Below, one piece after another: positions 1 to 64,000 of a stretch of 64,000 nucleotides of DNA. The first letter of the stretch is position 1, and every line of letters starts with the position of its first letter. Under the pieces are notes generated by a model. The model was not told the origin of the DNA and ran no database searches. It saw nothing but the letters and a program-made list of their open reading frames with translations. This stretch comes from Lepidodermella squamata. Its lineage: Eukaryota > Animalia > Gastrotricha. The position numbers and the translations under genes were made by a program. The DNA is taken from assembly GCA_047495785.1 (NCBI GenBank), contig JBLDXI010000025.1, forward strand, positions 2,356,001 to 2,420,000, given 5' to 3'.

Positions 1-1229
1 GCAAGCTATTCATCTACGGCGGTTGCCAAGGCAACAGGAATCGCTTCCTTAATGAACAAGACTGCAAGGCGAGTTGCGCTGGTCGGGTTCTACAACCAAG
101 AGTCACCTTTAGTAAGATTTGCAATTTTTTAGAATTTTTACTGATTTTTTCTATATTTTAGACCCAGCTTGTGGGAAATTGCCAACGACTAACTGCAATC
201 TTTGGGATTTCTTCTCTACGATGAAATACTATTATGACACGTCAACCAGGAAGTGCCAAACAACTAGGTCATGCTCGAGACCTAATTACGGAATGGGCTT
301 CAATCAAGACCAGCGCGAAGATAATTTGTTCGACTCGGAATTCGAGTGTCTGCAATACTGTTTAGAAACGAAGTTGTACCCAGCCTTTGCTTACTCCCCT
401 TCTCAACAAAATCTTAAAACCTCTGCAAACGTTAATGTCCAACCTCAGAGACAGGTCTATGTACCCCCGCCTATGCTGGCCGTAGCTCCGCCGTCACCAA
501 CACCGGTTTACACCATAGCCCCTATGCCTCCGCAGCAAAATTCGCTCAAAACCTACGTCCAACCTTCGAGTCTCATTTCACCACCTCAAACGCTACCTAT
601 CGATCAGCAACCTCGACCTTCGCAACTATATCCATCGCTTTACGAGCCTCAGAGAACTAGAATACAGGTTGGAGATATGTGAAGTTTTTGAGGATTGATC
701 TAATTTCTTTCTTTAGACTCAAATGCCGACCTTGTTGATCACCATTACGCAATCTCCAATGGGATTCGGTAGACCGTTTCCACCTGTTACTACAACAACT
801 CCTGCTCCGTTCGCGAACCGTCAAACTACGAAGAGTCCATTCGTCGATCCTAACCTGAAGCCCATTGCAGAATGGGGTAAAACAGCAGGATCACTACTTC
901 CACCGAGAATTTCCGACTACCTCTCAACCGAAAGACCTCGTTCAAACGTGCTAGGCGATGATACCTATGTTGAAGTTGACTACACTTGCTACGGCGATTT
1001 GCTGGAGCAATTCGTGCAGAATTCAGCCTCAGAATGCGCGAAACTCTGCGATGCGTACAACATGTACGGCTGTAACGCTTTCACGCTGAAGGATGGCGTC
1101 TGCTTCTTGCAAACCGGTTGCCCAGCTGATACTACGCGCATGAATTTCGACGAATTCGGCTACTACCTCGGCAACGATTTCGACTCACGGAAAGGAACGT
1201 CCTGGATTAGACGCCGCTTACAAAAATAA
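1..1229 (+). CDS. Kunitz x2 + PAN/Apple domain protein (5' partial); exons <1-111, 162-667, 717-1229
   Basis: Window opens in a Kunitz C-terminus (KLFIYGGCQGNRNRF...C...C). A second Kunitz-like domain, a Pro/Gln-rich linker and a PAN-like domain (ECAKLC...CNAFT...C.L...C) follow. GT-AG introns 112-161 and 668-716 join the frames. Confidence 0.8.
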
Positions 1230-1653
1230 CGCACATTTTTTTCTCGCATCCATCTCTCAAATCTTGTTACCTATGTCTTTTCCTCTGATTTTATTATATT
1301 TTTTCTTTTTTTCTTGATTGAGTGCTTCGCCCGGTTAAATGAGTGTGAATAAAACCGCAAAGTGCACGCATCTTTTGTCCAGTGTTTTTCGCACCGCCGC
1401 ATTGGGTTGTTTTCTTATCGCGATAAGATGACCGTGATGATGCGAGCGAGAATCTCATCACGATCTAAACGCACCGCCGGCGCGCTCTTCAAAGTGAAAT
1501 TGTTCACGAAAAAAACACAACAATCTTAATTAATAGATGAGCTCTCGAGCCAAATAGCCCGAGGCGATGGCGGAGATGATGATGATGGGGGTCGCCCTCC
1601 TGCACTTGAACCCATTGTTATTTACTCGTCTTCACGTAAAACCCACCTTTATC

Positions 1654-2407
1654 ATGAACTCTATCGCCGTTGCTATATTGATTATCACCCTGGTAAGATT
1701 ATAACGGCTGATAATGTCATATATTGATTCATTACCCGGAAATTGTGTAGGAACACGTGCATGCAGCACCTTGGTATGACCTGCGAAAGTCATACAGAAA
1801 GCTGCAATACCACTGTGGCACGGAGTTACAATCAGATTATCCGATCTCCAGTGTTGAAGAATGTGCCCTTCTTTGCGATAGATTCGAGCTCTGCACTGCC
1901 TTTTCATATTTCGCGGATCTTGGAGGCCGTTGCTCTTTAAGGACTAAGTGCTCTACAATTTCCGGAGGAGCCGCTGGTACCCAGGGCCAACAATCGTGGC
2001 AAAGACTGGATTCAATCGAACCGGAAACTACGACTAAAGGAACTACGACAAGAGGCCGGATGTTCCCTCTGTTTTTTCAAGGTGGATTGCTGCAAACGCC
2101 TCGAACTACGACAATTCCAGCCCCAGATGACGTAATCACAGCTTATATGGAGTCACAATTTCGCCGAATCACGCCCGGCTTCAATTGCGATAATCAGCCA
2201 GCGCTTAGGAGCTACACGAAAGTTCCAGATGCTCAATATTGCGCTGAAATGTGTCACAACTCTGGAACAATAGCCGATAGGCCGCGATGTTACGCCTTCA
2301 TTTTCGAGAAAAGTGACTTGTACACAAGATGTGAAATTTTAGGAGCTTGTAACTTGATTTCTGGCGATGGTATTCGACCAACTTGGGTGCGATTCACAAA
2401 TTTTTGA
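1654..2407 (+). CDS. Secreted protein with two PAN/Apple domains; exons 1654-1692, 1751-2407
   Basis: Signal-peptide exon MNSIAVAILIITL, then a 58-bp GT-AG intron, then two C...CxxxC...C.AF.(Y/F)...C...C domains separated by a Thr-rich linker. Confidence 0.8.
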
Positions 2408-2602
2408 TTACTCAGTCGTTTTTTTTACAATAAAACTGTTGTTGATGAAGGGTGATTAAGTGTAATGAGATGACCCATTAAAGCGGGGGAGCAAATTTCG
2501 TTCATGCAAACTAGCGGCATGATACAAACAACAAGAAATTCTCACCTGGAACACGGCAGCTTGTAATACAGAGTAAACCACCATTAACAAATAACATGCA
2601 TC

Positions 2603-4101
2603 ATGAGTGTTGACCACATAATACTGGCTATGTTGTACTCGTTAGGACTTATTCTATTGTGCTCTGCAATCACCGTCGGACAATTACCGCCTTTTGAAAA
2701 GGAATCTCATTGTCGGCAGGAAAAGGACACCGGGCCTTGCCGGGCGTTTATCGCTAGGTACTACTACGACCCAATCATCCAGAACTGTCGGCAGATGATC
2801 TATGGAGGCTGCGATGGAAATCGAAATCTTTTCCTTACCTTGGCTGATTGTCTAAGTGCCTGCTCTGGCATTAAGGAAGACGGCACCTCGTTCAACGATG
2901 TTCGAAGTATACCAGCTAGTACTGATCTATCAATTGAGAAGAGATGCATGAGGCCACCTTCTTCTGGCTGCTCGCCTTATGCCTATATTATGCTACAGAA
3001 ATTTTACGTAAATCTGGCGACTGGGCAGTGTGAGGGCGATTTTTACTGCAGTGTTGACCATCAATTCGTTGGGTTTGATACCATGCTGGAATGCACCCTT
3101 CGATGTACCAAAGTCAACGAAACTGCGGCCTTGAGCAATTCATATCTGCCCGTCAATGACAGACCTTGGATTCCGTCATCAGGTAAAAGGATTGATTCCC
3201 AATTTCGTCGATTGCCCTCAACTTCTTTCCTATTTTTTCAGACAATTCATTAGGAAATTACTTCCGACTCCGATATTATTGCGCATCGCCAATCCCGATG
3301 TCAATTGGAATCAAAACGTTAACACCGAGAGATTGCGCAAATTATTGTGACGCTGATATGAATTGTAATGGATTCACGTACTTTGTCGATACTAACGCTT
3401 GCGAGCTGCAAAGTAACTGCACCCAATCGAATAACATAACGAAATCCAGACTACCAGCTACAGCTCAATCGTGGAAAAAATTAATTCAAATTTACCCGAC
3501 AACCCAACCGACTACAACGGTCGAATTCGCAACTGATGCCGATACTTTGGAGTACAACACGATTAATTACCAACCTCTTACGGCTCATTGTGGCCGTGAG
3601 TTCATTTCATGGGTCATGGTGAACAAGGCTCACGACTGCATGAACTCCTGTGAGATGCGCCAGCCTGAATGTTCGAGTTTTTCATACTATATAGCAACTG
3701 GGAAGTGTTCCCTAAGAACTAATTGTTCGGCGTTAACTTCCTCGCCGAAATCACTGGGCGATGAGGCTTATTTGAGAATCGCACCTATCACAACATCTAA
3801 AGCGACTACTACATCTACAACAGCACCAAAGCCTTTGGTTACTATTCAAACTCGAATCTCAACAGTTAGTAGTAGGACTTTTGTCGCAGTTACATATCTC
3901 TGCGATACGTCTTCGATAATAAAAGGAATGGCCATGGTTGGAACTTCAACGACTTGTGCGGAATTGTGTGCCGCGGAAAGGTTTAGCTGCTTGGCCTTCA
4001 CGTATATCGCGAACTCGAAAAGGTGCGATCTTCATGCTACGTGCTCGCCCCGGAGTGAAGCTCCTCCCCTCTCGGCCGCGTCGTACATTAGAATCGACTA
4101 A
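2603..4101 (+). CDS. Secreted Kunitz x2 + PAN/Apple x3 protein; exons 2603-3182, 3242-4101
   Basis: Signal peptide; canonical Kunitz domain (DTGPCRA...YGGCDGNRNLF, P1 = Arg). The 59-bp intron 3183-3241 joins in frame to ORF 3298-4101, which has three PAN domains. Confidence 0.85.
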
Positions 4102-4556
4102 GCTAATCCCATTTATTTTGTTAATAAAAAATGGCACGGAGATGCAATCTTTTTCACTATCACGTGTTTGCCAACACGTCGAGCCGGAGTTATCAGGAGT
4201 TAATTAGTTTTTTCATCTCCTTAAGATTAAACATAGAGGAGTTGATTGGTTTTTTCTAGACTTGCGATAAGCGCTTTCACTTGGCTACACGTGTAGAAAA
4301 AGCGCGGCATAAATTAAAGGTTTTTCACACTCGTGAGTATAATAAAGAAGCGCGCATGGCCGACAACATTAAAGCCACCTTAATACACTGACAAGTTAGC
4401 ATGTGTATTATGCATGTGTTAATTCTAAATGGCACCGGCCAATAATGCCGCCGTTGTCTGTTTAACATGGCAAACTATCTGTTGTAGCTGGTCAAGAAGT
4501 TGACAGCTTTTTTTGTTGCCACCTTAAGTTTTTCACTGCCCACGCGGCTGTTTACA

Positions 4557-5958
4557 ATGGCGACGAGCATTAAGGTAGGCGGCGAGGTGCTTTTCCTTAT
4601 ACTGATTACATCTGCTCGCTTTAATTGGGCTAGCTCTCAATTACATGGCTAATTTTCGTCACGGAAGTCTACTGCGCCGATTGGAGCGAGAAATATTTTC
4701 GTTTCTCAGGTACGTCTAGACAAAACATCCATTAAACGTGACCTTAGAAGTGATTCTCTAAATAGATCCTCTCATTAACTATTCCCCTCTCAACTATCAT
4801 TGCGGGGTGTCTTATTTGAGCAATTTCTACCCTGGATCCTCGCCACGTGACTGCGCTTTCTGGTGCGAGGAACATGCCGATAAATGTGATGGCTTTTCCT
4901 ACTTCCAACACTCAGAAGTTTGCGAGCTGAAAAGCAACTGTTCAGCGGTTTCTCTGGGAGAACTTGTAGCTGGCGCACAATCTTGGCATCGGATCAAAAA
5001 TCAATTCATCCTAATTTCGATACCTACATCCAGGAAGCAACAGGTAACAACCCCTAGTGGGCAAACGGTACATCCTCAATGGGTGAAACGCGAGCCTACA
5101 GTGCCATGGGGCTCCTGGACCGATTATTGGATCATCGATAGGTGGGAGCGGAATACAACCCCGGCGCCTAGGATAGTAACTAGGTCGACTACAACACCAT
5201 ATCCGACTGAATCGCCATTCATCGCCTTTTTACTTCGGTCCTTGAATATAGGCCTGAAAGATGACATTGGAGCACCGATCATCCAAAGCCCGCCCCAACC
5301 TTCCACCCTAATTTCCGCCAGTGTTTACATGCCGACGCCGAAAAATTGTGGCCGCGAGGTGTTCACTAAGTTGGGGGTGGCTAATTTCAAGCAGTGCCAG
5401 GATGCCTGCGAACGTAATCAACCAGCTTGTGATAGCGTTACTTACAACTCGGTTTATAAGACGTGTACCGTCCGAGAGGATTGTGTAGTCGAATCAACCT
5501 ATCCTCTTGCCGAAAATGAAGAGGCCTGGCTGAGGTATGCGAGAAGCCCCAGCAACGCCAATTCTGTAGTTTATCGGATTGTACCTTCACCAACCTCAAG
5601 AACAACAACAACTACCACTACTACTACAACTACACCAACTACTACGACCACCTCGAACGAATTTTTCGGTAATTTAGTCAGGACTAATCTACCTATGTTG
5701 CGAGGTGAAGATCGAAACTCAATTGTTACTCAAAATGGGTACAAATTTCTTAACATCGGCTATTTTTGCGATACAACTCCCTTTCGCGCCTTTGGCTCTG
5801 TGGAAAGTACAATAGCCTGTGCGAGGCTGTGCGCAATGGACCAGCCGAGATGTTCAACTTTTTCGTATTCATTCATTCTAAGGCGGTGTAACTTACAAAT
5901 GTCTTGCTCCAGAATGATGAGTACCGGCAGTTTTCTATCTTGGACTCGGGAGAACTGA
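4557..5958 (+). CDS. Secreted PAN/Apple x3 protein; exons 4557-4574, 4634-4709, 4766-5958
   Basis: Spliced N-terminus MATSIK|LSITWLIFVTEVYCAD resembles a signal peptide. Three PAN domains with Thr-rich spacers. Confidence 0.75.
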
Positions 5959-6429
5959 TCATTTGCACATTGCTTTTTTCAATAAATTTTTGTATGAAAC
6001 TAAAGGGATATTTTGCTACGCTTTTTATATCTGCGTGAACAATCATGGATAATGACATAAAGTTTTTATCATTTAAAACAATTGGGTTTTGTCAAAAAGA
6101 CTTGCGGTTTTGCTCTCGTCGGCTATTATACTCCATCTATGCTACTGTTTTATCATCTTGATAGCAGCGGCTCACATTATCACAGAGGCCCACGGGATTT
6201 GGTGCGCTGCTGCGGCTTGTGCGCACGTAATTGGTGTCAACTCGCGGCTGTGTGTGATGCGCACAACTCACGCGCATTTTGTGTTTACCACCTCATGATA
6301 AAGGCAGCAAAACAACCGCAAAGTCTCACTACCCACCGTGCGCGTGAAAAGTGAGTCGCTTGTCAAGTTTTTGTGACTTCCAAACATTAACGCATTAGAT
6401 AAAATGACTAGAACGTACATAACGGCACG

Positions 6430-9400
6430 ATGAATCTTGTTCTGCTAACTATCCTTCTCAGCAAAGCCAGTTTTTCTTCTGCAGTGGGCGTGGAAGCCGT
6501 TAAAAACGAATTCCCATTTTTGGTAAAAATAAATATTAATTTTTTATAATTTTTGCATTAATTTTCGAGTTTAAAGGTGAGATTGGAAATTTCTTATAGC
6601 CCTTCAAAGCATTTCGCGAACTGCGGAGCAGTCATTCTGTCGGATAATTTTCTTCTGACAGCCGCCCATTGCTTCTTCCAAAATGGCTTGAGGGCTTCGA
6701 GGTTAGTTCCGTCTTCATTTCGAACTGCATTACTAAGCAAATGATTCTAGGGCTCTATTGAATTTCGGAAATCATGACACAAATATCATCAATGAACCTG
6801 GTGAATTTTACAAAACGCTCGACCTCGTTTACGGCCTTAACGTTATGATTCATCCGAAATTCAACTCGAGTTCTTTTTACAACTACGATTTCGCTTTATT
6901 GAGGCTGTACGACGACCAACGGTTGACAAATTACACTTCGATGACTGCAGGCGCGGTCACACTGCCTAGTTACAACAAATGCAGCACGATTTACTCACCG
7001 TTAACGCGAGAAGTCGATACCTGTGTCGGGGTTATTGTTGTTGGCTGGTCGATAACCGGTAGATCTGTCTCGAAAACTCTGAAAAAGAGCCCCATGCCTG
7101 TTCAACCGTTTGAAAACTGCGAAAATTCAACCCGATCTTATTCAGAGGCGAAAACTTGCATTGGAAATGCGAAAGCTGGTCGAATCCCGGATGACGAAGC
7201 CTGCCCGGCGTTATGCACTCGGAATTCCTTGTCTTCTTCGCCCTTCTTATTAGGCCTAGCTTCCTATGGTAGCGGAAAATGTGGAACATTAGACGCGGAT
7301 GAGTCATTATCAGTCTACGCCAGAGTTTGTGCCGGCCTTCCGTGGATTAGAAAGCACATCGGAGGAGAAATTGAGCCAAACTTCGTCCAACAAAGATTAG
7401 TTGAAACTTCTAGCGTGGTGCAACCGGATACAACTATGCCAACGACTAGAGTAACTCCTAATTTCTGGCCTAATTTCTCTGCTCGGAAACTTTTCATCGA
7501 GGCTAATCACACCTGGAATTTCTTCGGGGAAACCATTCGGCCAGTTGTTACCCAGCCTGCTATGCCAGCACTTTTTGCTCAGTTTTTAAGGCCTGTTACC
7601 ACGAGATTGCCGATTCCTGAGGCCACAGTTGCTCCAAAGCCTCAAAACGACCTGGCATCACCTTCTCAGCCGAAAGGAAGATGCCTAATTCCTTTGATTA
7701 AAGACGTCGACTATGGCAACTGTGGTTTTGCAACCCGTTTTACTTATAACACGACTATGAAGCAGTGCATTCAATTTGTGGGCTGTTACAACCCGATGGG
7801 TAACAATTTCCCTTCACTGCCCGATTGTATCAGAGAATGCAATGTCAACATCGATTATGCCGTTATCCTTGCAATGTTGACCTCGGAAAATAACGACTTG
7901 CCACGGTCAAATGCGATTGATGACGCGGCAATTATTCCTAATAATACTGAATCACCGAAAATTCCGGTTTGCACGCTGTACCCTGTTGTAGGGGTTGATT
8001 TCGGGACTTGCCAGAGCGGTCAGTCGATCTCCAAGCGGTACTTTTGGAATAAAGCTACCGGGAAATGCGTCGCTTTCCCCGGATGTCCAAGTGATAACGG
8101 CAATAACTTTGAAAATCTGGATGAGTGCATCAAGTTCTGCCGCCCTCAGTCTGAAAGTAAGTCTCAAGACTCATGATTTTTTCAATCTAAAGTTTATTGC
8201 CATTTAGGATGCAGGAAGAGCATGTTGTTGGAAATGGATTTCGGCAAAAGCTGTGAAAATTCCGAGCGGTACTACTACAACACTGCCACGAATCAATGCT
8301 ACGGCTTTACAGACTGTGTATCAGCTGATAGCGAGCCCACGAGCTTCTCTACAAAATCTGAGTGTGATTTCGAGTGCGTCTTCCGGGCAGACCCTGAAGA
8401 GCTCAAATCAACTGCCTCAGACATGCAAATCCCCACGACCATTACTCCCCAATCCGAGCTATTTCAATTATTAACGAGGCAACCTTTGACAAACCCGACC
8501 ACATCCCCAACTACAACAACTGTTGCGACTACAACGGTTGTAAAAAGTGTTGAGCCAGACCCTAGATGTGCCCTCGTCCCTAAACGAGGCTTAGACTTTG
8601 GAAACTGCACCGGTGACAGTTCCTTAGTGCGATCCTACTGGAATCGAGCTAGGTACAAATGTCTCCTGTTCCGAGGCTGTGAAAATCCTGAAGGAAATAA
8701 CTGGGACGATCTTGACGAGTGCAAAGCGAAATGTGAAATTGGCGCTCTCGAAGACCTAAAAGCGTCAGAAGGCAACATTGAATTGATTGATAGACGTAAG
8801 TTGGTTTAATGAATTCCAACCCCTTTTAATGAACTGAATAGGCTGCTCTACTCCCTTGGTGAGAAACGTTGACTACGGTGGTTGTGAGAATTCTATTCGT
8901 TACATGTACAACGCAGCAGCGAAGCGATGCGTAAAATTCATGGGGTGTTACAACCCTGGCGGTGGCAATAATTTCAACAGCCTCGAGCAATGCGGCGAAT
9001 TTTGCATGACAAGCGAGAAGCGATTGGATGATTCAGATGAACAGCCGCTTGACATCGATTGCATGACGGCTCCACAGCAAAGTTTCGACTTCGGGACATG
9101 CAAAACGGTTCACAGGCGTTACTACTACAGCGCGACGAAGAACCAATGCATTTCTTTCCTTGGATGTCCAAAAATCAGTATTTGGAACAATTTTGCCACA
9201 AGGGAAGATTGTATAAGGGGATGCATGACAAATTGCACGACAACTGTTCTTGCCAAGTCGAAAGTGACAAGATCGTTTGTAACAACCACTGCAGTTCAAA
9301 CCACAACTTCTGATATTCCTTCAACTTCAACAACTGAACCCTCTACTACCACTACGACGAAACCTACTACAACCACTACCCGGGCGATTACGACTACTAC

Positions 9401-11124
9401 CTCTGCTACTACGACTACTACTACTGCTTCGACAACTTCAACCTCAACTACGACTACGACCATTACTCCGAAAACGACTCGGCTAAACTCACCGGCAAGT
9501 TTTACTATTCCGAGACGGTCTTCGACAAGTAAAGCTACAACCATACCTACGACTACGACTACAACTACGTCAACTACGACGACCACAACTCCGCAACCAG
9601 AAATGGAAACTACTGAATACGAGTGGGACATACTCAATGTTCCAACTACGACGTTCACAATACCTCCATTGATCGTCTCAGACGAGAGTAACAACGACCA
9701 GCTAAAGTATCTGATTGCCCCAAGTAAGCTGTTTGACCTATCTAAAGGGTGATTCATTAGTCTTAATTTTTATAGGATGTCAAACATTGCCGAGACGGGG
9801 TATTGATTACGGAGCCTGTAACAACGTATCCGGGCGAAGATTTTACTACAGCAAGACTGCTCAGATGTGTCTAGGGTTCATCGGATGTCCTAATCCGGAG
9901 GCTAATAACTGGGACACATTTGACGAGTGCCGTTCAGTTTGCGACCCAATCGTCGCAGTTGCACCTCCAGCGACAGAGAACTTGGATCGTAAGGCCTTTC
10001 AATGATCTTCTAGAATAAGTGACTTGAAGATTCGTTTTAGAATGCAAGCAAAAGCTACAGCGAGATGTTGATTTCGGACCTCTCTGTCTCACAAACTCGC
10101 GATTCACGTTCAACAACGAGCTTCAAAGGTGTGAGGCTTTCCTCGGCTGTAAAGTCGATGGATCTGGGAATAATTTCGAATCGTTGGAAGCTTGTAATGC
10201 CAAATGTCAGAAACCGCAAACCGGTAGTGTAGCTGTCATACCTGCCCCACCACCAAAAGGTAACTCATCCTAAAGTATTTGAACTTAATTGTTTCAATTT
10301 TTACCTAGAACCTTGCGTGGCACAGCTTCAGACTGGGGTGGATTTCGGCAATTGTGGGGCTGATAAGAGGTTTTCTTACAACCCTATCCTTCGAGAATGC
10401 ATTTCTTTCAATGGCTGTTCGAATCCTAATTCTGGCAACAACTTCGACTCAATCGAACAATGCCGAAAAATTTGCATGAAACGTGAGCGGAATCTCCCGA
10501 ATTTTTTTTAAATTAAACGTTATTTTCGTAGAAATTGGTGATACAACCACCGAAACCACGGCTGTTCAACCAACCGAGACCACAACTATCCCCAGCAATG
10601 TTGAAAGGTGCTCTCAAAGTCCGAAACGAGGCGTCGATTATGGAAATTGCGATAATTCAGTGATAAAATTCCGCTACTACTGGAATCGCCAGCAGATGAA
10701 GTGTCTCGGCTTTATTGGCTGCGAAAATAACGACACTAACAACTTCGACGACCCGAAGCAGTGCGAGGCCACTTGCAAATCAGTCACCCTGGTTACAACC
10801 CTACCTACAACTCTTCCGATCATCGAACGGACAGGCGCTAAAAGGAGTGCTGAAAAAACGGAACAAAGTAAAAATTCGATAAAAAAATTCGAAATTGTTT
10901 TTAAGGTGGAGTTTTGTACTTTAGGGTGTCTAATGAATATTCGACCTGGCCTAGACTTTGGCACGTGTCTTCCAGTTAAACGGTACACTTTCAGCCAGCA
11001 AATGGGTCGATGTGGAGTTTTTAATGGTTGCCCGAACGAGCAGAATGACGGCAATAATTTCCCGTCCGAAACCGCTTGCATCGCCGCCTGTATAAAACCT
11101 GGCAATTTGGTTGTGAAAACTTGA
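6430..11124 (+). CDS. Multi-exon secreted serine-protease homologue (inactive trypsin fold) with 11 atypical Kunitz-like domains and mucin-like Thr tracts
   Basis: Signal peptide; EFPFL, CGAVILS, TAAHC and YDFALL present; the GDSGGP position reads PDDEACP. Eleven six-Cys domains with D(Y/F)GxC...C..F.GC...NNF...C...C across ORFs 6758-11124, linked by short GT-AG introns (e.g. 8157-8207). 3' end uncertain. Confidence 0.75.
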
Positions 11125-11441
11125 TAAATTCAACGATGAATTATACTTCGCCCCAGTGAATTGTGAATTCTTTTCTTGAATAAAAAAAATAAATTATTAT
11201 CATCTATCGCCCTTGAAAATTCCCTCATTTTTTTTTAATTTAAACTCAGGTTTGTGGCTATGTAATTATTTATAATAATGGAGAAAATAAACGGAGATGA
11301 TGTGAAGAGGCTAATTGACTTGTTTTCTCGCAGCCGTTATAATATACCTGCCTGTCTGAGTATATTGCAGCCAACTATTATATAATTATCACACGAAACA
11401 AAAAACATAAGGTTTAAGGGCATTGACTTTTAATCGCACTA

Positions 11442-12954
11442 ATGAGCCTATTTGTCATCCGCAACCTGAACGCATTCTTCCTGGTCATCGCATTTTATTA
11501 CTACGCGGCTGCACTCGCACTTGAACCCGGCGCGTTTAGAGGTATAATTTGTAAACAATATTTTAATTAAATTTTTTAAAATTTCGAACAGAGGAAGAAC
11601 CGCCGCCGCCTCTCAATTATGACTTGGAGTTGGACGACCTGCCGCCGCCGATCGACAATTTGGAAGATGAACCGGCTACCCTTAAGCTGAAATCAGCCAC
11701 GCCCACCCCAGAAATTTCAACCAAACGAAGAAGTTCGACGGCAATTTTTTAGAAAATTGACTAATTATGTTCATATTTTATAGGTATCACGACGGGTATA
11801 TTTCTATGCATTGAATTTATGCTGAAATAATTTTAATGGGTTATAGGAAATTTTATGGTGATTACGTCCGAAGTCAAAAAAACGACGAAACCTTCGAGTA
11901 AGGAAATACCCCAAAAATTATGTTTTTAATAATTTATTTTACCAGGGCTCCAGGTGACCCCGAATTATTACAGCCGATTTTTATCATTTCGCAGACCCAG
12001 AAATGGTGAGCGTTATTAAGGATGCCTTTCTTTATGCTATCGGTTTAATTATTTCAGAATTATCTGAAGCTGATTCTACCGGCGATCAAACCACAACTAC
12101 AACGAAGAGTCCACCAATTACGAATGAAAAATCTACGACGACGAAAATCAGCTTGGACCCAAAATTATGCGCCAAAGAATTGGTACCTGGTTTGGACTTC
12201 GATAAATGCGGCACCGAGCGGAATCGATTCACCTTCAGCACGCTGATCGGAGGGTGTGTACAATTTGTGGGGTGCGCAAGGCCGACTGACGCTCTTAAAG
12301 GAAATAATTTCGACACTTCCTTAATGTGCCAAATGACGTGTATGGTGGCGAAACCTGGGCCGATTATTCTAGCTTTCACCTACGCAACAACTCCAGAGCC
12401 GAGAGGACCCCCAAGAAGCAAGTTTGAAAAATTTGAAATAATTTTCAAGTAAAATTATTTTAAGGTCGCAAAAAGTTAGGCAATTAAATAATGAAAACAT
12501 TATTGAAAATATTATTAATATTCCTAAATTTAAATGGTTAGAATTTTTTGAGAAATTTATTTTTTTTATGAAAAAATTTTGAAATTCAATTTTGAAATTC
12601 AATTTTGAAAATTAACTATTCACGCGATAGATAATTGAAATTTTTTATAAAATTTTTTTATTTTGAATTGAAATTAAATTGAAACCGACCATAATTTCTT
12701 TATTTAATTCGTTAAATTTTAAATTTTATATGCTAATTATATTTTCAGGGTGCTTCCGAATGATAATCGACGGTGTTGATTACGGTCGATGTGCAATGAA
12801 TGGCGCTATTGGAAATTTGATTCGGTACTTTTTCAACGCTGAAACAGCTCAATGTCTGCCATACCGAGGCTGCGCTTCAACAGACTTGACAACTAACAAT
12901 TTCAATAATGAATCATCATGCTTATCTTCTTGTTCCGCTTTTACGAGACAATGA
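11442..12954 (+). CDS. Multi-exon secreted protein with acidic/Pro-rich N-terminus and two atypical Kunitz-like domains
   Basis: Signal peptide MSLFVIRNLNAFFLVIAFYYYAAALA; domains CAKELVPGLDFDKC...CQMTC and CFRMIIDGVDYGRC...CLSSC. Middle exons not fully resolved. Confidence 0.65.
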
Positions 12955-13182
12955 TATATTTACGAAAAAACTGACAATATTATAAAATAATATAAGTATA
13001 TGCTGCAAAAAATACCTAGTTGTGAAATATTTTGAGAGTCGAGGTTAATACATGCACCGACAAGGTGATAATCCCAGGCGCTTATAGTAAGATGTAACAC
13101 GTCAGGACAGAATTTACAAGCATAAACATTTTATATTACCACGAATGTAAAGCTATTCTCTTCTAATTTTTCACGCTCCACA

Positions 13183-15634
13183 ATGATGAAGGCAAAATTT
13201 TTAATGGCCATGCTGGTACTAGTTTTCAGATGGGTGCCTGAAACTACGGCTGCTGCGAGATATTTGGACTACACATCACCGACCGACCCTCAGGAGCATC
13301 CTTGGCTTGTAATAAAAATTTCGAATTTTTTTAAAAAAATTTCAAAACTTTTTAAAGGCCCAACTTCGAATTTCTTTCATCAACAAACCGCCTAATATTT
13401 GCTCCGGAGCGCTGATTTCAGCCAGATTAATTTTAACCGCCGCCCATTGCCTGTCGAAAGACGGAATTTCGGCCTCTAGGTTAATTTTATTGATTTCACG
13501 GCTGATATCATAAAATCAGCTTTCATCCTGTTATAGGATCAACGTCATTCTAGGCAGCCGTAATTCAAGCCGCCTTAACGAGCCGGGTACAATCAATGTC
13601 ACCCTGGTTGCTAATGTTTTATCAGTCGCGATCCATCCTAGCTTTCAAGTGTTTGGAAGTGGGTACAAGAACGATTTTGCCGTAGTAGCCCTGCAGAACA
13701 CGGTTAACCTAACGTCTGCGATTTACCCACTGCGGCTGCCTCAGGATGACGTTTGTGAGGCGCAGGGCGACTACCAGGCGAATATTCAAGATTTCGACTC
13801 GTGCCTCATGGCTAGTGCTGTTGGCTGGGGCGTGACTTCGAACGGAAATCGGTCTGATACGCCTCGTAAGACTAACATCGCCATGCGGGCCTACGATTTC
13901 TGCACCGATTTCATGTCTGTATCCACCCTGGAATTCTCGCCTGATCTTATGTGTGCCGGCGGCAGTTCAGACGAGGACGACCAGCGGAATACGTGCCCTG
14001 GCGACGATGGCGGGCCGTTGATTTGTATATCCGGCCCGGCTAATTACCAGTTTTTGCTCGGGGTCTACTCGTATGGCGACCTGCCGTGCGGGGCGCCGAT
14101 GGGCGGCGACTACCCGGCCGTCTACGCCCGGGTGTGTGCGGTTAATAACTGGTTGAAAATGATGTTTAATTTGTTCCCGGCCGTTTCGACGCTGAACCGG
14201 ATTCCGGAGGCGAATTTTACAACTTCGACTCAAAGCACGGCTCAACCGACTGGGCAGACGCTGGGTATCCTAGACCTAGGCACTACTCGCCGCCCTACAA
14301 CTACTACAACAGCATGTACGACCTAGTTTTCAAAAATGAATTGAATTTAGATTATATTTTATCAGCTACGGGAAAGACGGAAGAGGATATTTTTGATGTT
14401 TTAAATCCGACTACGACTACAGTAAGACCAAGGACCAGAACGACGACAACATCAACGACGACAACTACAACTGCAGCGACTACAACAAGTGGTATTTATA
14501 CATACCGTATTTGTTCCTATAAGGCCGGGCTACTAAAATTTCAACCTCGATATTTTGAAATTTTCAAAAAATAATTTTGGTGAATCGTTTATTTTTGATG
14601 TTTTCGTACCGACTTGACTCCTCAACCCTGGGCTACTATTAGTGATGGGCGATCGTTAGTGGATCCGAGCCGATCTAATATCTATAACCCCTAAGACCTG
14701 GGCTAATATTGGAGATGAGAGATTATTGGCGACTTGGTTACTATTGGAACAAATATTGGAGGTGAATAATGTGGGACGTGTTCGCATCAAGTTGTAGATC
14801 GTCCACATTCCAGATGAGGGCAACAAGAGCTATGGCAAAAAATCATCAAAAAACGAAGAGGTTTCCCGGATTATTCCAATAATTTCGCCCGCAAACCATG
14901 AGTTATTTGAATCTATGGTGCAGATCTGACCCCGAAATTCTCAAGTTATTCTTCGAAAATCGATTAAATTTCGAAATTCGCGAGCTCATGGCGATATTTT
15001 TTATTTAATCTTGGTCGTCCAAATGCGTGTTTGCTTCCTTCTATAATTTTTTTAATTATTTTGATCATAACCCTGAATATCGGTCAAAATGTATGTTGTA
15101 TTTTTCGCAAAATCCTGGTTTTATCCGGATTTTTCTCATTTAACTTCGAAGTTACGCCAGAGGCTTCAACAACTCCGTCGGCAGCGACGACTCAAATTCC
15201 AATAAATACGACTACACGAGCTTCAACAACTACAACAAGGATAAATGGTAAAAATGGAGATTCTAACCAAAAAAAAATTAATTTTTTGATTATTCAATAT
15301 AGTTATTGTGCCGATAAATGCTCCCCCATCTCCCCCTATTCGTCCAACGTCAAGTTAGTCTTAGTCTAATGGTTTCGTCGTCGAAACTGCCTTTCTTTTT
15401 CATTTTTTAGGATGTGCGAAGCCGATACCATCCGAGCCAATCATCTGCACCCGCGCATTTTCCACCCGCTACTACTACAACACAGCCCGAAAAACGTGTG
15501 AATCCTACCGAGGCTGCTTGTTATCCGCTAAGGAAGAAGCCGAAGTGCTCGACAATGACTTCTCGTCACTTGTTTCGTGCCGCGTCGCCTGCGCCACCGC
15601 CTCAAGTTCCATCATTAACACCGATTACCGATAA
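13183..15634 (+). CDS. Secreted serine-protease homologue (catalytic Ser to Asp) + Thr-rich stalk + C-terminal Kunitz-like domain
   Basis: Signal peptide; EHPWL, CSGALIS, TAAHC, NDFAVV, TCPGDDGGP. Last exon from 15411 reads CAKPIP...ICTRAFSTRYYYN...CESYRGC...NDF...CRVAC, with TAA at 15632-15634 (a frame missing from the ORF track). Confidence 0.8.
14505..14758. mobile_element. Possible degraded intronic MITE
   Basis: TA|CCGTATTTGTTCC on the left and an imperfect inverse GGAACAAATATTG on the right, inside an intron much longer than its neighbours. Confidence 0.3.
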
Positions 15635-18600
15635 ACAATAAAAATTATTACCCGCACACAATTTTTATCAAAAAATTATTCAAATAAATGAGCAATAATT
15701 ACTTCGTTTTTTGCACGCTTTTACATTGTTTTGAAATATTTTGAGTAAAATTCAGGCGCAGCGTCCGGAAATCGCGCGCACCTCGGCCGCATTATTATTA
15801 GGGTGGCTAAAAATCCGCCGAAATCACTCGAGTACTACTACTACCTCATAAAAATCGTTGCGCGCAGCATGGCGAAACGTAAACAACAATCGACGTTTTA
15901 TAGAACAACGGTCGTAGTAGTAATAAAACAATAATAACAACAAACACTCGGACACGGCAAAATAATAACTTCAGATAAGTGCTATACTTATATAGGCGCA
16001 GGTGGGTTTTAGCCGCAGCGGCAATCGCTGTAAGTTTTTCTAATTGCCTAGGCGTGAAAAATAAATCATTGGGCCCTGCTGTTTTTCGCACTTGTTTCAC
16101 TGGGACACATTATATTACCAGTGGCTATGGTCTATAAATAAATTCTCCCTTTGTTTGATTATAGCGTTTAAAAAAATTAGGTGTATATTTTGCGAGTTCG
16201 GGGAATTGCGATTAAAAAATTGTAGTATATAATTAGCTAAAATTAGCACCTTCGCTTTTTGCTGCGATAAACAATTTTTCAGGTAAATAAACTATTAAGG
16301 GCTATTTAGGTACTATACCACCGAGAAAAAATGTTTGTAGCTATTTACGAATTTTCCCATTTTTGTCGAAACAATTTAGCTTTTATATATTTTTCCTATT
16401 TCGAAAAATAATCAAATTAAAAGAAGCCGTATATTTTTTGAAGGTTAATACGAATAGGTAGGTGAACAATTTGTCCACTAATTTTGCTGTCGCATTTTTT
16501 TTCTCGCCATGGGCTAAATACCACGCGCGGCTAATTATTAGCAAAACAAATGGCTGCTTTTATAATTTGCGCGGATAAATAATTGTTCGTTATTTCGCGA
16601 GCGGCAACTTGTTGATTCCAAAGAAAAAATTAAAGGGGAACAATGGTTTTTTAGTTCCCAGACTCAAAGCTCAGCCGTAAAATTTTAATCCGTAATTTTG
16701 AATATTTTTTATTTCGAGAATTGTCGAGGGTTTAGCTCACAGGATTCTCTCTCTCTCTCTTTCTCTTTAATAACGGATTAAAAATATTGCCAGATTTCTC
16801 GACGTTTTTCTTATTATTCATTGGGTCATTTGGCCGAGTTCTTAGAGGCCAGTATCATTTTTTCACACCTGCATTTTACACCCGTGTCACTGCGGTGCAT
16901 ATTCGGTGTATAAAACCGAGAAATGCCCGCTGAAAAAAGCGCAACGCGACACGTCCATCATCATATCGCACCTAGGTATAGGTATAATACTTAGTTATAT
17001 ACGAGAGAAGGCGCTGCGGCTTCAATTTTTCGCGCGCTCGTGCGCACTGCAAAAAGTGCGCTCATATAATACCGACAAACAACCGGCACGTGCACAGAAA
17101 ATTATACACCTTGAAATTAAATCTCACATCCTGTATTTTACGAAAATTCCTGTTTTACTGAAATTTTTTATGAAAAAAAATCCAGCGAAAGGAGTCATTT
17201 GTTAGGTCTGTTTATTTGTATTGCTTCGGTTATAATATTACCGCGTCTTCTCAAATAGTTAATAGCGCGTTGAGAGAATATAATAAAAGTGATAAAATCT
17301 ATGGCCGCACCAGCCGGCGCGGCGGCTCATACACTCGCGTTTCATTTCAGGCGAAAATTTGCCTCGCATTACTACTTTTATACTACACCCCTCATTTACG
17401 TAATAATTAGTGAGGCGCAAAATGGGCCCCATCAACCCAACAATGAAACGCCGCAGACAAATAGCAGGCCTTTTTAACATCGTTATGCTAATTAGGCGTG
17501 ACAGGCATCATTGTATTACCGAGAAACACCTCAAACAACGGCTGTTTTGCCTTTGGTCTTTGACGTAGGCCACGAAATGCGAGACTGTTTTAGCCTACTG
17601 ACTTCAGATAAATTCAATTTTTTTATTGATTTTCTGCATAATATACCAATTTTTATTTCGCACTGACCAGTAAGTCGAGGTCGAAATATTGCGTGCCAAA
17701 TATCCGTTTCTAATCCTATTTCACATTTATGCATTATATATATAATCAATTTCTGGTCCTCGGGGCTACATATTCATGAAACGCATCTCTCAAAAATGTA
17801 AAATAGCAAAACTCAAGGGCCAAACGTGCGTCATTTATTTAGGAAACCCCAGTAATTTTTAAGGAGGCGCGTTATAATTTTTATTACTATTATTATTTTT
17901 GCATTTCATTGATATATATACCTTTAGGGGGTGAGTATAATGTTATTGGTATTGAACAGGTATATTATTGTTGTTTAAGGAAGCAGCCGCGCGCGCCGTG
18001 TCTTGAGACGCTCCCCTCGGCGCGCATTTTTATTACCCCCACGCGGCCGGACGCGCGCGCGCTTAACTCTGCTCGCGCATCTCGCGATGAACGTGATGCC
18101 GACAACAATGGTATAGTAAAAGTACATAGCCCAACCTAGCCCTATCTGTATGATTTTCATTCATCAAGTGCGTGTACGCGTCGTTGCGACATATATACCC
18201 TATACCTATACCATTTTGCGTCTTCTGGTTTGTTTAGTTCATTCACAAACTATATTACTAGCGTGTGTTCGCTCGCTTAATGGGCGCCCCGGAAAACGGG
18301 TCATGTGTGCGCACCCTCGGCAAAATACGGCACAAGACAAGAGCGGGGACCAGCGCATGTCAATATCAGGCAAGAAGGTAGCCGGCCGGCTTATTTCTGT
18401 ATAAATATATATTTTATATACCCGGGCCAAGGGCTGGCAAGACGCCGTCGAGAGTGGCCGTTGTTTATTGTTATCATATTATCATATTATAACACTCGTC
18501 GTATCGCGTACACGCCCAGGAAACACCGCGCGTTCATCTTCTCATCATCCGGGCACCTTCTTGTAATAATGCCAATAATTTTTCGGCCCGCTCGCCCGGT

Positions 18601-21600
18601 TTCGTTGTTATTATTTATATTTGTAAGTATATATCCTGGAGGTGGAGCCAGCCCGGCGTGGCACTTTTATAACGCCCGGCTTTTTGCCAACCAAAGCATA
18701 TTATATGCGGGATACATTTTCTAGAACGACGCCAACAAGACGCGCCGAGTCAACACGCAAATCGGCCAAATAATGCCAAGAGTCTAGTGACAATCGAAAA
18801 ACATAATCTCCGGGCCAAATGAGCATCAGTTTCTAGAATTTTTTTCTGAATTTATTTTCAATTTTTAATTTTTGAATACCTGCGACCAGTAACTAAGGAC
18901 GCTTGATACGCTCTTTTCAGCGTTGAGTTATCAGATATAATTGGGCTATTGAAACTAGTTATTATTTTCTCATTTTCATTTTCTTGACGTCATTGAGAAG
19001 GGCAGCGTTTTAAAAACATTCCGAAAATTTGGTTGTCTATTTTATCTAGGATAGTCACAGTCCTCAGTCCCCTATACTAATATTCATTGAGCTGCAATAA
19101 AACGGTATGCAAATTGTCCTTGTTCCAAAATATTCAAATGCTATAATGAACACGAAAAAATTCTAGAAGATTCCGTAGCTCTACAATAAATCTTAAGGTT
19201 TCCGTATCGTTTTGAATTCATCATTTTTTACATTTTCGAAAAATTCAGGAAAAAGCTGAACATTTCGAAAAATTGCCAAAAATACCTTGCGCGCAATAAA
19301 AATAACGAAAATTTTTTCAAGAAATTCCGTTTTTCTACATAAATAATTTAGACAAAGCAGTTTCAGTATCGTTTTATATTCGTCTTTTTGTCTTGGAAAA
19401 AATCCAAGAACAATTGGAAAATTTCGAAAAATTCCCAAAAATACCTTTCGTTTCACTCTGTAAAATTCCCATCTGAATTCCACCATCATTTCAGCTCAAA
19501 TGATTTGTAACAGCGAGATCGTTCGATAGCTTTTTGCGATTTTTTACTCCAATATATTCCCAACTCTACTGAACCGAATGAAATATCGATGACTCAGCCT
19601 TTTAGCTTTTAATTGCGTTAGACGATTTTTCTTTATGAATTGGTCTATCAGTTTAGTTTTTGTCTCTTGCTGATGCAAATCTCTTCTCTTCGATCTTCTC
19701 GGCATTACGATAATCCCTGAGAAATAAGAAAGTCGACATTTTAGCTAATCAGATGCTGTGTTTACTGGCTTTCTAGCCACCTTAATGATTAATTTTGCAC
19801 CTTTTTCTCATCAGTCATCATTCATCATCACACGAGAAGCGCTAAACAAAAACTGATTTTTGTTAGCTTTTCGCCTTTATGACTAACACGGCTGACGAAG
19901 AAAGTACACAGTACACAGTAGTATAAGCTCCCTACTACTACTACCTTGAGGTGGTGTGGTTAGTATAGAGAAGGGAAAAAGAAGGAAAAGCGCGCGCTTT
20001 TTCTTGCGCGTTTTGTTGATAATAGATGACAAAGCGCAAAATGTTTACTATTTGCTCAGCGTTATGTTCTTTCGAGATGCCTATACTTATACTCGCCGAG
20101 CTAGGTCCCCTCTACTATATGTTTAGGATAGTCACTATATACAACAGGCTTTTTCCACAATACGAATGTGTCACCCTTAAAGCCCCGCTTTTTGGCGTCG
20201 TGTGACAATGACGACGGGTGGCGGTAAACAGAACGCAGAAAACGCGCGTTTAATGAGTAAGTAGAGCAGCCTAAAAATGCGCACAAATACCTAAAGGTAC
20301 CAACTGTATGCGCGGGATGATTTATTATTCAACAAAAACAACAATCGCCTTAAAAATCATGTTATCTCGTCTTCGGCTCTATATATGCCTCCAGCTTGGC
20401 ACCGAGTGTGGGAAAAAAATAGCCTCTTATTATAGGAAGCCCTATTGTTATTATTATTACTACATATTGGGGTCATGCTGCTTTGCGAGAAAACAATGCG
20501 GCGAAAAAACACCTGTTAGGGGCCTGTAATGTCGCGCCAGCGTGACGAAAACATTTTTTTGTCGGCTCGCTTGCATTTTTGCAAAGTGAGAAATGTCGCG
20601 GCATGAATCATGCTATGATGTATTGCTATAATACCTATGTTACACTAAGAAAAAATTGTTCCCACGTATGTATTATAATTATGTCATCTTTATTATCATT
20701 CTGCATGCCATTCTTTTTTGCCGCGGCCGTCATAACTAAGACCAGAGGGCCGGCACGATCGTAAAACAAAAACACGTTTTTCTATAGGTTTTTTTTTTTA
20801 TTTATTATGGAAGCAAGATTTTTCAACGTGCGCGGCCATTTTTCTGCCGGGCTTTTTTCAAACAATGGCTGTAGTTTGAATTTTTATCCACATTAATCTA
20901 CCTAGTGTTGAAATATCTTTTTTCTTGTTTTATCATTGCTTTGTGTATATATAATTTTATGAAAAAACGTGCGTAGTCGTTTTACACATTTAGCGTAAAA
21001 AATTTAGGTAGGTGACGTTTAGGTTCTTTTCTATGAATAATACCCATATTACGCCCTTAGAGTTTGCGCCCAGTGAACTGTGCTATAACATGTGGCATAT
21101 AGAGCACGATTTAATCGAGTGTGGGGGTTTCACGAGGTTGACTTTTTGTTGGGAAAAAAACGACAGCATTATTCACTTCTAAGCATTTTTTGCACTCGAG
21201 TAACAAACAATAATTATTCAAAAATTATTATTAATAAATTATATTCAATTTTTCATAAATAATTTCCTGGCTAATTTTTGACATTCTATGGAATTTGTCA
21301 AGTTCGAATTCATCCACGCGTGAAGGAAATTTTTTAGAGCTTATTCTTAAAATTTCCGCTAATTCGGTATAAGTTCATAAATCTCTAGAAATTCCCGCCG
21401 GTTAGCAACGCAATCATTGAATGTGGGTCATACTAATTACCTGAATTTGAACACGCATTAGGAAATAGGTCAAACTTCCGCCTTGATATTCTTTTAATTC
21501 TCAATTTTTCGAATTTCGATTTCATCGGAGGTTTTTTCAATTTAGGTTTTTTGGTTTTCCATTTTTTATTAATTTGAATTATTGTATTTTTATACAATAA

Positions 21601-22628
21601 ATTTTCTGCATAAATTAGAATAAATAAAAATAAATTTAAGCCGGCATTTTCAATTTACCTTAATCCTTTTTTATATCCTCACTTTTTCGGCCATTTTTTA
21701 ATCCTGACTTACCTATTGTCCACTATGGTCGGAAAAACTGAGAAGAGATACTTTAATTTTCTGCGGATTTTCGTAATTTTGTGCTTGAAAATTGACAGCG
21801 GCTTTACAATCTGAATAGCCAGAAAACGGAAGCGCCAAGTATTGTTGTCAGCTTTTGCTGACAAAAGGCGGCATTGTCATCCTCGTTTCACTCGAGACGC
21901 GCTCGCGCTGTTGAAAATTTATAATTATTTTCTGCGAGATGTATCCTAAACTAGAATATTATATATTATGTGGGACACAAAGAGGCGATTTATATGCGCG
22001 TATAATATATATTAAATCTACCTGTTCAAATTATTAGCCGCGCTAAATGAGCCGGCTATTGTTTTATCATCTGTTACGCACTTGATGCGTATAATATTAT
22101 TATTTATTAAAATTGGCCTCATCATCATGGGCAAAAATTGCCGCACACAAGTAGCGTCTTCTAATAACCGCGTTTTATATAGCACATAGGACGTTGTTGC
22201 TTGTTTGTTGTTCGATGGCTCGCGTTATCCATCGCTCATGTCTCTACTCAAAACTCTACTCACTCATTTTCTTCACTCGCGAGCCGCGCATCAAATTTTG
22301 AAATAATATTTTTAAGGCAGCGCGAAATCAACTCGCCGCAATTTTTATTACTGCGAAGCACGCTAAAAATGTGCAATAATTACAACGTATATACGCAGCG
22401 TTTTGTCTCACTTCTATCATCATACCAGGGTTTATTTCTCACCTCTCCGCGTTTGCGGCTGCCAAATTTACGAAGCCAACTAAATTTAGTTATTTTTCAC
22501 ACTTTTTCAGCTTTCAGCAATCATCAATTTTTTAAAACGTTTTTTCCTACCTTATAATAGAGCTGTTATCAATAAATTTGAGAGTTATGGCTTAGTTAAC
22601 TTTTATATTACATCGAACCGATACGAAA

Positions 22629-25600
22629 ATGTCAAACGGCGAAATTTCCGCCCCGCAAGTGGCGCAGAAAAACGTTATTGATACAACGCCAAATCCTAAC
22701 CCGTCCGTTATCCGTCGCCATTTCGAGCATGTTGAAACCGAGCTAGCCGTCCCAGTTTCCGTTGGATCTCCGGCTAATAGCCAGCGATCAAAAGGCCCAG
22801 CTCCTCCACCACCTGTTGCTCCAAAACAGGAATACACCGAGGATAATTACATCTACAACGATTCATCATCGTTGCCGCAAGCAGAGGTGATTTCGAGCCA
22901 AAGACCTATTGGCGGCAATGATTTGGCTAAAAAGCCTGCTCCTGTTCTTCCGCCTCGAAGTAGCACCTCAGGCGAGAATCCGACTCAGAAGCCAAATCCT
23001 TACCGGACAAAGCGGCAGCAGAGTACGAACGACGACGGGCCTGGGATGTTACCTGCCGCGACGATTGATACAACGCCAAATCCTAATCCTTCAGCAATCC
23101 GGAGATTTTTCGAAAAATCCGGCCCGACCGACGTGAAGTGCCACGCTTGTGGCGAGCCGGTCTATCCAACAGAACGGCTATGCCTCACGGAAGATGTTTG
23201 CTATCACAAAGCTTGCTTTCGATGCGCGGTCTGCAGCCAGCATTTGACCATCAAAACCTTCGTGCGGAACCCAGTCGATCGAACAGACGCGGCTGTTTAC
23301 TGCCGGAAGCACGTGCCGCGGATTGTTGATGCAAAGTTCGATGAACATGCGATAGGAATCCGCGGGGCGTTGAATGCTCAACGTGTGTTGAAGAAGGGCC
23401 AGGTCGATTTGTCGCGCCATCACTTTGACGCGAGGAATTTACTACTACAACGGGCGCTGAAGGCTGCGAGTAACCATCGAATGGCGAACGGCGAGATGGA
23501 GAGCTCATCGTCAATCGAGGGCGACCAGTCGCCGCAACAGGCGTTGAGGTCCAGTCGGTTTATGGAGAGCGGCCAGCAGGAAAGTTGGGCGCCGAAGGTT
23601 GGCATCGAAGCTTTACACATAAAAACAGCGCTAGACGCCCAGAAGAACCGGTCTAAAGGCGGGAAAATGACCATGTCGAAACATCACTACCTACCAGACT
23701 TCGTTCACAAGAAGCAGAACGAGATTCTGGAGGCTCAGGAAGAGCTCGAGTTGGTCCAACGCCGCGAGGAAGATGCCTTACTCCGCCAGTTCCAGGAGGA
23801 AAGAAATTTCGAGGAGGTTCAAATTCAACGCGGCATCGAGTCTGAATGGGAAGACGAGTTGCGTATTTTAACCCAGAAGTACGACAAATTATTGTCGAAA
23901 AAGGGCCAGAATAAGCAGGCTCTTATGACGCAATTCGAGGAGGAGAAGCGGCAACTACGTCAGCAAATGGATGAAAAGTTGATCGCGACCCAACGAACCG
24001 CCACGATTCGACTACGTCACAAGGAGCAGGAGGAGACTTCGAAGATGATCGAACGTCATGGTAGGCAGATGTTGGAACTTCTCTGGCACAAGCAACGTGA
24101 GGTTGAGAACGAGATTCAGCAGGAATTGATGGTGCCGGAGATGAGTCAGGAAATGACGTCGCACCAGTCGCAACTCACCGAAAACGGCCCGGATTCAATG
24201 GTTATGTTCGACATGAGTGAGATCAGTTTGATCAGCCAAAACAACGCAGCTGCCGCGATTGCAGCGGCCGAGGAGCGTCAGTCGCAGAACTCGGCGTTAT
24301 CCGGAGATTACGACGATGCTACAACGTCAATGCAGAAGGGCGATGTTTTGGAGGAAGAAACTGAAATGGTACGAGTTCTAAACAACATCGAAGGCGCCTC
24401 TGCAGCCCCTCCACCACCGCCCCACCCGCCATCTTGCCGAAAATGCGATCTTTTCATCGATTCTTCAGTCTTCGCCCAACTCGATAGTTACGTTCTCGAG
24501 GTTGCGCAAACCGACCCGGAGAGCTTCACTAAATTAGTCCATAAGCTGATGAAACCTTGTCTAACCGACCTTGAGAAGGCCAGGGCGATTTTCCGATGGA
24601 TTACCGCGAAAGATTTGAATGTGATTGACTTCTCGCAAATGCCAGCCGCTAACCAGAGTGACACCCCACTCGGTATTCTGCGATCCATCAAAATGGGGGT
24701 TGAGACCTACCACACGTTATTCCGAAGACTTTGCTCATACGCAGGTTTGAATTGCGTTGAAATCCGCGGCCACTCGAAAAGTGTTGGCTACGAGCCGGGG
24801 ATGCACATCGAACCCGGCCAGTTTCTCAACACCTGGAACGCAGTTCTGCTAGACGGAGACTGGCGGCTGGTTCAATGCAACTGGGGCGCGCGGCATTTGG
24901 TTTTGAACAAGGACCAAAATCAGGCGAATCATGGGTCAAGTGAGACTAGCTCAATACCATCCGATCCGTCGAGCTCGCCGAAAAAGCCGGAGGATAGCAT
25001 TCGTTACCAACAGGACGAGCATTACTTCCTCACCGATCCTGAGGACTTCATCACAGAGTTCTGGCCATTCGATCCGAAGTGGCAGTTACTCCACGAGCCG
25101 ATTACACTGGACGAATTCGAGAAATTGCCGTTTGTCCGATCGGTTTTCTTCCATTACGGCATGGCGTTTGTCGACGATATGCGAGCGGTAGCTGATGCGG
25201 ATGAGTGCGGTGGGGCTCAAGTCAGGATAACAGTCGACCCAGCCATAGCTCAGGACATAGTTTTCCACTACCAGTTACGCTTCGCTGATCGAACAATGTC
25301 GACCGAGACATCTTACCGCGGCATCGCGTTGGAACGATTCGTTTTCCAGTCGATAAATGGCAATCAAATTTTGTATAAGGTCTTCGTGCCGACTGTTGGC
25401 GAATATTTCCTCGAAGTGTTTGCGAACCGTCTACCAGCCAGCCAATCTGATGGCGCTTCGATGAGCTCAAGTCGTTCGAGCGGCATTCACGCACCGCAAC
25501 AGCCTTTCCGACTGAAATGCGCGTGCAAATTCCGGATTCGCTGCCCGAAAATCAGCCAGAAAATGCACCCCTTACCGGCTTGCTCCCCCGGCGAGTGGGG

Positions 25601-26615
25601 CCCAGCTAAGGCCCTACGTCACTTCGGCCTTCAACCGCTCACCCACGCATTGGGAGCTTTTGATTGCGCTGACCATGTTCAAATTGCCTTCGCAGTCCCT
25701 CAGTTACCCTCGGTAATGGAAAGCCCCGTCGAAGAGGAGCGTGGTGGTCTAAGCCGACAATCCAGCTCTTCAATGCATACGAATCCTTACGATCTTCACG
25801 CCAGGCTTCATATGAACAACATTGAAGATCGACTGTTGGAAAAGTTCGTTACTTCTTGGCGGGATCAGGGTAAGGACGGTCGGGAACAACTTGTAGTCCG
25901 GGTCTCCTTCCCACAGGCTGGTCAATATGGCTTGGATATCTACGCGAGAAAGTACCCCGAGGCGAATTTCGCCCATGCCTGTAAGTACCTGATCAACGTG
26001 AGATCAGTCGCTAGACCCGACCCAGCTATCTCGCCAATCGCTGGCGCATCCCCTGTTGCTATGTCGGATAAATTCGGACCAACTGCAGCATTTGGCGAGC
26101 TTGGTCTGAAAGCTGTTAGCCACAAGGATACTTCCACCGTGATTTTGAAATCAGCAAAACCTGTCGACATCGAATTTAGCTTTAAGAAACCGTTGGATTT
26201 TGCGTTTCACTTCATGCGAGCGGCGACCTTCGAGGATTTGCGAAATCGATGCCAAATGTTGGGGCCTCGCGAGGCTGGCAAAGGCAAGGTGATTTTCCGG
26301 CTTGATATCGGCGAACCTGGTCACTTCCTACTTGCGATCTACGCGAGAAAATCCGACCAGAACTCGCAGGGCGGCAAACCGTCGTTGTTAGCAATGTCGA
26401 ATGTCTTCAACTACCACATTATCTGCACAATGCCGCAACAAGTTTCCGGGAATAGCTTCCAAATGACGGCGATGACGTCGAGTTTAAGCGACGATGCAGC
26501 TTCGAGCAGCAGTGGAACGCCTCGAAGTGTCAACAGCCCCATCAGTCAACCGCCTGTTCCGCCTAGCAACAGGCCTGCCATCACTAGCCGGTCTACACTG
26601 GCCGTGGCGCGGTGA
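22629..26615 (+). CDS. Hillarin / LTD-1 / KY-like protein (LIM domain, coiled coil, inactive transglutaminase-like domain, C-terminal repeats)
   Basis: 1328-aa uninterrupted ORF. LIM (CHAC...HKACFRCAVC...YCRKH), KARAIFRWIT, LFRRLCSYAGL, NTWNAVLLDGDWRLVQCNWGA, HYFLTDP, and G.Y.L.(V/I)(F/Y)A repeats. Confidence 0.9.
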   Translation: MSNGEISAPQVAQKNVIDTTPNPNPSVIRRHFEHVETELAVPVSVGSPANSQRSKGPAPPPPVAPKQEYTEDNYIYNDSSSLPQAEVISSQRPIGGNDLAKKPAPVLPPRSSTSGENPTQKPNPYRTKRQQSTNDDGPGMLPAATIDTTPNPNPSAIRRFFEKSGPTDVKCHACGEPVYPTERLCLTEDVCYHKACFRCAVCSQHLTIKTFVRNPVDRTDAAVYCRKHVPRIVDAKFDEHAIGIRGALNAQRVLKKGQVDLSRHHFDARNLLLQRALKAASNHRMANGEMESSSSIEGDQSPQQALRSSRFMESGQQESWAPKVGIEALHIKTALDAQKNRSKGGKMTMSKHHYLPDFVHKKQNEILEAQEELELVQRREEDALLRQFQEERNFEEVQIQRGIESEWEDELRILTQKYDKLLSKKGQNKQALMTQFEEEKRQLRQQMDEKLIATQRTATIRLRHKEQEETSKMIERHGRQMLELLWHKQREVENEIQQELMVPEMSQEMTSHQSQLTENGPDSMVMFDMSEISLISQNNAAAAIAAAEERQSQNSALSGDYDDATTSMQKGDVLEEETEMVRVLNNIEGASAAPPPPPHPPSCRKCDLFIDSSVFAQLDSYVLEVAQTDPESFTKLVHKLMKPCLTDLEKARAIFRWITAKDLNVIDFSQMPAANQSDTPLGILRSIKMGVETYHTLFRRLCSYAGLNCVEIRGHSKSVGYEPGMHIEPGQFLNTWNAVLLDGDWRLVQCNWGARHLVLNKDQNQANHGSSETSSIPSDPSSSPKKPEDSIRYQQDEHYFLTDPEDFITEFWPFDPKWQLLHEPITLDEFEKLPFVRSVFFHYGMAFVDDMRAVADADECGGAQVRITVDPAIAQDIVFHYQLRFADRTMSTETSYRGIALERFVFQSINGNQILYKVFVPTVGEYFLEVFANRLPASQSDGASMSSSRSSGIHAPQQPFRLKCACKFRIRCPKISQKMHPLPACSPGEWGPAKALRHFGLQPLTHALGAFDCADHVQIAFAVPQLPSVMESPVEEERGGLSRQSSSSMHTNPYDLHARLHMNNIEDRLLEKFVTSWRDQGKDGREQLVVRVSFPQAGQYGLDIYARKYPEANFAHACKYLINVRSVARPDPAISPIAGASPVAMSDKFGPTAAFGELGLKAVSHKDTSTVILKSAKPVDIEFSFKKPLDFAFHFMRAATFEDLRNRCQMLGPREAGKGKVIFRLDIGEPGHFLLAIYARKSDQNSQGGKPSLLAMSNVFNYHIICTMPQQVSGNSFQMTAMTSSLSDDAASSSSGTPRSVNSPISQPPVPPSNRPAITSRSTLAVAR

Positions 26616-27010
26616 AAAATGCAATAATTAACACGCTATTGAACAATTCCTCGGTCTGCTCTACCAGTGTAGCGATGATTTTTTGTTACTTCTATGTTTC
26701 TCAGTGTTACTTGACGCTCATTTTTCTATATTGTAGATGTTGCCCTAAACTGAAACAAACGCTTAGAAAAAATTACCTTCTGCCCATATTTTCTTTTTAC
26801 TGCGGTTTATCCATTTTTCTTCGCTATTATCTATCCTTTTACGCGCCAAGTTGAGAAACTAAACGTTTTTAGATCACAATATCATCGTATATATATGCTC
26901 ATTGTGCGGACGATTATAATTTTAAAGATAAAACAAATTTATTATGGTATGAAATTGCGATGAAAACAAAATAAAATGTTTTATTTGGTTACGAAAATCG
27001 CGTTTTTCTA

Positions 27011-29263
27011 TTACCAGAGTGAACACCGTAGTCCATTAGCCATTTTAGCCCTACCTGAACAATGAAATGCTCTGAGAAAATCATTGTTGCCATTCAGCCT
27101 AGCGTTGACTCGAACTTCAGGAGGCGAGTGAACATCGACCTCAAGTATGTAGGAAGCAGCCTGTGGAGTTCTGATGTAGCACGAAAGCTGGGCAAAAGAT
27201 AGGAAAAAGAGCTGCTCGGAGGTGAAATAGCTGATCTGATCGCTTTCCATTTCTGTTTTACTGTCATTTAAATGAAGCCGAAAGGCGTCAAGAGCTACTT
27301 TCAAGCCGCCATCATCTGCGAGATTTTCGGACAAGGTTTGCTCCCCATTGACAGATTTACCGTTGATGGCGTAAGAGCTGTATTTATCAATGTAACAGTT
27401 TGTTTTGTTGAGGAATTCAGATTTCGACTCTGAATCCCACCAGTCTCTCAAATTGCCGTTTTTGTCATACTGGCGGCCTCGAAAATCGAATCCATGAGTC
27501 ACCTGGAAATATGTTCCTTAAACTGATTGGGGAAATGTCGCCTCAATTACCTCATGGCCGATGATGCTTCCAATTCCAGCAAAATTAACTGCTTGGGGTA
27601 GTCCTGCATCGTCACGGTAGAATGGCTTCCGTAAAATCGCGGCTGGTAACATGACAGCGTTGTAAGATGGGTCATAATACGCGTTTACTTCCAAAGAGTT
27701 GAAGGTTATCAAGGTGGGGTCTGAGATCCTCCTCAAATTCTAGAAGTAAAGTCGTTGAAAGGTTAAGGTTAGGTTAGTCCGTCAGGTTTATAGCCTTACT
27801 GTATAACTCTGCTGCCTTCTCCATCGCTGAATGTATATGGTGTTTTGTACGTAGCTATCTCCAATATTTATCAGACGAAATTTAGCTTCCATTGCAGTTA
27901 AATTTAGAATCCTGCTATCGTAACCCACTTTCGTGGACATCGCATCCAATTTTTCGATAGCAAGCCTTCTAACTTCATCATCCATCCATGTTGCTCGTTG
28001 CAGCCTCGCTCGAAAAGCTGATCTTATCTTGGCGATCATTTCCGCGGTCCTGTTTTTCGTCTTAGCATCGAAATGCCTTTGGATGAACATGTAACTGAGG
28101 GGCTCATTCATATTCTCGGCAGTATCGCTAACGCAGGTCTTCCACCTTTCAGGCAAACCCTGTCGACCGACTAAAGCTTCGTTCAACTTATCGGCCACAG
28201 CTTTGACTACGCCACCAAGAGCAGGCGCTTGCTCAGATATAGTTCGATAAACCAAATAATTTTGCAGAATTTTTCGACCCTTTGTTGAGTTTACATACTC
28301 GCTAACTAAGGTGCTGAGTTTAACGAAGTAAGATAAACCATACATTACGATTTTATCACCCTCACCCACTGAGACTCCTGCAGGTCTAAGAACGTCGTTC
28401 AAGAATTCGGTCCAATTCAAATAATTGAACCTATTTTGTAAGAAGGAGACATTGGCTTTGAAGTAAGTTGAGCTTCTATCATTTGACTGAGCTAAAGTTA
28501 TCATGGCCTCTGCCCTTTTCTTTTCAAATTCTACAACGTCTATAATGCTCGAATTTTCTGATGGAACTTTATTTTGCAGAGCTAGTTTGCTGAAAGAGTA
28601 CAACTCATCGACTAAAGAAATGAGATTCGGACTTGTTGAGACTGATCTGTTGAAGTAAAGATTTCGAGCATTATTCCCTAACAACAGAGATCCCTGTTGC
28701 AGGAGGACAACGTAATTTGATACGTTCTTGATATCCCTAGAAACTGACAGGGAAAAAAGCCCACCGGAGCCGAAATTATGGCGCTTGATCAACGCAGAAG
28801 TTAGCGACCAATTTGAGGGTAATTCATCAGTGGAATTCAGGAATATTCCGCCGCCCAGATCTACCAATTTTCTCAGTGAAGCTAAGCTCGAGTTAGATAT
28901 TTTAGATTCAGCTAAGCAAGACGCGTAGTAACGGCGAGTCTTCTGGAGGACCGAATCATTTTTTGAGGTAGAATTTCTGTCCTCTAAGAGTTGTTTCAGC
29001 AAATTTGTTACTTCCTCATTCGCGAGCGTTAATTGGCTTACACTCGTACGACCGGTAGGTAGAACGCTATTTCTGACGAACCCACCGCATGCATAGCTGT
29101 AAAAATCTTCGCATGGATCGATTGAAATATCTGTTTTGTTTACCACATCTTGGAGAAGTCGATTGCAAGCCTCTGATGAGCAAGTTTTCCCAGCTGCAAA
29201 TCTATTCCCAAGATGAAGTAGCAAAACGGAGAAAAATTGAATGAAAAAGTCAGAGCTAAGCAT
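27011..29263 (-). CDS. M13 metallopeptidase (neprilysin/ECE family); exons 29263-27800, 27739-27551, 27502-27011
   Basis: DPCEDFYSYACG, VNAYY, HE|VTH zinc motif completed across intron 27503-27550, ENLADDGG, HSP..VR, terminal CSLW. Confidence 0.92.
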
Positions 29264-29336
29264 TATCAGACGAACATGTTGAAGTTAGTGTTAAGAGTTC
29301 ATGCAGTACTGGAACAATTGGGTTTTGGCGCTACTA

Positions 29337-31076
29337 CAGTGCTCCCTCGATAAAAGCACTGGGTCGGGAGCCAGACCCGGTCTTTAAACAAGGGAAAGCT
29401 ATAACGAGGGCTGTAATTGAATGCAGGAGCTAAAAATAGACCGTTTCTACGCCTTAAGACAGTTGCCATGCCAACGCGCAGAAAGAGACGGACACGGATT
29501 ACGTGTCATTACAAATTTCGCTCGCTAAAGGCTATTAAATAATGACACTATGAATCATTAGTTCTTCGCCAAGTTTTTATTCTTATTTGCCAGGGCGGCT
29601 TTGATTTAACTGGTTGGCCTTGTTTTTTTACTCTGATTTTAAGTCCTGCCTGGGGTTAACGAATAAAAAAAACCTGGAATCTCATTATTTCAATTTACTT
29701 CAAAAATGCCCAGCTCGTCCGATTTCGCAAACAAATTTCATTTGAAATCACAGCTCATTTGACAAAATCAATCACCTTGGTCAAGATTGACCAGAATACT
29801 TCTGAATCACCAGCAAATTCAGCCAAACATGCTCAAGATAATGCTGTGTTCAATTCATAACTCATGCTTAATTCGTAGAATTATTTAAAAAACAATCTGA
29901 AATTTGAAACAATTAGGATGAAAAATGTATTTTCGACAATTTTTCCGCGGTTAACCTGACTTTTTCTTTTTTAAATTCATCGAATTAATGGCATTGAGCA
30001 ATCACGGACCGATTTCAAGGCATAAGACGTGTGGTTCCGTCAAGAGGGCGTTTAGATTGAATGGAATACATTTGCATCTTCTCAGGCGTGATCTCATTTT
30101 CATTCGACTGGCCTATTAAGATCCGAGCAAGGTAAAAATCGGGCAGAAGCTCCCGCCGCCCCTCCTCGGGATGTTGCGATTTTCAAAGTCAAAATCGAAT
30201 GATTAAAAGTTGTAAAAAAACCCGTAAAATTGCCAAGGCGTTGAGCAATGAAATCGTAGAGTAGTGGCAGCCAGTTAGATCAGGCCTATCGACTATCGAA
30301 AATCGGCTAATAATCCAATAACTTAAGACAACTGGAACGAATGAAAACGATCTAATTTTATGAGAATAAATCCATGTATCGAAATTAAAATAAATCGTAA
30401 AACCAGGACGCGATTCTTCATGATTACGCAACACAGCCGGGAACAAAATTGGGGAAACAGTTTCCTTAAAAAAATCACGAATTAAATCCTAATTTGATCA
30501 TGCTAATAATGCTTGTAAATTGCAAGAGATTTTCTGGCCGGGAAAATGCTAAAACTTGAAAAATCAGGGCAATTCAGATGAGTCTTTTAGTTGATCAGCA
30601 ATTGGCCTGAGGGAAAATCAGCAAATCAAGGAGAGTTAAGATTGACGGGCATTTTTATAGTTATTGAAATAAATTGCTGATTTTGTCTGATTAATTGGCG
30701 TAATTTCTGATAGAAAAGTTTAACAAAAAAGCAGGAAGACTCGCAGCGCGACTTGAGTGGCAGCTAATCCCCACACTCTGTTGCATAATCACAGCCATTT
30801 CAAAGCCACAAGAACAGCTTAATGCACTGATGATCTTTCAACTCTTTTGAACTGAACTTGAAATAACTGGATCTCCCAAAACCACGACAACGCGCCGCTA
30901 GGTTTCCAGGAACGCTTTATTATTTTAATTTTTCACGCTTAATTTTTTTAATCTATCAAAAAATTATTATTTGTTTAAATAAAAATTTACAACTAATTTA
31001 TTTAGCAGGGTCCAAAATTACGGTCTACAAACGAGGGAGTTCTTTTAAGGAGGGTGCCACTAACGAGGGAGCACTG
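29337..31076. mobile_element. Non-autonomous Tc1/mariner-pogo-type DNA transposon (1740 bp) with TA duplication
   Basis: TA|CAGTGCTCCCTCG ... CGAGGGAGCACTG|TA: 13-bp perfect TIR, extending imperfectly to about 23 bp. Subterminal ACGAGGG-like motifs at both ends. No transposase ORF seen. Confidence 0.8.
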
Positions 31077-31657
31077 TATTATTTTATATCACACCTAACA
31101 CATTTTTTTCATCTTCTTGTTAAGCTTCTCTTTCTCAATGAAAGAAAACGAGCGTTTCAGTCACTAAATTAATCAGAGCGCTTTATTACTAGAGTTTGCG
31201 AATTAATTACTTTCTTACAAAGCTGGTTAATCTCAGCAAATTACGATCTAGATTTTTCGGAGTAAACAAAAGACAGCTACATTATTTTCCTTAACATCCT
31301 CACCCTCATGCAGCCCATTATGATAAACCGTTTTGTAGCTTAATTTGCCTCTCATTTGCTTGTTATTGAGATTTGATGCGCATCTATGAGATAAAACGCG
31401 GTTTAATGAAGAGTCGTAAAAGCATAGTATTATTGATGTGTTTGCGTCAATTAGCCGCGGATTCTAATTGTTTTTACATGTATATAATAATTCATGAGCT
31501 GAGGAGCGTCATTTTTCATCGCCTTACATGCTTGTTTATATATACTTCATCGGGAACCGGTAGTCACCAACTCACAAGTCGGTACAAAAATGTCAACTGA
31601 CATTTGAAACTGAACCATACCCGTTGGTGCTAAAAGATTTGACATTCTAAGCAAACA

Positions 31658-33769
31658 ATGAAGCTTAATTGCTCCATACTTCTATTCCTATTACTCGTGG
31701 GCCATTCAATGGCTCTCTCTGAGAAAAATAAGGAGATTTACGGGTTGGAAAAACCTCTTATCACTCAATCTCAGTCGCAAGAGTTCCCGTGGCTCGTGAG
31801 TTGATATTAGATCCCTAACCTCTATTGAAGCTAATAACATTTTATAGGCACGACTGACTTTCAATTTGAAAGAGCGCCAAGTACCGGAATATTGCGCTGG
31901 AACGCTGATTTCTGAAAATTGGCTGCTCACCTCGGCTCAATGCATCACTCGTGCTCAACTACTTGATGCCATCAAGTAAGACTGTAGAAATCATTCTATT
32001 ACTTTAAATGAAAACCGTTTCTCGTCAGCTATACAGTTCAGTTTGGCAGCATTATCGAGCAAAGCTCTAGAACGTATACCTTTAACCTGTCAAACATATT
32101 TATCCACCCTAACTTTAAATCTGGCGGCGATTTGGGCTACGACTTCACTATAATAAAGCTACCTCAGCCCGTAGAGCTGAAAAACGATGTTAACCCCGCG
32201 GAACTTCCTAGTCGAGGTTTATGCACTAATAACGCAGACTTCGAACCCTTTTCATCGGGCTATGACAACTGTCTCAGCTCGGTGACTGCTGGATGGTCGA
32301 TCGACGACATCAGCCCTCCTATTCCTATCATGAAAATGGCTCAAAGCCTTCTTGAGTTCGAAAAATGCTCCGAAGAGGGCGAAACCAGCAGCGAAAATCG
32401 GTTTTCTCCCTCGAAGTTATGCGCTGGGGCAAATAACGAAGACATCGACGATCAATGCTTGCAACTTCCTGCTAATCCTATGGTTTGTACTACAACCCCA
32501 ACTGGGGAAGAATCCGGCAAGATTTTGATCGGAATTTACTCATATGGCGAATGTGGAAAACGAAGCTCTCAGCAAACTTTGAGTGTCTTTGCAAGAATCT
32601 GCGGTGTATTGGACTGGATCGAGAGTCTCATCTCAGCCCCAGAGCCGAAATCAATCCCTGAGAACCACAAATGTGACGAATCAATCGATGACACTCCTGC
32701 TCCACCTTACTGCAAGGAAGCAACTATTCGCTACGTTTTCAGCAAGTCGCTTGGAGGCTGTATTCAACTCATCAGCTGTTCCGAAGGGCACGAGAAAGGT
32801 TTCGAGAATGAGGAACAGTGCAAGAAAACGTGCACAGGACAATCCTCTAAAGAAATCATTCCGGTTTTCAACGACGAGTCAACTGAATTGAAACCTTCCA
32901 CTGATCCTGTGAATCGGTGTTTTGCCGAGCTGAAGAGGGACAGCGATTACGGAAGTTGCGAGCAAGCCTATCGATTCTACTTCAGCCAGATAAACAGCCG
33001 ATGCATCCGCTACCCAGGGTGTGTGAATAATGATTTGGCTGCCAATAATTTTGGGACGGAGGAAGAATGCATGTCGGCCTGTCAGTTGATCTACAAAATT
33101 GACCCTCTAACCAACGACCCTCCACCATCTGTCACGGAAATTGGAGCCGCGGTTATTCCTCAAAACCCAGAGCAAAGAAGCAGGGCTCTAGTCCGACAAC
33201 TCCTCCCGCCATATCGAACACTGTTCTCCCCTCCGAAAAACAATCCAAGTAAACTCTGACATTTTCCTGAACAATCTTGCCCAATTTTCTGTTTCTTAGG
33301 ATGCCATCTCCCGTTGGTCAATGGTGTTGATTTCGGCGAATGTCCCAAACCGACAAGCAGTTGGCGGTTCTACTGGAACAGATCGTTAGGACGATGCTTG
33401 GGCTTTCATGGTTGTTCCAATGTTCCTCGAAATAACTGGGACTCTGAAGGTGAATGTCTCAAAAATTGTCGTGACTCAGACTTGGTAGTGTCTCTCGATG
33501 ATGCGGAACCTGTTTTAGTCAGCATTCGAGGTCCTGCTAGATGCTCAATGCAGCTAATCAATGGTTTGGATTTCGGCGGCTGTGGAAAGGAGACGCGGTA
33601 TCTCTACAGCATATCTCTTCAGGCGTGTATAAAATTCAGAGGCTGCGTTAACCCGGATGGCGGTAACAACTTTGCTTCGAGACGTGAATGCGAGTACGTC
33701 TGCGAAGTCGCAAGATCACGCAAAAAAGGCATCCAAGTCAAATCAATAATCAAAAACTTTTTGAGATAA
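31658..33769 (+). CDS. Secreted serine-protease homologue (His to Gln, Ser lost) with four Kunitz-like domains
   Basis: Signal peptide MKLNCSILLFLLLVGHSMA; EFPWL|, CAGTLIS, TSAQC, YDFTII; the nucleophile region reads CLQLPANP. Three of the four Kunitz-like domains carry DYGSC, DFGEC or DFGGC. Confidence 0.8.
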
Positions 33770-34490
33770 TAATACGATATAAATGTAGAACTAAGTAATA
33801 ATAAACAGTCTATTGTGACGCAGACATGCTTTAATGACATCAATATTTACCTGAATTAACACATTTTGAATTATTCGGTGACGATGTGGTGTCTAAATAT
33901 TCGACATTCAGAAGTTGCGGACGGGTAGGAGTTCCGGGCATTAAACTAAAAATATCTTGCGCGTGCTTGAACAAATTTTATATATGTAGCTCATCGTAGT
34001 TAGAGTTGAAATAATGCAAAAATAGAAAGTGTAACTCGGACAGGTCGGGTAGTTAAACAGGTTTGAAAATATGAAGATTCACGAGGTGCTAATCAAAACT
34101 GAGATATGTGATACGGGATACGAATTGGACCGGCAAAAATCCTTACTTACAGCTAATTTTTTCTCCGATTTAATTTCTGTGTTAACATGGAAACGCCCTG
34201 GTTTCAAGTTTCAAAACACCTGAAACCATCCTACATCAAGCCGAGCATTTTAGGGCATCATTCTGGTCTGTTTTTGAACGCAAATAAAGCATCATCGCGA
34301 CCAGCATTAACCAATTTATGCGGAATTTTCAATTGTCAGTGGGAATGTAAGCTGATGAGATTTATGTAGGACGAACCAATACCGAATTCAAATCTAGGCA
34401 TTTCTCGGAAAGAACAAGCACCACGAAAAGAGACTTTTGAAAAAAAATGCAGATATTGTTTAGAACTTCGTAGACCAAAGAATTTGACCC

Positions 34491-35930
34491 TTAAGGGCTC
34501 CAGGGCTGGGATCTGACTGGAAATAACGACACTTTTTTCAGCATATTTCTTCGAACGCAATCAAAAATTGGTTCGGGCCGACAGGCTACGGCTGTAAGGC
34601 TCTTTCTGAGTTCGCTGTGAGCCCAATTCAGCAAATTCATGCTTTTTCCGAAGTGATGCCGATGATCGTCGAAACAGCGATTGCTGGTTTTCGAGCAGAA
34701 CAGATGGAACGCTGTTTGTAACGCTAACCTGGCTCGAGATAGCCGCGGATTGCTGTTTCCAGTTGCCGCCGTGTCTAATAAGATATATATTTGCTACTTT
34801 TGCCAGTGAGTCTCAATGCTTACCCAAAAGAATGAGATTGATAAATAGGGCACTCTCAACAAAACTAGGTCGCCAGCTTAGCATTTCTTCGTTCAACCTT
34901 TCCATTGAATCAACGGCAGTCTGGAAAGTTACGCTAATAATATGTTCAATTTTTACTAGAATCTTGTTCATTTTTACCGCCATCTCTGGGAAATGATGGA
35001 TCATCTGCGGTATTATTGCGGGATTGACAAACAAAGAGCACTGAGTTGCGGGCAGAGCTGAATAGGCGACCGAAGCCTGTGCCCAGCCACTAGACATGAT
35101 TTGTTCGAAATCCTTCTCAGACAGATTGTAGGTGTCTAAGACAAAGCTTGGGAGAGCCAAATGTTACGCTGAAACCTTACCTTTCATGAAGGTAACATAA
35201 CCTCGACCGACTCTGTAGAGCTCAGCAATATGATCAGTGGTGAACGATTGGGCCAAATCAGCTGAATTCTCGAATCCCACTGTTCGCTTCCTGAGGCTCA
35301 ACTACGAACGAAGAAAGAAATTTATGATAAAAATGGGAAGCAATCAAACAACAAACCAGTTGTAGATCGTGCAGAAGTGTGAAGCCATGGATCGAGCCGT
35401 GAATAGCCTTTTCAATTAGTTCGCCATCGAATAAAGTTAGAGGGTTAGAGGGAATCACACGCTCAACTTCAGCAGTCGAAGAAACGCTGCCAGTAGATTG
35501 CTTTCTCTCAATTGACGGAGAGCAATTCCTGAGCCGAGAACTTCCTGCTGCAAATTTTTAGCTAGATTATGAAAACAAAAGTGGAAATTCTAACGTCGCA
35601 TTCCATTGTTGATGCACTTTTCGATTCGGCATCGAGGGCAACATTCGCCGCTATCTTCCCGGCTTCGGTTCACTTCACACTTGTTGCTCCCGCCAAAGCA
35701 CACAAGCTGCGACCGTCGATGGTAATTCCGTGTGAAAAATTTCTTGAAAACGAATTGGATATGTCCGGCTGTTTTTATTAAGAAACACTCACTTGACATG
35801 CCTGGCATACTCGAGGGTGGTAAAGTTTGCGTTGAGGAACCGATACCACGCAAACCTGGTTCGGAAACTTATAATTACGGGAATAGCCTGTGAATCGGGA
35901 ACTCACTTTGCATGAAATCATCCGATGCAT
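34491..35930 (-). CDS. Divergent nuclear-receptor-like gene A (multi-exon)
   Basis: Spliced DBD: SCK|VC...RVCQACQ|KFFTR...VC...KC...CPRCRIEKCINNGM, followed by a helical LBD-sized region. Confidence 0.7.
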
Positions 35931-36229
35931 TTTTAGGTCAGTACGCGCTTGCATTTTTAGTGTGTCGGGGCTTTGAAAGATTGAAAGTGAGCTAATGTGC
36001 CCCCTTACGCGTGCAAATACAAGGGAAAGAGATTTTTGTAATTCTACGTCATTCATCGTATAAAAACTCGGACCCTATCAACTTCCATCAACATCGTCGG
36101 CTTTTAAGTACGACACAATTTATAAAATGGGTCACCTGCATTTTATGACTGTCTCCTAGGATGGGATATCTAATCAATGCTTAAGACATTGCTCACGTTC
36201 CTTGTATCGGAAAGTTAATAATAAAAGCG

Positions 36230-37655
36230 TTATTGAATGTTGAAATATTCAGTAACAATTGGGATTTGTTCCGGTTCATAAAACATGAATGCTCTGGCAG
36301 CTGTTTGCTGAGCCGCAGTTTGTAGCGCAGCAGCAGTGTCCTCCCCCAACTGAATCGTCGCCGAGGCGGCTTTTTCGAAGTCCTCCGAGCATTTAATCGC
36401 CGCTTTTCTAGAGAAAAGCAACTTCAGAGCTAGATGAAGAGTGCTTCGAATGTTTTGAATCCCTGTAATTCGTGATTGATCGCAGTCTGTTCAGGGTAAT
36501 GATAAACGAGCTCAAGTAGCTAGGCTAAATAAGTTGAAGCAGCAAACCTCTCAAGAAGACCAATGAAAGTAACAAGGCTGCCTCAGCAAATGATGGTTTC
36601 CATTTCTCAATATGACGGGTCAATCTTAATCCTGCTTGTACTGACATCTGAAATGAAACCGCGAGATTTAAGGCTGGACATAAGAAAAAATTTAATTACA
36701 TTATGCTCTGGAAATACTGACAACAATTTTGGCATCATCGACGGATCCATAAAGAAGCCATCGGTCGAAACACCCAGGAGAGGCAGCGCAATCATCGCCA
36801 TAACAGAGAAGTTCTTGGCGATTAACTTTTTCGACAAGTCCAGCGGAATGCCGAACAGAGCTGCAGGAGGTAAAGAAATGCAGTATGGCGCATGGTATTA
36901 AAAGGTTCTCACGAGCTATTGAATAAGCAATTTTGCGACTGATCTTTGCCAATTCACAAGCCTGACGCACCGACAAATCAATAATGGTTCTCACGTCAAG
37001 ATCAGCTCGCCGTGAGGTCAACATCGGTAACTGTTTGCGAGGAGATATTCGGAAGCGAAAAAATAGACAGAAAACTTACGGAGCTCAAGTCGTGAAGTTG
37101 CAAAATTCCTTGTATTGAGGCAGCAATTGCCTTTTCAATTTTCTGCCCGTCGAAAAGTGGCGGATCTACAGCGAGAGGCAAGTTCTCCTCAGAGCGGATG
37201 GGATGCTTTTTTGCAAGCGATCTCTGGTTTGATTTCAGGGCTAAAACTAGGGTGGAAAATCGAAACCTGAGCCACCAAAATAATCGTCAAATCACTTTTC
37301 TCTCTGCTCTGCATTCCGACTGCGAAGCATTTATCGATGCGGCATTTAGGGCATGCTTGACGAGTGTTTCCAATGATTTTGCAATCGAATCCTCCCTTGA
37401 TGCAGCACAATTCCATGTTAGCAGCATACCTGGCAAAGAACTTCTGCAGAAAAGTCAAATTTGTCAAGGTATTACAAATAGTATTGAGTGATTTCTCACT
37501 TGACAGGCTGCACATATCCTTGGATGGTACAGCTTCCTACGAGGAACAACTGAGGAGCAGACCTAATGGGGAATTAAAATTGAGATGCTTATCAGAGAAA
37601 CTCACTTTCCTACCTTGCAATAAACGATTTGTTTAGTTCTCTCGAATTCCGCCAT
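36230..37655 (-). CDS. Divergent nuclear-receptor-like gene B (multi-exon)
   Basis: MAEFERTKQIVYCK|VCSSVVPRRKLYHPRICAACQ|KFFAR...CIKGGFDC...RQACPKCRIDKCFAVGM. C-terminus EYFNIQ. Confidence 0.75.
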
Positions 37656-37996
37656 TCCAAAGCTGCTGAAGTTCAGTTGGTTCTTCAAGATTAAATACCT
37701 ATGCTGAGCTGAAGATGGGCTTCAATGCGAAACAAAACTTTAGTTTTTAGTGAGCCAACGAGTAACGCACTTCTCCCCTGACGCGTAATAAATCGATAAA
37801 TCGACCGGCTGTTGAGATGTTGCGCTAAAACATTCTTTTATCATGTTTTTCGACGAGTCTGTCTGTTTCCATACTCAACACCTATTAGTATCCGGGACAT
37901 GACACGATTTATGCTATGATTTACTACTTTATTGAATAATTTAAAAGTAAATTCAGGAAATTTAAAAGTAACCATGTCCGGTTAATGAGACAAGTG

Positions 37997-39412
37997 CTAA
38001 TGTATATTGAAAAATTCAGAAACAGTTGCACATTGTTCAGGTTTGTAGTACATAAATGCCCTGGGAGCTGTCAGCCGGACTCCGTGACGTAGCGCTGCAA
38101 CAGCCTGCTCCGCCAACCTGATAGTAGCGGAGGCGGTAATTTCTTGGTAATCAGACCCTTGAATCGCGGCGTTTCTAGAGCAAAGCAGCTTGAGAGCAAG
38201 ATGTAGAGTGCTCTTGAAGTTTTGAATCTCGTTACATCCCGATTGTTCGCAGCCTGTTGCAAATTACTACCAAGTTGAAGTATGTAGTAGTATAGAAAAT
38301 TGAAGTAATCAACCTCTCAAGAAGGCCAATGAAAGTAACAAAGCTGCCTCTGTAAATGAGGGTTTCCATTTCTCAATATGATCGCCCAATCTCAGCCCAG
38401 CTTCCACTGTCCTCTGCATTGAAATTTTACGCCAAGAAATAACGCTAATCATTTTTACATACCTTATGTTCAGGAAATATCGATAGAAAAGTGGGCAAAA
38501 GAGCCGAATCCATGTAGAAACTATTGCTTGAAACACCAAGCAAAGGTAACGCCATGGCAGCCATGACTTTGAAGTTCTTGGCGGTTATAATTTTCGATAT
38601 TTTTAGCGGGATGCCATACACAGCTGCGTGGTAACTTAACATTTCCAGGTTCATAAATATATTGAAAACGGCACATACGAGCAATCGAGTTGGCAAATTT
38701 AAGACTGAGTTTTGCACTTTCACAAATTTGATGCGCAGTTAACTCGACAAGAGTTTTTACATCTAAATCAGCTCGTTGGGATGTAAACATCGGTAACTGA
38801 TCACGAGAAGATGTTCAGGTTTGAGATAGCTTCGGGCAATGAACTTACTGAGCTCAAATCATGAAGCAGTAACATGCCATGAATTGAGGTAACTATCGCT
38901 TTTTCAACTTTCGACCCGTCATAGAGAGGCGGGTCCACAACCAGAGGAAAGTTAGGTTCACATTCTGAAGTTGTGCTGTTTCTCGGCCTGATTGCAGTAG
39001 CAAATCCTTAAGCGGCAAACGTGTATTGACTCATTCAATCAAAATTATTGCTCAATCACTTTTCTTGCTCATCATTCCGACTGCAAAACATTTATCAAGG
39101 CGGCATTTGGGGCAGACTCGATAAGTATTTCCAGTAATGTCGCAGTTGGATTCTCCTTCGATGCAGCGTAATTCCTTGTTCGTAGAATGCCTTGCAAAGA
39201 ACTTCTACACAGAAGTAGATAATTTCTTAATTTTTGGCAGAAAAGAGCAGGGCTAAATTCATTTCCTTACTTGGCAAGCGAAACATATCTTTGGTTGAAT
39301 GAGCTTCCTACCAGTTACTACCGCTGAGCAGACCTAAAAATTGAAAAGTGGAACGCTGGTTAAAGATAAACATATTCTTATAACTCACCTTGCAAAAGAC
39401 TATTCTATTCAT
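37997..39412 (-). CDS. Divergent nuclear-receptor-like gene C (multi-exon)
   Basis: MNRIVFCK|VC...KICFACQ|KFFAR...CPKCRLDKCFAVGM, with downstream exons paralogous to B and D. Not every exon was checked for intactness. Confidence 0.7.
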
Positions 39413-40220
39413 TTATCCCAATTTGCCATGTTGAATTCGATTGACTTGCAAAACCCAGGTAAGGTGTATTCTCTGCCCTTTGGAGCTACCGCTCTTTATT
39501 ATAATTTTCTCACTACCTAGTAAAATAATTCAGCGCGATGCAACTCTATTTTGGTATCGATTGAAATTATTTTCCTCTATGAAACCTGAAGGAATAACGT
39601 AAAGGAGAAGAAACCTACGACCAATGCGACATTACCATCTCCACGCTAAAATTATTCACTAGAGTAAAAATCATCCACGTTAATGCGATCGTTGGTCTAG
39701 TTAAGTTTTATGAAACAAACCCGAACAAACACGAATAAGTGTACTATAACGGATTGTACTAATTCAAAATGAAAAATTCTTTGAAAATGAATGTCAACTT
39801 TTCAATCGATCGGAATGAAATCCATTCTCTCGGCAACACGAAAACAGCAATTAATGTGGGGACATGTTCTAGATTAGTTTTCTGCGGGGTGAGATTTTCG
39901 TCATGAAATGTCACTCGCAAACATAAGACAATAAGCTCACAAGCTATCTTATTAGGGAAGCGATAATGGATTATCGGAATATGCTATATGCTCGTTCGCA
40001 ATCGCAGACAATGAAGGTTAATGACCCTGCGAATGATATCGCAATTAGATCTCATAATGTCTACGCTCTACGCTCTACGTCACTTGCCCATTCCGCTAAC
40101 CTGGCGGAGGGCACGGTGCATTTAGGGTACCAGTACCAATTGGCAAATGATAAATGAAAATGATAAAAATGGCAAATGTACATGCTATATCGAAAATGCG
40201 AAATGTTTAGAATCATGGAA

Positions 40221-40455
40221 GCAAATTGAATAATGTTCGACGATTTTGACGTAGAAGTTCGGAATTTGAGGACTCTTTTGCTACACCCTACGCATAAAAA
40301 ACCATTAAAAATTGATTAAATCGTTAGGGGTTTGCAAATTGAGTAATATTCGATACCTTTGACCTTTGACGTAGATTTTCGGAATTTGAGGCATCTTTTG
40401 CTACACCCTACACCAAAAAACCATAAAAATTAAACAAATCGGTGGGGGTTTGTAG
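40221..40455. repeat. Two-copy imperfect tandem repeat (about 115-120 bp)
   Basis: TTTGACGTAGA..TTCGGAATTTGAGG..TCTTTTGCTACACCCTAC occurs at about 40245 and about 40365. Confidence 0.7.
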
Positions 40456-41125
40456 CCTGGTAAGAATTCTAGGGTCGCCAAAGGTCAGGCGTTGAGCTTC
40501 CCCGTTTCAGAAGTTTGACATTGAGATTGATGAAAATCCGGCCAGGAAGTCAGTAAGTTGACCCGAAAACTTTCAACTTTGTCTGCCGAAATCATCGTCC
40601 CAGAAACTTCTGCTGTTGAAGCTAACATTTTTATTTACCCGTTCGAACACCAACAAACGTTAGCCAGTCATTCTTATATGCAGAGCAAAAAAAAGACGCT
40701 GGTCTCTATGGTCACAGGTGAGGATTCTTGTAACCGGCGGTCACTTGGCTAGCACGCGCCCGTCGCTGCACCCGTGCCAGGGGACCACCTGTCGCATCCC
40801 GCCAACCCTGGGTCGTGTGCCCTTATTGTATATAAACTGGCCCTACGTGGCCCTGAAGGATAGTTATCTAGTCGCTATGAATGAAGTTGCATTTCGGCAG
40901 TACATCAGTCTTGTTGGTAGAGCGGGGACCTCGCAATTCTTACTATTTTACTACTAATGCTGAGATGAAAAATAATTCTCACAACGCCTATTCATCACCT
41001 TTCTCTGTTGGACTTTTTTCAACTGAGAAACTTTCAGCACCGAGATACTGGCCTTTGGGCATTTTTTCGCCTTACTTGCTAAATCACCTTCGATTACAAA
41101 AAAAGAAGTTTGTAAGGTTTGAGCG

Positions 41126-42536
41126 TTAGTGTAGGTTAAAATATTCAGATGTAGTTGCGCTTTCTTCCGGTTTAAAGTACAGGAACGCTCTATGTGCTGT
41201 TTCTTGAGCTACTCTTTGTAGCACAGCAGCAGCTTCATCCGCCAACTTAATTGTGTCCGAAGCGGCTTTTTCGTAATCCTCCGAGCCTTTGATCGCCAAT
41301 TTTCTTGAGCAAAGCAACTTGAGAGCAACATAGGGAGCGCTCCGGATGTTTTGAATTCTTGTAATGTTCGATTGATCGCAGCCTATGCAGTTTAAATAAT
41401 CATAATCGAGCTCAAGCCAGCTCATGAAGTTAAAGCAGCCAACCTCTCAAGAAGACCAATGAAAGTAACAAAGCTGCCTCTGCAAAAGATGGTTTCCATT
41501 TCTCAATATGACGGGTCAATCTCAATCCTGCTTGTACTGAAATCTGAAATGTAACCGAGCAATTTTAGGCTGGAAATTAGTCAAGCAAGGAAATAGGTCT
41601 TACACCGTGTTCTGGAAATATTGATAGAAAAGTGGGCATAACGGACGAATCCATGAAAAAACCATTGCTTGAAACGCCGAGGACGGACAGCGCAATAAAC
41701 GCCATAGCTGAGAAATTCTTAGCGATGAGTTTTTCGGACGTTTCCAGTGGAATGCCGAACACAGCTGAATAAAAGAGAGAGATTCAAAATAAGCCGTGTT
41801 AAAATCGGTTCTCACGAGCTATGAAATGAGAAAATTGGTGACTGATCTTTGCTGATACACAAATCTGGCGCGCCGCCAAGTCCATGACGGTTCTCAAATC
41901 AAGATCAGCTCGTCGTGGTGTCAGCAGCGGTAACTGTTTCCGAGTAGAAAATTTAGAGGCGAATAAACAGCAATGAGCTTACCGAGCTCATATCGTGAAG
42001 CTGCAAAATTCCTTGAATTGAGGCAACAATCGCTTTCTCAATTTTCTGCCCGTCAAAGAGAGGCGGGTCTACAACAAGAGGCAAGTTGCTCCTTGCCCGG
42101 ATGGAAGTCTGGTTTGAATTTATGACTGAAATTGGGGCAGAAAATCGAGCATGAAGCGTCAACACAATTGCTAAATTACCTTTCTTGCTCTGCATTCCGA
42201 CTGCGAAACATTTTTCGATGCGGCATTTAGGGCAAGCTTGACGAGTGTTTCCAGCGATTACGCAATTGAATCCTCCTTTTATGCAGCGTAAATCCATGGT
42301 CGTAGCATGTCTGGCAAAGAATTTCTGCAGAAAAATTGAATTTGTCAAGGTATTACATATAGTATTGAGTGATTCCTCACTTGACAGGCTGCACATATCC
42401 TTGGATGGTACAGCTTTCTACGAGGAACAACTGAGGAGCAGACCTATTGGGGAATTAAAATTGAGATGCTTATCAGAAAAATTCACTTTCCTACCTTGCA
42501 ATAAACGATTTGTTTAGTTTTTTCGAATTCCGCCAT
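41126..42536 (-). CDS. Divergent nuclear-receptor-like gene D (close paralogue of B)
   Basis: MAEFEKTKQIVYCK|VC...ICAACQ|KFFAR...RQACPKCRIEKCFAVGM. C-terminus EYFNLH. Confidence 0.75.
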
Positions 42537-43011
42537 TTCAAAGCTGTTAAAGTTCAGTTGGTTCTTCAAGATTAAATACCTATGCTGAGCTGAAGATGTG
42601 CTTCAATGCGAAACAAAACTTTAGTTTTTAGTGAGCCAGCGAGTAGCGCATTTCTTCCCTGACGCGTAATAAATCGATAAATCGACCGGCTGTTGAGATG
42701 TTGCGCTAAAACATCCTTTTATCATGTTTTTCGACGAGCCTGTCTGTTTCCATACTCAACACCTATTAGTATCCAGGACATGACACGTTATTTTGTAATA
42801 AGGTTATTGGATATATACGGATATCAGTAATAAGTACTCTGCAATCACTGACCAGAACTACGCAGAGAGACTCTAAACAACACCAGTCACATTGTTAAAA
42901 AATATTACTTCCTACCTCGGCATGTGATCATTGGATGGTACAATCGTTATGCCATCGGGTGTCCAAAAATAAATTGTAATGAGATTATAGAGTCCTTAGT
43001 GCTTAGTGCTT

Positions 43012-43667
43012 CCTCACCTGGCAAGCTGAACATATTCTTGGATGGTAGAGCCTCCTACGAGGAACTACTGAGGAGCAGACCTATCGGGAAACTAATATTG
43101 AGATGTTGATTAGAAAGATTAAATTGTCTACCTGGCAATAAACTATTAGTTTAGTTGTATCAAATTCCGCCATCTGTCCGTCGAAGAGAGGTGGGTCTAC
43201 AACAATATTTTCCAAGTCTCAGGCCCGAATGGAACTCTGGTTTGATTTCGGGGCTAAAACTAGGGCGGAAAATGGGACATTAAGCGTCAAAATAGTGGTC
43301 AAATGACTTTTCTTGCTCTGCATTCCGACTGCGTAGCATTTGTCAATGCGGCACTTAGGACAAGCTTGGCGGGTGTTTCCAGAGATGATTCGCAATCAAA
43401 TCTTCCCTTAACGCAGCGTAATTCGATGTTCGTAGCATGCCTGGCAAATAACATCTGCAGAAGAGTCAAATCTTTCCAAATATTATAATATAAAGTGCTT
43501 CCTCACTTGGCAAGCTGAACATATGTTTGGGTGGTAGAGCCTCCTGCGAGGAACAATTGTAGAGCAAACCTATTGAGATGTTACTATTGAGGTTTTGAAT
43601 TTTGATGAGAATAGCTTTCAACCTTGCAATAAACTATTGGTTTAGTTTTATCAAATTCGTCCGCCAT
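43012..43667 (-). pseudogene. Two fused, truncated nuclear-receptor-like gene fragments
   Basis: The copy starting at 43667 has a frameshift in the second zinc finger. It breaks after VDPPLFDGQ directly into the ATG exon of another copy (about 43173), which itself ends after exon 2. Confidence 0.7.
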
Positions 43668-43999
43668 TCGAAGTTGATGAATTTAGTTTGTCTCTTCTAA
43701 ATAAAGTACTGAGCTGTAATGATGTAATGAAGAGGAGCCTTGGAAACAGCGTTAGTGAACTAGCAAATAACACACTAATAATACTTAATAATACTTTTCT
43801 CCTGAACTCTCTATTAAGCTTAAAATGAAATCGATAGATCTCTTTTCAGATGGCTTTTCAGATGGTGCGAAAAAACTTCATTTTATCATGCATTTTGATG
43901 GGTTATTTAGTGTCCATACTTAGGACTTGGGATGTCTCGGACTTGACGTGCTTTTGTAATAAGATTAAGTATCTCGCATGCATTCGCTGATCAATTATA

Positions 44000-44093
44000 C
44001 AGTAAAAGTTATGTAAACCGGAGTCGTCTAAACCGGAATTTCTCTGACCGGACGGATTTCAGTGGCTTACATTATAAATTTGTTGTCTAAATC
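44000..44093. mobile_element. One end of a probable MITE, truncated at the Polinton left terminus
   Basis: TA|CAGTAAAA followed by repeated (T)AAACCGGA/ACCGGA motifs. The last repeat (GTCTAAATC) is cut off at the Polinton TIR. Confidence 0.45.
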
Positions 44094-44280
44094 AGTAGTA
44101 AGGATGGGAACTTTGGATCAGTAATAGCAGTACGGCGATTTTTACTATAGCCGTTTGGTATAAATATACGCAATTTGCGATCAGTAATGGCAGTACGGCG
44201 ATTTTTACTATACCCGTTTGGTATAAATATACGCAATTTGGGGATGAGTAATAGCAGTACGGCGATTTGTACTATAGCCG
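44094..44280 (+). repeat. Left terminal inverted repeat containing about 2.6 copies of a 63-bp unit
   Basis: The unit GATCAGTAAT(A/G)GCAGTACGGCGATTTTTACTATAGCCGTTTGGTATAAATATACGCAATTTG.. starts at 44116, 44179 and 44243. Confidence 0.92.
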
Positions 44281-44546
44281 CTTCTTGTCAATATACCTTC
44301 GTTTTAACCCACTGCTATGATTTCACCTAACTAAAATAAACAAATCTTCGTTTTTTCACCTGTTATGAGCTAAACTAATCATTTTTACACTGCTTCTTTA
44401 GTGCAGCTGCAATAGAGCCCTTTTTCATTCACACAAACACTTTTTATTAGTCTTAACGTTTCAAGCAATGAATTTATAGCTGGGATAAGTCTTATCAGTT
44501 TTTCTATTCATTTGTTCAGAGATTTGTAGCGGCTTGATTGGAGGGG

Positions 44547-45050
44547 TTAACGTCCAGATGAACCGAATCCGTTATCGCCACGGGTCGAATTTGCTGCTAG
44601 AGCGTTTTTCAATGGCCCCGTTACCGTTACTGCAGATTCTAAGCGACCATATTTTAAACACACCAACTGGGTAATACGGTCGCCTATTTTAATCTTGTAA
44701 GGTGTTTTGCTGTTGTTTGCAAGGCAGACTACGATTTTTCCGGTGTAGTCGGCGTCTTTAATTCATGAAAAATACAGATATTCATTAGTAATTTTCATTA
44801 TTATTTGCTTCTTACCTATTACTCCAGCGACCGTATCGATTCCATGGTTGATGCTCATTCCTGATCGACTGAATAGTTGTCCATAATATCCTCGTGGTAA
44901 ACAGATTTTAATATCAGTTTGAATCAGTCCCCTGGTTCCAGGTTGCAGTGTCGTCTCTTCTGCTGAATAGATGTCCCAACCCACAGAGCCTTTAGTATGC
45001 TTTGTCGGTTCTTTAGCTTTGTTACTTGTTAGCTCTACCTTCAGCTTCAT
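44547..45050 (-). CDS. dut: dUTPase (147 aa); exons 45050-44816, 44755-44547
   Basis: All five motifs are present after splicing a 60-bp GT-AG intron: VGWDI, RSG, GVI|DADYTG, GDRITQL, RGDNGFGSSG. Confidence 0.95.
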
Positions 45051-45484
45051 ATTTTATAATTTATATTGTTACTGAGGTTCGATTTTTATGTGAGCGGCTA
45101 CCTCCTTTCAGGCATATTGTTTTTGTAATTCAATCTTCCTTAAAAATGCATTAGGGCCTTTAGCTCTGTTGACCCCTCAGTGCTGGCTTTAATGCTTTTC
45201 ATCAAAGATTCTTGGTATTGTATACATCCTCCTTAATTGCTGTCGGTAATTCAATAAGAAAACATCATGTCAATAAATCTTATACATCCTCCCTAATTAA
45301 ACAATGCGATTTTTTACTTATCAAAATAAAAAGCAATTAGGATTTTTTACCCTTTACGGTGTAATTACCTTAAACAATTCAAACAAAACATCTCCCTGTT
45401 TTTTCCTTTTATGGAAATATCACTCAGACTATTTAAGAGAGATGCTTCAAGAATACACTTAGCATATTTCTTGAAGCAAGCTGG

Positions 45485-46249
45485 ATGCATCCTAAAGTCT
45501 ACCATTTCGGCATAGTCGGCAACATTGGGGCGTAAGTCTCATATACTCCACCGAATAGAATTCTATTTAAAGTCTCTTGTTTTAGCGGGAAATCAACCTT
45601 AATCGAGGGTCTCACTAATCTACCTTCACTCAACCGTAAACTTCAGGGATATACCGCGTGGCCAATTTGCGAGCCTGTTCATCGTTGGGAGTCCTTTACT
45701 GATGACGATAAAACTAACATTTTGAAAGATTACTATCAGATGAAAAATGCGTTCAACTTTCAAATTGTAGCCACGAGTGATATGTGCGGCCTTTATTCAG
45801 CCCCTAACCACAAACCTGAAATCTACGGGGCGCATACTATCGTTCTGCATGATCGAACGCCCTTCTGTTCTAAAAACGTCTTTATCCCATGTGCGTATGC
45901 ATCCAAGCGCATAAATTCTATCGAATATCACGCTCTCATGAATTTGTATGATAATTTCGAGCCGAATTTTGTAAAAACTGAAGCTATTATTTACTTGCGC
46001 TCCTCTCCCCAAATAGCTTGTCAAAGAGCCGTAGCTAGAGCTCGGGGTTCTGAAATGCTATTATCACTGGATTATTTACGCCTCGTACATGAGTTTCATG
46101 AAAAAATGTGTACTGTTGAGACTACAAACAAATCCCTACCATGTCCCGTGCTTGTTATCGACACTGATAATTTGAATGCCTCTGAGGTTCTAAAGCAAGC
46201 TTCTCAGTATGTTGCCTCTCTTATCACGCCTGTAATCTCTCAGACTTGA
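45485..46249 (+). CDS. Deoxynucleoside kinase (dNK/dCK/TK2 family, 236 aa); exons 45485-45531, 45586-46249
   Basis: P-loop GNIGA|GKST restored by the 54-bp intron; EPVHRW, DRT, IYLRSSP, lid RAVARARGSE, YLRLVHEFHE. Confidence 0.92.
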
Positions 46250-46259
46250 ATCCTCATTG

Positions 46260-46622
46260 ATGGATCCAACAAGACTTGTGCTCTCGAACAGCCAGATTTT
46301 AGACGCTGAATCTTTGCAATGTCCAATTTGTTTATCTATCCTACTTAATCCTATTCAAACGCGCCCCTGTGGCCATTTATTTTGTACTAAATGTGTTCTC
46401 GCTATTTTTCAAAATTCAGCTCGAACAGTATGTTGCTGTCCACTTTGCCGCGAATCATTAACAGGGAAAGATTTCGTTAAACCCCCTGTAATTTTATCGA
46501 ACATTATCTCGAATTTGATTTACAAATGCCAATATTCTGATAAAGGCTGTCCCATTACTCTAACTTATGACCTCATTTTTGGGCATGAAAAGTTATGCCA
46601 ATATAAAGAACCCATCCCTTAA
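46260..46622 (+). CDS. C3HC4 RING finger with TRAF/SIAH-type zinc finger (putative E3 ligase)
   Basis: CPIC...PCGHLFCTKC...CPLCR, followed by CQYSDKGC...HEKLCQY. Confidence 0.88.
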   Translation: MDPTRLVLSNSQILDAESLQCPICLSILLNPIQTRPCGHLFCTKCVLAIFQNSARTVCCCPLCRESLTGKDFVKPPVILSNIISNLIYKCQYSDKGCPITLTYDLIFGHEKLCQYKEPIP

Positions 46623-46664
46623 AGTTTTACATTCTTATTTCATTAGATTTAATTTTCAATAATC

Positions 46665-47186
46665 ATGGCTGAGGCGATAGTAGAATCTGCTAACCAGACA
46701 GTCAATCATCACATGTCTAGTAACTTGGTCATTCAACAGCATCCTCAGGATTCTAATCTCATCTACATAATGACTGATCGCAAAGATAAGAACGATAAGC
46801 CTAAAAAACTCGCCTTTAGACAAGACGAATTTCTTAGCCAGTTCGTTCCTTATTTTCGACCGCCGAATGATGCTTGGGTTGCTCAGGCTCAACTTGCCCT
46901 GCTATCTCACAACACAGGCTTTAAATTTTCGATGCATGAATGCAAAATTGAAGTCTGTGTCTTTGTGCCATCATTTTCACCGATTCTTATAGATATACGC
47001 AGGTTTTATCTGGATGCTAAAGGTATTTACTTCAAATTTACAGTAATAGCAATCTTTTTATGATTTAACTTTTTAGGAAATAAACAACCCTCAAGACAAG
47101 GAGTCTCTCTTGATGCAGCTCAGTTTCAAGACCTTGCAACTGGGGTGTTAACTGTTGCAGCGATGATTGAAACAGCCAATGAATAA
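46665..47186 (+). CDS. PC4/Sub1-like ssDNA-binding coactivator domain protein; exons 46665-47022, 47077-47186
   Basis: After a 54-bp intron the C-terminus reads ILIDIRRFYLDAK|GNKQPSRQGVSLDAAQFQDL, matching the PC4 signature (IDIR.YY...G...P...GISL...Q...L). Confidence 0.8.
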
Positions 47187-47303
47187 GCTAACACAAAACT
47201 TGACTAAAATGACTTACTGAATATTTATTTCAATCTATCCTTGTAATAAAGTTTTACCTCTTCCCAAATTCGATCAATTTTAAATTTTTAATCTTAGATT
47301 GTT

Positions 47304-50300
47304 ATGGATAACTATAGTTTACAATACTCATTTATTCGAAGTAATCGCCTGATTCATTCTACAAAATTCAAAATGTTTTCTGTGGAGTACTTCATTCAGC
47401 CCGTAACATCCGACTTTGCCTCAACCTACATCAACAGATATGGCCAATCTTCTAGTTCGCTTGGGCCGATGATTCAATTGTCTGGTGGCGCTGATGAACC
47501 TCGACTGGATAATATTCGATCATTTGTGCAGAACGTACCAGCCGACCAGGTGGCTAATATTGATTTGGAGACCCGCTTCAATATTCTGGCCAACTTCCTG
47601 TTCGATATTGTTGTAAATATCCATCGTGATTTACCTGTGAATTCCTTCTGCCGGCTAACACTGTACCACCCCGACTTGAAGATGCCTCTTAGCCTACCCT
47701 TCATGAAACGCGATCGGTTGCTGGAAATTTCAATTTTTGATCAACTGAGAAAAATATTACAGAGTAATGAAGAACTCTCATTTGCTGGTCGGTGGACAAT
47801 TCGTCTCTGTGTCATTGATAACCCCAATGCAGATCTAGGTCAAATTGTTGGTGGTTCTCGGGCAGAGCGGGCTATAAACGAAACTTTGGACAAATTTTTT
47901 CTTCGCTCCAAATCGATCGTTAGAATCGGAGCGCGCAAGAATGAAACGAACAATCTTTGCATGGGCAGAGCTCTCATCACTGGAGTGGCTTTGGCTCACA
48001 TGAAGGCGAATCCTACGGATCCATCTCTTCAAGCAACCTTCAAATCGATACGTAGTACGCGAACCAATCGTCAATTTCGCGAAGCCACGGCGCTATATCA
48101 GAAAGCGGGCTTACCTCTCAACCTTCCAGCCTACAATCTAGATGATCATTACTCAGCCCTGTGTTCGGCTATCGATCCTGAACATAATACTTACAGATTC
48201 GTAGTATACTCGTACGAATCACAGGATGTTATTAGGGAAATCCCAGAATTTGATCATCGCGTAAGCCTTGGGTTGCTTCCTGTTGTTCTACTGGTTTATC
48301 GCAACGACGTCTCTCAGCCCAACAGTCATCATTTTCATGTCATTGCGAATCTCAACTTTATGAAGGCCACTCTTAGCAATGCACAACGAATATGCCCCAC
48401 TTGCTTTCAGACGAAAACGAGTACGGCTGTGCACAGATGCAAGTTGGCATGCTCTTCCTGCCGTAATTTTTACATGAAAAACCTGAATTTCACTTCTTTT
48501 ATCATTAATATTATTTTAGGTGTATCAGGGAGCATTTGCCGTGTGATTTCCAACACAGACCAACAAAACTACACGCGGTGTCCGCAATGTCGTGCAGGTC
48601 TGATGTTTTTAACCTTTTCATTATTATTCAGCTCTTTTTATGTTTTTAGTTTTGTATAGCGAACGTTGTAAGCAAAACCACAAATGTGCTAAAAAGAATC
48701 CATGCTTTAAATGCGGGAGGAAATTTGTACATTTTCTCAAGCATGAGGCTATGTGTCCCGGGCGGCGCTGTCACATTTGTCAGGAGCCTTTGAAAGCCAG
48801 CGACGAAGAAAATGGCACACACTTCTGCTTCATGACTCCCTTGGTATACTCATTTTTTTCAGTCCAGCTTTTTTCAAAATACTGTGGTTGGTGTATTTTT
48901 AGCCCTTGAAACCGGCGAATAAACTGGAACGTTATCGTAACCTAGTTTTTTGGGACACTGAGACATTTTCGCCATCACTTGCTGATAACAACAATGAGTT
49001 CCAAGTATGCCTTATCGTTGCAAAGGTCGTATGCATACCTCACTGCATCGAAGCGAGGATTCAGCGATGCCATTCTAGTTGTGGACTTCATATTTTTTAT
49101 GGAAGTCGTCCTCTGGAGGATTTCGTAAACTGGGTGCTTCTACCTATGAATTACCAGTCGATTTATTTGGCTCACAACTCAGCCAATTTCGATTCCTTAT
49201 TATTACTGAAAGAAATTCAAACACGATGTTCTAAAGTGAAGATTCTTCAAAGGCAGGGATCTCTACTATGCATTGATTTCAAACAACAAAAAATCAGATT
49301 TTTGGATTCATATCTCTTTTTTCAATGCAGATTAAGGTAGGTTACCTAAGAAACACTAAGAAACTACATTGCTTACAGGTATTTGTTCAACAACAGGGAT
49401 TTACCAGCAACAATGGGAATCCCAGACAAGAAAACCTTCTTTCCTTACGTCTTATGCACTAAAGAAAAGTAAGTACATCATCAACTTCTTGAGCTATTGT
49501 GATTGAATTCGCTGTAATCCTTCGAGTTTCAATCTCGAATTCCCACAGCTGCCTAATATGATCTACTATGAGCCTGACAAAATGTCTCCTTCTGAAAGAG
49601 CAGAATTTCTAACTTTCTACAACGAAAACAAACTGAAACGGTTCAGTGTTCGCCACACGTTACTGCAATACTGCATACAGGATTGTCTAGTTTTGGAAAA
49701 GGCGTCAATCAAATTTCGGGCGCTAATGCTGGAGTTGTGTTCTACTGATGCCTTTAAAGAATGCATCACACTAGCTTCTCTCACAAGCACATGCTTCCGC
49801 AAGCTGTTTCTTACGAAGGATACATTACCTGTCATCCCGACCGCTGGCTACTGTGGCAAGGATTCACACAGCAGGCTCTCGATAGCTTTTCTTCAATTTC
49901 TGATGGAGTCTGACCCTGAAACTTATGGTTCAATGAAACACGCTCAGAACTCACGTCAAGAAGTTCGAATATCTATACCTGGCCACCGTTATCCTTATCG
50001 CGTCGACGGTTTTGTTGCACGTCGTGATAAAATTCCGAGTGAACCCGATCTGATTGTCGAGGTTCATGGTTGTGCTGTCCATGGCTGCTTGCAATGCTTT
50101 GAGGCCTCACAACTAAATTTTCTATCTGGACAACCAAACGGCGTAGTTTACAAGCAAACCTTGGAACGTGAAGAGTTGTTTCGCTCGAATGGTTACATTC
50201 TTCAAAGCTTTTGGGAGCATGAAATTAGAGCTAGTTTCAAACAACACCCGAGAGCACAGGAGATTTATGATAATCTCACAATAGCTAATGTAATGGAGAG

Positions 50301-52159
50301 CCGTTCGTTTTTCTTTGGAGGTAACTGGAGGTTTTCCCTATTTAATCTTCGCGGGATTAAAACATCATGCCTACTTTTTAGGGCGGGTCGAAGCTTTTCG
50401 TTTAATGGCTATGATTGCCGAATCACACTCAACTTCAGGCGACCAAAATTTGGAAAAGATTGCTCAAATTTGTAAGGAAAGCGGGATGCAAACCAAGGAC
50501 TTCTTATTTCCATCGCCCGATTATTCTATAATTTCCGCCGACTTCAACTCGTTATATCCAAGCTGTATGATGGATGGCTACTATGCAATAGGACCACCTA
50601 AAGTATCCACCTTGGATCTCAGATTAAACAACGAGAAACTGCAGGAGATTTATTCAAAGGAATCTTTTTTTGGTGTCGTACAAGCACGCGTAAGCTCTTC
50701 GCATCTACATATCGTCTCCCTGCTTTCATCATCACCACATTATTTTGCTAGGTATTAGCGCCGAAAAACATCTGGCTACCTGTACTCTGCTTTCGTAGTA
50801 AACAAAACAAGCTCGTGTTCTCATGTTGCTATGCTTGTTCGTCGACTGCAAATCCAAACTTGTGCGTTTCAAGCCGTGAATGCACCCATTCTGATTATGA
50901 AAGGTCCTGGATTGGTTCGTATTGCTCTGTGGAACTGAAGTACGCTACAGATGTTCATGGCTACAGATTGCTGGAAGTCTACGAGGTTAATAATTTTGTT
51001 TAGCCAACTCATGCATGGCTTCTATCAAGTTATTTTTTTTAGATATGGGAGTTCAAGAAGAGCAATACAATTTTCAGAGATTTCATTAAAAGATTCACCA
51101 TTTTGAAGGCCGAATCCTCCGGCTGGCCGCCAAACTGTGCTACTAGTGAACAAAAAGCACAGTATTTGGAGCAATGGGAACGCATTGGTATAACGATTGA
51201 TAGCACCAAGTTGGATAAAAAGAACCCTGGGTTACGCGCGATCGCCAAATTAGTTTTGAACAGCTTTTTTGGTCGATTTGCTATGAATTCTAATCTAGAG
51301 AGAACAGATTATATCAAATCCCCGTTTCTGCTTCAGCAAATGCTAAATAATCCAGCTTTGGAAATTGTGGATATTCAACCACTAGGCTTACTCATCAACT
51401 CTGATGATGTCTCTCGCTTGCGAATTGTAACACGGCCAACCAAAGATGCCGACGTTCCAAATGGATCCACCTCAGTTATAACAGCGGCCTTCGTAACAGC
51501 TAATGCTCGTGTGAAACTGGCTCGTGAGCTGTACCGAGTCGGCCCAAAAAGTGCTATCTACAGCGGTTAGAGAATAGCGCCGCTTATGCTACCAACATCT
51601 CTACGTTTTTTGTCTTTTGTTTTAGACACGGATTCAATTTTTTGCCTTCAAGGGCCTGGAATTACTAAAATTGAGTTCACACCCGTTCTTGGCGGCTTGG
51701 CGGATCAGCTTGATACAGGGCAACGCATCATTGCAATGGTTGTACTGGGCTGTAAGGCATATGCCCTACTTTTTGCTGACGGCAAAGCCAAGCTAATGTT
51801 AAAGGTAATTGCTACTTGTTGTTACGCCCTCTGTTTTTTATTATTTACGTCACGCGCAGGGAATACGTCAAAGTTTTCATTCACGCAGTCTTCTCGATTT
51901 TTTCTTGTTCATCAAGCATGTAATACAAAGTCTCCACGATAACGAAACCAGCGGAAGCGGGGGCCGGGGTGATAACAACAAAAACAGCGTCATCGCTGAA
52001 TTGGATCAGACTCAGTTTAAAAAAGTGCATACTCCGTTATCGGAAATTCATTGTGTTCATATAACAAAAAAGATTCGTTTAACCTATGATAAACGTTGGC
52101 TACGCCCCGGCGATGCTTCCTTTCTAACTTATCCACATGGATATAGCGCTGATCAATGA
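47304..52159 (+). CDS. polB: Protein-primed family B DNA polymerase (about 1424 aa, 11 exons) with N-terminal extension, Zn-binding motifs and a Vsr-like insertion
   Basis: ExoI WDTET, ExoII HNSANFD, FLDSY, ExoIII YCIQD, FFG|GRVEAF, DFNSLYPS, KLVLNSFFGRF, YS|DTDS, KAY. Introns 48463-48519, 48598-48649, 48844-48902, 49337-49396, 49469-49526, 50321-50381, 50690-50751, 50986-51042, 51566-51625 and 51805-51859 give a 4275-nt open frame. Confidence 0.93.
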
Positions 52160-52166
52160 TCGATTA

Positions 52167-53321
52167 TTACATGAATAAACTCCAAAACCCTGTGCCAGCT
52201 TGAAACTTGTTGATTTTATTTATCTTACGCTGTGACGTTCTTCGGAAAAGTTTTCCAGGTGGTGATATTTGTGTTTGATCAGTCATAGAACGTGGCTTTC
52301 TACCGCGCTTTTGACCCTTCCGTGGCGTTGCCGCTGCAGTTGCTGCTCCAGCTAGCTCAATTTCCATCGGTTCAGCGGCAGCGGCTTCTTCTTGTCTTTC
52401 TGCTTGATTATCATCATTATCAGCACCATCTTGCAGCTCTTCACTATTGCTGCCGCTGCTGTCCTCATCGCCGCTAAACGAAGACGACCCTGCTGTTGTG
52501 TTGCTGTCTCGAGGGGCCTGGGGGGTGCGCGCGCGGGGGGTCCCTCCTCTCGTAGGCAGCTGCTCATCATTAGGCCGATCAACAACAACATCATCGTGGC
52601 TGAGGACGGTCGTGGCTGCAGCGCTAGAAGTCGATGATGTTTGCGGGGCAGCGAATAGAAAATCCATTTGAAGATCATCAAATTCATAATTGCTGCTATT
52701 ATCAGTTGAAGGTCGTGGCGTTGTATTAGGTGAAAACTGCTGCTGAAAGCCGCCAATACCCGAATCTCTGTTATAGTTGTTATAGCTAGGCCCGGCCGCT
52801 TGACCAAAATTACTAGATGTTAATTTAGTAGGTTGTTGGCGCGCAAGTTGTTGTTGCTGCTGTTTTTTTGGAGGAGGAGGAGGAGGAGGAGAAGAAGCAG
52901 AAGGAAGCGGCGGCGGCGGCAGCGGAGGAGGAGGAGGAGGAGGAGGAGGAGGAGGAGGAGGAGGAGAGCGCGGCCTCGATTCTGCTCGATCTGCTGGTGC
53001 AGGCGACATTGGAATAGCGGCTGGCGGCTGGCTACTGCCTTGTAAAACTACCAGCTTCTTCAAATTCATAATCTCATGCATGAGTTCGTTACGTTTTCGC
53101 ACTAAATCGGCTGAATTATCACTACTACTAGCGTTGTTTATCACATCCCGGTCTAAAGACTGTAATAGCTGCACTAGTTTGAAAAGCAGAGGATTGCTCA
53201 GCAATGTTTTAGCAGCAATCAAGTCGCTCGCGTTTGGTTGTTGTTGTTGTTGTTGTGCTGGAGTTGGCCCAGGTGTCGCAAGTGGAACAATAGTCATGCG
53301 CTGTGCATAGTTTCGCTGCAT
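52167..53321 (-). CDS. Pro/Gln-rich low-complexity Maverick protein (384 aa), function unknown
   Basis: Long ORF within the structural gene block: N-terminal RMTIVP plus a helical segment, poly-Pro, an acidic stretch, a basic tail, and terminal GTGFWSLFM. Confidence 0.7.
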   Translation of the reverse strand: MQRNYAQRMTIVPLATPGPTPAQQQQQQPNASDLIAAKTLLSNPLLFKLVQLLQSLDRDVINNASSSDNSADLVRKRNELMHEIMNLKKLVVLQGSSQPPAAIPMSPAPADRAESRPRSPPPPPPPPPPPPPPLPPPPLPSASSPPPPPPPKKQQQQQLARQQPTKLTSSNFGQAAGPSYNNYNRDSGIGGFQQQFSPNTTPRPSTDNSSNYEFDDLQMDFLFAAPQTSSTSSAAATTVLSHDDVVVDRPNDEQLPTRGGTPRARTPQAPRDSNTTAGSSSFSGDEDSSGSNSEELQDGADNDDNQAERQEEAAAAEPMEIELAGAATAAATPRKGQKRGRKPRSMTDQTQISPPGKLFRRTSQRKINKINKFQAGTGFWSLFM

Positions 53322-53324
53322 AGT

Positions 53325-53738
53325 TTAGATTCGAAGAAGCCTCTTGAGTTCTGAATAATCAAACTTTAGCCTGGGTGCAAAGGATTTCAATACAGTGGGT
53401 AAAACTGCAAAAAAGGAAGCTTTCGAAGCCTTATTTCGCCTATTGTTCTTGTTGCTATTAAGGCAGTGTCGAATAAAAACTTGCCGGTTGTGCTCGACCA
53501 AATTGACACCTTTTTGTTTCAATTTAGCCAAATCAGGGGCCAGAACAGTACTAGTGCTGCGAAGCCAATACAAGGCGCAACGGCTAAGAAATCGTATAAG
53601 GCTAACAGAGCTAGTTGCTAAAATATCAGCACGCTGACCGGGGTGAGCATGCAATAACCATTTCAATGCAAGAAAAAGCCGCCGTTTTTTATCAAGACTG
53701 AACGATGGTGACGTTGCTGAGGTAATAACTTTATTCAT
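53325..53738 (-). CDS. Small basic Maverick protein (137 aa), possible core protein
   Basis: ATG-initiated ORF packed between the ATPase and the Pro-rich gene. QRADIL...LIRFLSRCAL, a basic cluster and an amphipathic FFAVLPTVLKSF segment. Confidence 0.65.
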   Translation of the reverse strand: MNKVITSATSPSFSLDKKRRLFLALKWLLHAHPGQRADILATSSVSLIRFLSRCALYWLRSTSTVLAPDLAKLKQKGVNLVEHNRQVFIRHCLNSNKNNRRNKASKASFFAVLPTVLKSFAPRLKFDYSELKRLLRI

Positions 53739-53789
53739 TTAACGACGAAAATTGGGCGGCAATGAATCCTTTTATAATAGTACATATCA

Positions 53790-54633
53790 TCATTTCTTTG
53801 AGACTAAAATGTAAGCGTAACCAGGTTTACTACCGAAGCCATTGCTCGAACGAATGCGGAGATTATCCGGAGTAGTTGCACAATTATCCAGTAGCAGTGG
53901 CGTGTGAGATGATTCAGCAGTTGCTTGGTTCAACGCTTCAAGAAGGCCTCGCCAGCCCATTGGGGAACGCCGTTGTGCATATGATCTAAAGCTTGCAGAG
54001 TCGGAAATGCAGCGAAAATAGAATAAATAGTTTGCATTTTGCTATAGAATAGAAAATACATAGAAGAAAAAACAATAATTTTCTGAGGCAAACCAGAATT
54101 TCCCTGCTATTTTTTGCTCGAGTAAACAAAACTTGTTGAAGGAGAATGGTTGTCGTATTCAAGTGCCGCCCTCCTAAAAAAAGCTGTACCAGTGTTTCGT
54201 CTTCAGTTAATAGGCGATACACGTCATCAAATACTAGGCAACAGCGGGGCTGCGTCTCGTTATTGTCGTTGATATAATTTTTTAAGCTGAAGCTATCGCT
54301 ACTGCTGTTTTTTGTGTCTGCTAAATTTACGAATTCAACTTTAATTTTGTGAACTTGCAATGCAGCATCGGCTATGTCATTGTAAATGGGTTGGAAAGTA
54401 GAATAAAAATAGACAATTCTCTCAAAAGGAAGTTCAAAACTGAATGCATCCTGTAGGATTTGAAGCACCAGACTTGTTTTACCGCTCCCCGACCTGAAGA
54501 TGAGTAAATTACACTAAAATATATTGACTTTTATTTCCATCGTCACTTACGGCCCAACAATGAGAATTGTGCTAGGGTGAACAAAAGGCAAAGCTTCATT
54601 TATGTTGCCAGGGCAGCAGCGCAAATCACTCAT
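53790..54633 (-). CDS. A32-like (FtsK/HerA) DNA-packaging ATPase (244 aa); exons 54633-54551, 54493-54094, 54041-53790
   Basis: Walker A GP|SGSGKT restored by a 57-bp intron; Walker B LVFDD; GRH...LLQQ; REIL|QNANY restored by a 52-bp intron. Confidence 0.92.
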
Positions 54634-54636
54634 CCT

Positions 54637-55200
54637 TTATAATCTAACGTTACAGGGTTTTATTCTTTCAAGTGGTCTCATAGATAGACCATAGTGGGAA
54701 TATAATGTATTAAATTTATGATAAAGTACACAGTCTTTTATAAGCAAATTGTTCTTTGATCCAAGCTGATCAAAATGCCTCAAAATTTGGTGCATGTCTT
54801 TACCTCGCGCTCGAAGCATGCTGTAATATAGAGCCCATAAGCCGCAGATTTGTGAAAAAACATGCTGGTAAGACCTATTGCAATGAATGTACGGCACTTC
54901 TGTTTGGCTATTCGCTTTCAAAAAGTTGTCGATATAGAGGTTATGATAGGAAGGGGAAAGGTTAAGGCTATCGAAAAACTCACAGGGCTCATCAGGATGC
55001 TGTGCGCTGTGAACAAACAGTGTGACCCAGTGCTTTCCTGTAGAATTGTATACATTTCCTGTGTTACAGATAATCAATTGTGGATTATTTTTCACAATAG
55101 GAAGCTGCTGTGGTAGCTGATCAGCGGCTACAACAAAAATGTCAAACTTTTTTAGTACTGGATCAATCCGGATGAAATCTTCCAATTCATTGTTGTACAT
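54637..55200 (-). CDS. Adenain-type (C5) cysteine maturation protease
   Basis: ICNT...GKHWV...EFFDS...YQ....QICGLW, giving His, Asp, Gln and Cys. First ATG at 55200. Confidence 0.92.
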   Translation of the reverse strand: MYNNELEDFIRIDPVLKKFDIFVVAADQLPQQLPIVKNNPQLIICNTGNVYNSTGKHWVTLFVHSAQHPDEPCEFFDSLNLSPSYHNLYIDNFLKANSQTEVPYIHCNRSYQHVFSQICGLWALYYSMLRARGKDMHQILRHFDQLGSKNNLLIKDCVLYHKFNTLYSHYGLSMRPLERIKPCNVRL

Positions 55201-55210
55201 GAAAAACTGC

Positions 55211-56701
55211 TTAAGAATCAACAATTACGTCACGCGTTCGTGTGATCTTAAAAAATTTGAATTTTAAGGCAATTTTAATTTTATGAAAAAAGATGATACC
55301 TCAAAAACTGAATCAGTTTCAGTTAATACTAACAGCTGAGTAACAATTGTTGTTTGAACAGCAAAACTCAACTCTACTCTGCAGGTACCTGTGCGTATAA
55401 CTGAGTAATTTTGCAACGAGGAGTTGCGCGATAAATCGAAACCAAAAATTGTGAAGCCATTAATAAACTGATCCATAGTTAACGTAGATGCCTTGAAAGG
55501 GTTATCTGGGTTGATAGCATTGAGAAGCTCCAAATAGACTCTGGTGACATCTCCATTTGCAAAATCCATTTCCAAGGGAGCTGTTGAGTGATGTAGTTCA
55601 TTGCCCAAATAAATCGATATTCGGGATAGCTGGCTGTGTAATGCATTCAATGGATTTTTACCCGCCGTTCCATTCAGGGCGGAATCTTCAAAAAAACAGA
55701 AAAACATACGCCTTGGAAGCTTACCATTAATACATTGTGGTATCTGTTAAACCATTAGAGTTTTAAAAATTGACTTAGAAACGCGCGATGAGCAAACTTA
55801 CACTGTAACTCAAAACACTACTTGGTATGTGAAAAAGCCTTGTTCGAACTCTCATTATAGGATATTTGGCGTTAGTTTTTTCCAGCGCACGCGTATGAGC
55901 AATCACTATGTCCGGCGACACAACAACAGCCCGGGCAATAATTTTTGCAGATTCAATGACGATTGAGTGAGGATCAGCTGTGCTCGGCCCAACCAAAGCA
56001 AAATTGTTAGATGCCCTATAGAGCTTGATGCGGACTTCAACATTAGGTAGAAGTAGCCTATTACACAGCATAGGATCTGCAAACAGGCGTCCCAGGGTGC
56101 ACACAGATTTCCCGCCCTGAACAATTTCCAACCGTTTTTTAAATCCCTCGTTTGAATTGTCAAAATTATCCAGTTTTTTAGCTGTATCAGGATACCAAAA
56201 TTGTGTCTGTAATATCGTGTTTTTTGCATCAGTATTATGAGACAAAAGCGTTGAAATATAGGCCCGATAAGCGTATAATGAATTTTGTTCACTTAAAAGT
56301 TGCCCATTTAGTGAAATCTCGCATGTTTTGAACATTGTGTGGTGGGCTAAACAAAGCGGGGCTTTTTGTAAATTTGTAGCCGAAAGACTAGCCTTATACT
56401 CGTTGTATGCATCGTCAGCTTCGCCAGCATTTTTCTTCCGAGCTTCAGAAGGGGTTCTAACTACTTTCCACTTGAGCATCAGTTGCATGCGTGACAGACA
56501 CAAATAATCATTGTACGGGCCGATTTGAAACTCAATCAGGTTCGGTGAACTATTAAGAGGGGCAATTGGGTAAACATCTATACTTATTTGGTTTTCTTCA
56601 GCAAGCTGTGAAGGCGGTACAGTAAATAAATCTAAATCTGAAGATAATACTATTGAAGAGGCTGAGGCTGGGTGAACAAAATTATCTCCAAAGCCTTCCA
56701 T
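55211..56701 (-). CDS. Double jelly-roll major capsid protein (459 aa); exons 56701-55802, 55743-55300, 55246-55211
   Basis: SDLDLFTVPPSQ, IEFQI, YAYRAYISTLL, RLLLPNVEVRIKL, AKYPIMR, GKLPRRMFF, KNPLN, GFTIFGFDLS, FE|ITRTRDV. Two GT-AG introns (58 and 53 bp). Confidence 0.92.
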
Positions 56702-56734
56702 TACAAATTTGAAGAATCAAACGCAGCAATGGGC

Positions 56735-57277
56735 TCAAGACGCTTCAAATAGCACTGATTTAGTTGTTGCGCGTCTTTTCCTTTTATAAGCCTTTCTTTT
56801 TGTAGTAGAAGCACGGCGCCTACGTTTTGCAGTCACACTACTAGTTTTACTAGGGCCACGACGACGGCGCCTTTTACGGCCACCTCCACCGCCTTGATGT
56901 TGCTTCAAAGCCGTTTCAGCAATATCCTTAGCCATGTTTAAGGCGCCTGAAGTGCCATGACGCTTAAGGGATTCGGTAAAACTAGGTCTAGCGCCCTCAG
57001 GTTGTTGCATATCACCTAATATTTTTTGGCCAGTAGATAATGCTTGTTGAAAAATAGACGGAGCAATTACTGGGAAGAAATTTCTGAAAAAGGCACCTAA
57101 TATATTTCCTATTCCCTGACCCCTATAATGATATGGAAATTGAATTGTTGCCCCACGGAAATGGTCCAGGTTAGCACCCGCTCCAGCTCCATAGCCTGCT
57201 ATCAGCGGGGAGGAGTGTTGGCGGAGAAAAAACTGCTGGTACTTGTCAACGTTTTGGTTAGAATAAGCTAGGGGCAT
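56735..57277 (-). CDS. Maverick core or membrane-active protein (GxG cleavage motif, amphipathic helix, Arg-rich tail)
   Basis: FRG...YRGQGIGNILGAFFRNFFPV and QGGGGGRKRRRRR. Located between penton and MCP. Confidence 0.8.
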   Translation of the reverse strand: MPLAYSNQNVDKYQQFFLRQHSSPLIAGYGAGAGANLDHFRGATIQFPYHYRGQGIGNILGAFFRNFFPVIAPSIFQQALSTGQKILGDMQQPEGARPSFTESLKRHGTSGALNMAKDIAETALKQHQGGGGGRKRRRRRGPSKTSSVTAKRRRRASTTKRKAYKRKRRATTKSVLFEAS

Positions 57278-57315
57278 CTTCGGTAATATTAATAATTAGA
57301 ACTCAGCCACTTATA

Positions 57316-58536
57316 TTAATATAAGGCTCCGGTTTTTCGGCGAATATGAAGTAGCAATACAACTTTGCTACCATCCACAAAATCGATCAATGCCCCGTTA
57401 TCGCGGCGGATTTGAACTTGAATTGAATCTATAAAATTGGCTTTTAAAGGTAAATATAGGCCCGAGTTATAAATCACTGTAAAATGTGATGACAAGTCTG
57501 AATTTGCCGTAGCAGAAGCCATCGTAGAATAGGTTATCATTCGAAGGAGGCTAGCTTGGCAATCTCCAACAAAAACATCCGCTGCAACTGAGCAGTAAAT
57601 GAACAGTGAGTTATTGCCATAATTCAACTGAATGTTGTATTGAGCTGTAGCACTTTCTTCATAGCATGCATAAATAAAGGCAGGCGGTAAATCATTATCT
57701 TTGGTGATTACTGTTTGCTCAGAAAAATCAAAGTGCTGTGCTGAATTTACGCCTTCTTGATTTTCTACCGCCGCTGTCTCATTATTTGCATCCTCCTTAA
57801 GTTTTGGTCTGCTAGAAAGCCTAACAATCCCAACTGAGTTGAATAAAATGTGTGGATTTTCACGAATTTGGTGGCTCATATTCCACGCATATGCCAAGGC
57901 ATACGTTGACTTTATATCAAAAGTGGAAACTTCATTAAATTCTGGCTCGTCATTTTTTGGGGCCTTGGGAAAAATGAAAACTCCAGACGGTGTATTCTGT
58001 TCTATTGGAGACACAAAACCTAAGAGGCCAGCAGAATCTGAAGGTATAAACATAGAATATGGCCATTTACAGGTAATTTTAGTTTTTTTGTTGACTGAAT
58101 CATAATGAGCAAAAATAGAGCCATTACTACTTGAGATGGATATTTTTTCATTAAAGTGATCGATTAGTTTGGTTATATTCGCAAAATATTCACCTCCGAA
58201 ATTTACTTTGTTAATAAAGCCAGTTTCCCATGGATTGTTGAAACTTTTCATCCGATGTGGCAAAGAGCCAGGATTTGTTAAATAATTAGCAATAATGTCG
58301 TTTTTAAAAGATTTCAGCCAGTTACAATCAAGCACATAGACTGTATGACGATCAATGCTACTCCACCTAACAGGAATTGTAGCCTCAAGTAGGGCTACTT
58401 CATAAGCACGGCAATCGGGTACGCAAATTGGGACAGGGAGAGCAACTTGATAATCCGACGGAGTATTCGCCGGATGTTGAGAATATGAGGCATTCGAGGG
58501 TAAATAAATAAAGAAGTCCTCCTGGATGCTAAGCAT
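57316..58536 (-). CDS. Minor capsid (penton) protein, 406 aa
   Basis: N-terminal FFIYLPSNAS...NTPSDYQVALP...YEVALLE; C-terminal LFIYCSV...VGD...LLR...YLPL...I.VQIR...G..IDF...LHIRR. Confidence 0.88.
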   Translation of the reverse strand: MLSIQEDFFIYLPSNASYSQHPANTPSDYQVALPVPICVPDCRAYEVALLEATIPVRWSSIDRHTVYVLDCNWLKSFKNDIIANYLTNPGSLPHRMKSFNNPWETGFINKVNFGGEYFANITKLIDHFNEKISISSSNGSIFAHYDSVNKKTKITCKWPYSMFIPSDSAGLLGFVSPIEQNTPSGVFIFPKAPKNDEPEFNEVSTFDIKSTYALAYAWNMSHQIRENPHILFNSVGIVRLSSRPKLKEDANNETAAVENQEGVNSAQHFDFSEQTVITKDNDLPPAFIYACYEESATAQYNIQLNYGNNSLFIYCSVAADVFVGDCQASLLRMITYSTMASATANSDLSSHFTVIYNSGLYLPLKANFIDSIQVQIRRDNGALIDFVDGSKVVLLLHIRRKTGALY

Positions 58537-58732
58537 TTGTTATGTTATCCTTATCTATCTTTTCTAAAGTAAGGATTGCGCTGTTGCCAAAAGGGGGGAG
58601 CTTAGTTTTGAATAAATAGTTTGAAATTTCTATAAGCCAAACGGTTATTAGAAGGAAAAAAATGTAGGCCCCTACACGCACAGATGGCTTTTGTAGGAAA
58701 GCTAAGAGTGGAGTCGTAGGAACTCTATTCAT
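58529..58732 (-). CDS. Small predicted single-pass membrane protein (67 aa)
   Basis: Start overlaps the integrase stop (ATGA) and the end overlaps the penton start. Hydrophobic segment VGAYIFFLLITVWLI. Confidence 0.55.
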   Translation of the reverse strand: MNRVPTTPLLAFLQKPSVRVGAYIFFLLITVWLIEISNYLFKTKLPPFGNSAILTLEKIDKDNITNA

Positions 58733-59940
58733 GAGGCCAAGGTTTTGATCTCGTTTGCATCAATCCAACTAGCGGCTTCAATCGGCCAGTTTTGCCATTT
58801 CACAAGAGCCTGTTTCTTGCCATTTATAGTGCGATGCTTCAGAACTTTTTCTATTAAATATGTTTCTTGCGGATGTGCTATCTGAAGCTGCCAATCGTAA
58901 AAACTACCTTGAATACGCTTATTCAGAGTATCACGGAGATAATACTTGTCGGGGATGGTACAAGTATCTATGCGGTCGATAAAAAAATATTCTTCAGTAA
59001 AAATGAAATCTCCTTCTTTGTGAAATAAATCCTTTACACGACTAATTCTAACACAATCACCGACAGAAAAAGTCGGTTTGTATAGTAAATTCTTGCGCTT
59101 TTCAAGCATCAATTGATCTCTTTTTCCAAAAACATTATTGTAAGCAACCAAATTTATAGGATCTTCTGGGGAAGCTAGCCATAATTCTAACGGGGCAACC
59201 CTAGTGCTGCGATTTTTCATTTGATTGTAAGACGCTAAGAAAAAAGGTAAGTAATCGATGTAACGCAGCGTATGATTTGCAATTTGATGCCTCGAAATAG
59301 TTCTACGAAGCCAACGGTTGAAAATTTCTATGGGTGAACACTTGAACATGGAGGTTGTAGTGTAATAATAAACATTGAATTTTTTAAATATTTTTTTAGC
59401 TTCTTTGTTGATAAATTCTCCGCCAGAATCTGTAGTGAAAGAGCGGCAACGCAAATCAGGTGTTAGGCTGCTCAAAAAATTACTGATCTTCTCAGCAGTG
59501 TAATTTCCTTCTTTGTTAAGTAAGGGAATACAGAAAGCATAACGCGTAAAACAGTCTTTGATTGTAAGTAAATAGCGGGTTCCATCATTATCTTGGCTTG
59601 AATCTTGAACTTCAAGAAGATCACCTAGAAAGAGGTCACTTCTAGCATAAACTTCATATTGCATGAATTGCTTCCGGTTTCTTACACTTAGTGGTTTATA
59701 TAATGAATATGTTCGATCATGGCTCATAATCTCAGCTAGTTTTTTATGAGTAAGGGAATTTCTCAGCTCTAAGGGTAATGTAGCTTTAAGTGTTGAGTAT
59801 AATCTGCGCAGGCCTTGAAATGATCCAACATGTTTCGGATCATTATAGAAGCTCAAAACAAACGATTTCAAGTCTGACCTGTGGTTTATTTTAGCATCTC
59901 CTTCAGCTAGACGTCTCGCATTGTGTTTATTACGTGGCAT
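58729..59940 (-). CDS. Retroviral-like (RVE) DDE integrase with C-terminal chromodomain
   Basis: GDLL, TDSGGEF and IEIFNRWLR form the triad; FSVGDCVRIS...F.K, GSFYDWQLQ; chromodomain YLIEKVLKHR...LVKWQNW...SWI. Confidence 0.95.
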   Translation of the reverse strand: MPRNKHNARRLAEGDAKINHRSDLKSFVLSFYNDPKHVGSFQGLRRLYSTLKATLPLELRNSLTHKKLAEIMSHDRTYSLYKPLSVRNRKQFMQYEVYARSDLFLGDLLEVQDSSQDNDGTRYLLTIKDCFTRYAFCIPLLNKEGNYTAEKISNFLSSLTPDLRCRSFTTDSGGEFINKEAKKIFKKFNVYYYTTTSMFKCSPIEIFNRWLRRTISRHQIANHTLRYIDYLPFFLASYNQMKNRSTRVAPLELWLASPEDPINLVAYNNVFGKRDQLMLEKRKNLLYKPTFSVGDCVRISRVKDLFHKEGDFIFTEEYFFIDRIDTCTIPDKYYLRDTLNKRIQGSFYDWQLQIAHPQETYLIEKVLKHRTINGKKQALVKWQNWPIEAASWIDANEIKTLAS

Positions 59941-59943
59941 GAC

Positions 59944-60213
59944 CTAATTCTTCTTTATAGCTAATTTACGGCAAGTAGGGACAACCGAACAATTAGCCAT
60001 GTGGCTAAATAAATCACCGTTTAAGTGGAATAATAAATCATTTATATTATATAACATCCGCTCAGTAGACTCGACAAGTTGCCGCAGGTGAAGGAGTTCG
60101 GCTTGAGTATTGCGAACTTCCATAACAGCGAAAAAGCTGATTAAAATGGTAACCAGGGATAGCAGCAATAGGATCGGTAAAACAGCACGCGGAATATCTG
60201 TTGTTTGATGCAT
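59944..60213 (-). CDS. Small membrane-anchored coiled-coil protein (89 aa)
   Basis: N-terminal hydrophobic helix (VLPILLLLSLVTILISFFAVM), a heptad-like segment and a C-terminal Cys pair. Stop lies 3 nt before the integrase ATG. Confidence 0.6.
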   Translation of the reverse strand: MHQTTDIPRAVLPILLLLSLVTILISFFAVMEVRNTQAELLHLRQLVESTERMLYNINDLLFHLNGDLFSHMANCSVVPTCRKLAIKKN

Positions 60214-60377
60214 AATAAATTACGAAGACTTTAAAAACGGGGAAATTTACCGATAGCCATATTTTTATTTCTGCTGCGAATTTTGAAAATTGATAGATAA
60301 TGATGAAAGTAGAAATAATGATTTTAGCTTAAAAAAAGACGGCACGCGATTAATCTTCCCTCATTCATTAAATCATT

Positions 60378-60977
60378 TTATTGTTGTTTGATATACAGAA
60401 AAAAAGGCGCCAATTTAACAAATGCTATTTTTATAAGAGATAACGAAAAACAGCCGCTCATAATCATTTTTCCAGTGTGAAACAGTGTGGCAGATACATT
60501 TAACTTTGGTTCATTTTCATTAGTGCTGACTTTGGAGAAAACACGTATACGCAACCCAGGAAAAAATTCTGGTTGGTAAACGCATATTTTAGGAAATTGA
60601 AAAGCTAGCAGGCTAAGATTGACAGTTTTATGTAAATCGTAGAACAATACTATATTAGTAATTATTGGGTCACGGATTATCAACCGTCGATTAACAATTT
60701 TTCTGAGTGTAGCTTGAAGAACTCCAAAAGCAGTAACACAATTCGAGGCTGTTTTGGTACCACTACAAATTATAGCTCCGGATGAAAATAATAAAAACGT
60801 CGCGTTAAAAGCAGGTACTTTATAGAACAAAGCACTCGACATTTTTTTTGGGTTATATTTTGCACAAGGTAAAATTAGGGCTAGACTATCTAAATTAAAT
60901 AGAAAATTTGACCTTGATTTAGCCATAATATTTGAAATAGAGTAATCAATATCATATTGTATATTATTTACTTCCAT
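60378..60977 (-). CDS. TATA-box-binding-protein homologue (core 199 aa from ATG 60977; frame open to 61157, true start uncertain)
   Basis: Two TBP repeats: ISNIMA...NLDSLA...KYNPKKM...FLLFSSGAIICSGTKT and ITNIV...VNLSLLA...YQPEFFPGL...TLFHTGKMIMSG. Confidence 0.9.
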   Translation of the reverse strand: MEVNNIQYDIDYSISNIMAKSRSNFLFNLDSLALILPCAKYNPKKMSSALFYKVPAFNATFLLFSSGAIICSGTKTASNCVTAFGVLQATLRKIVNRRLIIRDPIITNIVLFYDLHKTVNLSLLAFQFPKICVYQPEFFPGLRIRVFSKVSTNENEPKLNVSATLFHTGKMIMSGCFSLSLIKIAFVKLAPFFLYIKQQ

Positions 60978-61060
60978 ATTTAATGGTGGGGATTTCAATA
61001 GAAAAAAAGGTTCAGTGCTAGATTGTAGCTTTAAATCAACAGGATAGGATATAGTCAAAT

Positions 61061-61489
61061 TTATGATCGTGGTCGACTGTGATGCGGCTGATTGAAGGCT
61101 TGTAACATACTTGATTTCAGCTGTTTCTGTTTGAACTTTGCGATAGGTTGAGGGCAAATCATGACCAAAAAAGAGGCGACAGAATCTTGCTTTCGTGACT
61201 CATGATTGGTAATTGGAACAGCTGGTTTATTTTTCGCCTTGCATGGCGTTTTCGCCGATTTAGCAACTGATTTCTTCTCAGTACCTATGACTTTTTTCTG
61301 AATTTTATGTTTAGCATTGCGTTTCGGTTGATTACGAACCGCAGTTTTTGCTAATCTAGAGGCTGATGTTTGTTCAACAGGTTCCTTGGTAAACGTACTC
61401 GTATTCGGTTCATTCAGGTTTATTGGTACGAAATCATTGTTAGAAAAAAACAATGGAGAAGCCGGAGATGAATTGAAGAAAGCTTCCAT
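61061..61489 (-). CDS. Basic low-complexity ORF; either a separate gene or the 5' exon of the TBP homologue
   Basis: ATG at 61489 (MEAFFNSSP...), Lys-rich, overlapping the TBP frame. A weak candidate phase-0 intron 61165-61110 (56 bp) would fuse the two. Confidence 0.45.
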   Translation of the reverse strand: MEAFFNSSPASPLFFSNNDFVPINLNEPNTSTFTKEPVEQTSASRLAKTAVRNQPKRNAKHKIQKKVIGTEKKSVAKSAKTPCKAKNKPAVPITNHESRKQDSVASFLVMICPQPIAKFKQKQLKSSMLQAFNQPHHSRPRS

Positions 61490-61657
61490 AAATTCAGTAA
61501 GAAGAATAATATTCAAAGTTCTTGCGTTTGAAATGAAAAATGATCGAATGACGGAAGCCGGCCGCGGTGATTGGTTGGAGTTGCTGAGCCCCAGAACCTT
61601 CTGATTAGGAATGAATAAATAACAAAGGCATTATATAAATAAAATAAACTGACCAAA

Positions 61658-62464
61658 TTAGGTCGAAGAGCTGTTGTTGAAAGGTAAGACGGTAGCGACA
61701 GGTTGTAGTGCGATGGAGCGTTGCATGATGCCCGGCCATTTACTATTCGCACCTTCCTGCTGACCATTAAGAACATCGATGACTGATGCCCATGGAATTT
61801 TCTGAGCGTGTTGATAGGGTGGAGGTACGACGTTCTGCATTTCTACTGAGACCCTACGACCTGCCCGAAGTAAAAGGTAGAATATGTGCCGCAGGTTTAC
61901 GCTGACACCATTAAAGTTTTTTAACAAATCGTAAAATAAATGTTGGATGTAGATATATCGGCCTTCGGTGTAGGTAGGGTGTGCCGTTAGGCCATACCAG
62001 AAACTTTCTTCCAGGCCAGACACAATAATAGGGTTAGGGCTATCGTCGAGGCAATCATCCAAAAGGTAATCACTTTCAGTAAAAATAATTGAGTGACAAA
62101 TGGACGACCATAAATCATCCTGGCGAACAAGGAGCGTGGTAGTATCATTTAGGATGCTCTTCCATAAATCATGCCCAACGATGGAAGCACAGGTAGCTAA
62201 ATTATATTCGGCAAAATGTTGAAAATTCGTGCCATCGTGGGTTGATGGGAAGAGACGAGCAACGGCTCTTTTGTAGCCGAGATAAACATGATCGATAGTA
62301 ATATGTTGGCCTTTCGAGTTGGCAATCAAATCGAATATGGCGACTTCAGCGAATGTAATGCGTCCAGAGAGGGTATTTAGTGATATATTTAATGATTTCG
62401 GAGGAAAAAGTAAATCTTCTCGGTAGAAAATCGCTTCATAAGATTCATCATAGCCAATAATCAT
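61658..62464 (-). CDS. Hypothetical protein (268 aa)
   Basis: Long ATG-initiated ORF of globular composition inside the TIRs. No motif recognised. Confidence 0.65.
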   Translation of the reverse strand: MIIGYDESYEAIFYREDLLFPPKSLNISLNTLSGRITFAEVAIFDLIANSKGQHITIDHVYLGYKRAVARLFPSTHDGTNFQHFAEYNLATCASIVGHDLWKSILNDTTTLLVRQDDLWSSICHSIIFTESDYLLDDCLDDSPNPIIVSGLEESFWYGLTAHPTYTEGRYIYIQHLFYDLLKNFNGVSVNLRHIFYLLLRAGRRVSVEMQNVVPPPYQHAQKIPWASVIDVLNGQQEGANSKWPGIMQRSIALQPVATVLPFNNSSST

Positions 62465-62544
62465 AGCAACTTATTTGACCTTGCTATCCCTACCTTAATC
62501 TTTGCTTTTATTCGATTTTCCTTGAGTAAAAAAATGTTTCTTAT

Positions 62545-62790
62545 ATTTTTTAGATTACAGTTAAGTTGGATTGATAGGAGAAAGTAAAGTTTATTTACAA
62601 AACAAGTTAATGGACATATCAGGAAAGAAAGGAGTATTTATAAATGCTAATGGCCAAAGTAAAAAATATTTATTATATTTTAGATTAAAGTTAAGGGGGA
62701 TTGATAGGAGAAAGTAATGTTTATTTACAAAAAAGGTTAATGGAAAGTAAGGTGTATTTATATAAGCTAATGGACAAAGCAGGAAAAAAG
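62545..62790. repeat. 130-bp imperfect tandem duplication in a divergent intergenic region
   Basis: GGATTGATAGGAGAAAGTAA.GTTTATTTACAAAA...GTTAATGGA...GTATTTATA...GCTAATGG.CAAAG occurs twice (TTGATAGGAG at 62571 and 62701). Confidence 0.8.
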
Positions 62791-62857
62791 ATGAGCTAGC
62801 TTGAGTTCTTAGATTACTGTATCTAATCAAGTATCTTTTTGGAAACTAAGAAAATTG

Positions 62858-63133
62858 ATGGAAGCAGAAGACATGTAAGTTTGGTTCTTTTTTAAAAAAT
62901 CTTGAATAAATTCTGTTATGTTTAGTCGTGAACGCTTATATCAAGCACTGCTAAGCATTGACCATCTGCAACGAGCAATGACAGCAGCTATAAACGAAAT
63001 GTTGAACACACAATTGGAGGTTGAACAATTGATCAATGATGCATCACGATTTATGATAGCAACTCGAGCAAGAGATCAGGCATGCAGCCTAGATTGTGGT
63101 GATTGGAATTGTAATTACTGTTACAAAGATTGA
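62858..63133 (+). CDS. Small helical protein with Cys-rich tail (74 aa); exons 62858-62874, 62926-63133
   Basis: ATG GAA GCA GAA GAC AT|GTAAGT...TTTAG|T CGT gives MEAEDIRERLYQ...CSLDCGDWNCNYCYKD. AATAAA follows the stop. Confidence 0.65.
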
Positions 63134-63314
63134 AAAATTAAAAATAAATTATCATGTGTGCATTTTTTATATTACAAATTAATTCCCAGAAAGAATGCAA
63201 AAGCATGACTCATAATAGTTTTAGAAAAAAAGTATGCCCGCTGTATATTTTATCATAAACATTGCGTACATTTATGGGGCAATGGATAAAACGCACTTAT
63301 ATATTTATGTGAAA

Positions 63315-63499
63315 CGGTTATAGTAAAAATGACCGTAGTGCTATTACTGATACAACGCTCGTATATTTATGCCAAATGGCTATAGTAAAAATCGCCGTAC
63401 TGCCATTACTGATCCCAAATTGCGTATATTTATACCAAACGGCTATAGTAAAAATCGCCGTACTGCCATTACTGATCCAAAGTTCCCATCCTTACTACT
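63315..63499 (-). repeat. Right terminal inverted repeat with about 3 copies of the 63-bp unit
   Basis: Reverse complement of 44094-44280, near-perfect distally and diverging inward. Confidence 0.92.
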
Positions 63500-64000
63500 C
63501 AAGAGTTCGCTTTCTGTCGGGCGTGCGATATTTATTAGAGGCGATAGCGCGGTCTCTTATACGCGAAGATGACGCGCGGTGTCATGATGTCGGTCGTCAA
63601 ATCACCGGAAGCGCCTGCTCTGTATTTTGCTGCCCAGTTATGTTTTCATTCATTCATTCCTTCATTTATTCATTCATCACCATCGGCGCGGGATTTCTAA
63701 TCGAAAATCGCGCCAGGCCACCCACCCGCCCGGCCGCGGCCGGCAATCTAAATTCTGTGCGGCACAAACGTGGCGCGCCGGTTTGCCGGCGTTTGGCTTG
63801 TTGCCGTTTTTGTTGTTGAAACGCCTTGTTGAAACATTAATGCCAACCGCTTGACCTCATCAGTTTTTGTAGCAATATCGGTTCAGTAGGATGACACCAG
63901 GGCCGACGCTACCCGGTCTGGTTGCGATGGCGTCATTATTTTCCGACACCCGTTTTTAACTACTATGCCCTATGTCCGGATCCGCGACGGCCGTGATTAC

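Follow-up and report, generated by a model that had tools for sequence, protein, structure and literature searches.

Positions 44094-63499 of the window, i.e. of the whole 64,000-nucleotide stretch of Lepidodermella squamata DNA that was analysed, raise the question of whether an endogenous Maverick that carries cargo resembling that of large DNA viruses is complete, and what this cargo might do for it. An initial annotation had described an apparently intact Maverick virus with both termini and had proposed a more autonomous, undescribed system. We give an even chance to a more restricted reading: an endogenous spiralian Maverick (polintovirus) with intact coding sequences, for which the host nucleus likely provides transcription and splicing, and whose cargo would serve nucleotide supply and the choice of its own promoters. 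Its termini, gene set, reading frames, capsid fold and cargo identities, as well as TATAAA boxes before half of the virion-side genes, are observed features; their use by the element is discussed below in conditional terms.

Sequence analysis of the window places the element exactly at 44094-63499 (19,406 bp, 19 genes), as annotated. Its TIRs of 140 nt are 96% identical and end in AGTAGT on the left (44094-44233) and ACTACT on the right (63360-63499), with 63-bp subterminal tandem repeats extending to 44298 and starting at 63298, respectively. As marks of a Maverick/Polinton we considered TIRs with simple-repeat ends, a size of 13-25 kb and a TSD of 5-8 bp. The termini and the size agree with this definition, and a TSD was not found at the insertion, where TAAATC in the left flank faces CAAGAG outside the right TIR. 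This absence, a point missing from the initial annotation, argues against a clean fresh insertion. As a TSD is the mark of an insertion event and not of a gene set, the family assignment is not lowered by it.

The missing TSD could also hint at a chimera, formed either by recombination of two sister copies or by an assembly join within a multi-copy family, or at a dormant single copy that is no longer mobile. The five mismatches between the TIRs would fit this view, because they are not explicable as insertion age: a drift of 1.8% predicts about 12.7 stops in the genes, and none is seen. Dispersed host repeats moreover surround the left flank, and the right one has no match anywhere in the window. 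Nevertheless we consider such an origin very improbable, since neither a frame break nor a duplicated gene occurs over 19.4 kb, the TIRs agree over their first 32 bases, and every mismatch falls into the 63-bp repeat array. A chimeric join of near-identical copies would in any case leave the gene set unchanged and mainly bear on the claim of a fresh insertion. By blastn and tblastn a second copy was not found in the first 44,093 bases of the window.

The core gene set is that of the Maverick/Polinton family and comprises pPolB, a DDE integrase, a double jelly-roll MCP, a minor capsid protein, an ATPase and a cysteine protease. The protein-primed DNA polymerase B (pPolB, 1424 aa, 47304-52159, plus strand) is predicted to have 11 exons and 10 introns; PF03175 is matched by four exon ORFs in Pfam, and exonuclease and polymerase motifs are present. 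It contains an insert with the motif HGCxxHGC, shared with the related loci L045, L046 and L035, which we compare to the VSR domain of pPolB2 by resemblance only, as a PDB search with an alignment of the insert gave no match. A scan for pPolB loci returned seven; two of these belong to phi29-like phages, and in three others the match is a pPolB fragment surrounded by ankyrin genes. On the minus strand follow a Pro-rich, low-complexity ORF (52167-53321, 384 aa), which is unmatched by profiles of related ORFs and is termed PZ-like by its position only, and a conserved PM-like ORF of 137 aa between PZ and the ATPase (53325-53738; profile of 20 related ORFs, E 3e-6). The A32-type packaging ATPase (53790-54633, minus strand, 244 aa, three exons; Pox_A32 3e-7) has its first intron inside Walker A. 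The adenain-like cysteine protease (54637-55200, minus strand, 187 aa) is recognised by a profile of 23 related ORFs (E 3e-20), visual inspection shows the residues His, Asp, Gln and Cys, and there is a weak match to Peptidase_C48.

The MCP (55211-56701, minus strand, 459 aa, three exons) is identified by its homologues, 3,725 at E<=0.001, and by its predicted fold. The model of exon 1 has a pLDDT of 87.5 and matches the capsid proteins of iridovirus, D13 and PBCV-1. For the search of MCP loci an alignment of 11 sequences worked, while one of 56 sequences was too diverse. The initial annotation had named an MCP phylogeny as a check; in the tree that we obtained, the protein sits on a long branch without a supported sister, so that judged by its sequence it is a capsid protein without a supported close relative. 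Further upstream on the same minus strand lie PW (56735-57277, 180 aa, basic C-terminus; profile of 46 related ORFs, E 5e-17), which is likely a core protein, and the minor capsid or penton protein (57316-58536, 406 aa), which is longer than the versions of its relatives and has tblastn matches in 50 of 81 related loci. A 67-aa ORF with a hydrophobic segment (58529-58732, minus strand) overlaps the penton start and the integrase stop. The retroviral-type DDE integrase (58729-59940, minus strand, 403 aa) carries a C-terminal chromodomain and is supported by its motifs and by Pfam (rve 1.7e-5, Chromo 6e-7); it shows 27-33% to integrases and has matches in 33 of the 81 related loci. Close relatives of MCP exon 1, the integrase, the TBP-like protein and the deoxynucleoside kinase were not found in IMG/VR, nor was one of the integrase among phage records.

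To judge the integrity of the element all 19 genes were checked exon by exon. Together they contain 16,011 nt of coding sequence, or 82.5% of the element, and, once introns are removed, each has an ATG, a stop and a length that is a multiple of three. The earlier claim that the core genes are intact after splicing thus holds, as all 5,308 codons are free of internal stops, given 17 predicted GT-AG introns of 52-62 nt, 14 of them in core genes. As 16 of the 17 shift the frame or contain a stop, splicing would be obligatory. Splicing itself is inferred from sequence and homology, and several intron positions find independent support in intronless relatives and in human PC4. At MCP intron 1, one open frame runs across the site in 59 of 61 related loci and no extra residues occur in 60 of 61, and the pPolB exons align end to end onto intronless relatives. 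Four donors are weak, and position -3 of the acceptor at 49526 is an unusual G. An introner origin of the introns was rejected, because the best pairwise score was below that of shuffled sequences (it was reached by 77 of 100 shuffles). The absence of stops would have a probability of P=0.03 under a neutral drift of 0.5% and of P=0.0008 under 1%, which indicates that cargo and core are equally undecayed. This lack of decay is compatible with a possibly active element.

Regarding the cargo, the TBP-like protein, dUTPase, kinase and RING protein named in the initial annotation are solidly identified by sequence comparison (Pfam matches from 3.4e-24 to 8e-10, RING 4e-7), and orphans are present as well. 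The dUTPase (44547-45050, minus strand, 147 aa, two exons) matches PF00692 on both exons (9e-15 and 8e-10), with five motifs recognisable by eye and an intron (44815-44756) inside motif 3. The deoxynucleoside kinase (dNK; 45485-46249, plus strand, 236 aa, two exons; PF01712 1e-21) retains the P-loop, which is split by the intron at 45532-45585, and EPxxxW, FQ and the LID arginines; its best PDB match is the insect multisubstrate dNK (2.4e-13). Catalytic motifs are retained in both of these enzymes as well as in pPolB, the integrase and the ATPase. Next to the kinase, a protein of 120 aa (46260-46622, plus strand) combines a C3HC4 RING with a Sina/TRAF-type zinc finger and is likely an E3 ligase. 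A PC4-like, single-stranded DNA-binding or coactivator domain is found at the C-terminus of a 155-aa protein (46665-47186, plus strand, two exons, intron 47023-47076). Here the annotation stands in a weaker but consistent form: the PF02229 match (7.6e-4, 19.4 bits, for a translation that bridged the intron with X) stays below the curated cut-off of 25, and a profile built from PC4-like ORFs of related loci does not detect the ORF, while three of three PDB matches are PC4 and the matched halves abut at PC4 residue 33, across the predicted intron.

The orphans include an 89-aa single-pass membrane ORF (59944-60213, minus strand) and a basic, probably disordered one of 142 aa (61061-61489, minus strand). 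A splice joining the latter to the TBP-like ORF was considered and rejected, since inspection of the sequence revealed no intron of typical length that would preserve the frame. For a 268-aa ORF (61658-62464, minus strand) no assignment was found in Pfam, PHROG, PDB or Atlas, and its predicted fold (pLDDT 34) is unusable. A 71-aa ORF (62918-63133, plus strand) has a Cys-rich end and an LxCxD motif, and its resemblance to Oncoid proteins may be taken as a lead only (compare section 8 of PMC8502044). Between these two divergent ORFs lie two 84-bp direct repeats (family D7, 62531-62744), a candidate bidirectional early promoter. Weak Pfam matches to colicin immunity, VipE and Gam were treated as chance.

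The TBP-like protein (60378-60977, minus strand) consists of the core only (199 aa) and is supported by PF00352 (3.4e-24, 84.9 bits, two stretches), PDB alignments and Atlas. Compared to eukaryotic TBP it retains three of four DNA-kinking Phe and both Asn; one of the two TFIIB-contact Glu is replaced by Gln and the second is kept (positions after PMC7221094). Its only database homologue has 30% identity. Together with the cargo introns of 54-60 nt, which are of the same kind as those of the core genes, and the element-like composition of the cargo genes, this fits a long residence rather than a recent capture. The gene lies on the virion strand, two ORFs upstream of the integrase. A canonical TATAAA occurs at -110 to -10 of five of ten virion-side genes against a background of 11% (p=0.003, uncorrected, with six patterns tried and 10 genes only). 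Five control intervals gave zero to two of ten, the antisense strand of the same -110 to -10 interval none. One must keep in mind that the box also precedes two of nine other genes and that its distance to the ATG varies from 19 to 109 nt. Non-canonical boxes are not enriched before the virion-side genes (TAAGA 1/10, ATAAAC 0/10).

As the virion-side boxes are canonical, host TBP alone could read them, and a private TBP would not be needed. This is one argument that the TBP-like protein might instead be a decoy or host shut-off factor, which binds TATA DNA or cofactors, recruits TFIIB poorly and damps host transcription, e.g. of stress or antiviral genes, with host TBP driving the virion genes. 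The exchanged glutamate points the same way, as does the result that Pfam recognises no TFIIB among the ORFs of the element. That nearly all TBP-bearing viruses also encode a TFIIB (PMC7221094) speaks against our reading of promoter choice. We regard the decoy as rather unlikely, because the second glutamate, both Asn and three of four Phe are retained, the gene sits on the virion strand directly upstream of the cassette, and such a factor would weaken the TATA promoters of the element itself as well. RNA polymerase and capping enzyme were likewise unrecognised in Pfam; a very divergent partner is possible, the 268-aa orphan for instance. With these genes unrecognised and introns that need the host spliceosome, the proposed autonomy in the sense of giant viruses does not hold. 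Since its introns bind the element to the host nucleus, any additional autonomy would be herpesvirus-like, i.e. related to nucleotide supply and promoter choice.

The proposal of an undescribed system gives way to a variant of the known Maverick system. The vertebrate Mavericks described by Barreat and Katzourakis (2021, PMC8097293) share nine conserved genes with our element (pPolB, ATPase, PM, PZ, INT, mCP, PW, MCP, PRO) and the (AGT)2//(ACT)2 ends, have ranges that include its size and TIR length, and normally carry accessory regions at both ends, as here. They differ in that ATPase-PM-PZ lie on the capsid strand in our element and not with pPolB, and in that intact vertebrate copies are intronless with 6-bp TSDs. 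By the definition of "intact" given there (intronless core ORFs, TIR and TSD) our element would fall outside, having 14 core introns and lacking the TSD. Adintoviruses and other MELD viruses (Starrett et al. 2021, PMC8502044) share PolB, integrase, hexon, penton, adenain and ATPase with it; the hallmark genes PLA2X or GasderminX/Cupiennin of Alpha/Beta adintoviruses were undetected by Pfam among its ORFs. Polintons of the VSR-type pPolB2 group, described from molluscs and a marine nematode (Jeong et al., 10.1101/2023.08.22.554363), resemble our element in an HGCxxHGC insert inside pPolB; in contrast to our element, a dUTPase does not appear in the main text of that report. Nematode Mavericks (Widen et al., 10.1101/2022.07.12.499685) likewise bear intron-containing cargo near a TIR, whereas their core is intronless and their cargo consists of host-derived proteases and kinases and a gB-like fusogen, none of which was found here.

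Such comparisons are also an argument for an ordinary Maverick with shuffled accessory cargo, i.e. functional helpers acquired piecemeal, without a transcription programme or a change of life style. Accessory regions are the rule (PMC8097293), and coral polintoviruses, in which VLTF3 occurs, gain and lose accessory genes in a patchy manner. Animal adintovirus maps bear the labels dUTPase, SSDBP and IAP (PMC8502044, Supp. Fig. S2), and a TBP is listed in the legend of Fig. 5, for a MELD-virus map in a section on non-animal datasets. In a survey of cargo in related loci, a check that the initial annotation had also named, PC4-like ORFs occurred in seven of 81 and a BIR in one; TBP, dNK and dUTPase occurred in none of the 81. 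The cargo is therefore only partly unusual, and the view that it lies outside the standard Maverick set keeps its force for TBP and dNK: our literature search, which may have missed published cargo, found no paper describing either in an animal Maverick, and the supplement text of PMC8502044 yielded no kinase label. As TATAAA is moreover enriched before the virion-side genes, and the neighbouring, divergently oriented dNK and dUTPase genes belong to one pathway, we think piecemeal acquisition unlikely.

Returning to the coding-intact Maverick with nucleotide and promoter functions, the following sequence of events may be proposed. The genes would likely be transcribed and spliced by the host nucleus. 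From what is known of the family, the integrase would insert the linear genome, pPolB would replicate it in a protein-primed manner starting at the AGTAGT ends, and MCP, penton, PW, ATPase and protease would build the particle. Genes near both ends may act early. The dNK and dUTPase could raise dTTP and exclude uracil, allowing replication in cells outside S phase, the PC4-like protein might coat displaced single strands and/or serve as a coactivator, and the RING protein could ubiquitylate a host restriction factor. The TBP-like protein would bind the virion-cassette TATAAA boxes and recruit host RNA polymerase II, leading to an early-to-late switch. Parallels exist in large dsDNA viruses, whose TBP-like proteins have a TBP fold with retained DNA-contact residues, as here, and a proposed role in viral gene regulation (PMC7221094), and in KSHV, where the TBP mimic ORF24 directs host Pol II to late promoters (PMC12529657). 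Our case differs from both by a core-only TBP of 199 aa in an integrating 19-kb element with canonical TATAAA and no recognised TFIIB or RNA polymerase. Going beyond this, we tentatively suggest, as a possibility on the doubtful side, that the element belongs to a deep lineage of intron-rich polintoviruses of animals that arrived convergently at the strategy of herpesviruses in a 19-kb genome, with its own TBP and PC4 turning host Pol II to the virion cassette at a late stage, kinase and dUTPase permitting replication in non-dividing cells, and particles still being made in the spiralian host.

Printed precedents for several cargo types temper the surprise. For the questions of gene timing and particle formation in Mavericks, this element offers testable parts in its TBP-like protein with the candidate boxes before the virion genes, and in a nucleotide-salvage pair that is sensible only if the element replicates outside the S phase of its host. 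With 14 introns in core genes, it departs from the account of these genes in Mavericks as free of introns. As such introns would hide elements of this kind from ORF-based screens, surveys that rely on intronless ORFs may undercount intact elements.

The element at 44094–63499 (19,406 bp) is bounded by terminal inverted repeats (TIRs) of 140 bp, which are 96% complementary and made of 63-bp subterminal repeats. Its tips are AGTAGT (left) and ACTACT (right), a type described in PMC8097293 as the most frequent end motif of vertebrate Mavericks. By an exon-by-exon check 19 genes occupy 16,011 nt (82.5%) of the element; all models possess an ATG, a stop and a length that is a multiple of three, and no internal stop occurs in 5,308 codons. 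Given the predicted splicing, this bears out the initial annotation, which had described an element with both termini and intact core frames. Neutral ageing estimated from the five TIR mismatches (1.8% per side) predicts approximately 12.7 stops compared to none observed (P = 3e-6), and a neutral drift of 0.5% still leaves this outcome at P = 0.03. For this reason the coding sequence including the cargo is, as judged from the sequence, recent or under selection. CpG is not depleted (o/e 0.93).

The hexamers outside the tips differ (TAAATC at 44088–44093, CAAGAG at 63500–63505), so that no target-site duplication (TSD) is present in the six bases beyond each end, a point the initial annotation had not raised. 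This contrasts with the undecayed coding sequence. Sister-copy recombination, repeat turnover or an assembly join are the more likely sources of the TIR mismatches and the absent TSD. The reading of the locus as chimeric or dormant is favoured by the absent TSD and opposed by the unbroken frames, and we regard it as very improbable. No second copy was found within the first 44,093 bases of the window. Gene set and termini make the element a Maverick; two further hallmarks, a TSD and intronless genes, are not found in it.

The GC content is 39.7% in the element and 42–43% in the host part of the window. The latter contains an intronless hillarin gene (22629–26615) with 57–58% identity to molluscs, a brachiopod and annelids; in a tree of 28 rows chosen from 120 matches listed, with one flatworm only, the host falls within the spiralians as a long branch. 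A host gene cluster (116–15400 and 32012–33769) consists of long-exon genes that encode Kunitz, PAN and trypsin-like domains. A dispersed host repeat (37219–43709) has copies 75–80% identical near 37219, 39039, 42045 and 43173, one of them with a nuclear-receptor-type zf-C4 fragment (41956–42417).

Among the core genes, Pfam identifies the protein-primed DNA polymerase B (pPolB), an rve integrase with chromodomain and the A32 ATPase. Protease and the conserved Maverick ORFs PW and PM were recognized with profiles built on ORFs from relatives (E = 3e-20, 5e-17 and 3e-6, respectively), PZ by position only. The predicted structure of exon 1 of the major capsid protein (MCP; pLDDT 87.5) resembles double jelly-roll capsids. 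The order integrase, minor capsid protein, PW, MCP, protease is that of related loci; in the element, ATPase, PM and PZ come next on this strand, with pPolB opposite to them. The lineage is, by sequence comparison, isolated: a search of 1.84 billion representatives gave best MCP matches of 29–41% identity, and the MCP forms a long branch without supported sister in a tree of 57 rows. The pPolB aligns much better with three related loci (L045, L046, L035) than with a fourth, L001, and shares with these three an HGCxxHGC insert. This insert is similar, as a likeness only, to the VSR domain of mollusc-type pPolB2 described in 10.1101/2023.08.22.554363; searching the PDB gave no confirmation of this assignment. 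Three IMG/VR contigs of 338–733 kb (L083–L085) carry a pPolB fragment amid ankyrin-repeat genes (~9200–10300). Two small hydrophobic ORFs on either side of the integrase (59944–60213, 58529–58732) could possibly encode membrane or entry proteins. In related loci, too, the integrase is followed by a small ORF, but its profile did not match the two here.

The gene models require 17 predicted GT-AG introns of 52–62 nt (mean 57): ten in pPolB, two each in ATPase and MCP, and one each in the genes for dUTPase, deoxynucleoside kinase (dNK) and the PC4-like protein. On reading the sequence, 16 of them change the frame or hold a stop; only pPolB intron 1 is open to read-through. One acceptor has G at −3 and four donors are weak. 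One candidate host intron of like size (59 nt) was seen in the window. Support for several positions comes independently from the reading frames of relatives and from human PC4. Among 61 related loci matching both large MCP exons, 59 have a single open frame across the junction and 60 no extra residues there. In two relatives without introns, the matches of pPolB exons 8 and 9 abut (at residues 1144/1145 in L045 and 918/919 in L046), and those of exons 4–6 come in order; no convincing counterpart of exons 2, 3 and 11 was seen among relatives. The PC4-like halves join at human PC4 residue 33. Several of the predicted introns (all 17 within 44756–55801) interrupt conserved motifs: dUTPase motif 3, the P-loops of dNK and ATPase, and polymerase motif C. 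At the ten pPolB junctions local identity to four relatives shows a weak trend (0.32 vs. 0.23 background, p ~0.04), whereas the MCP junctions are not conserved. Introner-laden elements occur in dinoflagellates according to PMC12166617; here the best pairwise intron score was matched by 77 of 100 shuffles, and the introns, being unrelated to one another, are not introner copies. Core genes are described as intronless for vertebrate Mavericks (PMC8097293) and for the C. plicata Maverick.

The TBP-like, dUTPase, dNK and RING genes named in the initial annotation are confirmed by Pfam (TBP-like 3.4e-24, dNK 1e-21). The PC4-like gene is suggested by its three PDB matches, all PC4, but scores below the Pfam cut-off (19.4 vs. 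25 bits). The dNK, with an insect multisubstrate kinase as nearest PDB match, retains P-loop, catalytic Glu and LID arginines. With 199 aa, the TBP-like protein comprises the core only and retains three of the four DNA-kinking Phe and both DNA-contact Asn. One of two TFIIB-contact Glu, at the positions given in PMC7221094, is replaced by Gln. It is strongly divergent (one homologue, 30% identity, out of 192 candidates), and its nearest Atlas clusters comprise one rich in eukaryotes (most commonly Nematoda), one archaeal and one rich in nucleocytoviruses. Searches with five small or orphan ORFs yielded no assignment; a 71-aa ORF (62918–63133) with LxCxD beside CxxC recalls the Rb-binding “Oncoid” ORFs of adintoviruses.

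The initial annotation had also proposed a cargo survey, and placed this cargo outside the standard Maverick set. Searching 81 loci fetched by MCP similarity with the cargo exons (tblastn) gave no match for TBP, dNK, dUTPase, RING or the orphans; only six loci reach at least 12 kb, so the element ends are seldom covered. Nor did 60 ORFs from five of seven further loci contain TBP, dNK or dUTPase. Of the 239 non-core ORFs, 85 were compared with Pfam, one set representing the clusters and the rest being additional members, chiefly from the PC4-like cluster; this found PC4 (PF02229) in seven of the 81 loci, four above cut-off (L051, L060, L053, L065, L066, L046, L052; by clustering also L001:11376–11885). 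Some of these ORFs hold two PC4 units, and they recur in animal-type Maverick loci. A whole-word literature search returned no relevant paper on PC4 with Polinton or Maverick. Other related loci carry a PP1c-binding (GADD34/ICP34.5-type) region (L016:6222–6752), NIDO (L035:6611–7321), BIR (L045:5257–5895) and HARP (L049:415–1014). Vertebrate Mavericks as a rule have accessory regions according to PMC8097293, coral polintoviruses have VLTF3 according to PMC11131425, and animal adintovirus maps bear dUTPase, SSDBP and IAP labels (text of PMC8502044 Supp. Fig. S2; bearer virus not certain). TBP appears in the Fig. 5 legend of PMC8502044, in the section on non-animal datasets. Searches of the open-access literature yielded no account of either TBP or dNK for animal Mavericks. 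The cargo looks unusual in part, for TBP and dNK in an animal Maverick; dUTPase and SSDBP labels are in print, and PC4 recurs in related loci. That such cargo was gathered piecemeal, without a programme, is a reading we consider unlikely.

In the promoter regions, canonical TATAAA occurs 10–110 nt upstream of five of the ten virion-side genes and of two of the nine other element genes; the share in random windows is 11% (p = 0.003 for the virion-side genes, without correction for the six patterns tried). In five control windows 0–2 of ten genes had the box, and on the antisense strand of the 10–110 nt interval none did. TAAGA (1/10) and ATAAAC (0/10) were not enriched upstream of virion-side genes, and no stronger motif emerged from an unbiased k-mer scan. 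This placement is consistent with TATA-driven late promoters, which the host TBP or the TBP-like protein may read. The TBP-like protein might instead be a decoy or shut-off factor, as the Gln at a TFIIB contact would fit; we hold this to be rather unlikely.

From the observed termini, frames, folds, family identities and TATA count we infer, as the most likely reading and with about even confidence, a nuclear, host-spliced polintovirus. The host nucleus would splice its transcripts, genes near the ends would act early, and dNK and dUTPase would secure dNTPs outside S phase. The PC4-like protein may serve strand-displacement replication or coactivation, and the TBP-like protein may recruit Pol II of the host to this element's virion cassette. 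No RNA polymerase or TFIIB was recognized by Pfam among the ORFs of the element, which together with the predicted introns argues against autonomy of the giant-virus-like kind; the greater autonomy initially proposed is opposed in that sense. The original observation is confirmed and its interpretation supported in part. If the inference holds, the element would work like a small herpesvirus-type nuclear programme.

Follow-up and report, generated by a model that had tools for sequence, protein, structure and literature searches.

Spliceosomal introns in a Polinton/Maverick-type element of the gastrotrich Lepidodermella squamata

The 64,000-nucleotide stretch of Lepidodermella squamata DNA analysed here (hereinafter the window) contains a Polinton/Maverick-type element. 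Core genes of such elements are generally single-exon, as the initial annotation stated and as the available parts of PMC8097293 and PMC10748475 describe, whereas here they are broken by short GT-AG segments. This raises the question of whether the segments are introns removed by the host or marks of decay and, if introns, how they came to be there. We used contigs from three sequencing runs: X2 and X3, from two studies and taken as RNA from their poly(T) ends and spliced joints, and X1, a DNA-like run, as a contrast. A spliced profile-to-genome alignment was built without sight of the window or of the RNA (hereinafter the blind profile).

Extent, genes and introns of the element

End to end the element measures 19.4 kb, and its 140-nt terminal inverted repeat (TIR) arms are 96% complementary to each other; both values lie within the Polinton/Maverick ranges in the available part of PMC10748475 (TIRs 100-1500 bp, total 13-25 kb). 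All left ends at 44085-44099 combined with all right ends at 63494-63507 yielded no target-site duplication (TSD) of 5-8 nt; direct insertion by the integrase is thus not implied for this copy, and the missing duplication may stem from recombination among element copies or from a mixed assembly. X1 and X2 contigs exit the window at 44093-44094 into other flanks, which points to further copies of the element. A copy number of 30-50 from X1 depth (~1500-2600 over the element, ~50 for rare variant contigs) was set aside because the left flank is equally deep and library amplification could cause that depth. The hallmark genes comprise a protein-primed DNA polymerase B (pPolB), an rve integrase with a chromodomain, an A32-like ATPase, a double jelly-roll (DJR) major capsid protein (MCP), a penton and a putative protease. 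The features, with their support in parentheses, are:

44094..44233, no strand: left TIR, core 140 nt, 63-nt subrepeats to about 44300
44547..45050, minus: dUTPase, 2 exons (Pfam PF00692 on both exons; frame)
44756..44815, minus: dUTPase intron, 60 nt, phase 1, in-frame stop if kept (X2 joint)
45485..46249, plus: deoxynucleoside kinase (dNK), 2 exons (Pfam PF01712; start and frame)
45532..45585, plus: dNK intron, 54 nt, phase 2, within Walker A (X2 and X3 joint)
46236..46622, plus: RING-finger ORF, no intron seen (Pfam zf-C3HC4; gap-free X2 piece)
46665..47186, plus: putative PC4-like gene, 2 exons (frame; label from the initial annotation)
47023..47076, plus: PC4-like intron, 54 nt, phase 1 (X2 and X3 joint)
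47304..52159, plus: pPolB, 11 exons, 1424 codons (PF03175 on 4 ORF pieces)
48463..48519, plus: pPolB intron 1, 57 nt, phase 1, in frame, stop-free, yet spliced (X2 joint, profile)
48598..48649, plus: pPolB intron 2, 52 nt, phase 1 (X2 joint, profile)
48844..48902, plus: pPolB intron 3, 59 nt, phase 0, 6-nt exonic direct repeat at both sides (X2 joint, profile)
49337..49396, plus: pPolB intron 4, 60 nt, phase 2 (X2 joint, profile)
49469..49526, plus: pPolB intron 5, 58 nt, phase 2 (X2 joint, profile)
50321..50381, plus: pPolB intron 6, 61 nt, phase 1, within the conserved glycine motif that precedes polymerase motif A (X2 joint, profile)
50690..50751, plus: pPolB intron 7, 62 nt, phase 0 (X2 joint, profile)
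50986..51042, plus: pPolB intron 8, 57 nt, phase 0 (X2 and X3 joint, profile)
51566..51625, plus: pPolB intron 9, 60 nt, phase 1, in catalytic motif C (X2 and X3 joint, profile)
51805..51859, plus: pPolB intron 10, 55 nt, phase 0 (X2 and X3 joint, profile)
52167..53324, minus: proline-rich ORF, 385 aa (no Pfam family)
53325..53738, minus: basic ORF, 137 aa (no Pfam family)
53790..54633, minus: A32-like packaging ATPase, 3 exons, 244 codons (Pfam Pox_A32)
54042..54093, minus: ATPase intron 2, 52 nt, phase 0, frameshift if kept (blind profile)
54494..54550, minus: ATPase intron 1, 57 nt, phase 2, in Walker A, in-frame stop if kept (blind profile)
54637..55203, minus: putative maturation protease, single ORF (position, His/Cys motifs)
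55211..56701, minus: DJR MCP, 3 exons, 459 codons (exon-1 model against DJR capsids)
55247..55299, minus: MCP intron 2, 53 nt, phase 0 (blind profile, frame)
55744..55801, minus: MCP intron 1, 58 nt, phase 0 (blind profile, frame)
56735..57295, minus: basic ORF, which we take to be PZ-like, no intron called (spliced profile alignment)
57316..58536, minus: minor capsid (penton), single ORF with long insertion (Atlas 0.97, profile)
58729..59943, minus: retroviral-type integrase with chromodomain, single ORF (Pfam rve and Chromo)
59944..60260, minus: small hydrophobic gene, 3-codon first exon, probable start
60198..60250, minus: intron overlooked in the initial annotation, 53 nt (X2 and X3 joint)
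60378..61199, minus: TBP-like ORF, intronless (Pfam TBP; gap-free X2 piece)
61601..61653, minus: second overlooked intron, 53 nt (X2 and X3 joint)
61658..62470, minus: 270-aa ORF (no convincing family in Pfam or Atlas)
62858..63133, plus: terminal small gene; candidate intron 62875-62925, 51 nt
63360..63499, no strand: right TIR, subrepeats from about 63298

The pPolB is collinear with 40 full-length homologues, and a HMMER search with it gave 1990 relatives at E<=0.001; a word-index search with one pPolB exon gave none. The rve match of the integrase lies below the curated Pfam cut-off; the protein is 32% identical to the integrase of a relative locus (L001), with the acidic triad columns conserved, and the gene order of the structural arm resembles that locus. 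For the MCP, Pfam and PDB sequence searches gave no match and a first structural model was weak (pLDDT 52.8); a model of exon 1 (pLDDT 76.7) matched iridovirus, poxvirus D13 and PBCV-1 capsid folds (E 1e-6 to 4e-5). Atlas places the penton in one cluster with Sputnik V18-19 on 26% of members. The putative protease, with His and Cys motifs and no Pfam or PDB sequence match, aligned to syntenic ORFs of relatives; the PC4-like gene matched no Pfam family. About half of some 18 genes are intron-bearing. With pPolB, MCP and ATPase multi-exon, the element falls outside 'intact' in the sense of PMC8097293, that is, with intronless core genes; once spliced, every modelled gene is free of stops and frameshifts.

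Removal of the introns from element transcripts

All 18 introns of 51-62 nt proposed in the initial annotation were located, and the single one given there with coordinates, 48463-48519, agrees: 13 are skipped in RNA-like contigs (five also in X3), four were recovered by the profile, and the terminal one stays unproven. The two overlooked introns raise the total to 20. Among the 15 joints listed of 35, X2 contigs skip 15 of the 20 introns (all ten of pPolB, those of dUTPase, dNK and the PC4-like gene, and the two overlooked ones) and X3 contigs seven of those 15, whereas X1 has none; the MCP and ATPase introns (two each) and the terminal intron have no joint among these 15. The listed skips all run GT..AG on the strand of their own gene, with both element strands represented, and X2 poly(T) loose ends lie at 44282 and 61404. 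One X2 contig (record 11) is 4731 nt long and spans 47403-52714 (5312 nt), the shortfall being exactly the 581 nt of the ten pPolB introns; without them, pPolB reads as 11 stop-free exons of 4275 nt. As in U2-type introns, the ends are GT-AG and the segments are present in DNA and absent from RNA-like contigs; the donor profile is GTAAGT-like, the same as in host introns. A loose branch-like motif occurs in only nine of the 20. GT..AG signals alone are no proof, because 1398 such pairs of 51-62 nt occur inside the element; the RNA joints and the profile carry the proof.

The blind profile, a check proposed in the initial annotation, recovered all ten pPolB introns at identical coordinates, together with both MCP and both ATPase introns. 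An additional in-frame pPolB call (47403-47531) is false, since an RNA contig reads through it, and the sole penton call, 354 nt in frame inside a stop-free ORF, was read as an insertion. Integrase, protease and PZ-like ORF received no intron call, and the TBP and RING ORFs are each spanned by one gap-free X2 piece; penton, integrase, protease and TBP look intronless, as originally described. X2 cover is absent from integrase 59042-59695, which has no bearing on expression. We conclude that the introns of pPolB and the accessory genes are spliceosomal and are removed from element transcripts; those of MCP and the packaging ATPase are likely present as well. The 61601-61653 intron begins 4 nt past the stop of ORF 61658-62470 and lies either in its 3' UTR or in the coding region of an overlapping ORF.

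These data bear on the view that the segments are not introns, the locus being a decayed copy and the skipped forms an intron-free DNA copy or assembly artefacts. The RNA status of X2 is a guess, the kind of X3 is not on record, contigs are not single transcripts, and this copy lacks a TSD; but gene-strand GT..AG ends at 15 of 15 listed skips, poly(T) ends, two studies, 0 of 15 in X1 and modelled genes without any remaining stop or frameshift make this view exceedingly improbable.

Of the 17 introns in core and cargo genes, 16 bring in a stop or frameshift if retained. The initial annotation had held that all introns but 48463-48519 are needed for frame or motif; this stands for those 16 and fails for the terminal candidate 62875-62925, whose frame is not strictly dependent on its removal because it contains an in-frame ATG at 62918. 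Intron 48463-48519, in frame and stop-free as had been said, is nonetheless spliced in the RNA. The motifs named as interrupted (YS/DTDS, FFG/GR, both Walker A loops, GVI/DADY) are split at the places given. Because 16 of 17 introns disrupt the frame if kept, the best reading is that the element depends obligatorily on the host spliceosome, a dependence that the initial annotation had likewise proposed.

The same disruption could act as an expression gate, as the initial annotation had suggested, retention regulated by tissue or stage shutting off polymerase, capsid and ATPase. The third intron of the P element is a precedent for regulated retention. Several introns split catalytic motifs, and two genes have a tiny first exon with an alternative ATG within the intron, which would suit such a gate; yet stops are expected in any AT-rich retained intron, one regulated intron would suffice in place of twenty, and all ten pPolB introns are missing from a single X2 contig, with the same joints in a second study, although contigs are unable to reveal regulated retention. 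We consider a gate very unlikely; the splicing is probably constitutive, with no switching role.

Origin of the introns

Intron calls were absent from genomic relatives at 81 of 81 MCP loci (relatives being the 80 best of 221 tblastn matches, a ranking that favours intronless loci), at 20 of 20 ATPase loci and at 40 of 40 integrase loci; in nine of 13 pPolB loci the gene is one uninterrupted ORF (1175-1868 aa), the others being L004-L006, with only a 375-aa fragment, and L010, cut by a contig end. Calls in five of 13 pPolB loci (each 78-633 nt long and divisible by 3), four of 59 penton and two of 60 PZ-like relatives were false and read as insertions, the pPolB of the loci concerned being one stop-free ORF. 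At pPolB junctions 4-10, 33-40 of 39-40 protein homologues, some of which could derive from transcripts, are continuous within 2 residues, so the introns are insertions rather than intronised coding sequence; at junction 3, where the linker is variable, this holds for 12 of 40. The closest relatives are 25-38% identical to the element, which sits on a long, weakly placed branch of the pPolB tree. Since the genomic relatives are intronless, the introns are likely gains rather than inherited, as the initial annotation had supposed. No intermediate, partly intron-bearing relative was found among those compared, and gradual gain therefore rests on parsimony.

The introns resemble those of the host in size, as had been noted (51-62 nt, n=20, against 48-66 nt, n=20; Mann-Whitney p=0.17), and have 30% GC against 43-44% in exons. 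AG precedes the donor in 8 of 20 (background 5%, p 3e-6). In a test of ten sites on a quick alignment, pPolB introns fall in windows of higher conservation (0.51 versus 0.35, p=0.003; restricted ranges, p=0.013-0.024; null of AG sites only, p=0.001-0.008).

The introns might also descend from an introner transposon family that inserted long ago into the integrated element, as described for eupolintoviral elements of dinoflagellates (available part of PMC12166617); the narrow size range and the 6-nt repeat around pPolB intron 3 would agree with this. The all-vs-all intron alignment that the initial annotation had suggested gave no such signal: the best pair scores 21, the shuffled best averages 23.9, and 94% of shuffles attain the observed score. 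The mean pairwise score is slightly above shuffles (13.26 against 12.88, SD 0.22), and old insertions would also have lost similarity; but no pair exceeds shuffles, junction repeats are no longer than the host's (mean 1.6 against 1.35 nt), and the 64-kb window held neither further intron copies nor the introner signature of mutually similar families with TIR/TSD. We consider this origin a shade less likely even than the gate. Introner origin and decay were both rejected as main explanations after testing.

We favour, as moderately probable, a Polinton/Maverick-type element with host-spliced polymerase and accessory introns (capsid and packaging introns likely too), likely gained singly during long residence in an animal with ~55-nt introns. 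The host nucleus would transcribe the element, and new introns would arise at AG| proto-splice sites and then be trimmed to the host size window. Polintons replicate from DNA to DNA (pPolB and integrase), with no reverse-transcription step. Because of this copying, each gained intron would be inherited by all daughter copies; one in a catalytic motif could be lost only by exact excision, as it cannot persist as extra residues, so that introns would pile up in catalytic motifs in a ratchet-like manner, with obligatory reliance on the host spliceosome as the outcome.

The spread of the introns hints at selection rather than pure drift: 10 of 19 coding introns lie in pPolB and none in protease, PZ-like ORF, penton or integrase (post hoc p 0.007-0.02). 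Introns may accordingly have been selected as camouflage, marking nuclear transcripts as host-like so that early genes slip past surveillance directed at intronless DNA and their export is efficient; an escape from silencing had likewise been raised in the initial annotation. Transcription of the element, the 13 introns of its replication arm (dUTPase, dNK, PC4-like, pPolB) and the HUSH repression that intron insertion counteracts in human cells (available part of PMC8770142) are consistent with this. However, MCP and ATPase have introns too, RING and TBP, covered by spliced-run contigs, have none, the host has a 1339-aa single-ORF gene and a 498-aa exon of its own, and the support comes purely by analogy (HUSH, punuivirus). 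We hold such selection to be possible but doubtful.

Comparison with known systems

Described animal Polintons/Mavericks (those of vertebrates, PMC8097293, and of nematodes, PMC10748475 and 10.1101/2022.07.12.499685, and the adintoviruses, PMC8502044) are alike in size, TIRs and core gene set, the protease being putative here. In the available parts of these sources, no introns are seen in intact vertebrate Polintons (PMC8097293), and a nematode Maverick has intronless core genes and introns in cargo genes (PMC10748475, 10.1101/2022.07.12.499685); unlike them, the present copy lacks a TSD and carries 20 spliceosomal introns, of which pPolB, MCP and ATPase account for 14. Polinton surveys, in the portions available, use prokaryotic gene callers or ORF-length filters and state a no-intron assumption (PMC10120064, PMC10748475, PMC8097293). 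Such an element would score as degraded, a risk foreseen in the initial annotation; because surveys assume intronless ORFs and this element is open only after splicing, intact elements may be undercounted. More speculatively, and somewhat less plausibly than camouflage, intron-rich host-spliced Polintons could form an overlooked active polintovirus class across animals, hidden by intact-ORF surveys, whose introns collect by preference within catalytic motifs and serve as a host licence: a mark of self that would restrict polymerase, capsid and packaging motor to ~55-nt-intron spliceosomes, trading host range for stealth.

The nearest precedents, as far as the available sources go, are dinoflagellate introners and the punuivirus. 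The introner-bearing eupolintoviral elements (PMC12166617) likewise have intron-like inserts in full-length polinton-like elements; in the available text these are multi-copy transposon families, ~25% in coding regions, with intactness unclear and the word 'spliced' absent from that main text, whereas the introns here are mutually unrelated, in core genes and spliced in an animal. The punuivirus and giant endogenous viral elements (10.64898/2026.10.09.758095; PMC11244446) are also integrated DNA viruses whose host-like GT-AG introns were overlooked by the first annotation. In the punuivirus, a giant nucleocytovirus of an alga, introns are enriched in genes active before virion production, and 61 of 506 genes bear a mean of 2.5 introns, against about half of the genes here and ten introns in the polymerase alone. 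Polinton-like viruses (PLVs) also have introns inside their genes (PMC12220804), but these are self-splicing group I introns (in R. lacustris they measure 309-376 nt and sit in a small gene that lies upstream of MCP), in contrast to the spliceosomal introns of the element. An intronless ancestor, 20 gains in 19 kb and sister families open to comparison make the element a clean system for the old question of the origin of new spliceosomal introns, and one that allows a direct test of their bias to AG| sites and conserved motifs.

Splicing of the element's genes

The four public sequencing runs X1-X4 were compared with window positions 44000-63600, which contain the 19.4-kb Polinton/Maverick-type element. 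Two of these, X2 and X3, come from separate studies and are taken as RNA, since GT..AG segments are skipped in both, and loose ends with poly(T) occur in X2 at 44282 and 61404. Among the 15 intron-skipping joints listed (of 35), X2 contains all 15 and X3 seven, and none of the 15 occurs in X1 (263 contigs) or X4 (4 contigs). The joints listed cover all ten introns of pPolB, one each in dUTPase, dNK and the PC4-like gene, plus 60198-60250 and 61601-61653. A single X2 contig of 4731 nt, an assembly product that does not by itself prove one transcript, covers 5312 nt of the window, and the missing 581 nt equal the sum of the ten pPolB introns; joining the 11 exons gives 1424 codons without a stop. 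The data show that the polymerase and accessory genes are transcribed and spliced, and that these proteins need splicing. That the introns are an artefact fits poorly with introns skipped in two studies and with zero of those listed in X1, and is very improbable.

In a blind check, spliced alignment to a 40-homologue profile gave all ten pPolB introns plus one false call. The same procedure recovered both MCP and both ATPase introns, each of which, if retained, would cause a stop or frameshift; these four have no RNA joint among those listed. The initial annotation had claimed about 18 spliceosomal introns and proposed just such a protein-to-genome alignment with pPolB, MCP and ATPase homologues, which, run here, found introns in the element. 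Together with the listed RNA joints and the open 11-exon pPolB, this independent alignment bears out the claim. Its intron set holds for pPolB, dUTPase, dNK and the PC4-like gene (RNA) and for MCP and ATPase (profile and frame); its count omitted 60198-60250 and 61601-61653, both skipped in X2. One member of the set is unproven because an in-frame ATG lies within it:

62858-63133, forward strand: terminal small gene, candidate intron 62875-62925

Further observations concern transcript structure. The dUTPase transcript has a poly(A) site at 44282, within the TIR subrepeats. An X2 contig from 61414 passes through the TBP-like gene (60378-61199), which is intronless and inside the element, into the spliced small gene 59944-60260, and another (45676-46750) joins dNK to RING and to the beginning of the PC4-like gene; such contigs are possibly polycistronic or overlapping transcripts.

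Architecture and genomic setting

The element (44094-63499) extends from one TIR to the other, and every gene modelled in it is open. Its inverted repeats are 140 nt long and 96% complementary, with subrepeats of 63 nt. Pfam identifies dUTPase, dNK, a RING protein, pPolB, an A32-like ATPase, an rve integrase with a chromodomain and a TBP-like protein. Also encoded are a penton and a capsid protein of double jelly-roll type, whose exon-1 model has a pLDDT of 76.7 and matches capsid folds at E 1e-6; the names protease, PZ-like and PC4-like are presumptive. No target-site duplication of 5-8 nt was found at the ends (44094 and 63499). The left flank (44000-44093) appears repeat-like in X1, with several loose ends and a depth of 940-2300. 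The penton has a ~118-residue insertion relative to its relatives (57628-57981). A stretch of pPolB exon 6 (49950-50110) resembles a Vsr-type nuclease insertion, of a kind described for some pPolB2 (PMC10748475).

The flanking genes (Kunitz, PAN, trypsin, LIM/KY-type, neprilysin and tandem nuclear receptors) are those of the animal host. Divergent nuclear hormone receptor genes stand in tandem at 34500-43700, with partial copies at 43005-43660; the three copies aligned have six conserved short introns apiece. The LIM/KY-type gene (22596-26615) is a single 1339-aa ORF amid an otherwise intron-rich neighborhood. Depth in the DNA-like X1 is ~1500-2600 over 44000-63600 with very few variants (rare variant contigs, ~50), which could mean that copies are numerous and nearly identical, that the element has an extrachromosomal form, or that amplification was biased. 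The organism label of X2 differs from those of X1 and X3, yet 141/148 of its contigs on 44000-63600 are at least 99% alike; either the labels denote one species or the element is common to species almost unchanged. In X4, under a third organism label in the same study as X1, the element is absent.

Probable gain and persistence of the introns

Sequence comparison makes gain of the introns likely. Homologues continuous within two residues number 33-40 of 39-40 at pPolB junctions 4-10, 33/40 at junction 1, 37/40 at junction 2 and only 12/40 at junction 3, a variable linker. Genomic DNA of relatives gave no intron calls in MCP (0/81 loci, of which 49 are full-length ORFs and the rest mostly decayed or interrupted by contig ends), ATPase (0/20) or integrase (0/40), and at 9/13 loci pPolB reads as one ORF of 1175-1868 aa. 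The loci came from the 80 top-ranked of 221 MCP matches in tblastn, a ranking biased toward intronless genes. In-frame calls at five relative pPolB loci were interpreted as insertions. The nearest relatives are only 25-38% identical, and the element's branch in the tree is long and its placement weak. Three big viral contigs (339-733 kb) contain the same 375-aa pPolB fragment (L004-L006, 9173-10297).

The element's introns are host-like in size, as initially proposed (51-62 nt, median 57, versus 48-66 nt, median 53.5; p=0.17, with non-independent paralogues), the 20 host introns being alignment-inferred, without RNA, 18 from three nuclear-receptor paralogues and two from neprilysin. Donor profiles are similar, whereas acceptors favor TAG in the element (11/20) and CAG in the host (14/20). 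An origin from old introners, which the initial annotation had raised, finds no echo in the intron-versus-intron comparison, where the best pair of the 20 lies within the shuffled range and no copies occur elsewhere in the window; we regard it as improbable. Of the 20, only pPolB intron 3 has a TSD-like pattern, with the same 6 exonic bases on either side (48838-48908). Exonic AG directly precedes 8/20 introns against a 5% background, and pPolB introns lie in conserved neighborhoods (p=0.003 overall, 0.013-0.024 restricted, 0.001-0.008 versus AG sites only), which agrees with the early impression of introns in catalytic motifs. Their spread is uneven, with ten in pPolB and none in protease, PZ-like, penton or integrase (a post hoc observation).

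Polintons copy DNA to DNA. We consider it probable that introns arose one at a time at proto-splice sites and were then fitted to the host's size window; as there would be no reverse-transcription step, all copies would inherit them, and they would persist best inside catalytic motifs because only exact loss would be tolerated there. The main rival holds that introns were selected because they would disguise the element from silencing aimed at intronless DNA; it is compatible with gradual gain but appears rather unlikely. Service of the introns as a regulated expression gate fits less well and seems doubtful indeed.

Comparison with described elements

A search of openly accessible papers found no description of spliceosomal introns in core genes of an animal Polinton; an earlier one may exist. 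The sources report vertebrate intact elements without introns, alignment 'introns' <100 bp being treated as possible insertions (PMC8097293); intronless core genes with intron-bearing cargo (10.1101/2022.07.12.499685); EMALE genes without introns (PMC8547959); introners in dinoflagellate elements (PMC12166617); group I introns (PMC12220804); host-like GT-AG introns in punuivirus and other giant endogenous viral elements (10.64898/2026.10.09.758095; PMC11244446); TBP in adinto-like elements (PMC8502044); and, in human cells, relief of HUSH repression by intron insertion (PMC8770142). One survey chose a prokaryotic gene caller since endogenous viruses lack introns (PMC10120064), and another used length cut-offs that remove fragmented ORFs (PMC10748475). 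Nothing further for comparison came from PMC6431247, 10.64898/2026.07.28.741278 and 10.1101/809541. The present element departs from intact Polintons in two defining features, intronless core genes and a target-site duplication; it has the Polinton gene set, with a putative protease, and probably works like a Polinton.

Follow-up and report, generated by a model that had tools for sequence, protein, structure and literature searches.

A divergent TATA-binding protein homologue carried by a Maverick/Polinton-type element of the gastrotrich Lepidodermella squamata

What might a TATA-binding protein (TBP) do inside a Maverick/Polinton-type element, and is its gene a selected part of that element or a decaying host copy? 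The question is raised by the window analysed here, a 64,000-nucleotide stretch of contig JBLDXI010000025.1 (GCA_047495785.1), in which an earlier note had recognised such a gene from the letters alone. The control of Maverick genes and the switching on of their capsid genes are not described in the literature searched, and an element-borne TBP offers a testable handle, since the protein is small, boxes that it might read can be named, and public data show the element to be transcribed and spliced.

Architecture of the element

The features of the element are listed below by their positions in the window. The capsid and core labels are putative and follow from gene order and sequence motifs.

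44094..63499, no strand: Maverick/Polinton-type element, 19.4 kb, ends AGTAGT...ACTACT
44094..44298, plus strand: left terminal inverted repeat, three 63-nt units, two with TATAAATA (44159, 44222)
44547..46622: dUTPase (minus strand), deoxynucleoside kinase and RING finger (plus strand); Pfam E 9e-15 and 5e-10, 1e-21, 4e-7
46665..47186, plus strand: PC4-like gene, split by intron 47023-47076 (RNA joint)
47304..52159, plus strand: gene for a protein-primed DNA polymerase B with 1424 codons in 11 exons, four of whose frames match Pfam DNA_pol_B_2
52167..58536, minus strand: virion module with putative capsid, core and protease genes, the ATPase and frames of 137 and 384 aa
from 54633, minus strand: packaging ATPase, Pox_A32 E 3e-7
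54637-55200, minus strand: putative protease, Peptidase_C48 E 0.034, below cut-off
55264-56701, minus strand: putative major capsid, two frames
56735-57277, minus strand: putative basic core protein
57316-58536, minus strand: putative minor capsid
58729..59940, minus strand: retroviral-type integrase with chromodomain; Pfam rve E 1.7e-5 (below cut-off), Chromo E 6.4e-7
59944..60260, minus strand: small gene, interrupted by intron 60198-60250, whose product has a hydrophobic stretch
60378..60977, minus strand: TBP homologue, 199 aa, single exon, without N-terminal extension
61061..61489, minus strand: basic orphan frame of 142 aa, just upstream of TBP; best Pfam E 0.025, below cut-off
61658..62464, minus strand: orphan of 268 aa, with intron 61601-61653 after its stop and a poly(A) loose end at 61404
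62531..62744, minus strand: 84-nt repeat in two copies that lie upstream of the 268-aa gene; both copies contain TATAAATA on the minus strand (62642, 62762)
63298..63499, minus strand: right terminal inverted repeat, three units of 62-63 nt, one with TATAAATA (63434)

The terminal inverted repeats (44094-44233 and 63360-63499) share 96% identity over 140 nt and bear (AGT)2 ends, the end motif found in PMC8097293. As the earlier note had claimed, their units carry TATA boxes: TATAAATA occurs in two of the three left units and one of the three right units, reading inward, and CATAAATA in two further units. A target-site duplication was not found at this copy, where the flanks differ at 4-8 nt (44088-44093 vs 63500-63505); two copies may have been joined in the assembly, or the sequence may have changed later. 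In a sequencing run that we take to be RNA (X2), what stands before 44093 is a different sequence, which hints at insertions elsewhere.

The polymerase gene is joined by ten GT..AG joints in X2, with introns of 52-62 nt, and stays stop-free and in phase over its 1424 codons. The kinase, PC4-like and dUTPase genes are spliced too, and the intron of the 268-aa gene starts four bases behind its stop codon. Overall, this is apparently an intact, intron-rich element of Maverick type. In the available text of PMC8097293 and 10.1101/2023.08.22.554363, vertebrate and nematode Mavericks likewise have a protein-primed polymerase, integrase, ATPase and AGTAGT inverted termini, as well as a protease, of which this element has a putative counterpart. 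However, those Mavericks are described (PMC8097293, in the part available) as intronless and with 6-bp duplications, the two features by which that paper defines an 'intact' element, and TBP goes unmentioned; the present element is rich in introns, lacks the duplication at this copy, and bears a cargo of TBP, dUTPase, kinase, RING and PC4-like genes. The dUTPase, kinase and RING genes, in the left arm, form a set for nucleotide supply of a sort more usual in larger DNA viruses.

Several assignments are tentative. The PC4 gene of the earlier note is weakly supported, by a Pfam PC4 match below the cut-off (E 0.33, exon 2 only) and by a putative PC4 motif in exon 1. The putative capsid and core frames had no family match in Pfam and further family searches; the same searches placed the 268-aa orphan in no family, and its protein-atlas score was under 0.9.

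As for the surrounding host DNA, a gene next to the element matches hillarins, best those of molluscs, brachiopods and annelids (54-60%), with a tardigrade hillarin at 48% and one record at 81%; from this the host is probably a spiralian, and one with short introns. By inspection, region 36200-43700 appears to be a tandem host gene cluster (repeat spacing 1.1-4.9 kb) with a nuclear-receptor-like zinc finger, and the multidomain host genes of 1-15000 and 32012-33769 seem to consist of many modules of Kunitz-like, PAN-like and trypsin-like kind, with linkers rich in Thr.

A minimal and divergent TBP

The minus-strand frame 60378-61199 runs for 273 codons from stop to stop without interruption, and its first ATG, at 60977, gives the 199-aa protein. 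An AATAAA overlaps its stop codon and an ATTAAA stands just before its ATG, as in tightly packed viral genes. Pfam TBP (PF00352) matches the protein in two stretches (E 3.4e-24; 84.9 bits vs a cut-off of 22.9), that is, as two tandem repeats encoded between the inverted termini, which bears out the main claim of the earlier note. A PDB sequence search returned 35 matches, all TBP or TBP fusions; the best were archaeal, which we rejected as a signal of origin. A model made on an alignment of 133 TBPs has the TBP saddle with high scores (pLDDT 93.1, pTM 0.85) and superimposes on TBP-DNA structures with a TM of about 0.8 and an rmsd of about 2 A, although its support for the fold is partly circular because it was built on TBPs; the single-sequence model had no fold (pLDDT 37). 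On this evidence the protein is predicted to form the DNA-bending saddle.

The sequence is, as suspected, far more divergent than cellular TBPs are from each other: it is 26-29% identical to six cellular TBPs that share 60-81% among themselves, and of the 69 rows that fall on the eukaryote/virus side of the first tree it is the one farthest from a plant TBP. The motifs YNPKKM, LFSSG, YQPEFFPG and LFHTG are all present in the alignment, and so is the insertion in repeat 2, where the stretch from FPG to the last Phe motif measures 23 residues vs 13 in most matches. Several divergent TBP matches have an insertion at the same place.

For the individual residues we use yeast numbers, transferred through an alignment to plant TBP anchored on P191, and a table of 17 canonical and 41 divergent TBPs that leaves out nine rows of 50-55% identity. 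Residues M46, F64, F139 and F166 of the element protein occupy the four intercalating positions; the first Phe (F99) has thus become Met and three (F116, F190 and F207) are kept, as the earlier note had read them. Also kept are both central Asn (N69 and N159), T112, L114, P191, R196, K211 and E188. The DNA face lacks four of its basic residues (K110, K120, K201 and K218), S163 is replaced by F, and the three residues that specify base 2, I194, V203 and L205, have become R, S and T. The helix-2 basic patch of the N lobe retains one of its five residues (K145), having lost K133, R137, K138 and R141. In the stirrup facing TFIIB, which had been called partly kept, E188 is indeed kept and E186 is replaced by Q135.

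With three of the four Phe, both Asn and a pI of 9.7, the protein probably binds DNA; the loss of the four basic residues together with S163 to F means that binding may be weak. The changes at I194, V203, L205 and F99 suggest an altered sequence preference, base 2 of the TATA box being set by I194, V203 and L205 according to the available part of PMC1636458; the element thus holds a natural TBP variant changed at all three of those positions. PMC7221094, as far as its text was available, assigns the N-lobe basic cluster to contacts with TFIIA, TAF1, Brf1/2 and Mot1 and the two stirrup glutamates to TFIIB, positions that we match only presumptively to the yeast numbers used here. If the match is right, the vanished helix-2 patch would imply a loss of TFIIA, TAF1, Brf and Mot1 contact, and E186 to Q a weakened or rewired contact with TFIIB. 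The same paper reports, in that text, that viral TBPs keep the DNA face while the N-lobe basic patch and the TFIIB glutamates are eroded.

Transcription and promoter words

Run X2 is presumed to be RNA; it has GT..AG joints and poly(A) ends, neither of which occurs in the DNA-like run X1. One X2 contig of 1422 nt covers 60251-61414, and with it the whole TBP frame, ungapped and without any other letter. At the depth of this same contig, 60197 is joined to 60251, and the ends of the joint mark the minus-strand intron 60198-60250. Therefore, a spliced transcript in the sense of TBP spans the whole frame. The X2 contigs give neither transcript starts nor levels. Among the three runs with spliced joints, which come from two samples, X2 alone covers the TBP frame; X3 and X4, both from one sample, are without coverage. 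No RNA contig lies over the integrase region; we draw no conclusion from this or from the lack of X3 and X4 coverage. Depth in X1, which may come from the source sample, is 1500-2800 along the element, a range without host baseline, and no other letter occurs within the TBP gene.

The candidate intron 61165-61110 of the earlier note, which would join the 142-aa frame in frame with TBP and move the start to 61489, is not supported: the one X2 RNA contig spanning it is ungapped there, so the intron is not removed in that contig, and the acceptor is poor, since of 20 bases 6 are pyrimidines, vs 11-15 in eight RNA-supported introns. With 15 of 35 joints listed, a minor form spliced in this way may exist. 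The poly(A) site of the 268-aa gene lies inside the 142-aa frame; therefore, this frame and TBP need either read-through or a promoter of their own. Spliced, polyadenylated transcripts, together with family scans that found no RNA polymerase gene in the element, suggest that the element uses host RNA polymerase II. Nucleocytoviruses, by comparison, often carry an RNA polymerase of their own.

Does the element have promoters that a TBP could read? In a set of 15 start codons, which leaves aside those of the kinase and polymerase, TATAAA lies 5-120 nt before six (1.9 expected, p 0.006), and before four of the eight virion and integrase genes (1.0 expected, p 0.013). On the other hand, an unbiased test over all k-mers upstream of the element genes found none significant (p 0.21-0.79), plain TATA is not enriched there, and TATAWAW is no denser in the element (1.5 per kb) than in the host flank (1.9 per kb). 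The counts for TATA[AG][AG], at six of eight and nine of 15 genes, belong to a word chosen after looking and are not taken as support. TATA-type promoters in the element are thus weakly supported.

The upstream words are of host type (TATAAAAG) and therefore need no special factor; the k-mer and spacing tests give no support to a private promoter word of the element. These words stand 8 to 109 nt before the ATG, some of them (at 8, 15 and 19 nt) closer than a box at about -30 would allow, the spacing given in the available part of PMC4422821. TATAAA stands only 8-19 nt before the ATG of the ATPase, integrase and dUTPase (54633-54641, 59940-59959, 45050-45065), where it could be an initiator-like word.

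Proposed role, rival readings and relatives

In the reading that we favour, at little better than even confidence, the TBP is a viral promoter factor that works with host RNA polymerase II out of reach of the regulators of host TBP. The element, which encodes and transcribes its own minimal TBP, would use it to mark its own promoters for the host polymerase, to escape host factors that grip normal TBP, and to help switch on the virion genes. The gene, its place in the element, its transcription and its residue pattern are observed; the fold is predicted and the role proposed. The earlier note had offered this role together with a decoy and an origin-binding protein; the promoter factor is the best reading of the evidence, and the other two persist as rivals.

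A precedent is found in herpesviruses, whose TBP mimics drive late genes with host polymerase II according to the available text of PMC12529657. As in our proposal, ORF24 of KSHV, a TBP mimic of the beta/gamma-herpesvirus type, is the TBP-fold protein of a nuclear DNA virus that relies on the host enzyme. However, ORF24 has additional domains for binding polymerase II and DNA, acts in a six-protein complex and reads TATTWAA, whereas the element protein is a bare 199-aa saddle without extra domains, and for the element no distinct late word is established. TFIIB is the second point of comparison. Almost all TBP-bearing viruses covered by the available part of PMC7221094 have their own TFIIB, whereas Pfam and further family searches found no TFIIB-like gene among the frames of this 19-kb element; a remote TFIIB-like protein among the orphans of 268, 142, 137 and 384 aa is possible. 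We regard as doubtful the bolder idea that intron-rich animal Mavericks have a private minimal initiation complex, in which TBP reads a rewired core-promoter word, the 268-aa or 142-aa orphan replaces TFIIB and the PC4-like protein assists, the whole making an independently evolved, herpesvirus-like early-to-late switch on host polymerase II. If it were true, a 19-kb endogenous virus would operate such a switch.

Possible, though unlikely, is a dead-end competitor that occupies TATA boxes, or ties up a partner from the host, but assembles no productive initiation complex; in this way it would repress defence genes of the host or early promoters of the element itself. The change of E186 to Q would remove a salt bridge to an Arg of TFIIB, no viral TFIIB was found among the frames, loss of the patch used by Mot1 would make the protein hard to evict, and canonical TATAAATA boxes are present in the termini and before the 268-aa gene. 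However, E188, P191 and the shape of the stirrup (YQPEFFPG) are kept, and a protein decoy would be expected to keep its partner surfaces and lose its DNA face, the opposite of what is seen.

The occurrence of TATAAATA in three of the six terminal repeat units, and of CATAAATA in two more, also fits an architectural protein that bends DNA at the terminal repeats and so aids protein-primed replication, or else integration or packaging, while the PC4-like protein would bind single strands. The erosion of the surfaces for transcription partners agrees with this, as does the fact that adenoviruses use host transcription factors at their origins. We nevertheless find such a function rather improbable: it leaves the retained E188 stirrup without a role, the inward-facing boxes are equally well explained as promoters, and most described Mavericks replicate without a TBP gene, none being mentioned in the available text of 10.1101/2023.08.22.554363 and PMC8097293.

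Still less likely, in our view, is a redundant supplement that does the work of host TBP, together with host TFIIB at ordinary TATA boxes, and would do no more than raise the supply in cells short of free host TBP, either because there is little of it or because inhibitors bind it. Host-type upstream words, three kept Phe and E188 speak for it, but an identity of 26-29%, the loss of all but one of the five basic residues in helix 2 and the change of every base-2 residue go beyond what a plain substitute would tolerate.

Finally, the gene might be a recently captured, decaying host TBP, the case that the earlier note had named against itself. At 17 columns of the family alignment with more than 90% conservation the element protein has the commonest residue in 16, vs 10 of 66 columns below 40%, and its conservation follows the family profile (Spearman 0.41, p 1e-8). 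In simulations of random decay to 30% identity, none of 2000 runs remained stop-free. Since near-invariant positions and the predicted saddle persist at 26-29% identity, the evidence supports a real, long-selected TBP and not a decaying recent capture. A decaying capture confined to this copy is thus highly improbable, although the gene has the lowest GC of the element genes measured (0.32), lacks a close relative and can be joined to animal-type TBPs (see below), given that it is open, intronless and transcribed and that the DNA run shows no other letter within it.

As to relatives, none of 104 candidates is close to the element TBP; the top three of 1193 matches are 29-34% identical, and none of the 150 best listed exceeds 40%. 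A profile search with the protein returned mostly canonical TBPs, a phage collection gave no match, and the top cluster in the protein atlas is a TBP cluster of 54 members, 58% of them eukaryotic and most commonly from Nematoda, which we take as a lead only. Quick trees join the element TBP to short TBPs outside the cellular clade (SH-aLRT 84-96). However, constrained trees score as well as or better than this grouping; therefore, we claim no origin. In the phylogeny that the earlier note had suggested, carried out here on a set that holds no TRF2 sequences, none of the joins compared was rejected: p-AU was 0.46 for animal-type, 0.47 for all cellular, 0.53 for archaeal and 0.65 for large-virus TBPs, the last represented by five nucleocytovirus-type loci, with four long rows left out of the constrained-tree tests.

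The element protein shares its fold, two repeats, N69/N159, F116/F190/F207 and E188 with cellular TBP and TRF2, from which it differs in identity (26-29% to cellular TBP) and by its lost partner surfaces; TRF2, according to the available part of PMC4422821, has lost the TATA-contacting Phe, of which the element keeps three.

Viral TBPs are already well known, and a description of one in an animal Maverick was not found in the literature searched, which lies outside subscription papers, Repbase and the bioRxiv supplements, where it may be listed. The available text of 10.1101/2023.08.22.554363, 10.64898/2026.10.13.758929, 10.64898/2026.06.19.733378 and PMC8097293 mentions neither TATA nor TBP, and the section of PMC8502044 on accessory genes of animal adintoviruses does not include TBP in the part available. 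The earlier note's statement that TBP is not known as a Maverick gene must be qualified all the same. For midsize viruses whose PolB is adintovirus-like, 'TBP' is listed in the legend of Fig. 5 of PMC8502044, which belongs to the section on non-animal datasets, and in those of Figs 5 and 6 of bioRxiv 10.1101/697771, as far as these sources were available. These MELD viruses (Starrett et al.), which are related to Mavericks and have midsize linear dsDNA genomes, would thus carry a TBP-like gene as this element does, a likeness by label only, since the available text gives the abbreviation in a legend without analysis. Interest in the present gene is tempered accordingly: TBPs are familiar from viruses, the label is already in print for a related group, and the function proposed here is a matter of inference. 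The element would nonetheless extend viral TBPs to some of the smallest genomes.

A search of a viral contig collection, poor in animal genomes, with the TBP, the integrase, the capsid candidate and two further proteins gave no match. Among 119 loci fetched through TBP profiles no other TBP-bearing Maverick was seen, which is no evidence of absence since animal genomes are few there; the element-type genes in them were a kinase in one contig and one weak RING match. Nucleocytovirus and mirusvirus TBPs resemble the element protein in being minimal and two-lobed, with the DNA face kept and the N-lobe basic patch eroded. In one of the loci, on a large-virus contig (L007, 8911-12058), a deoxynucleoside kinase, a TBP and a gene that looks capsid-like by inspection lie next to each other.
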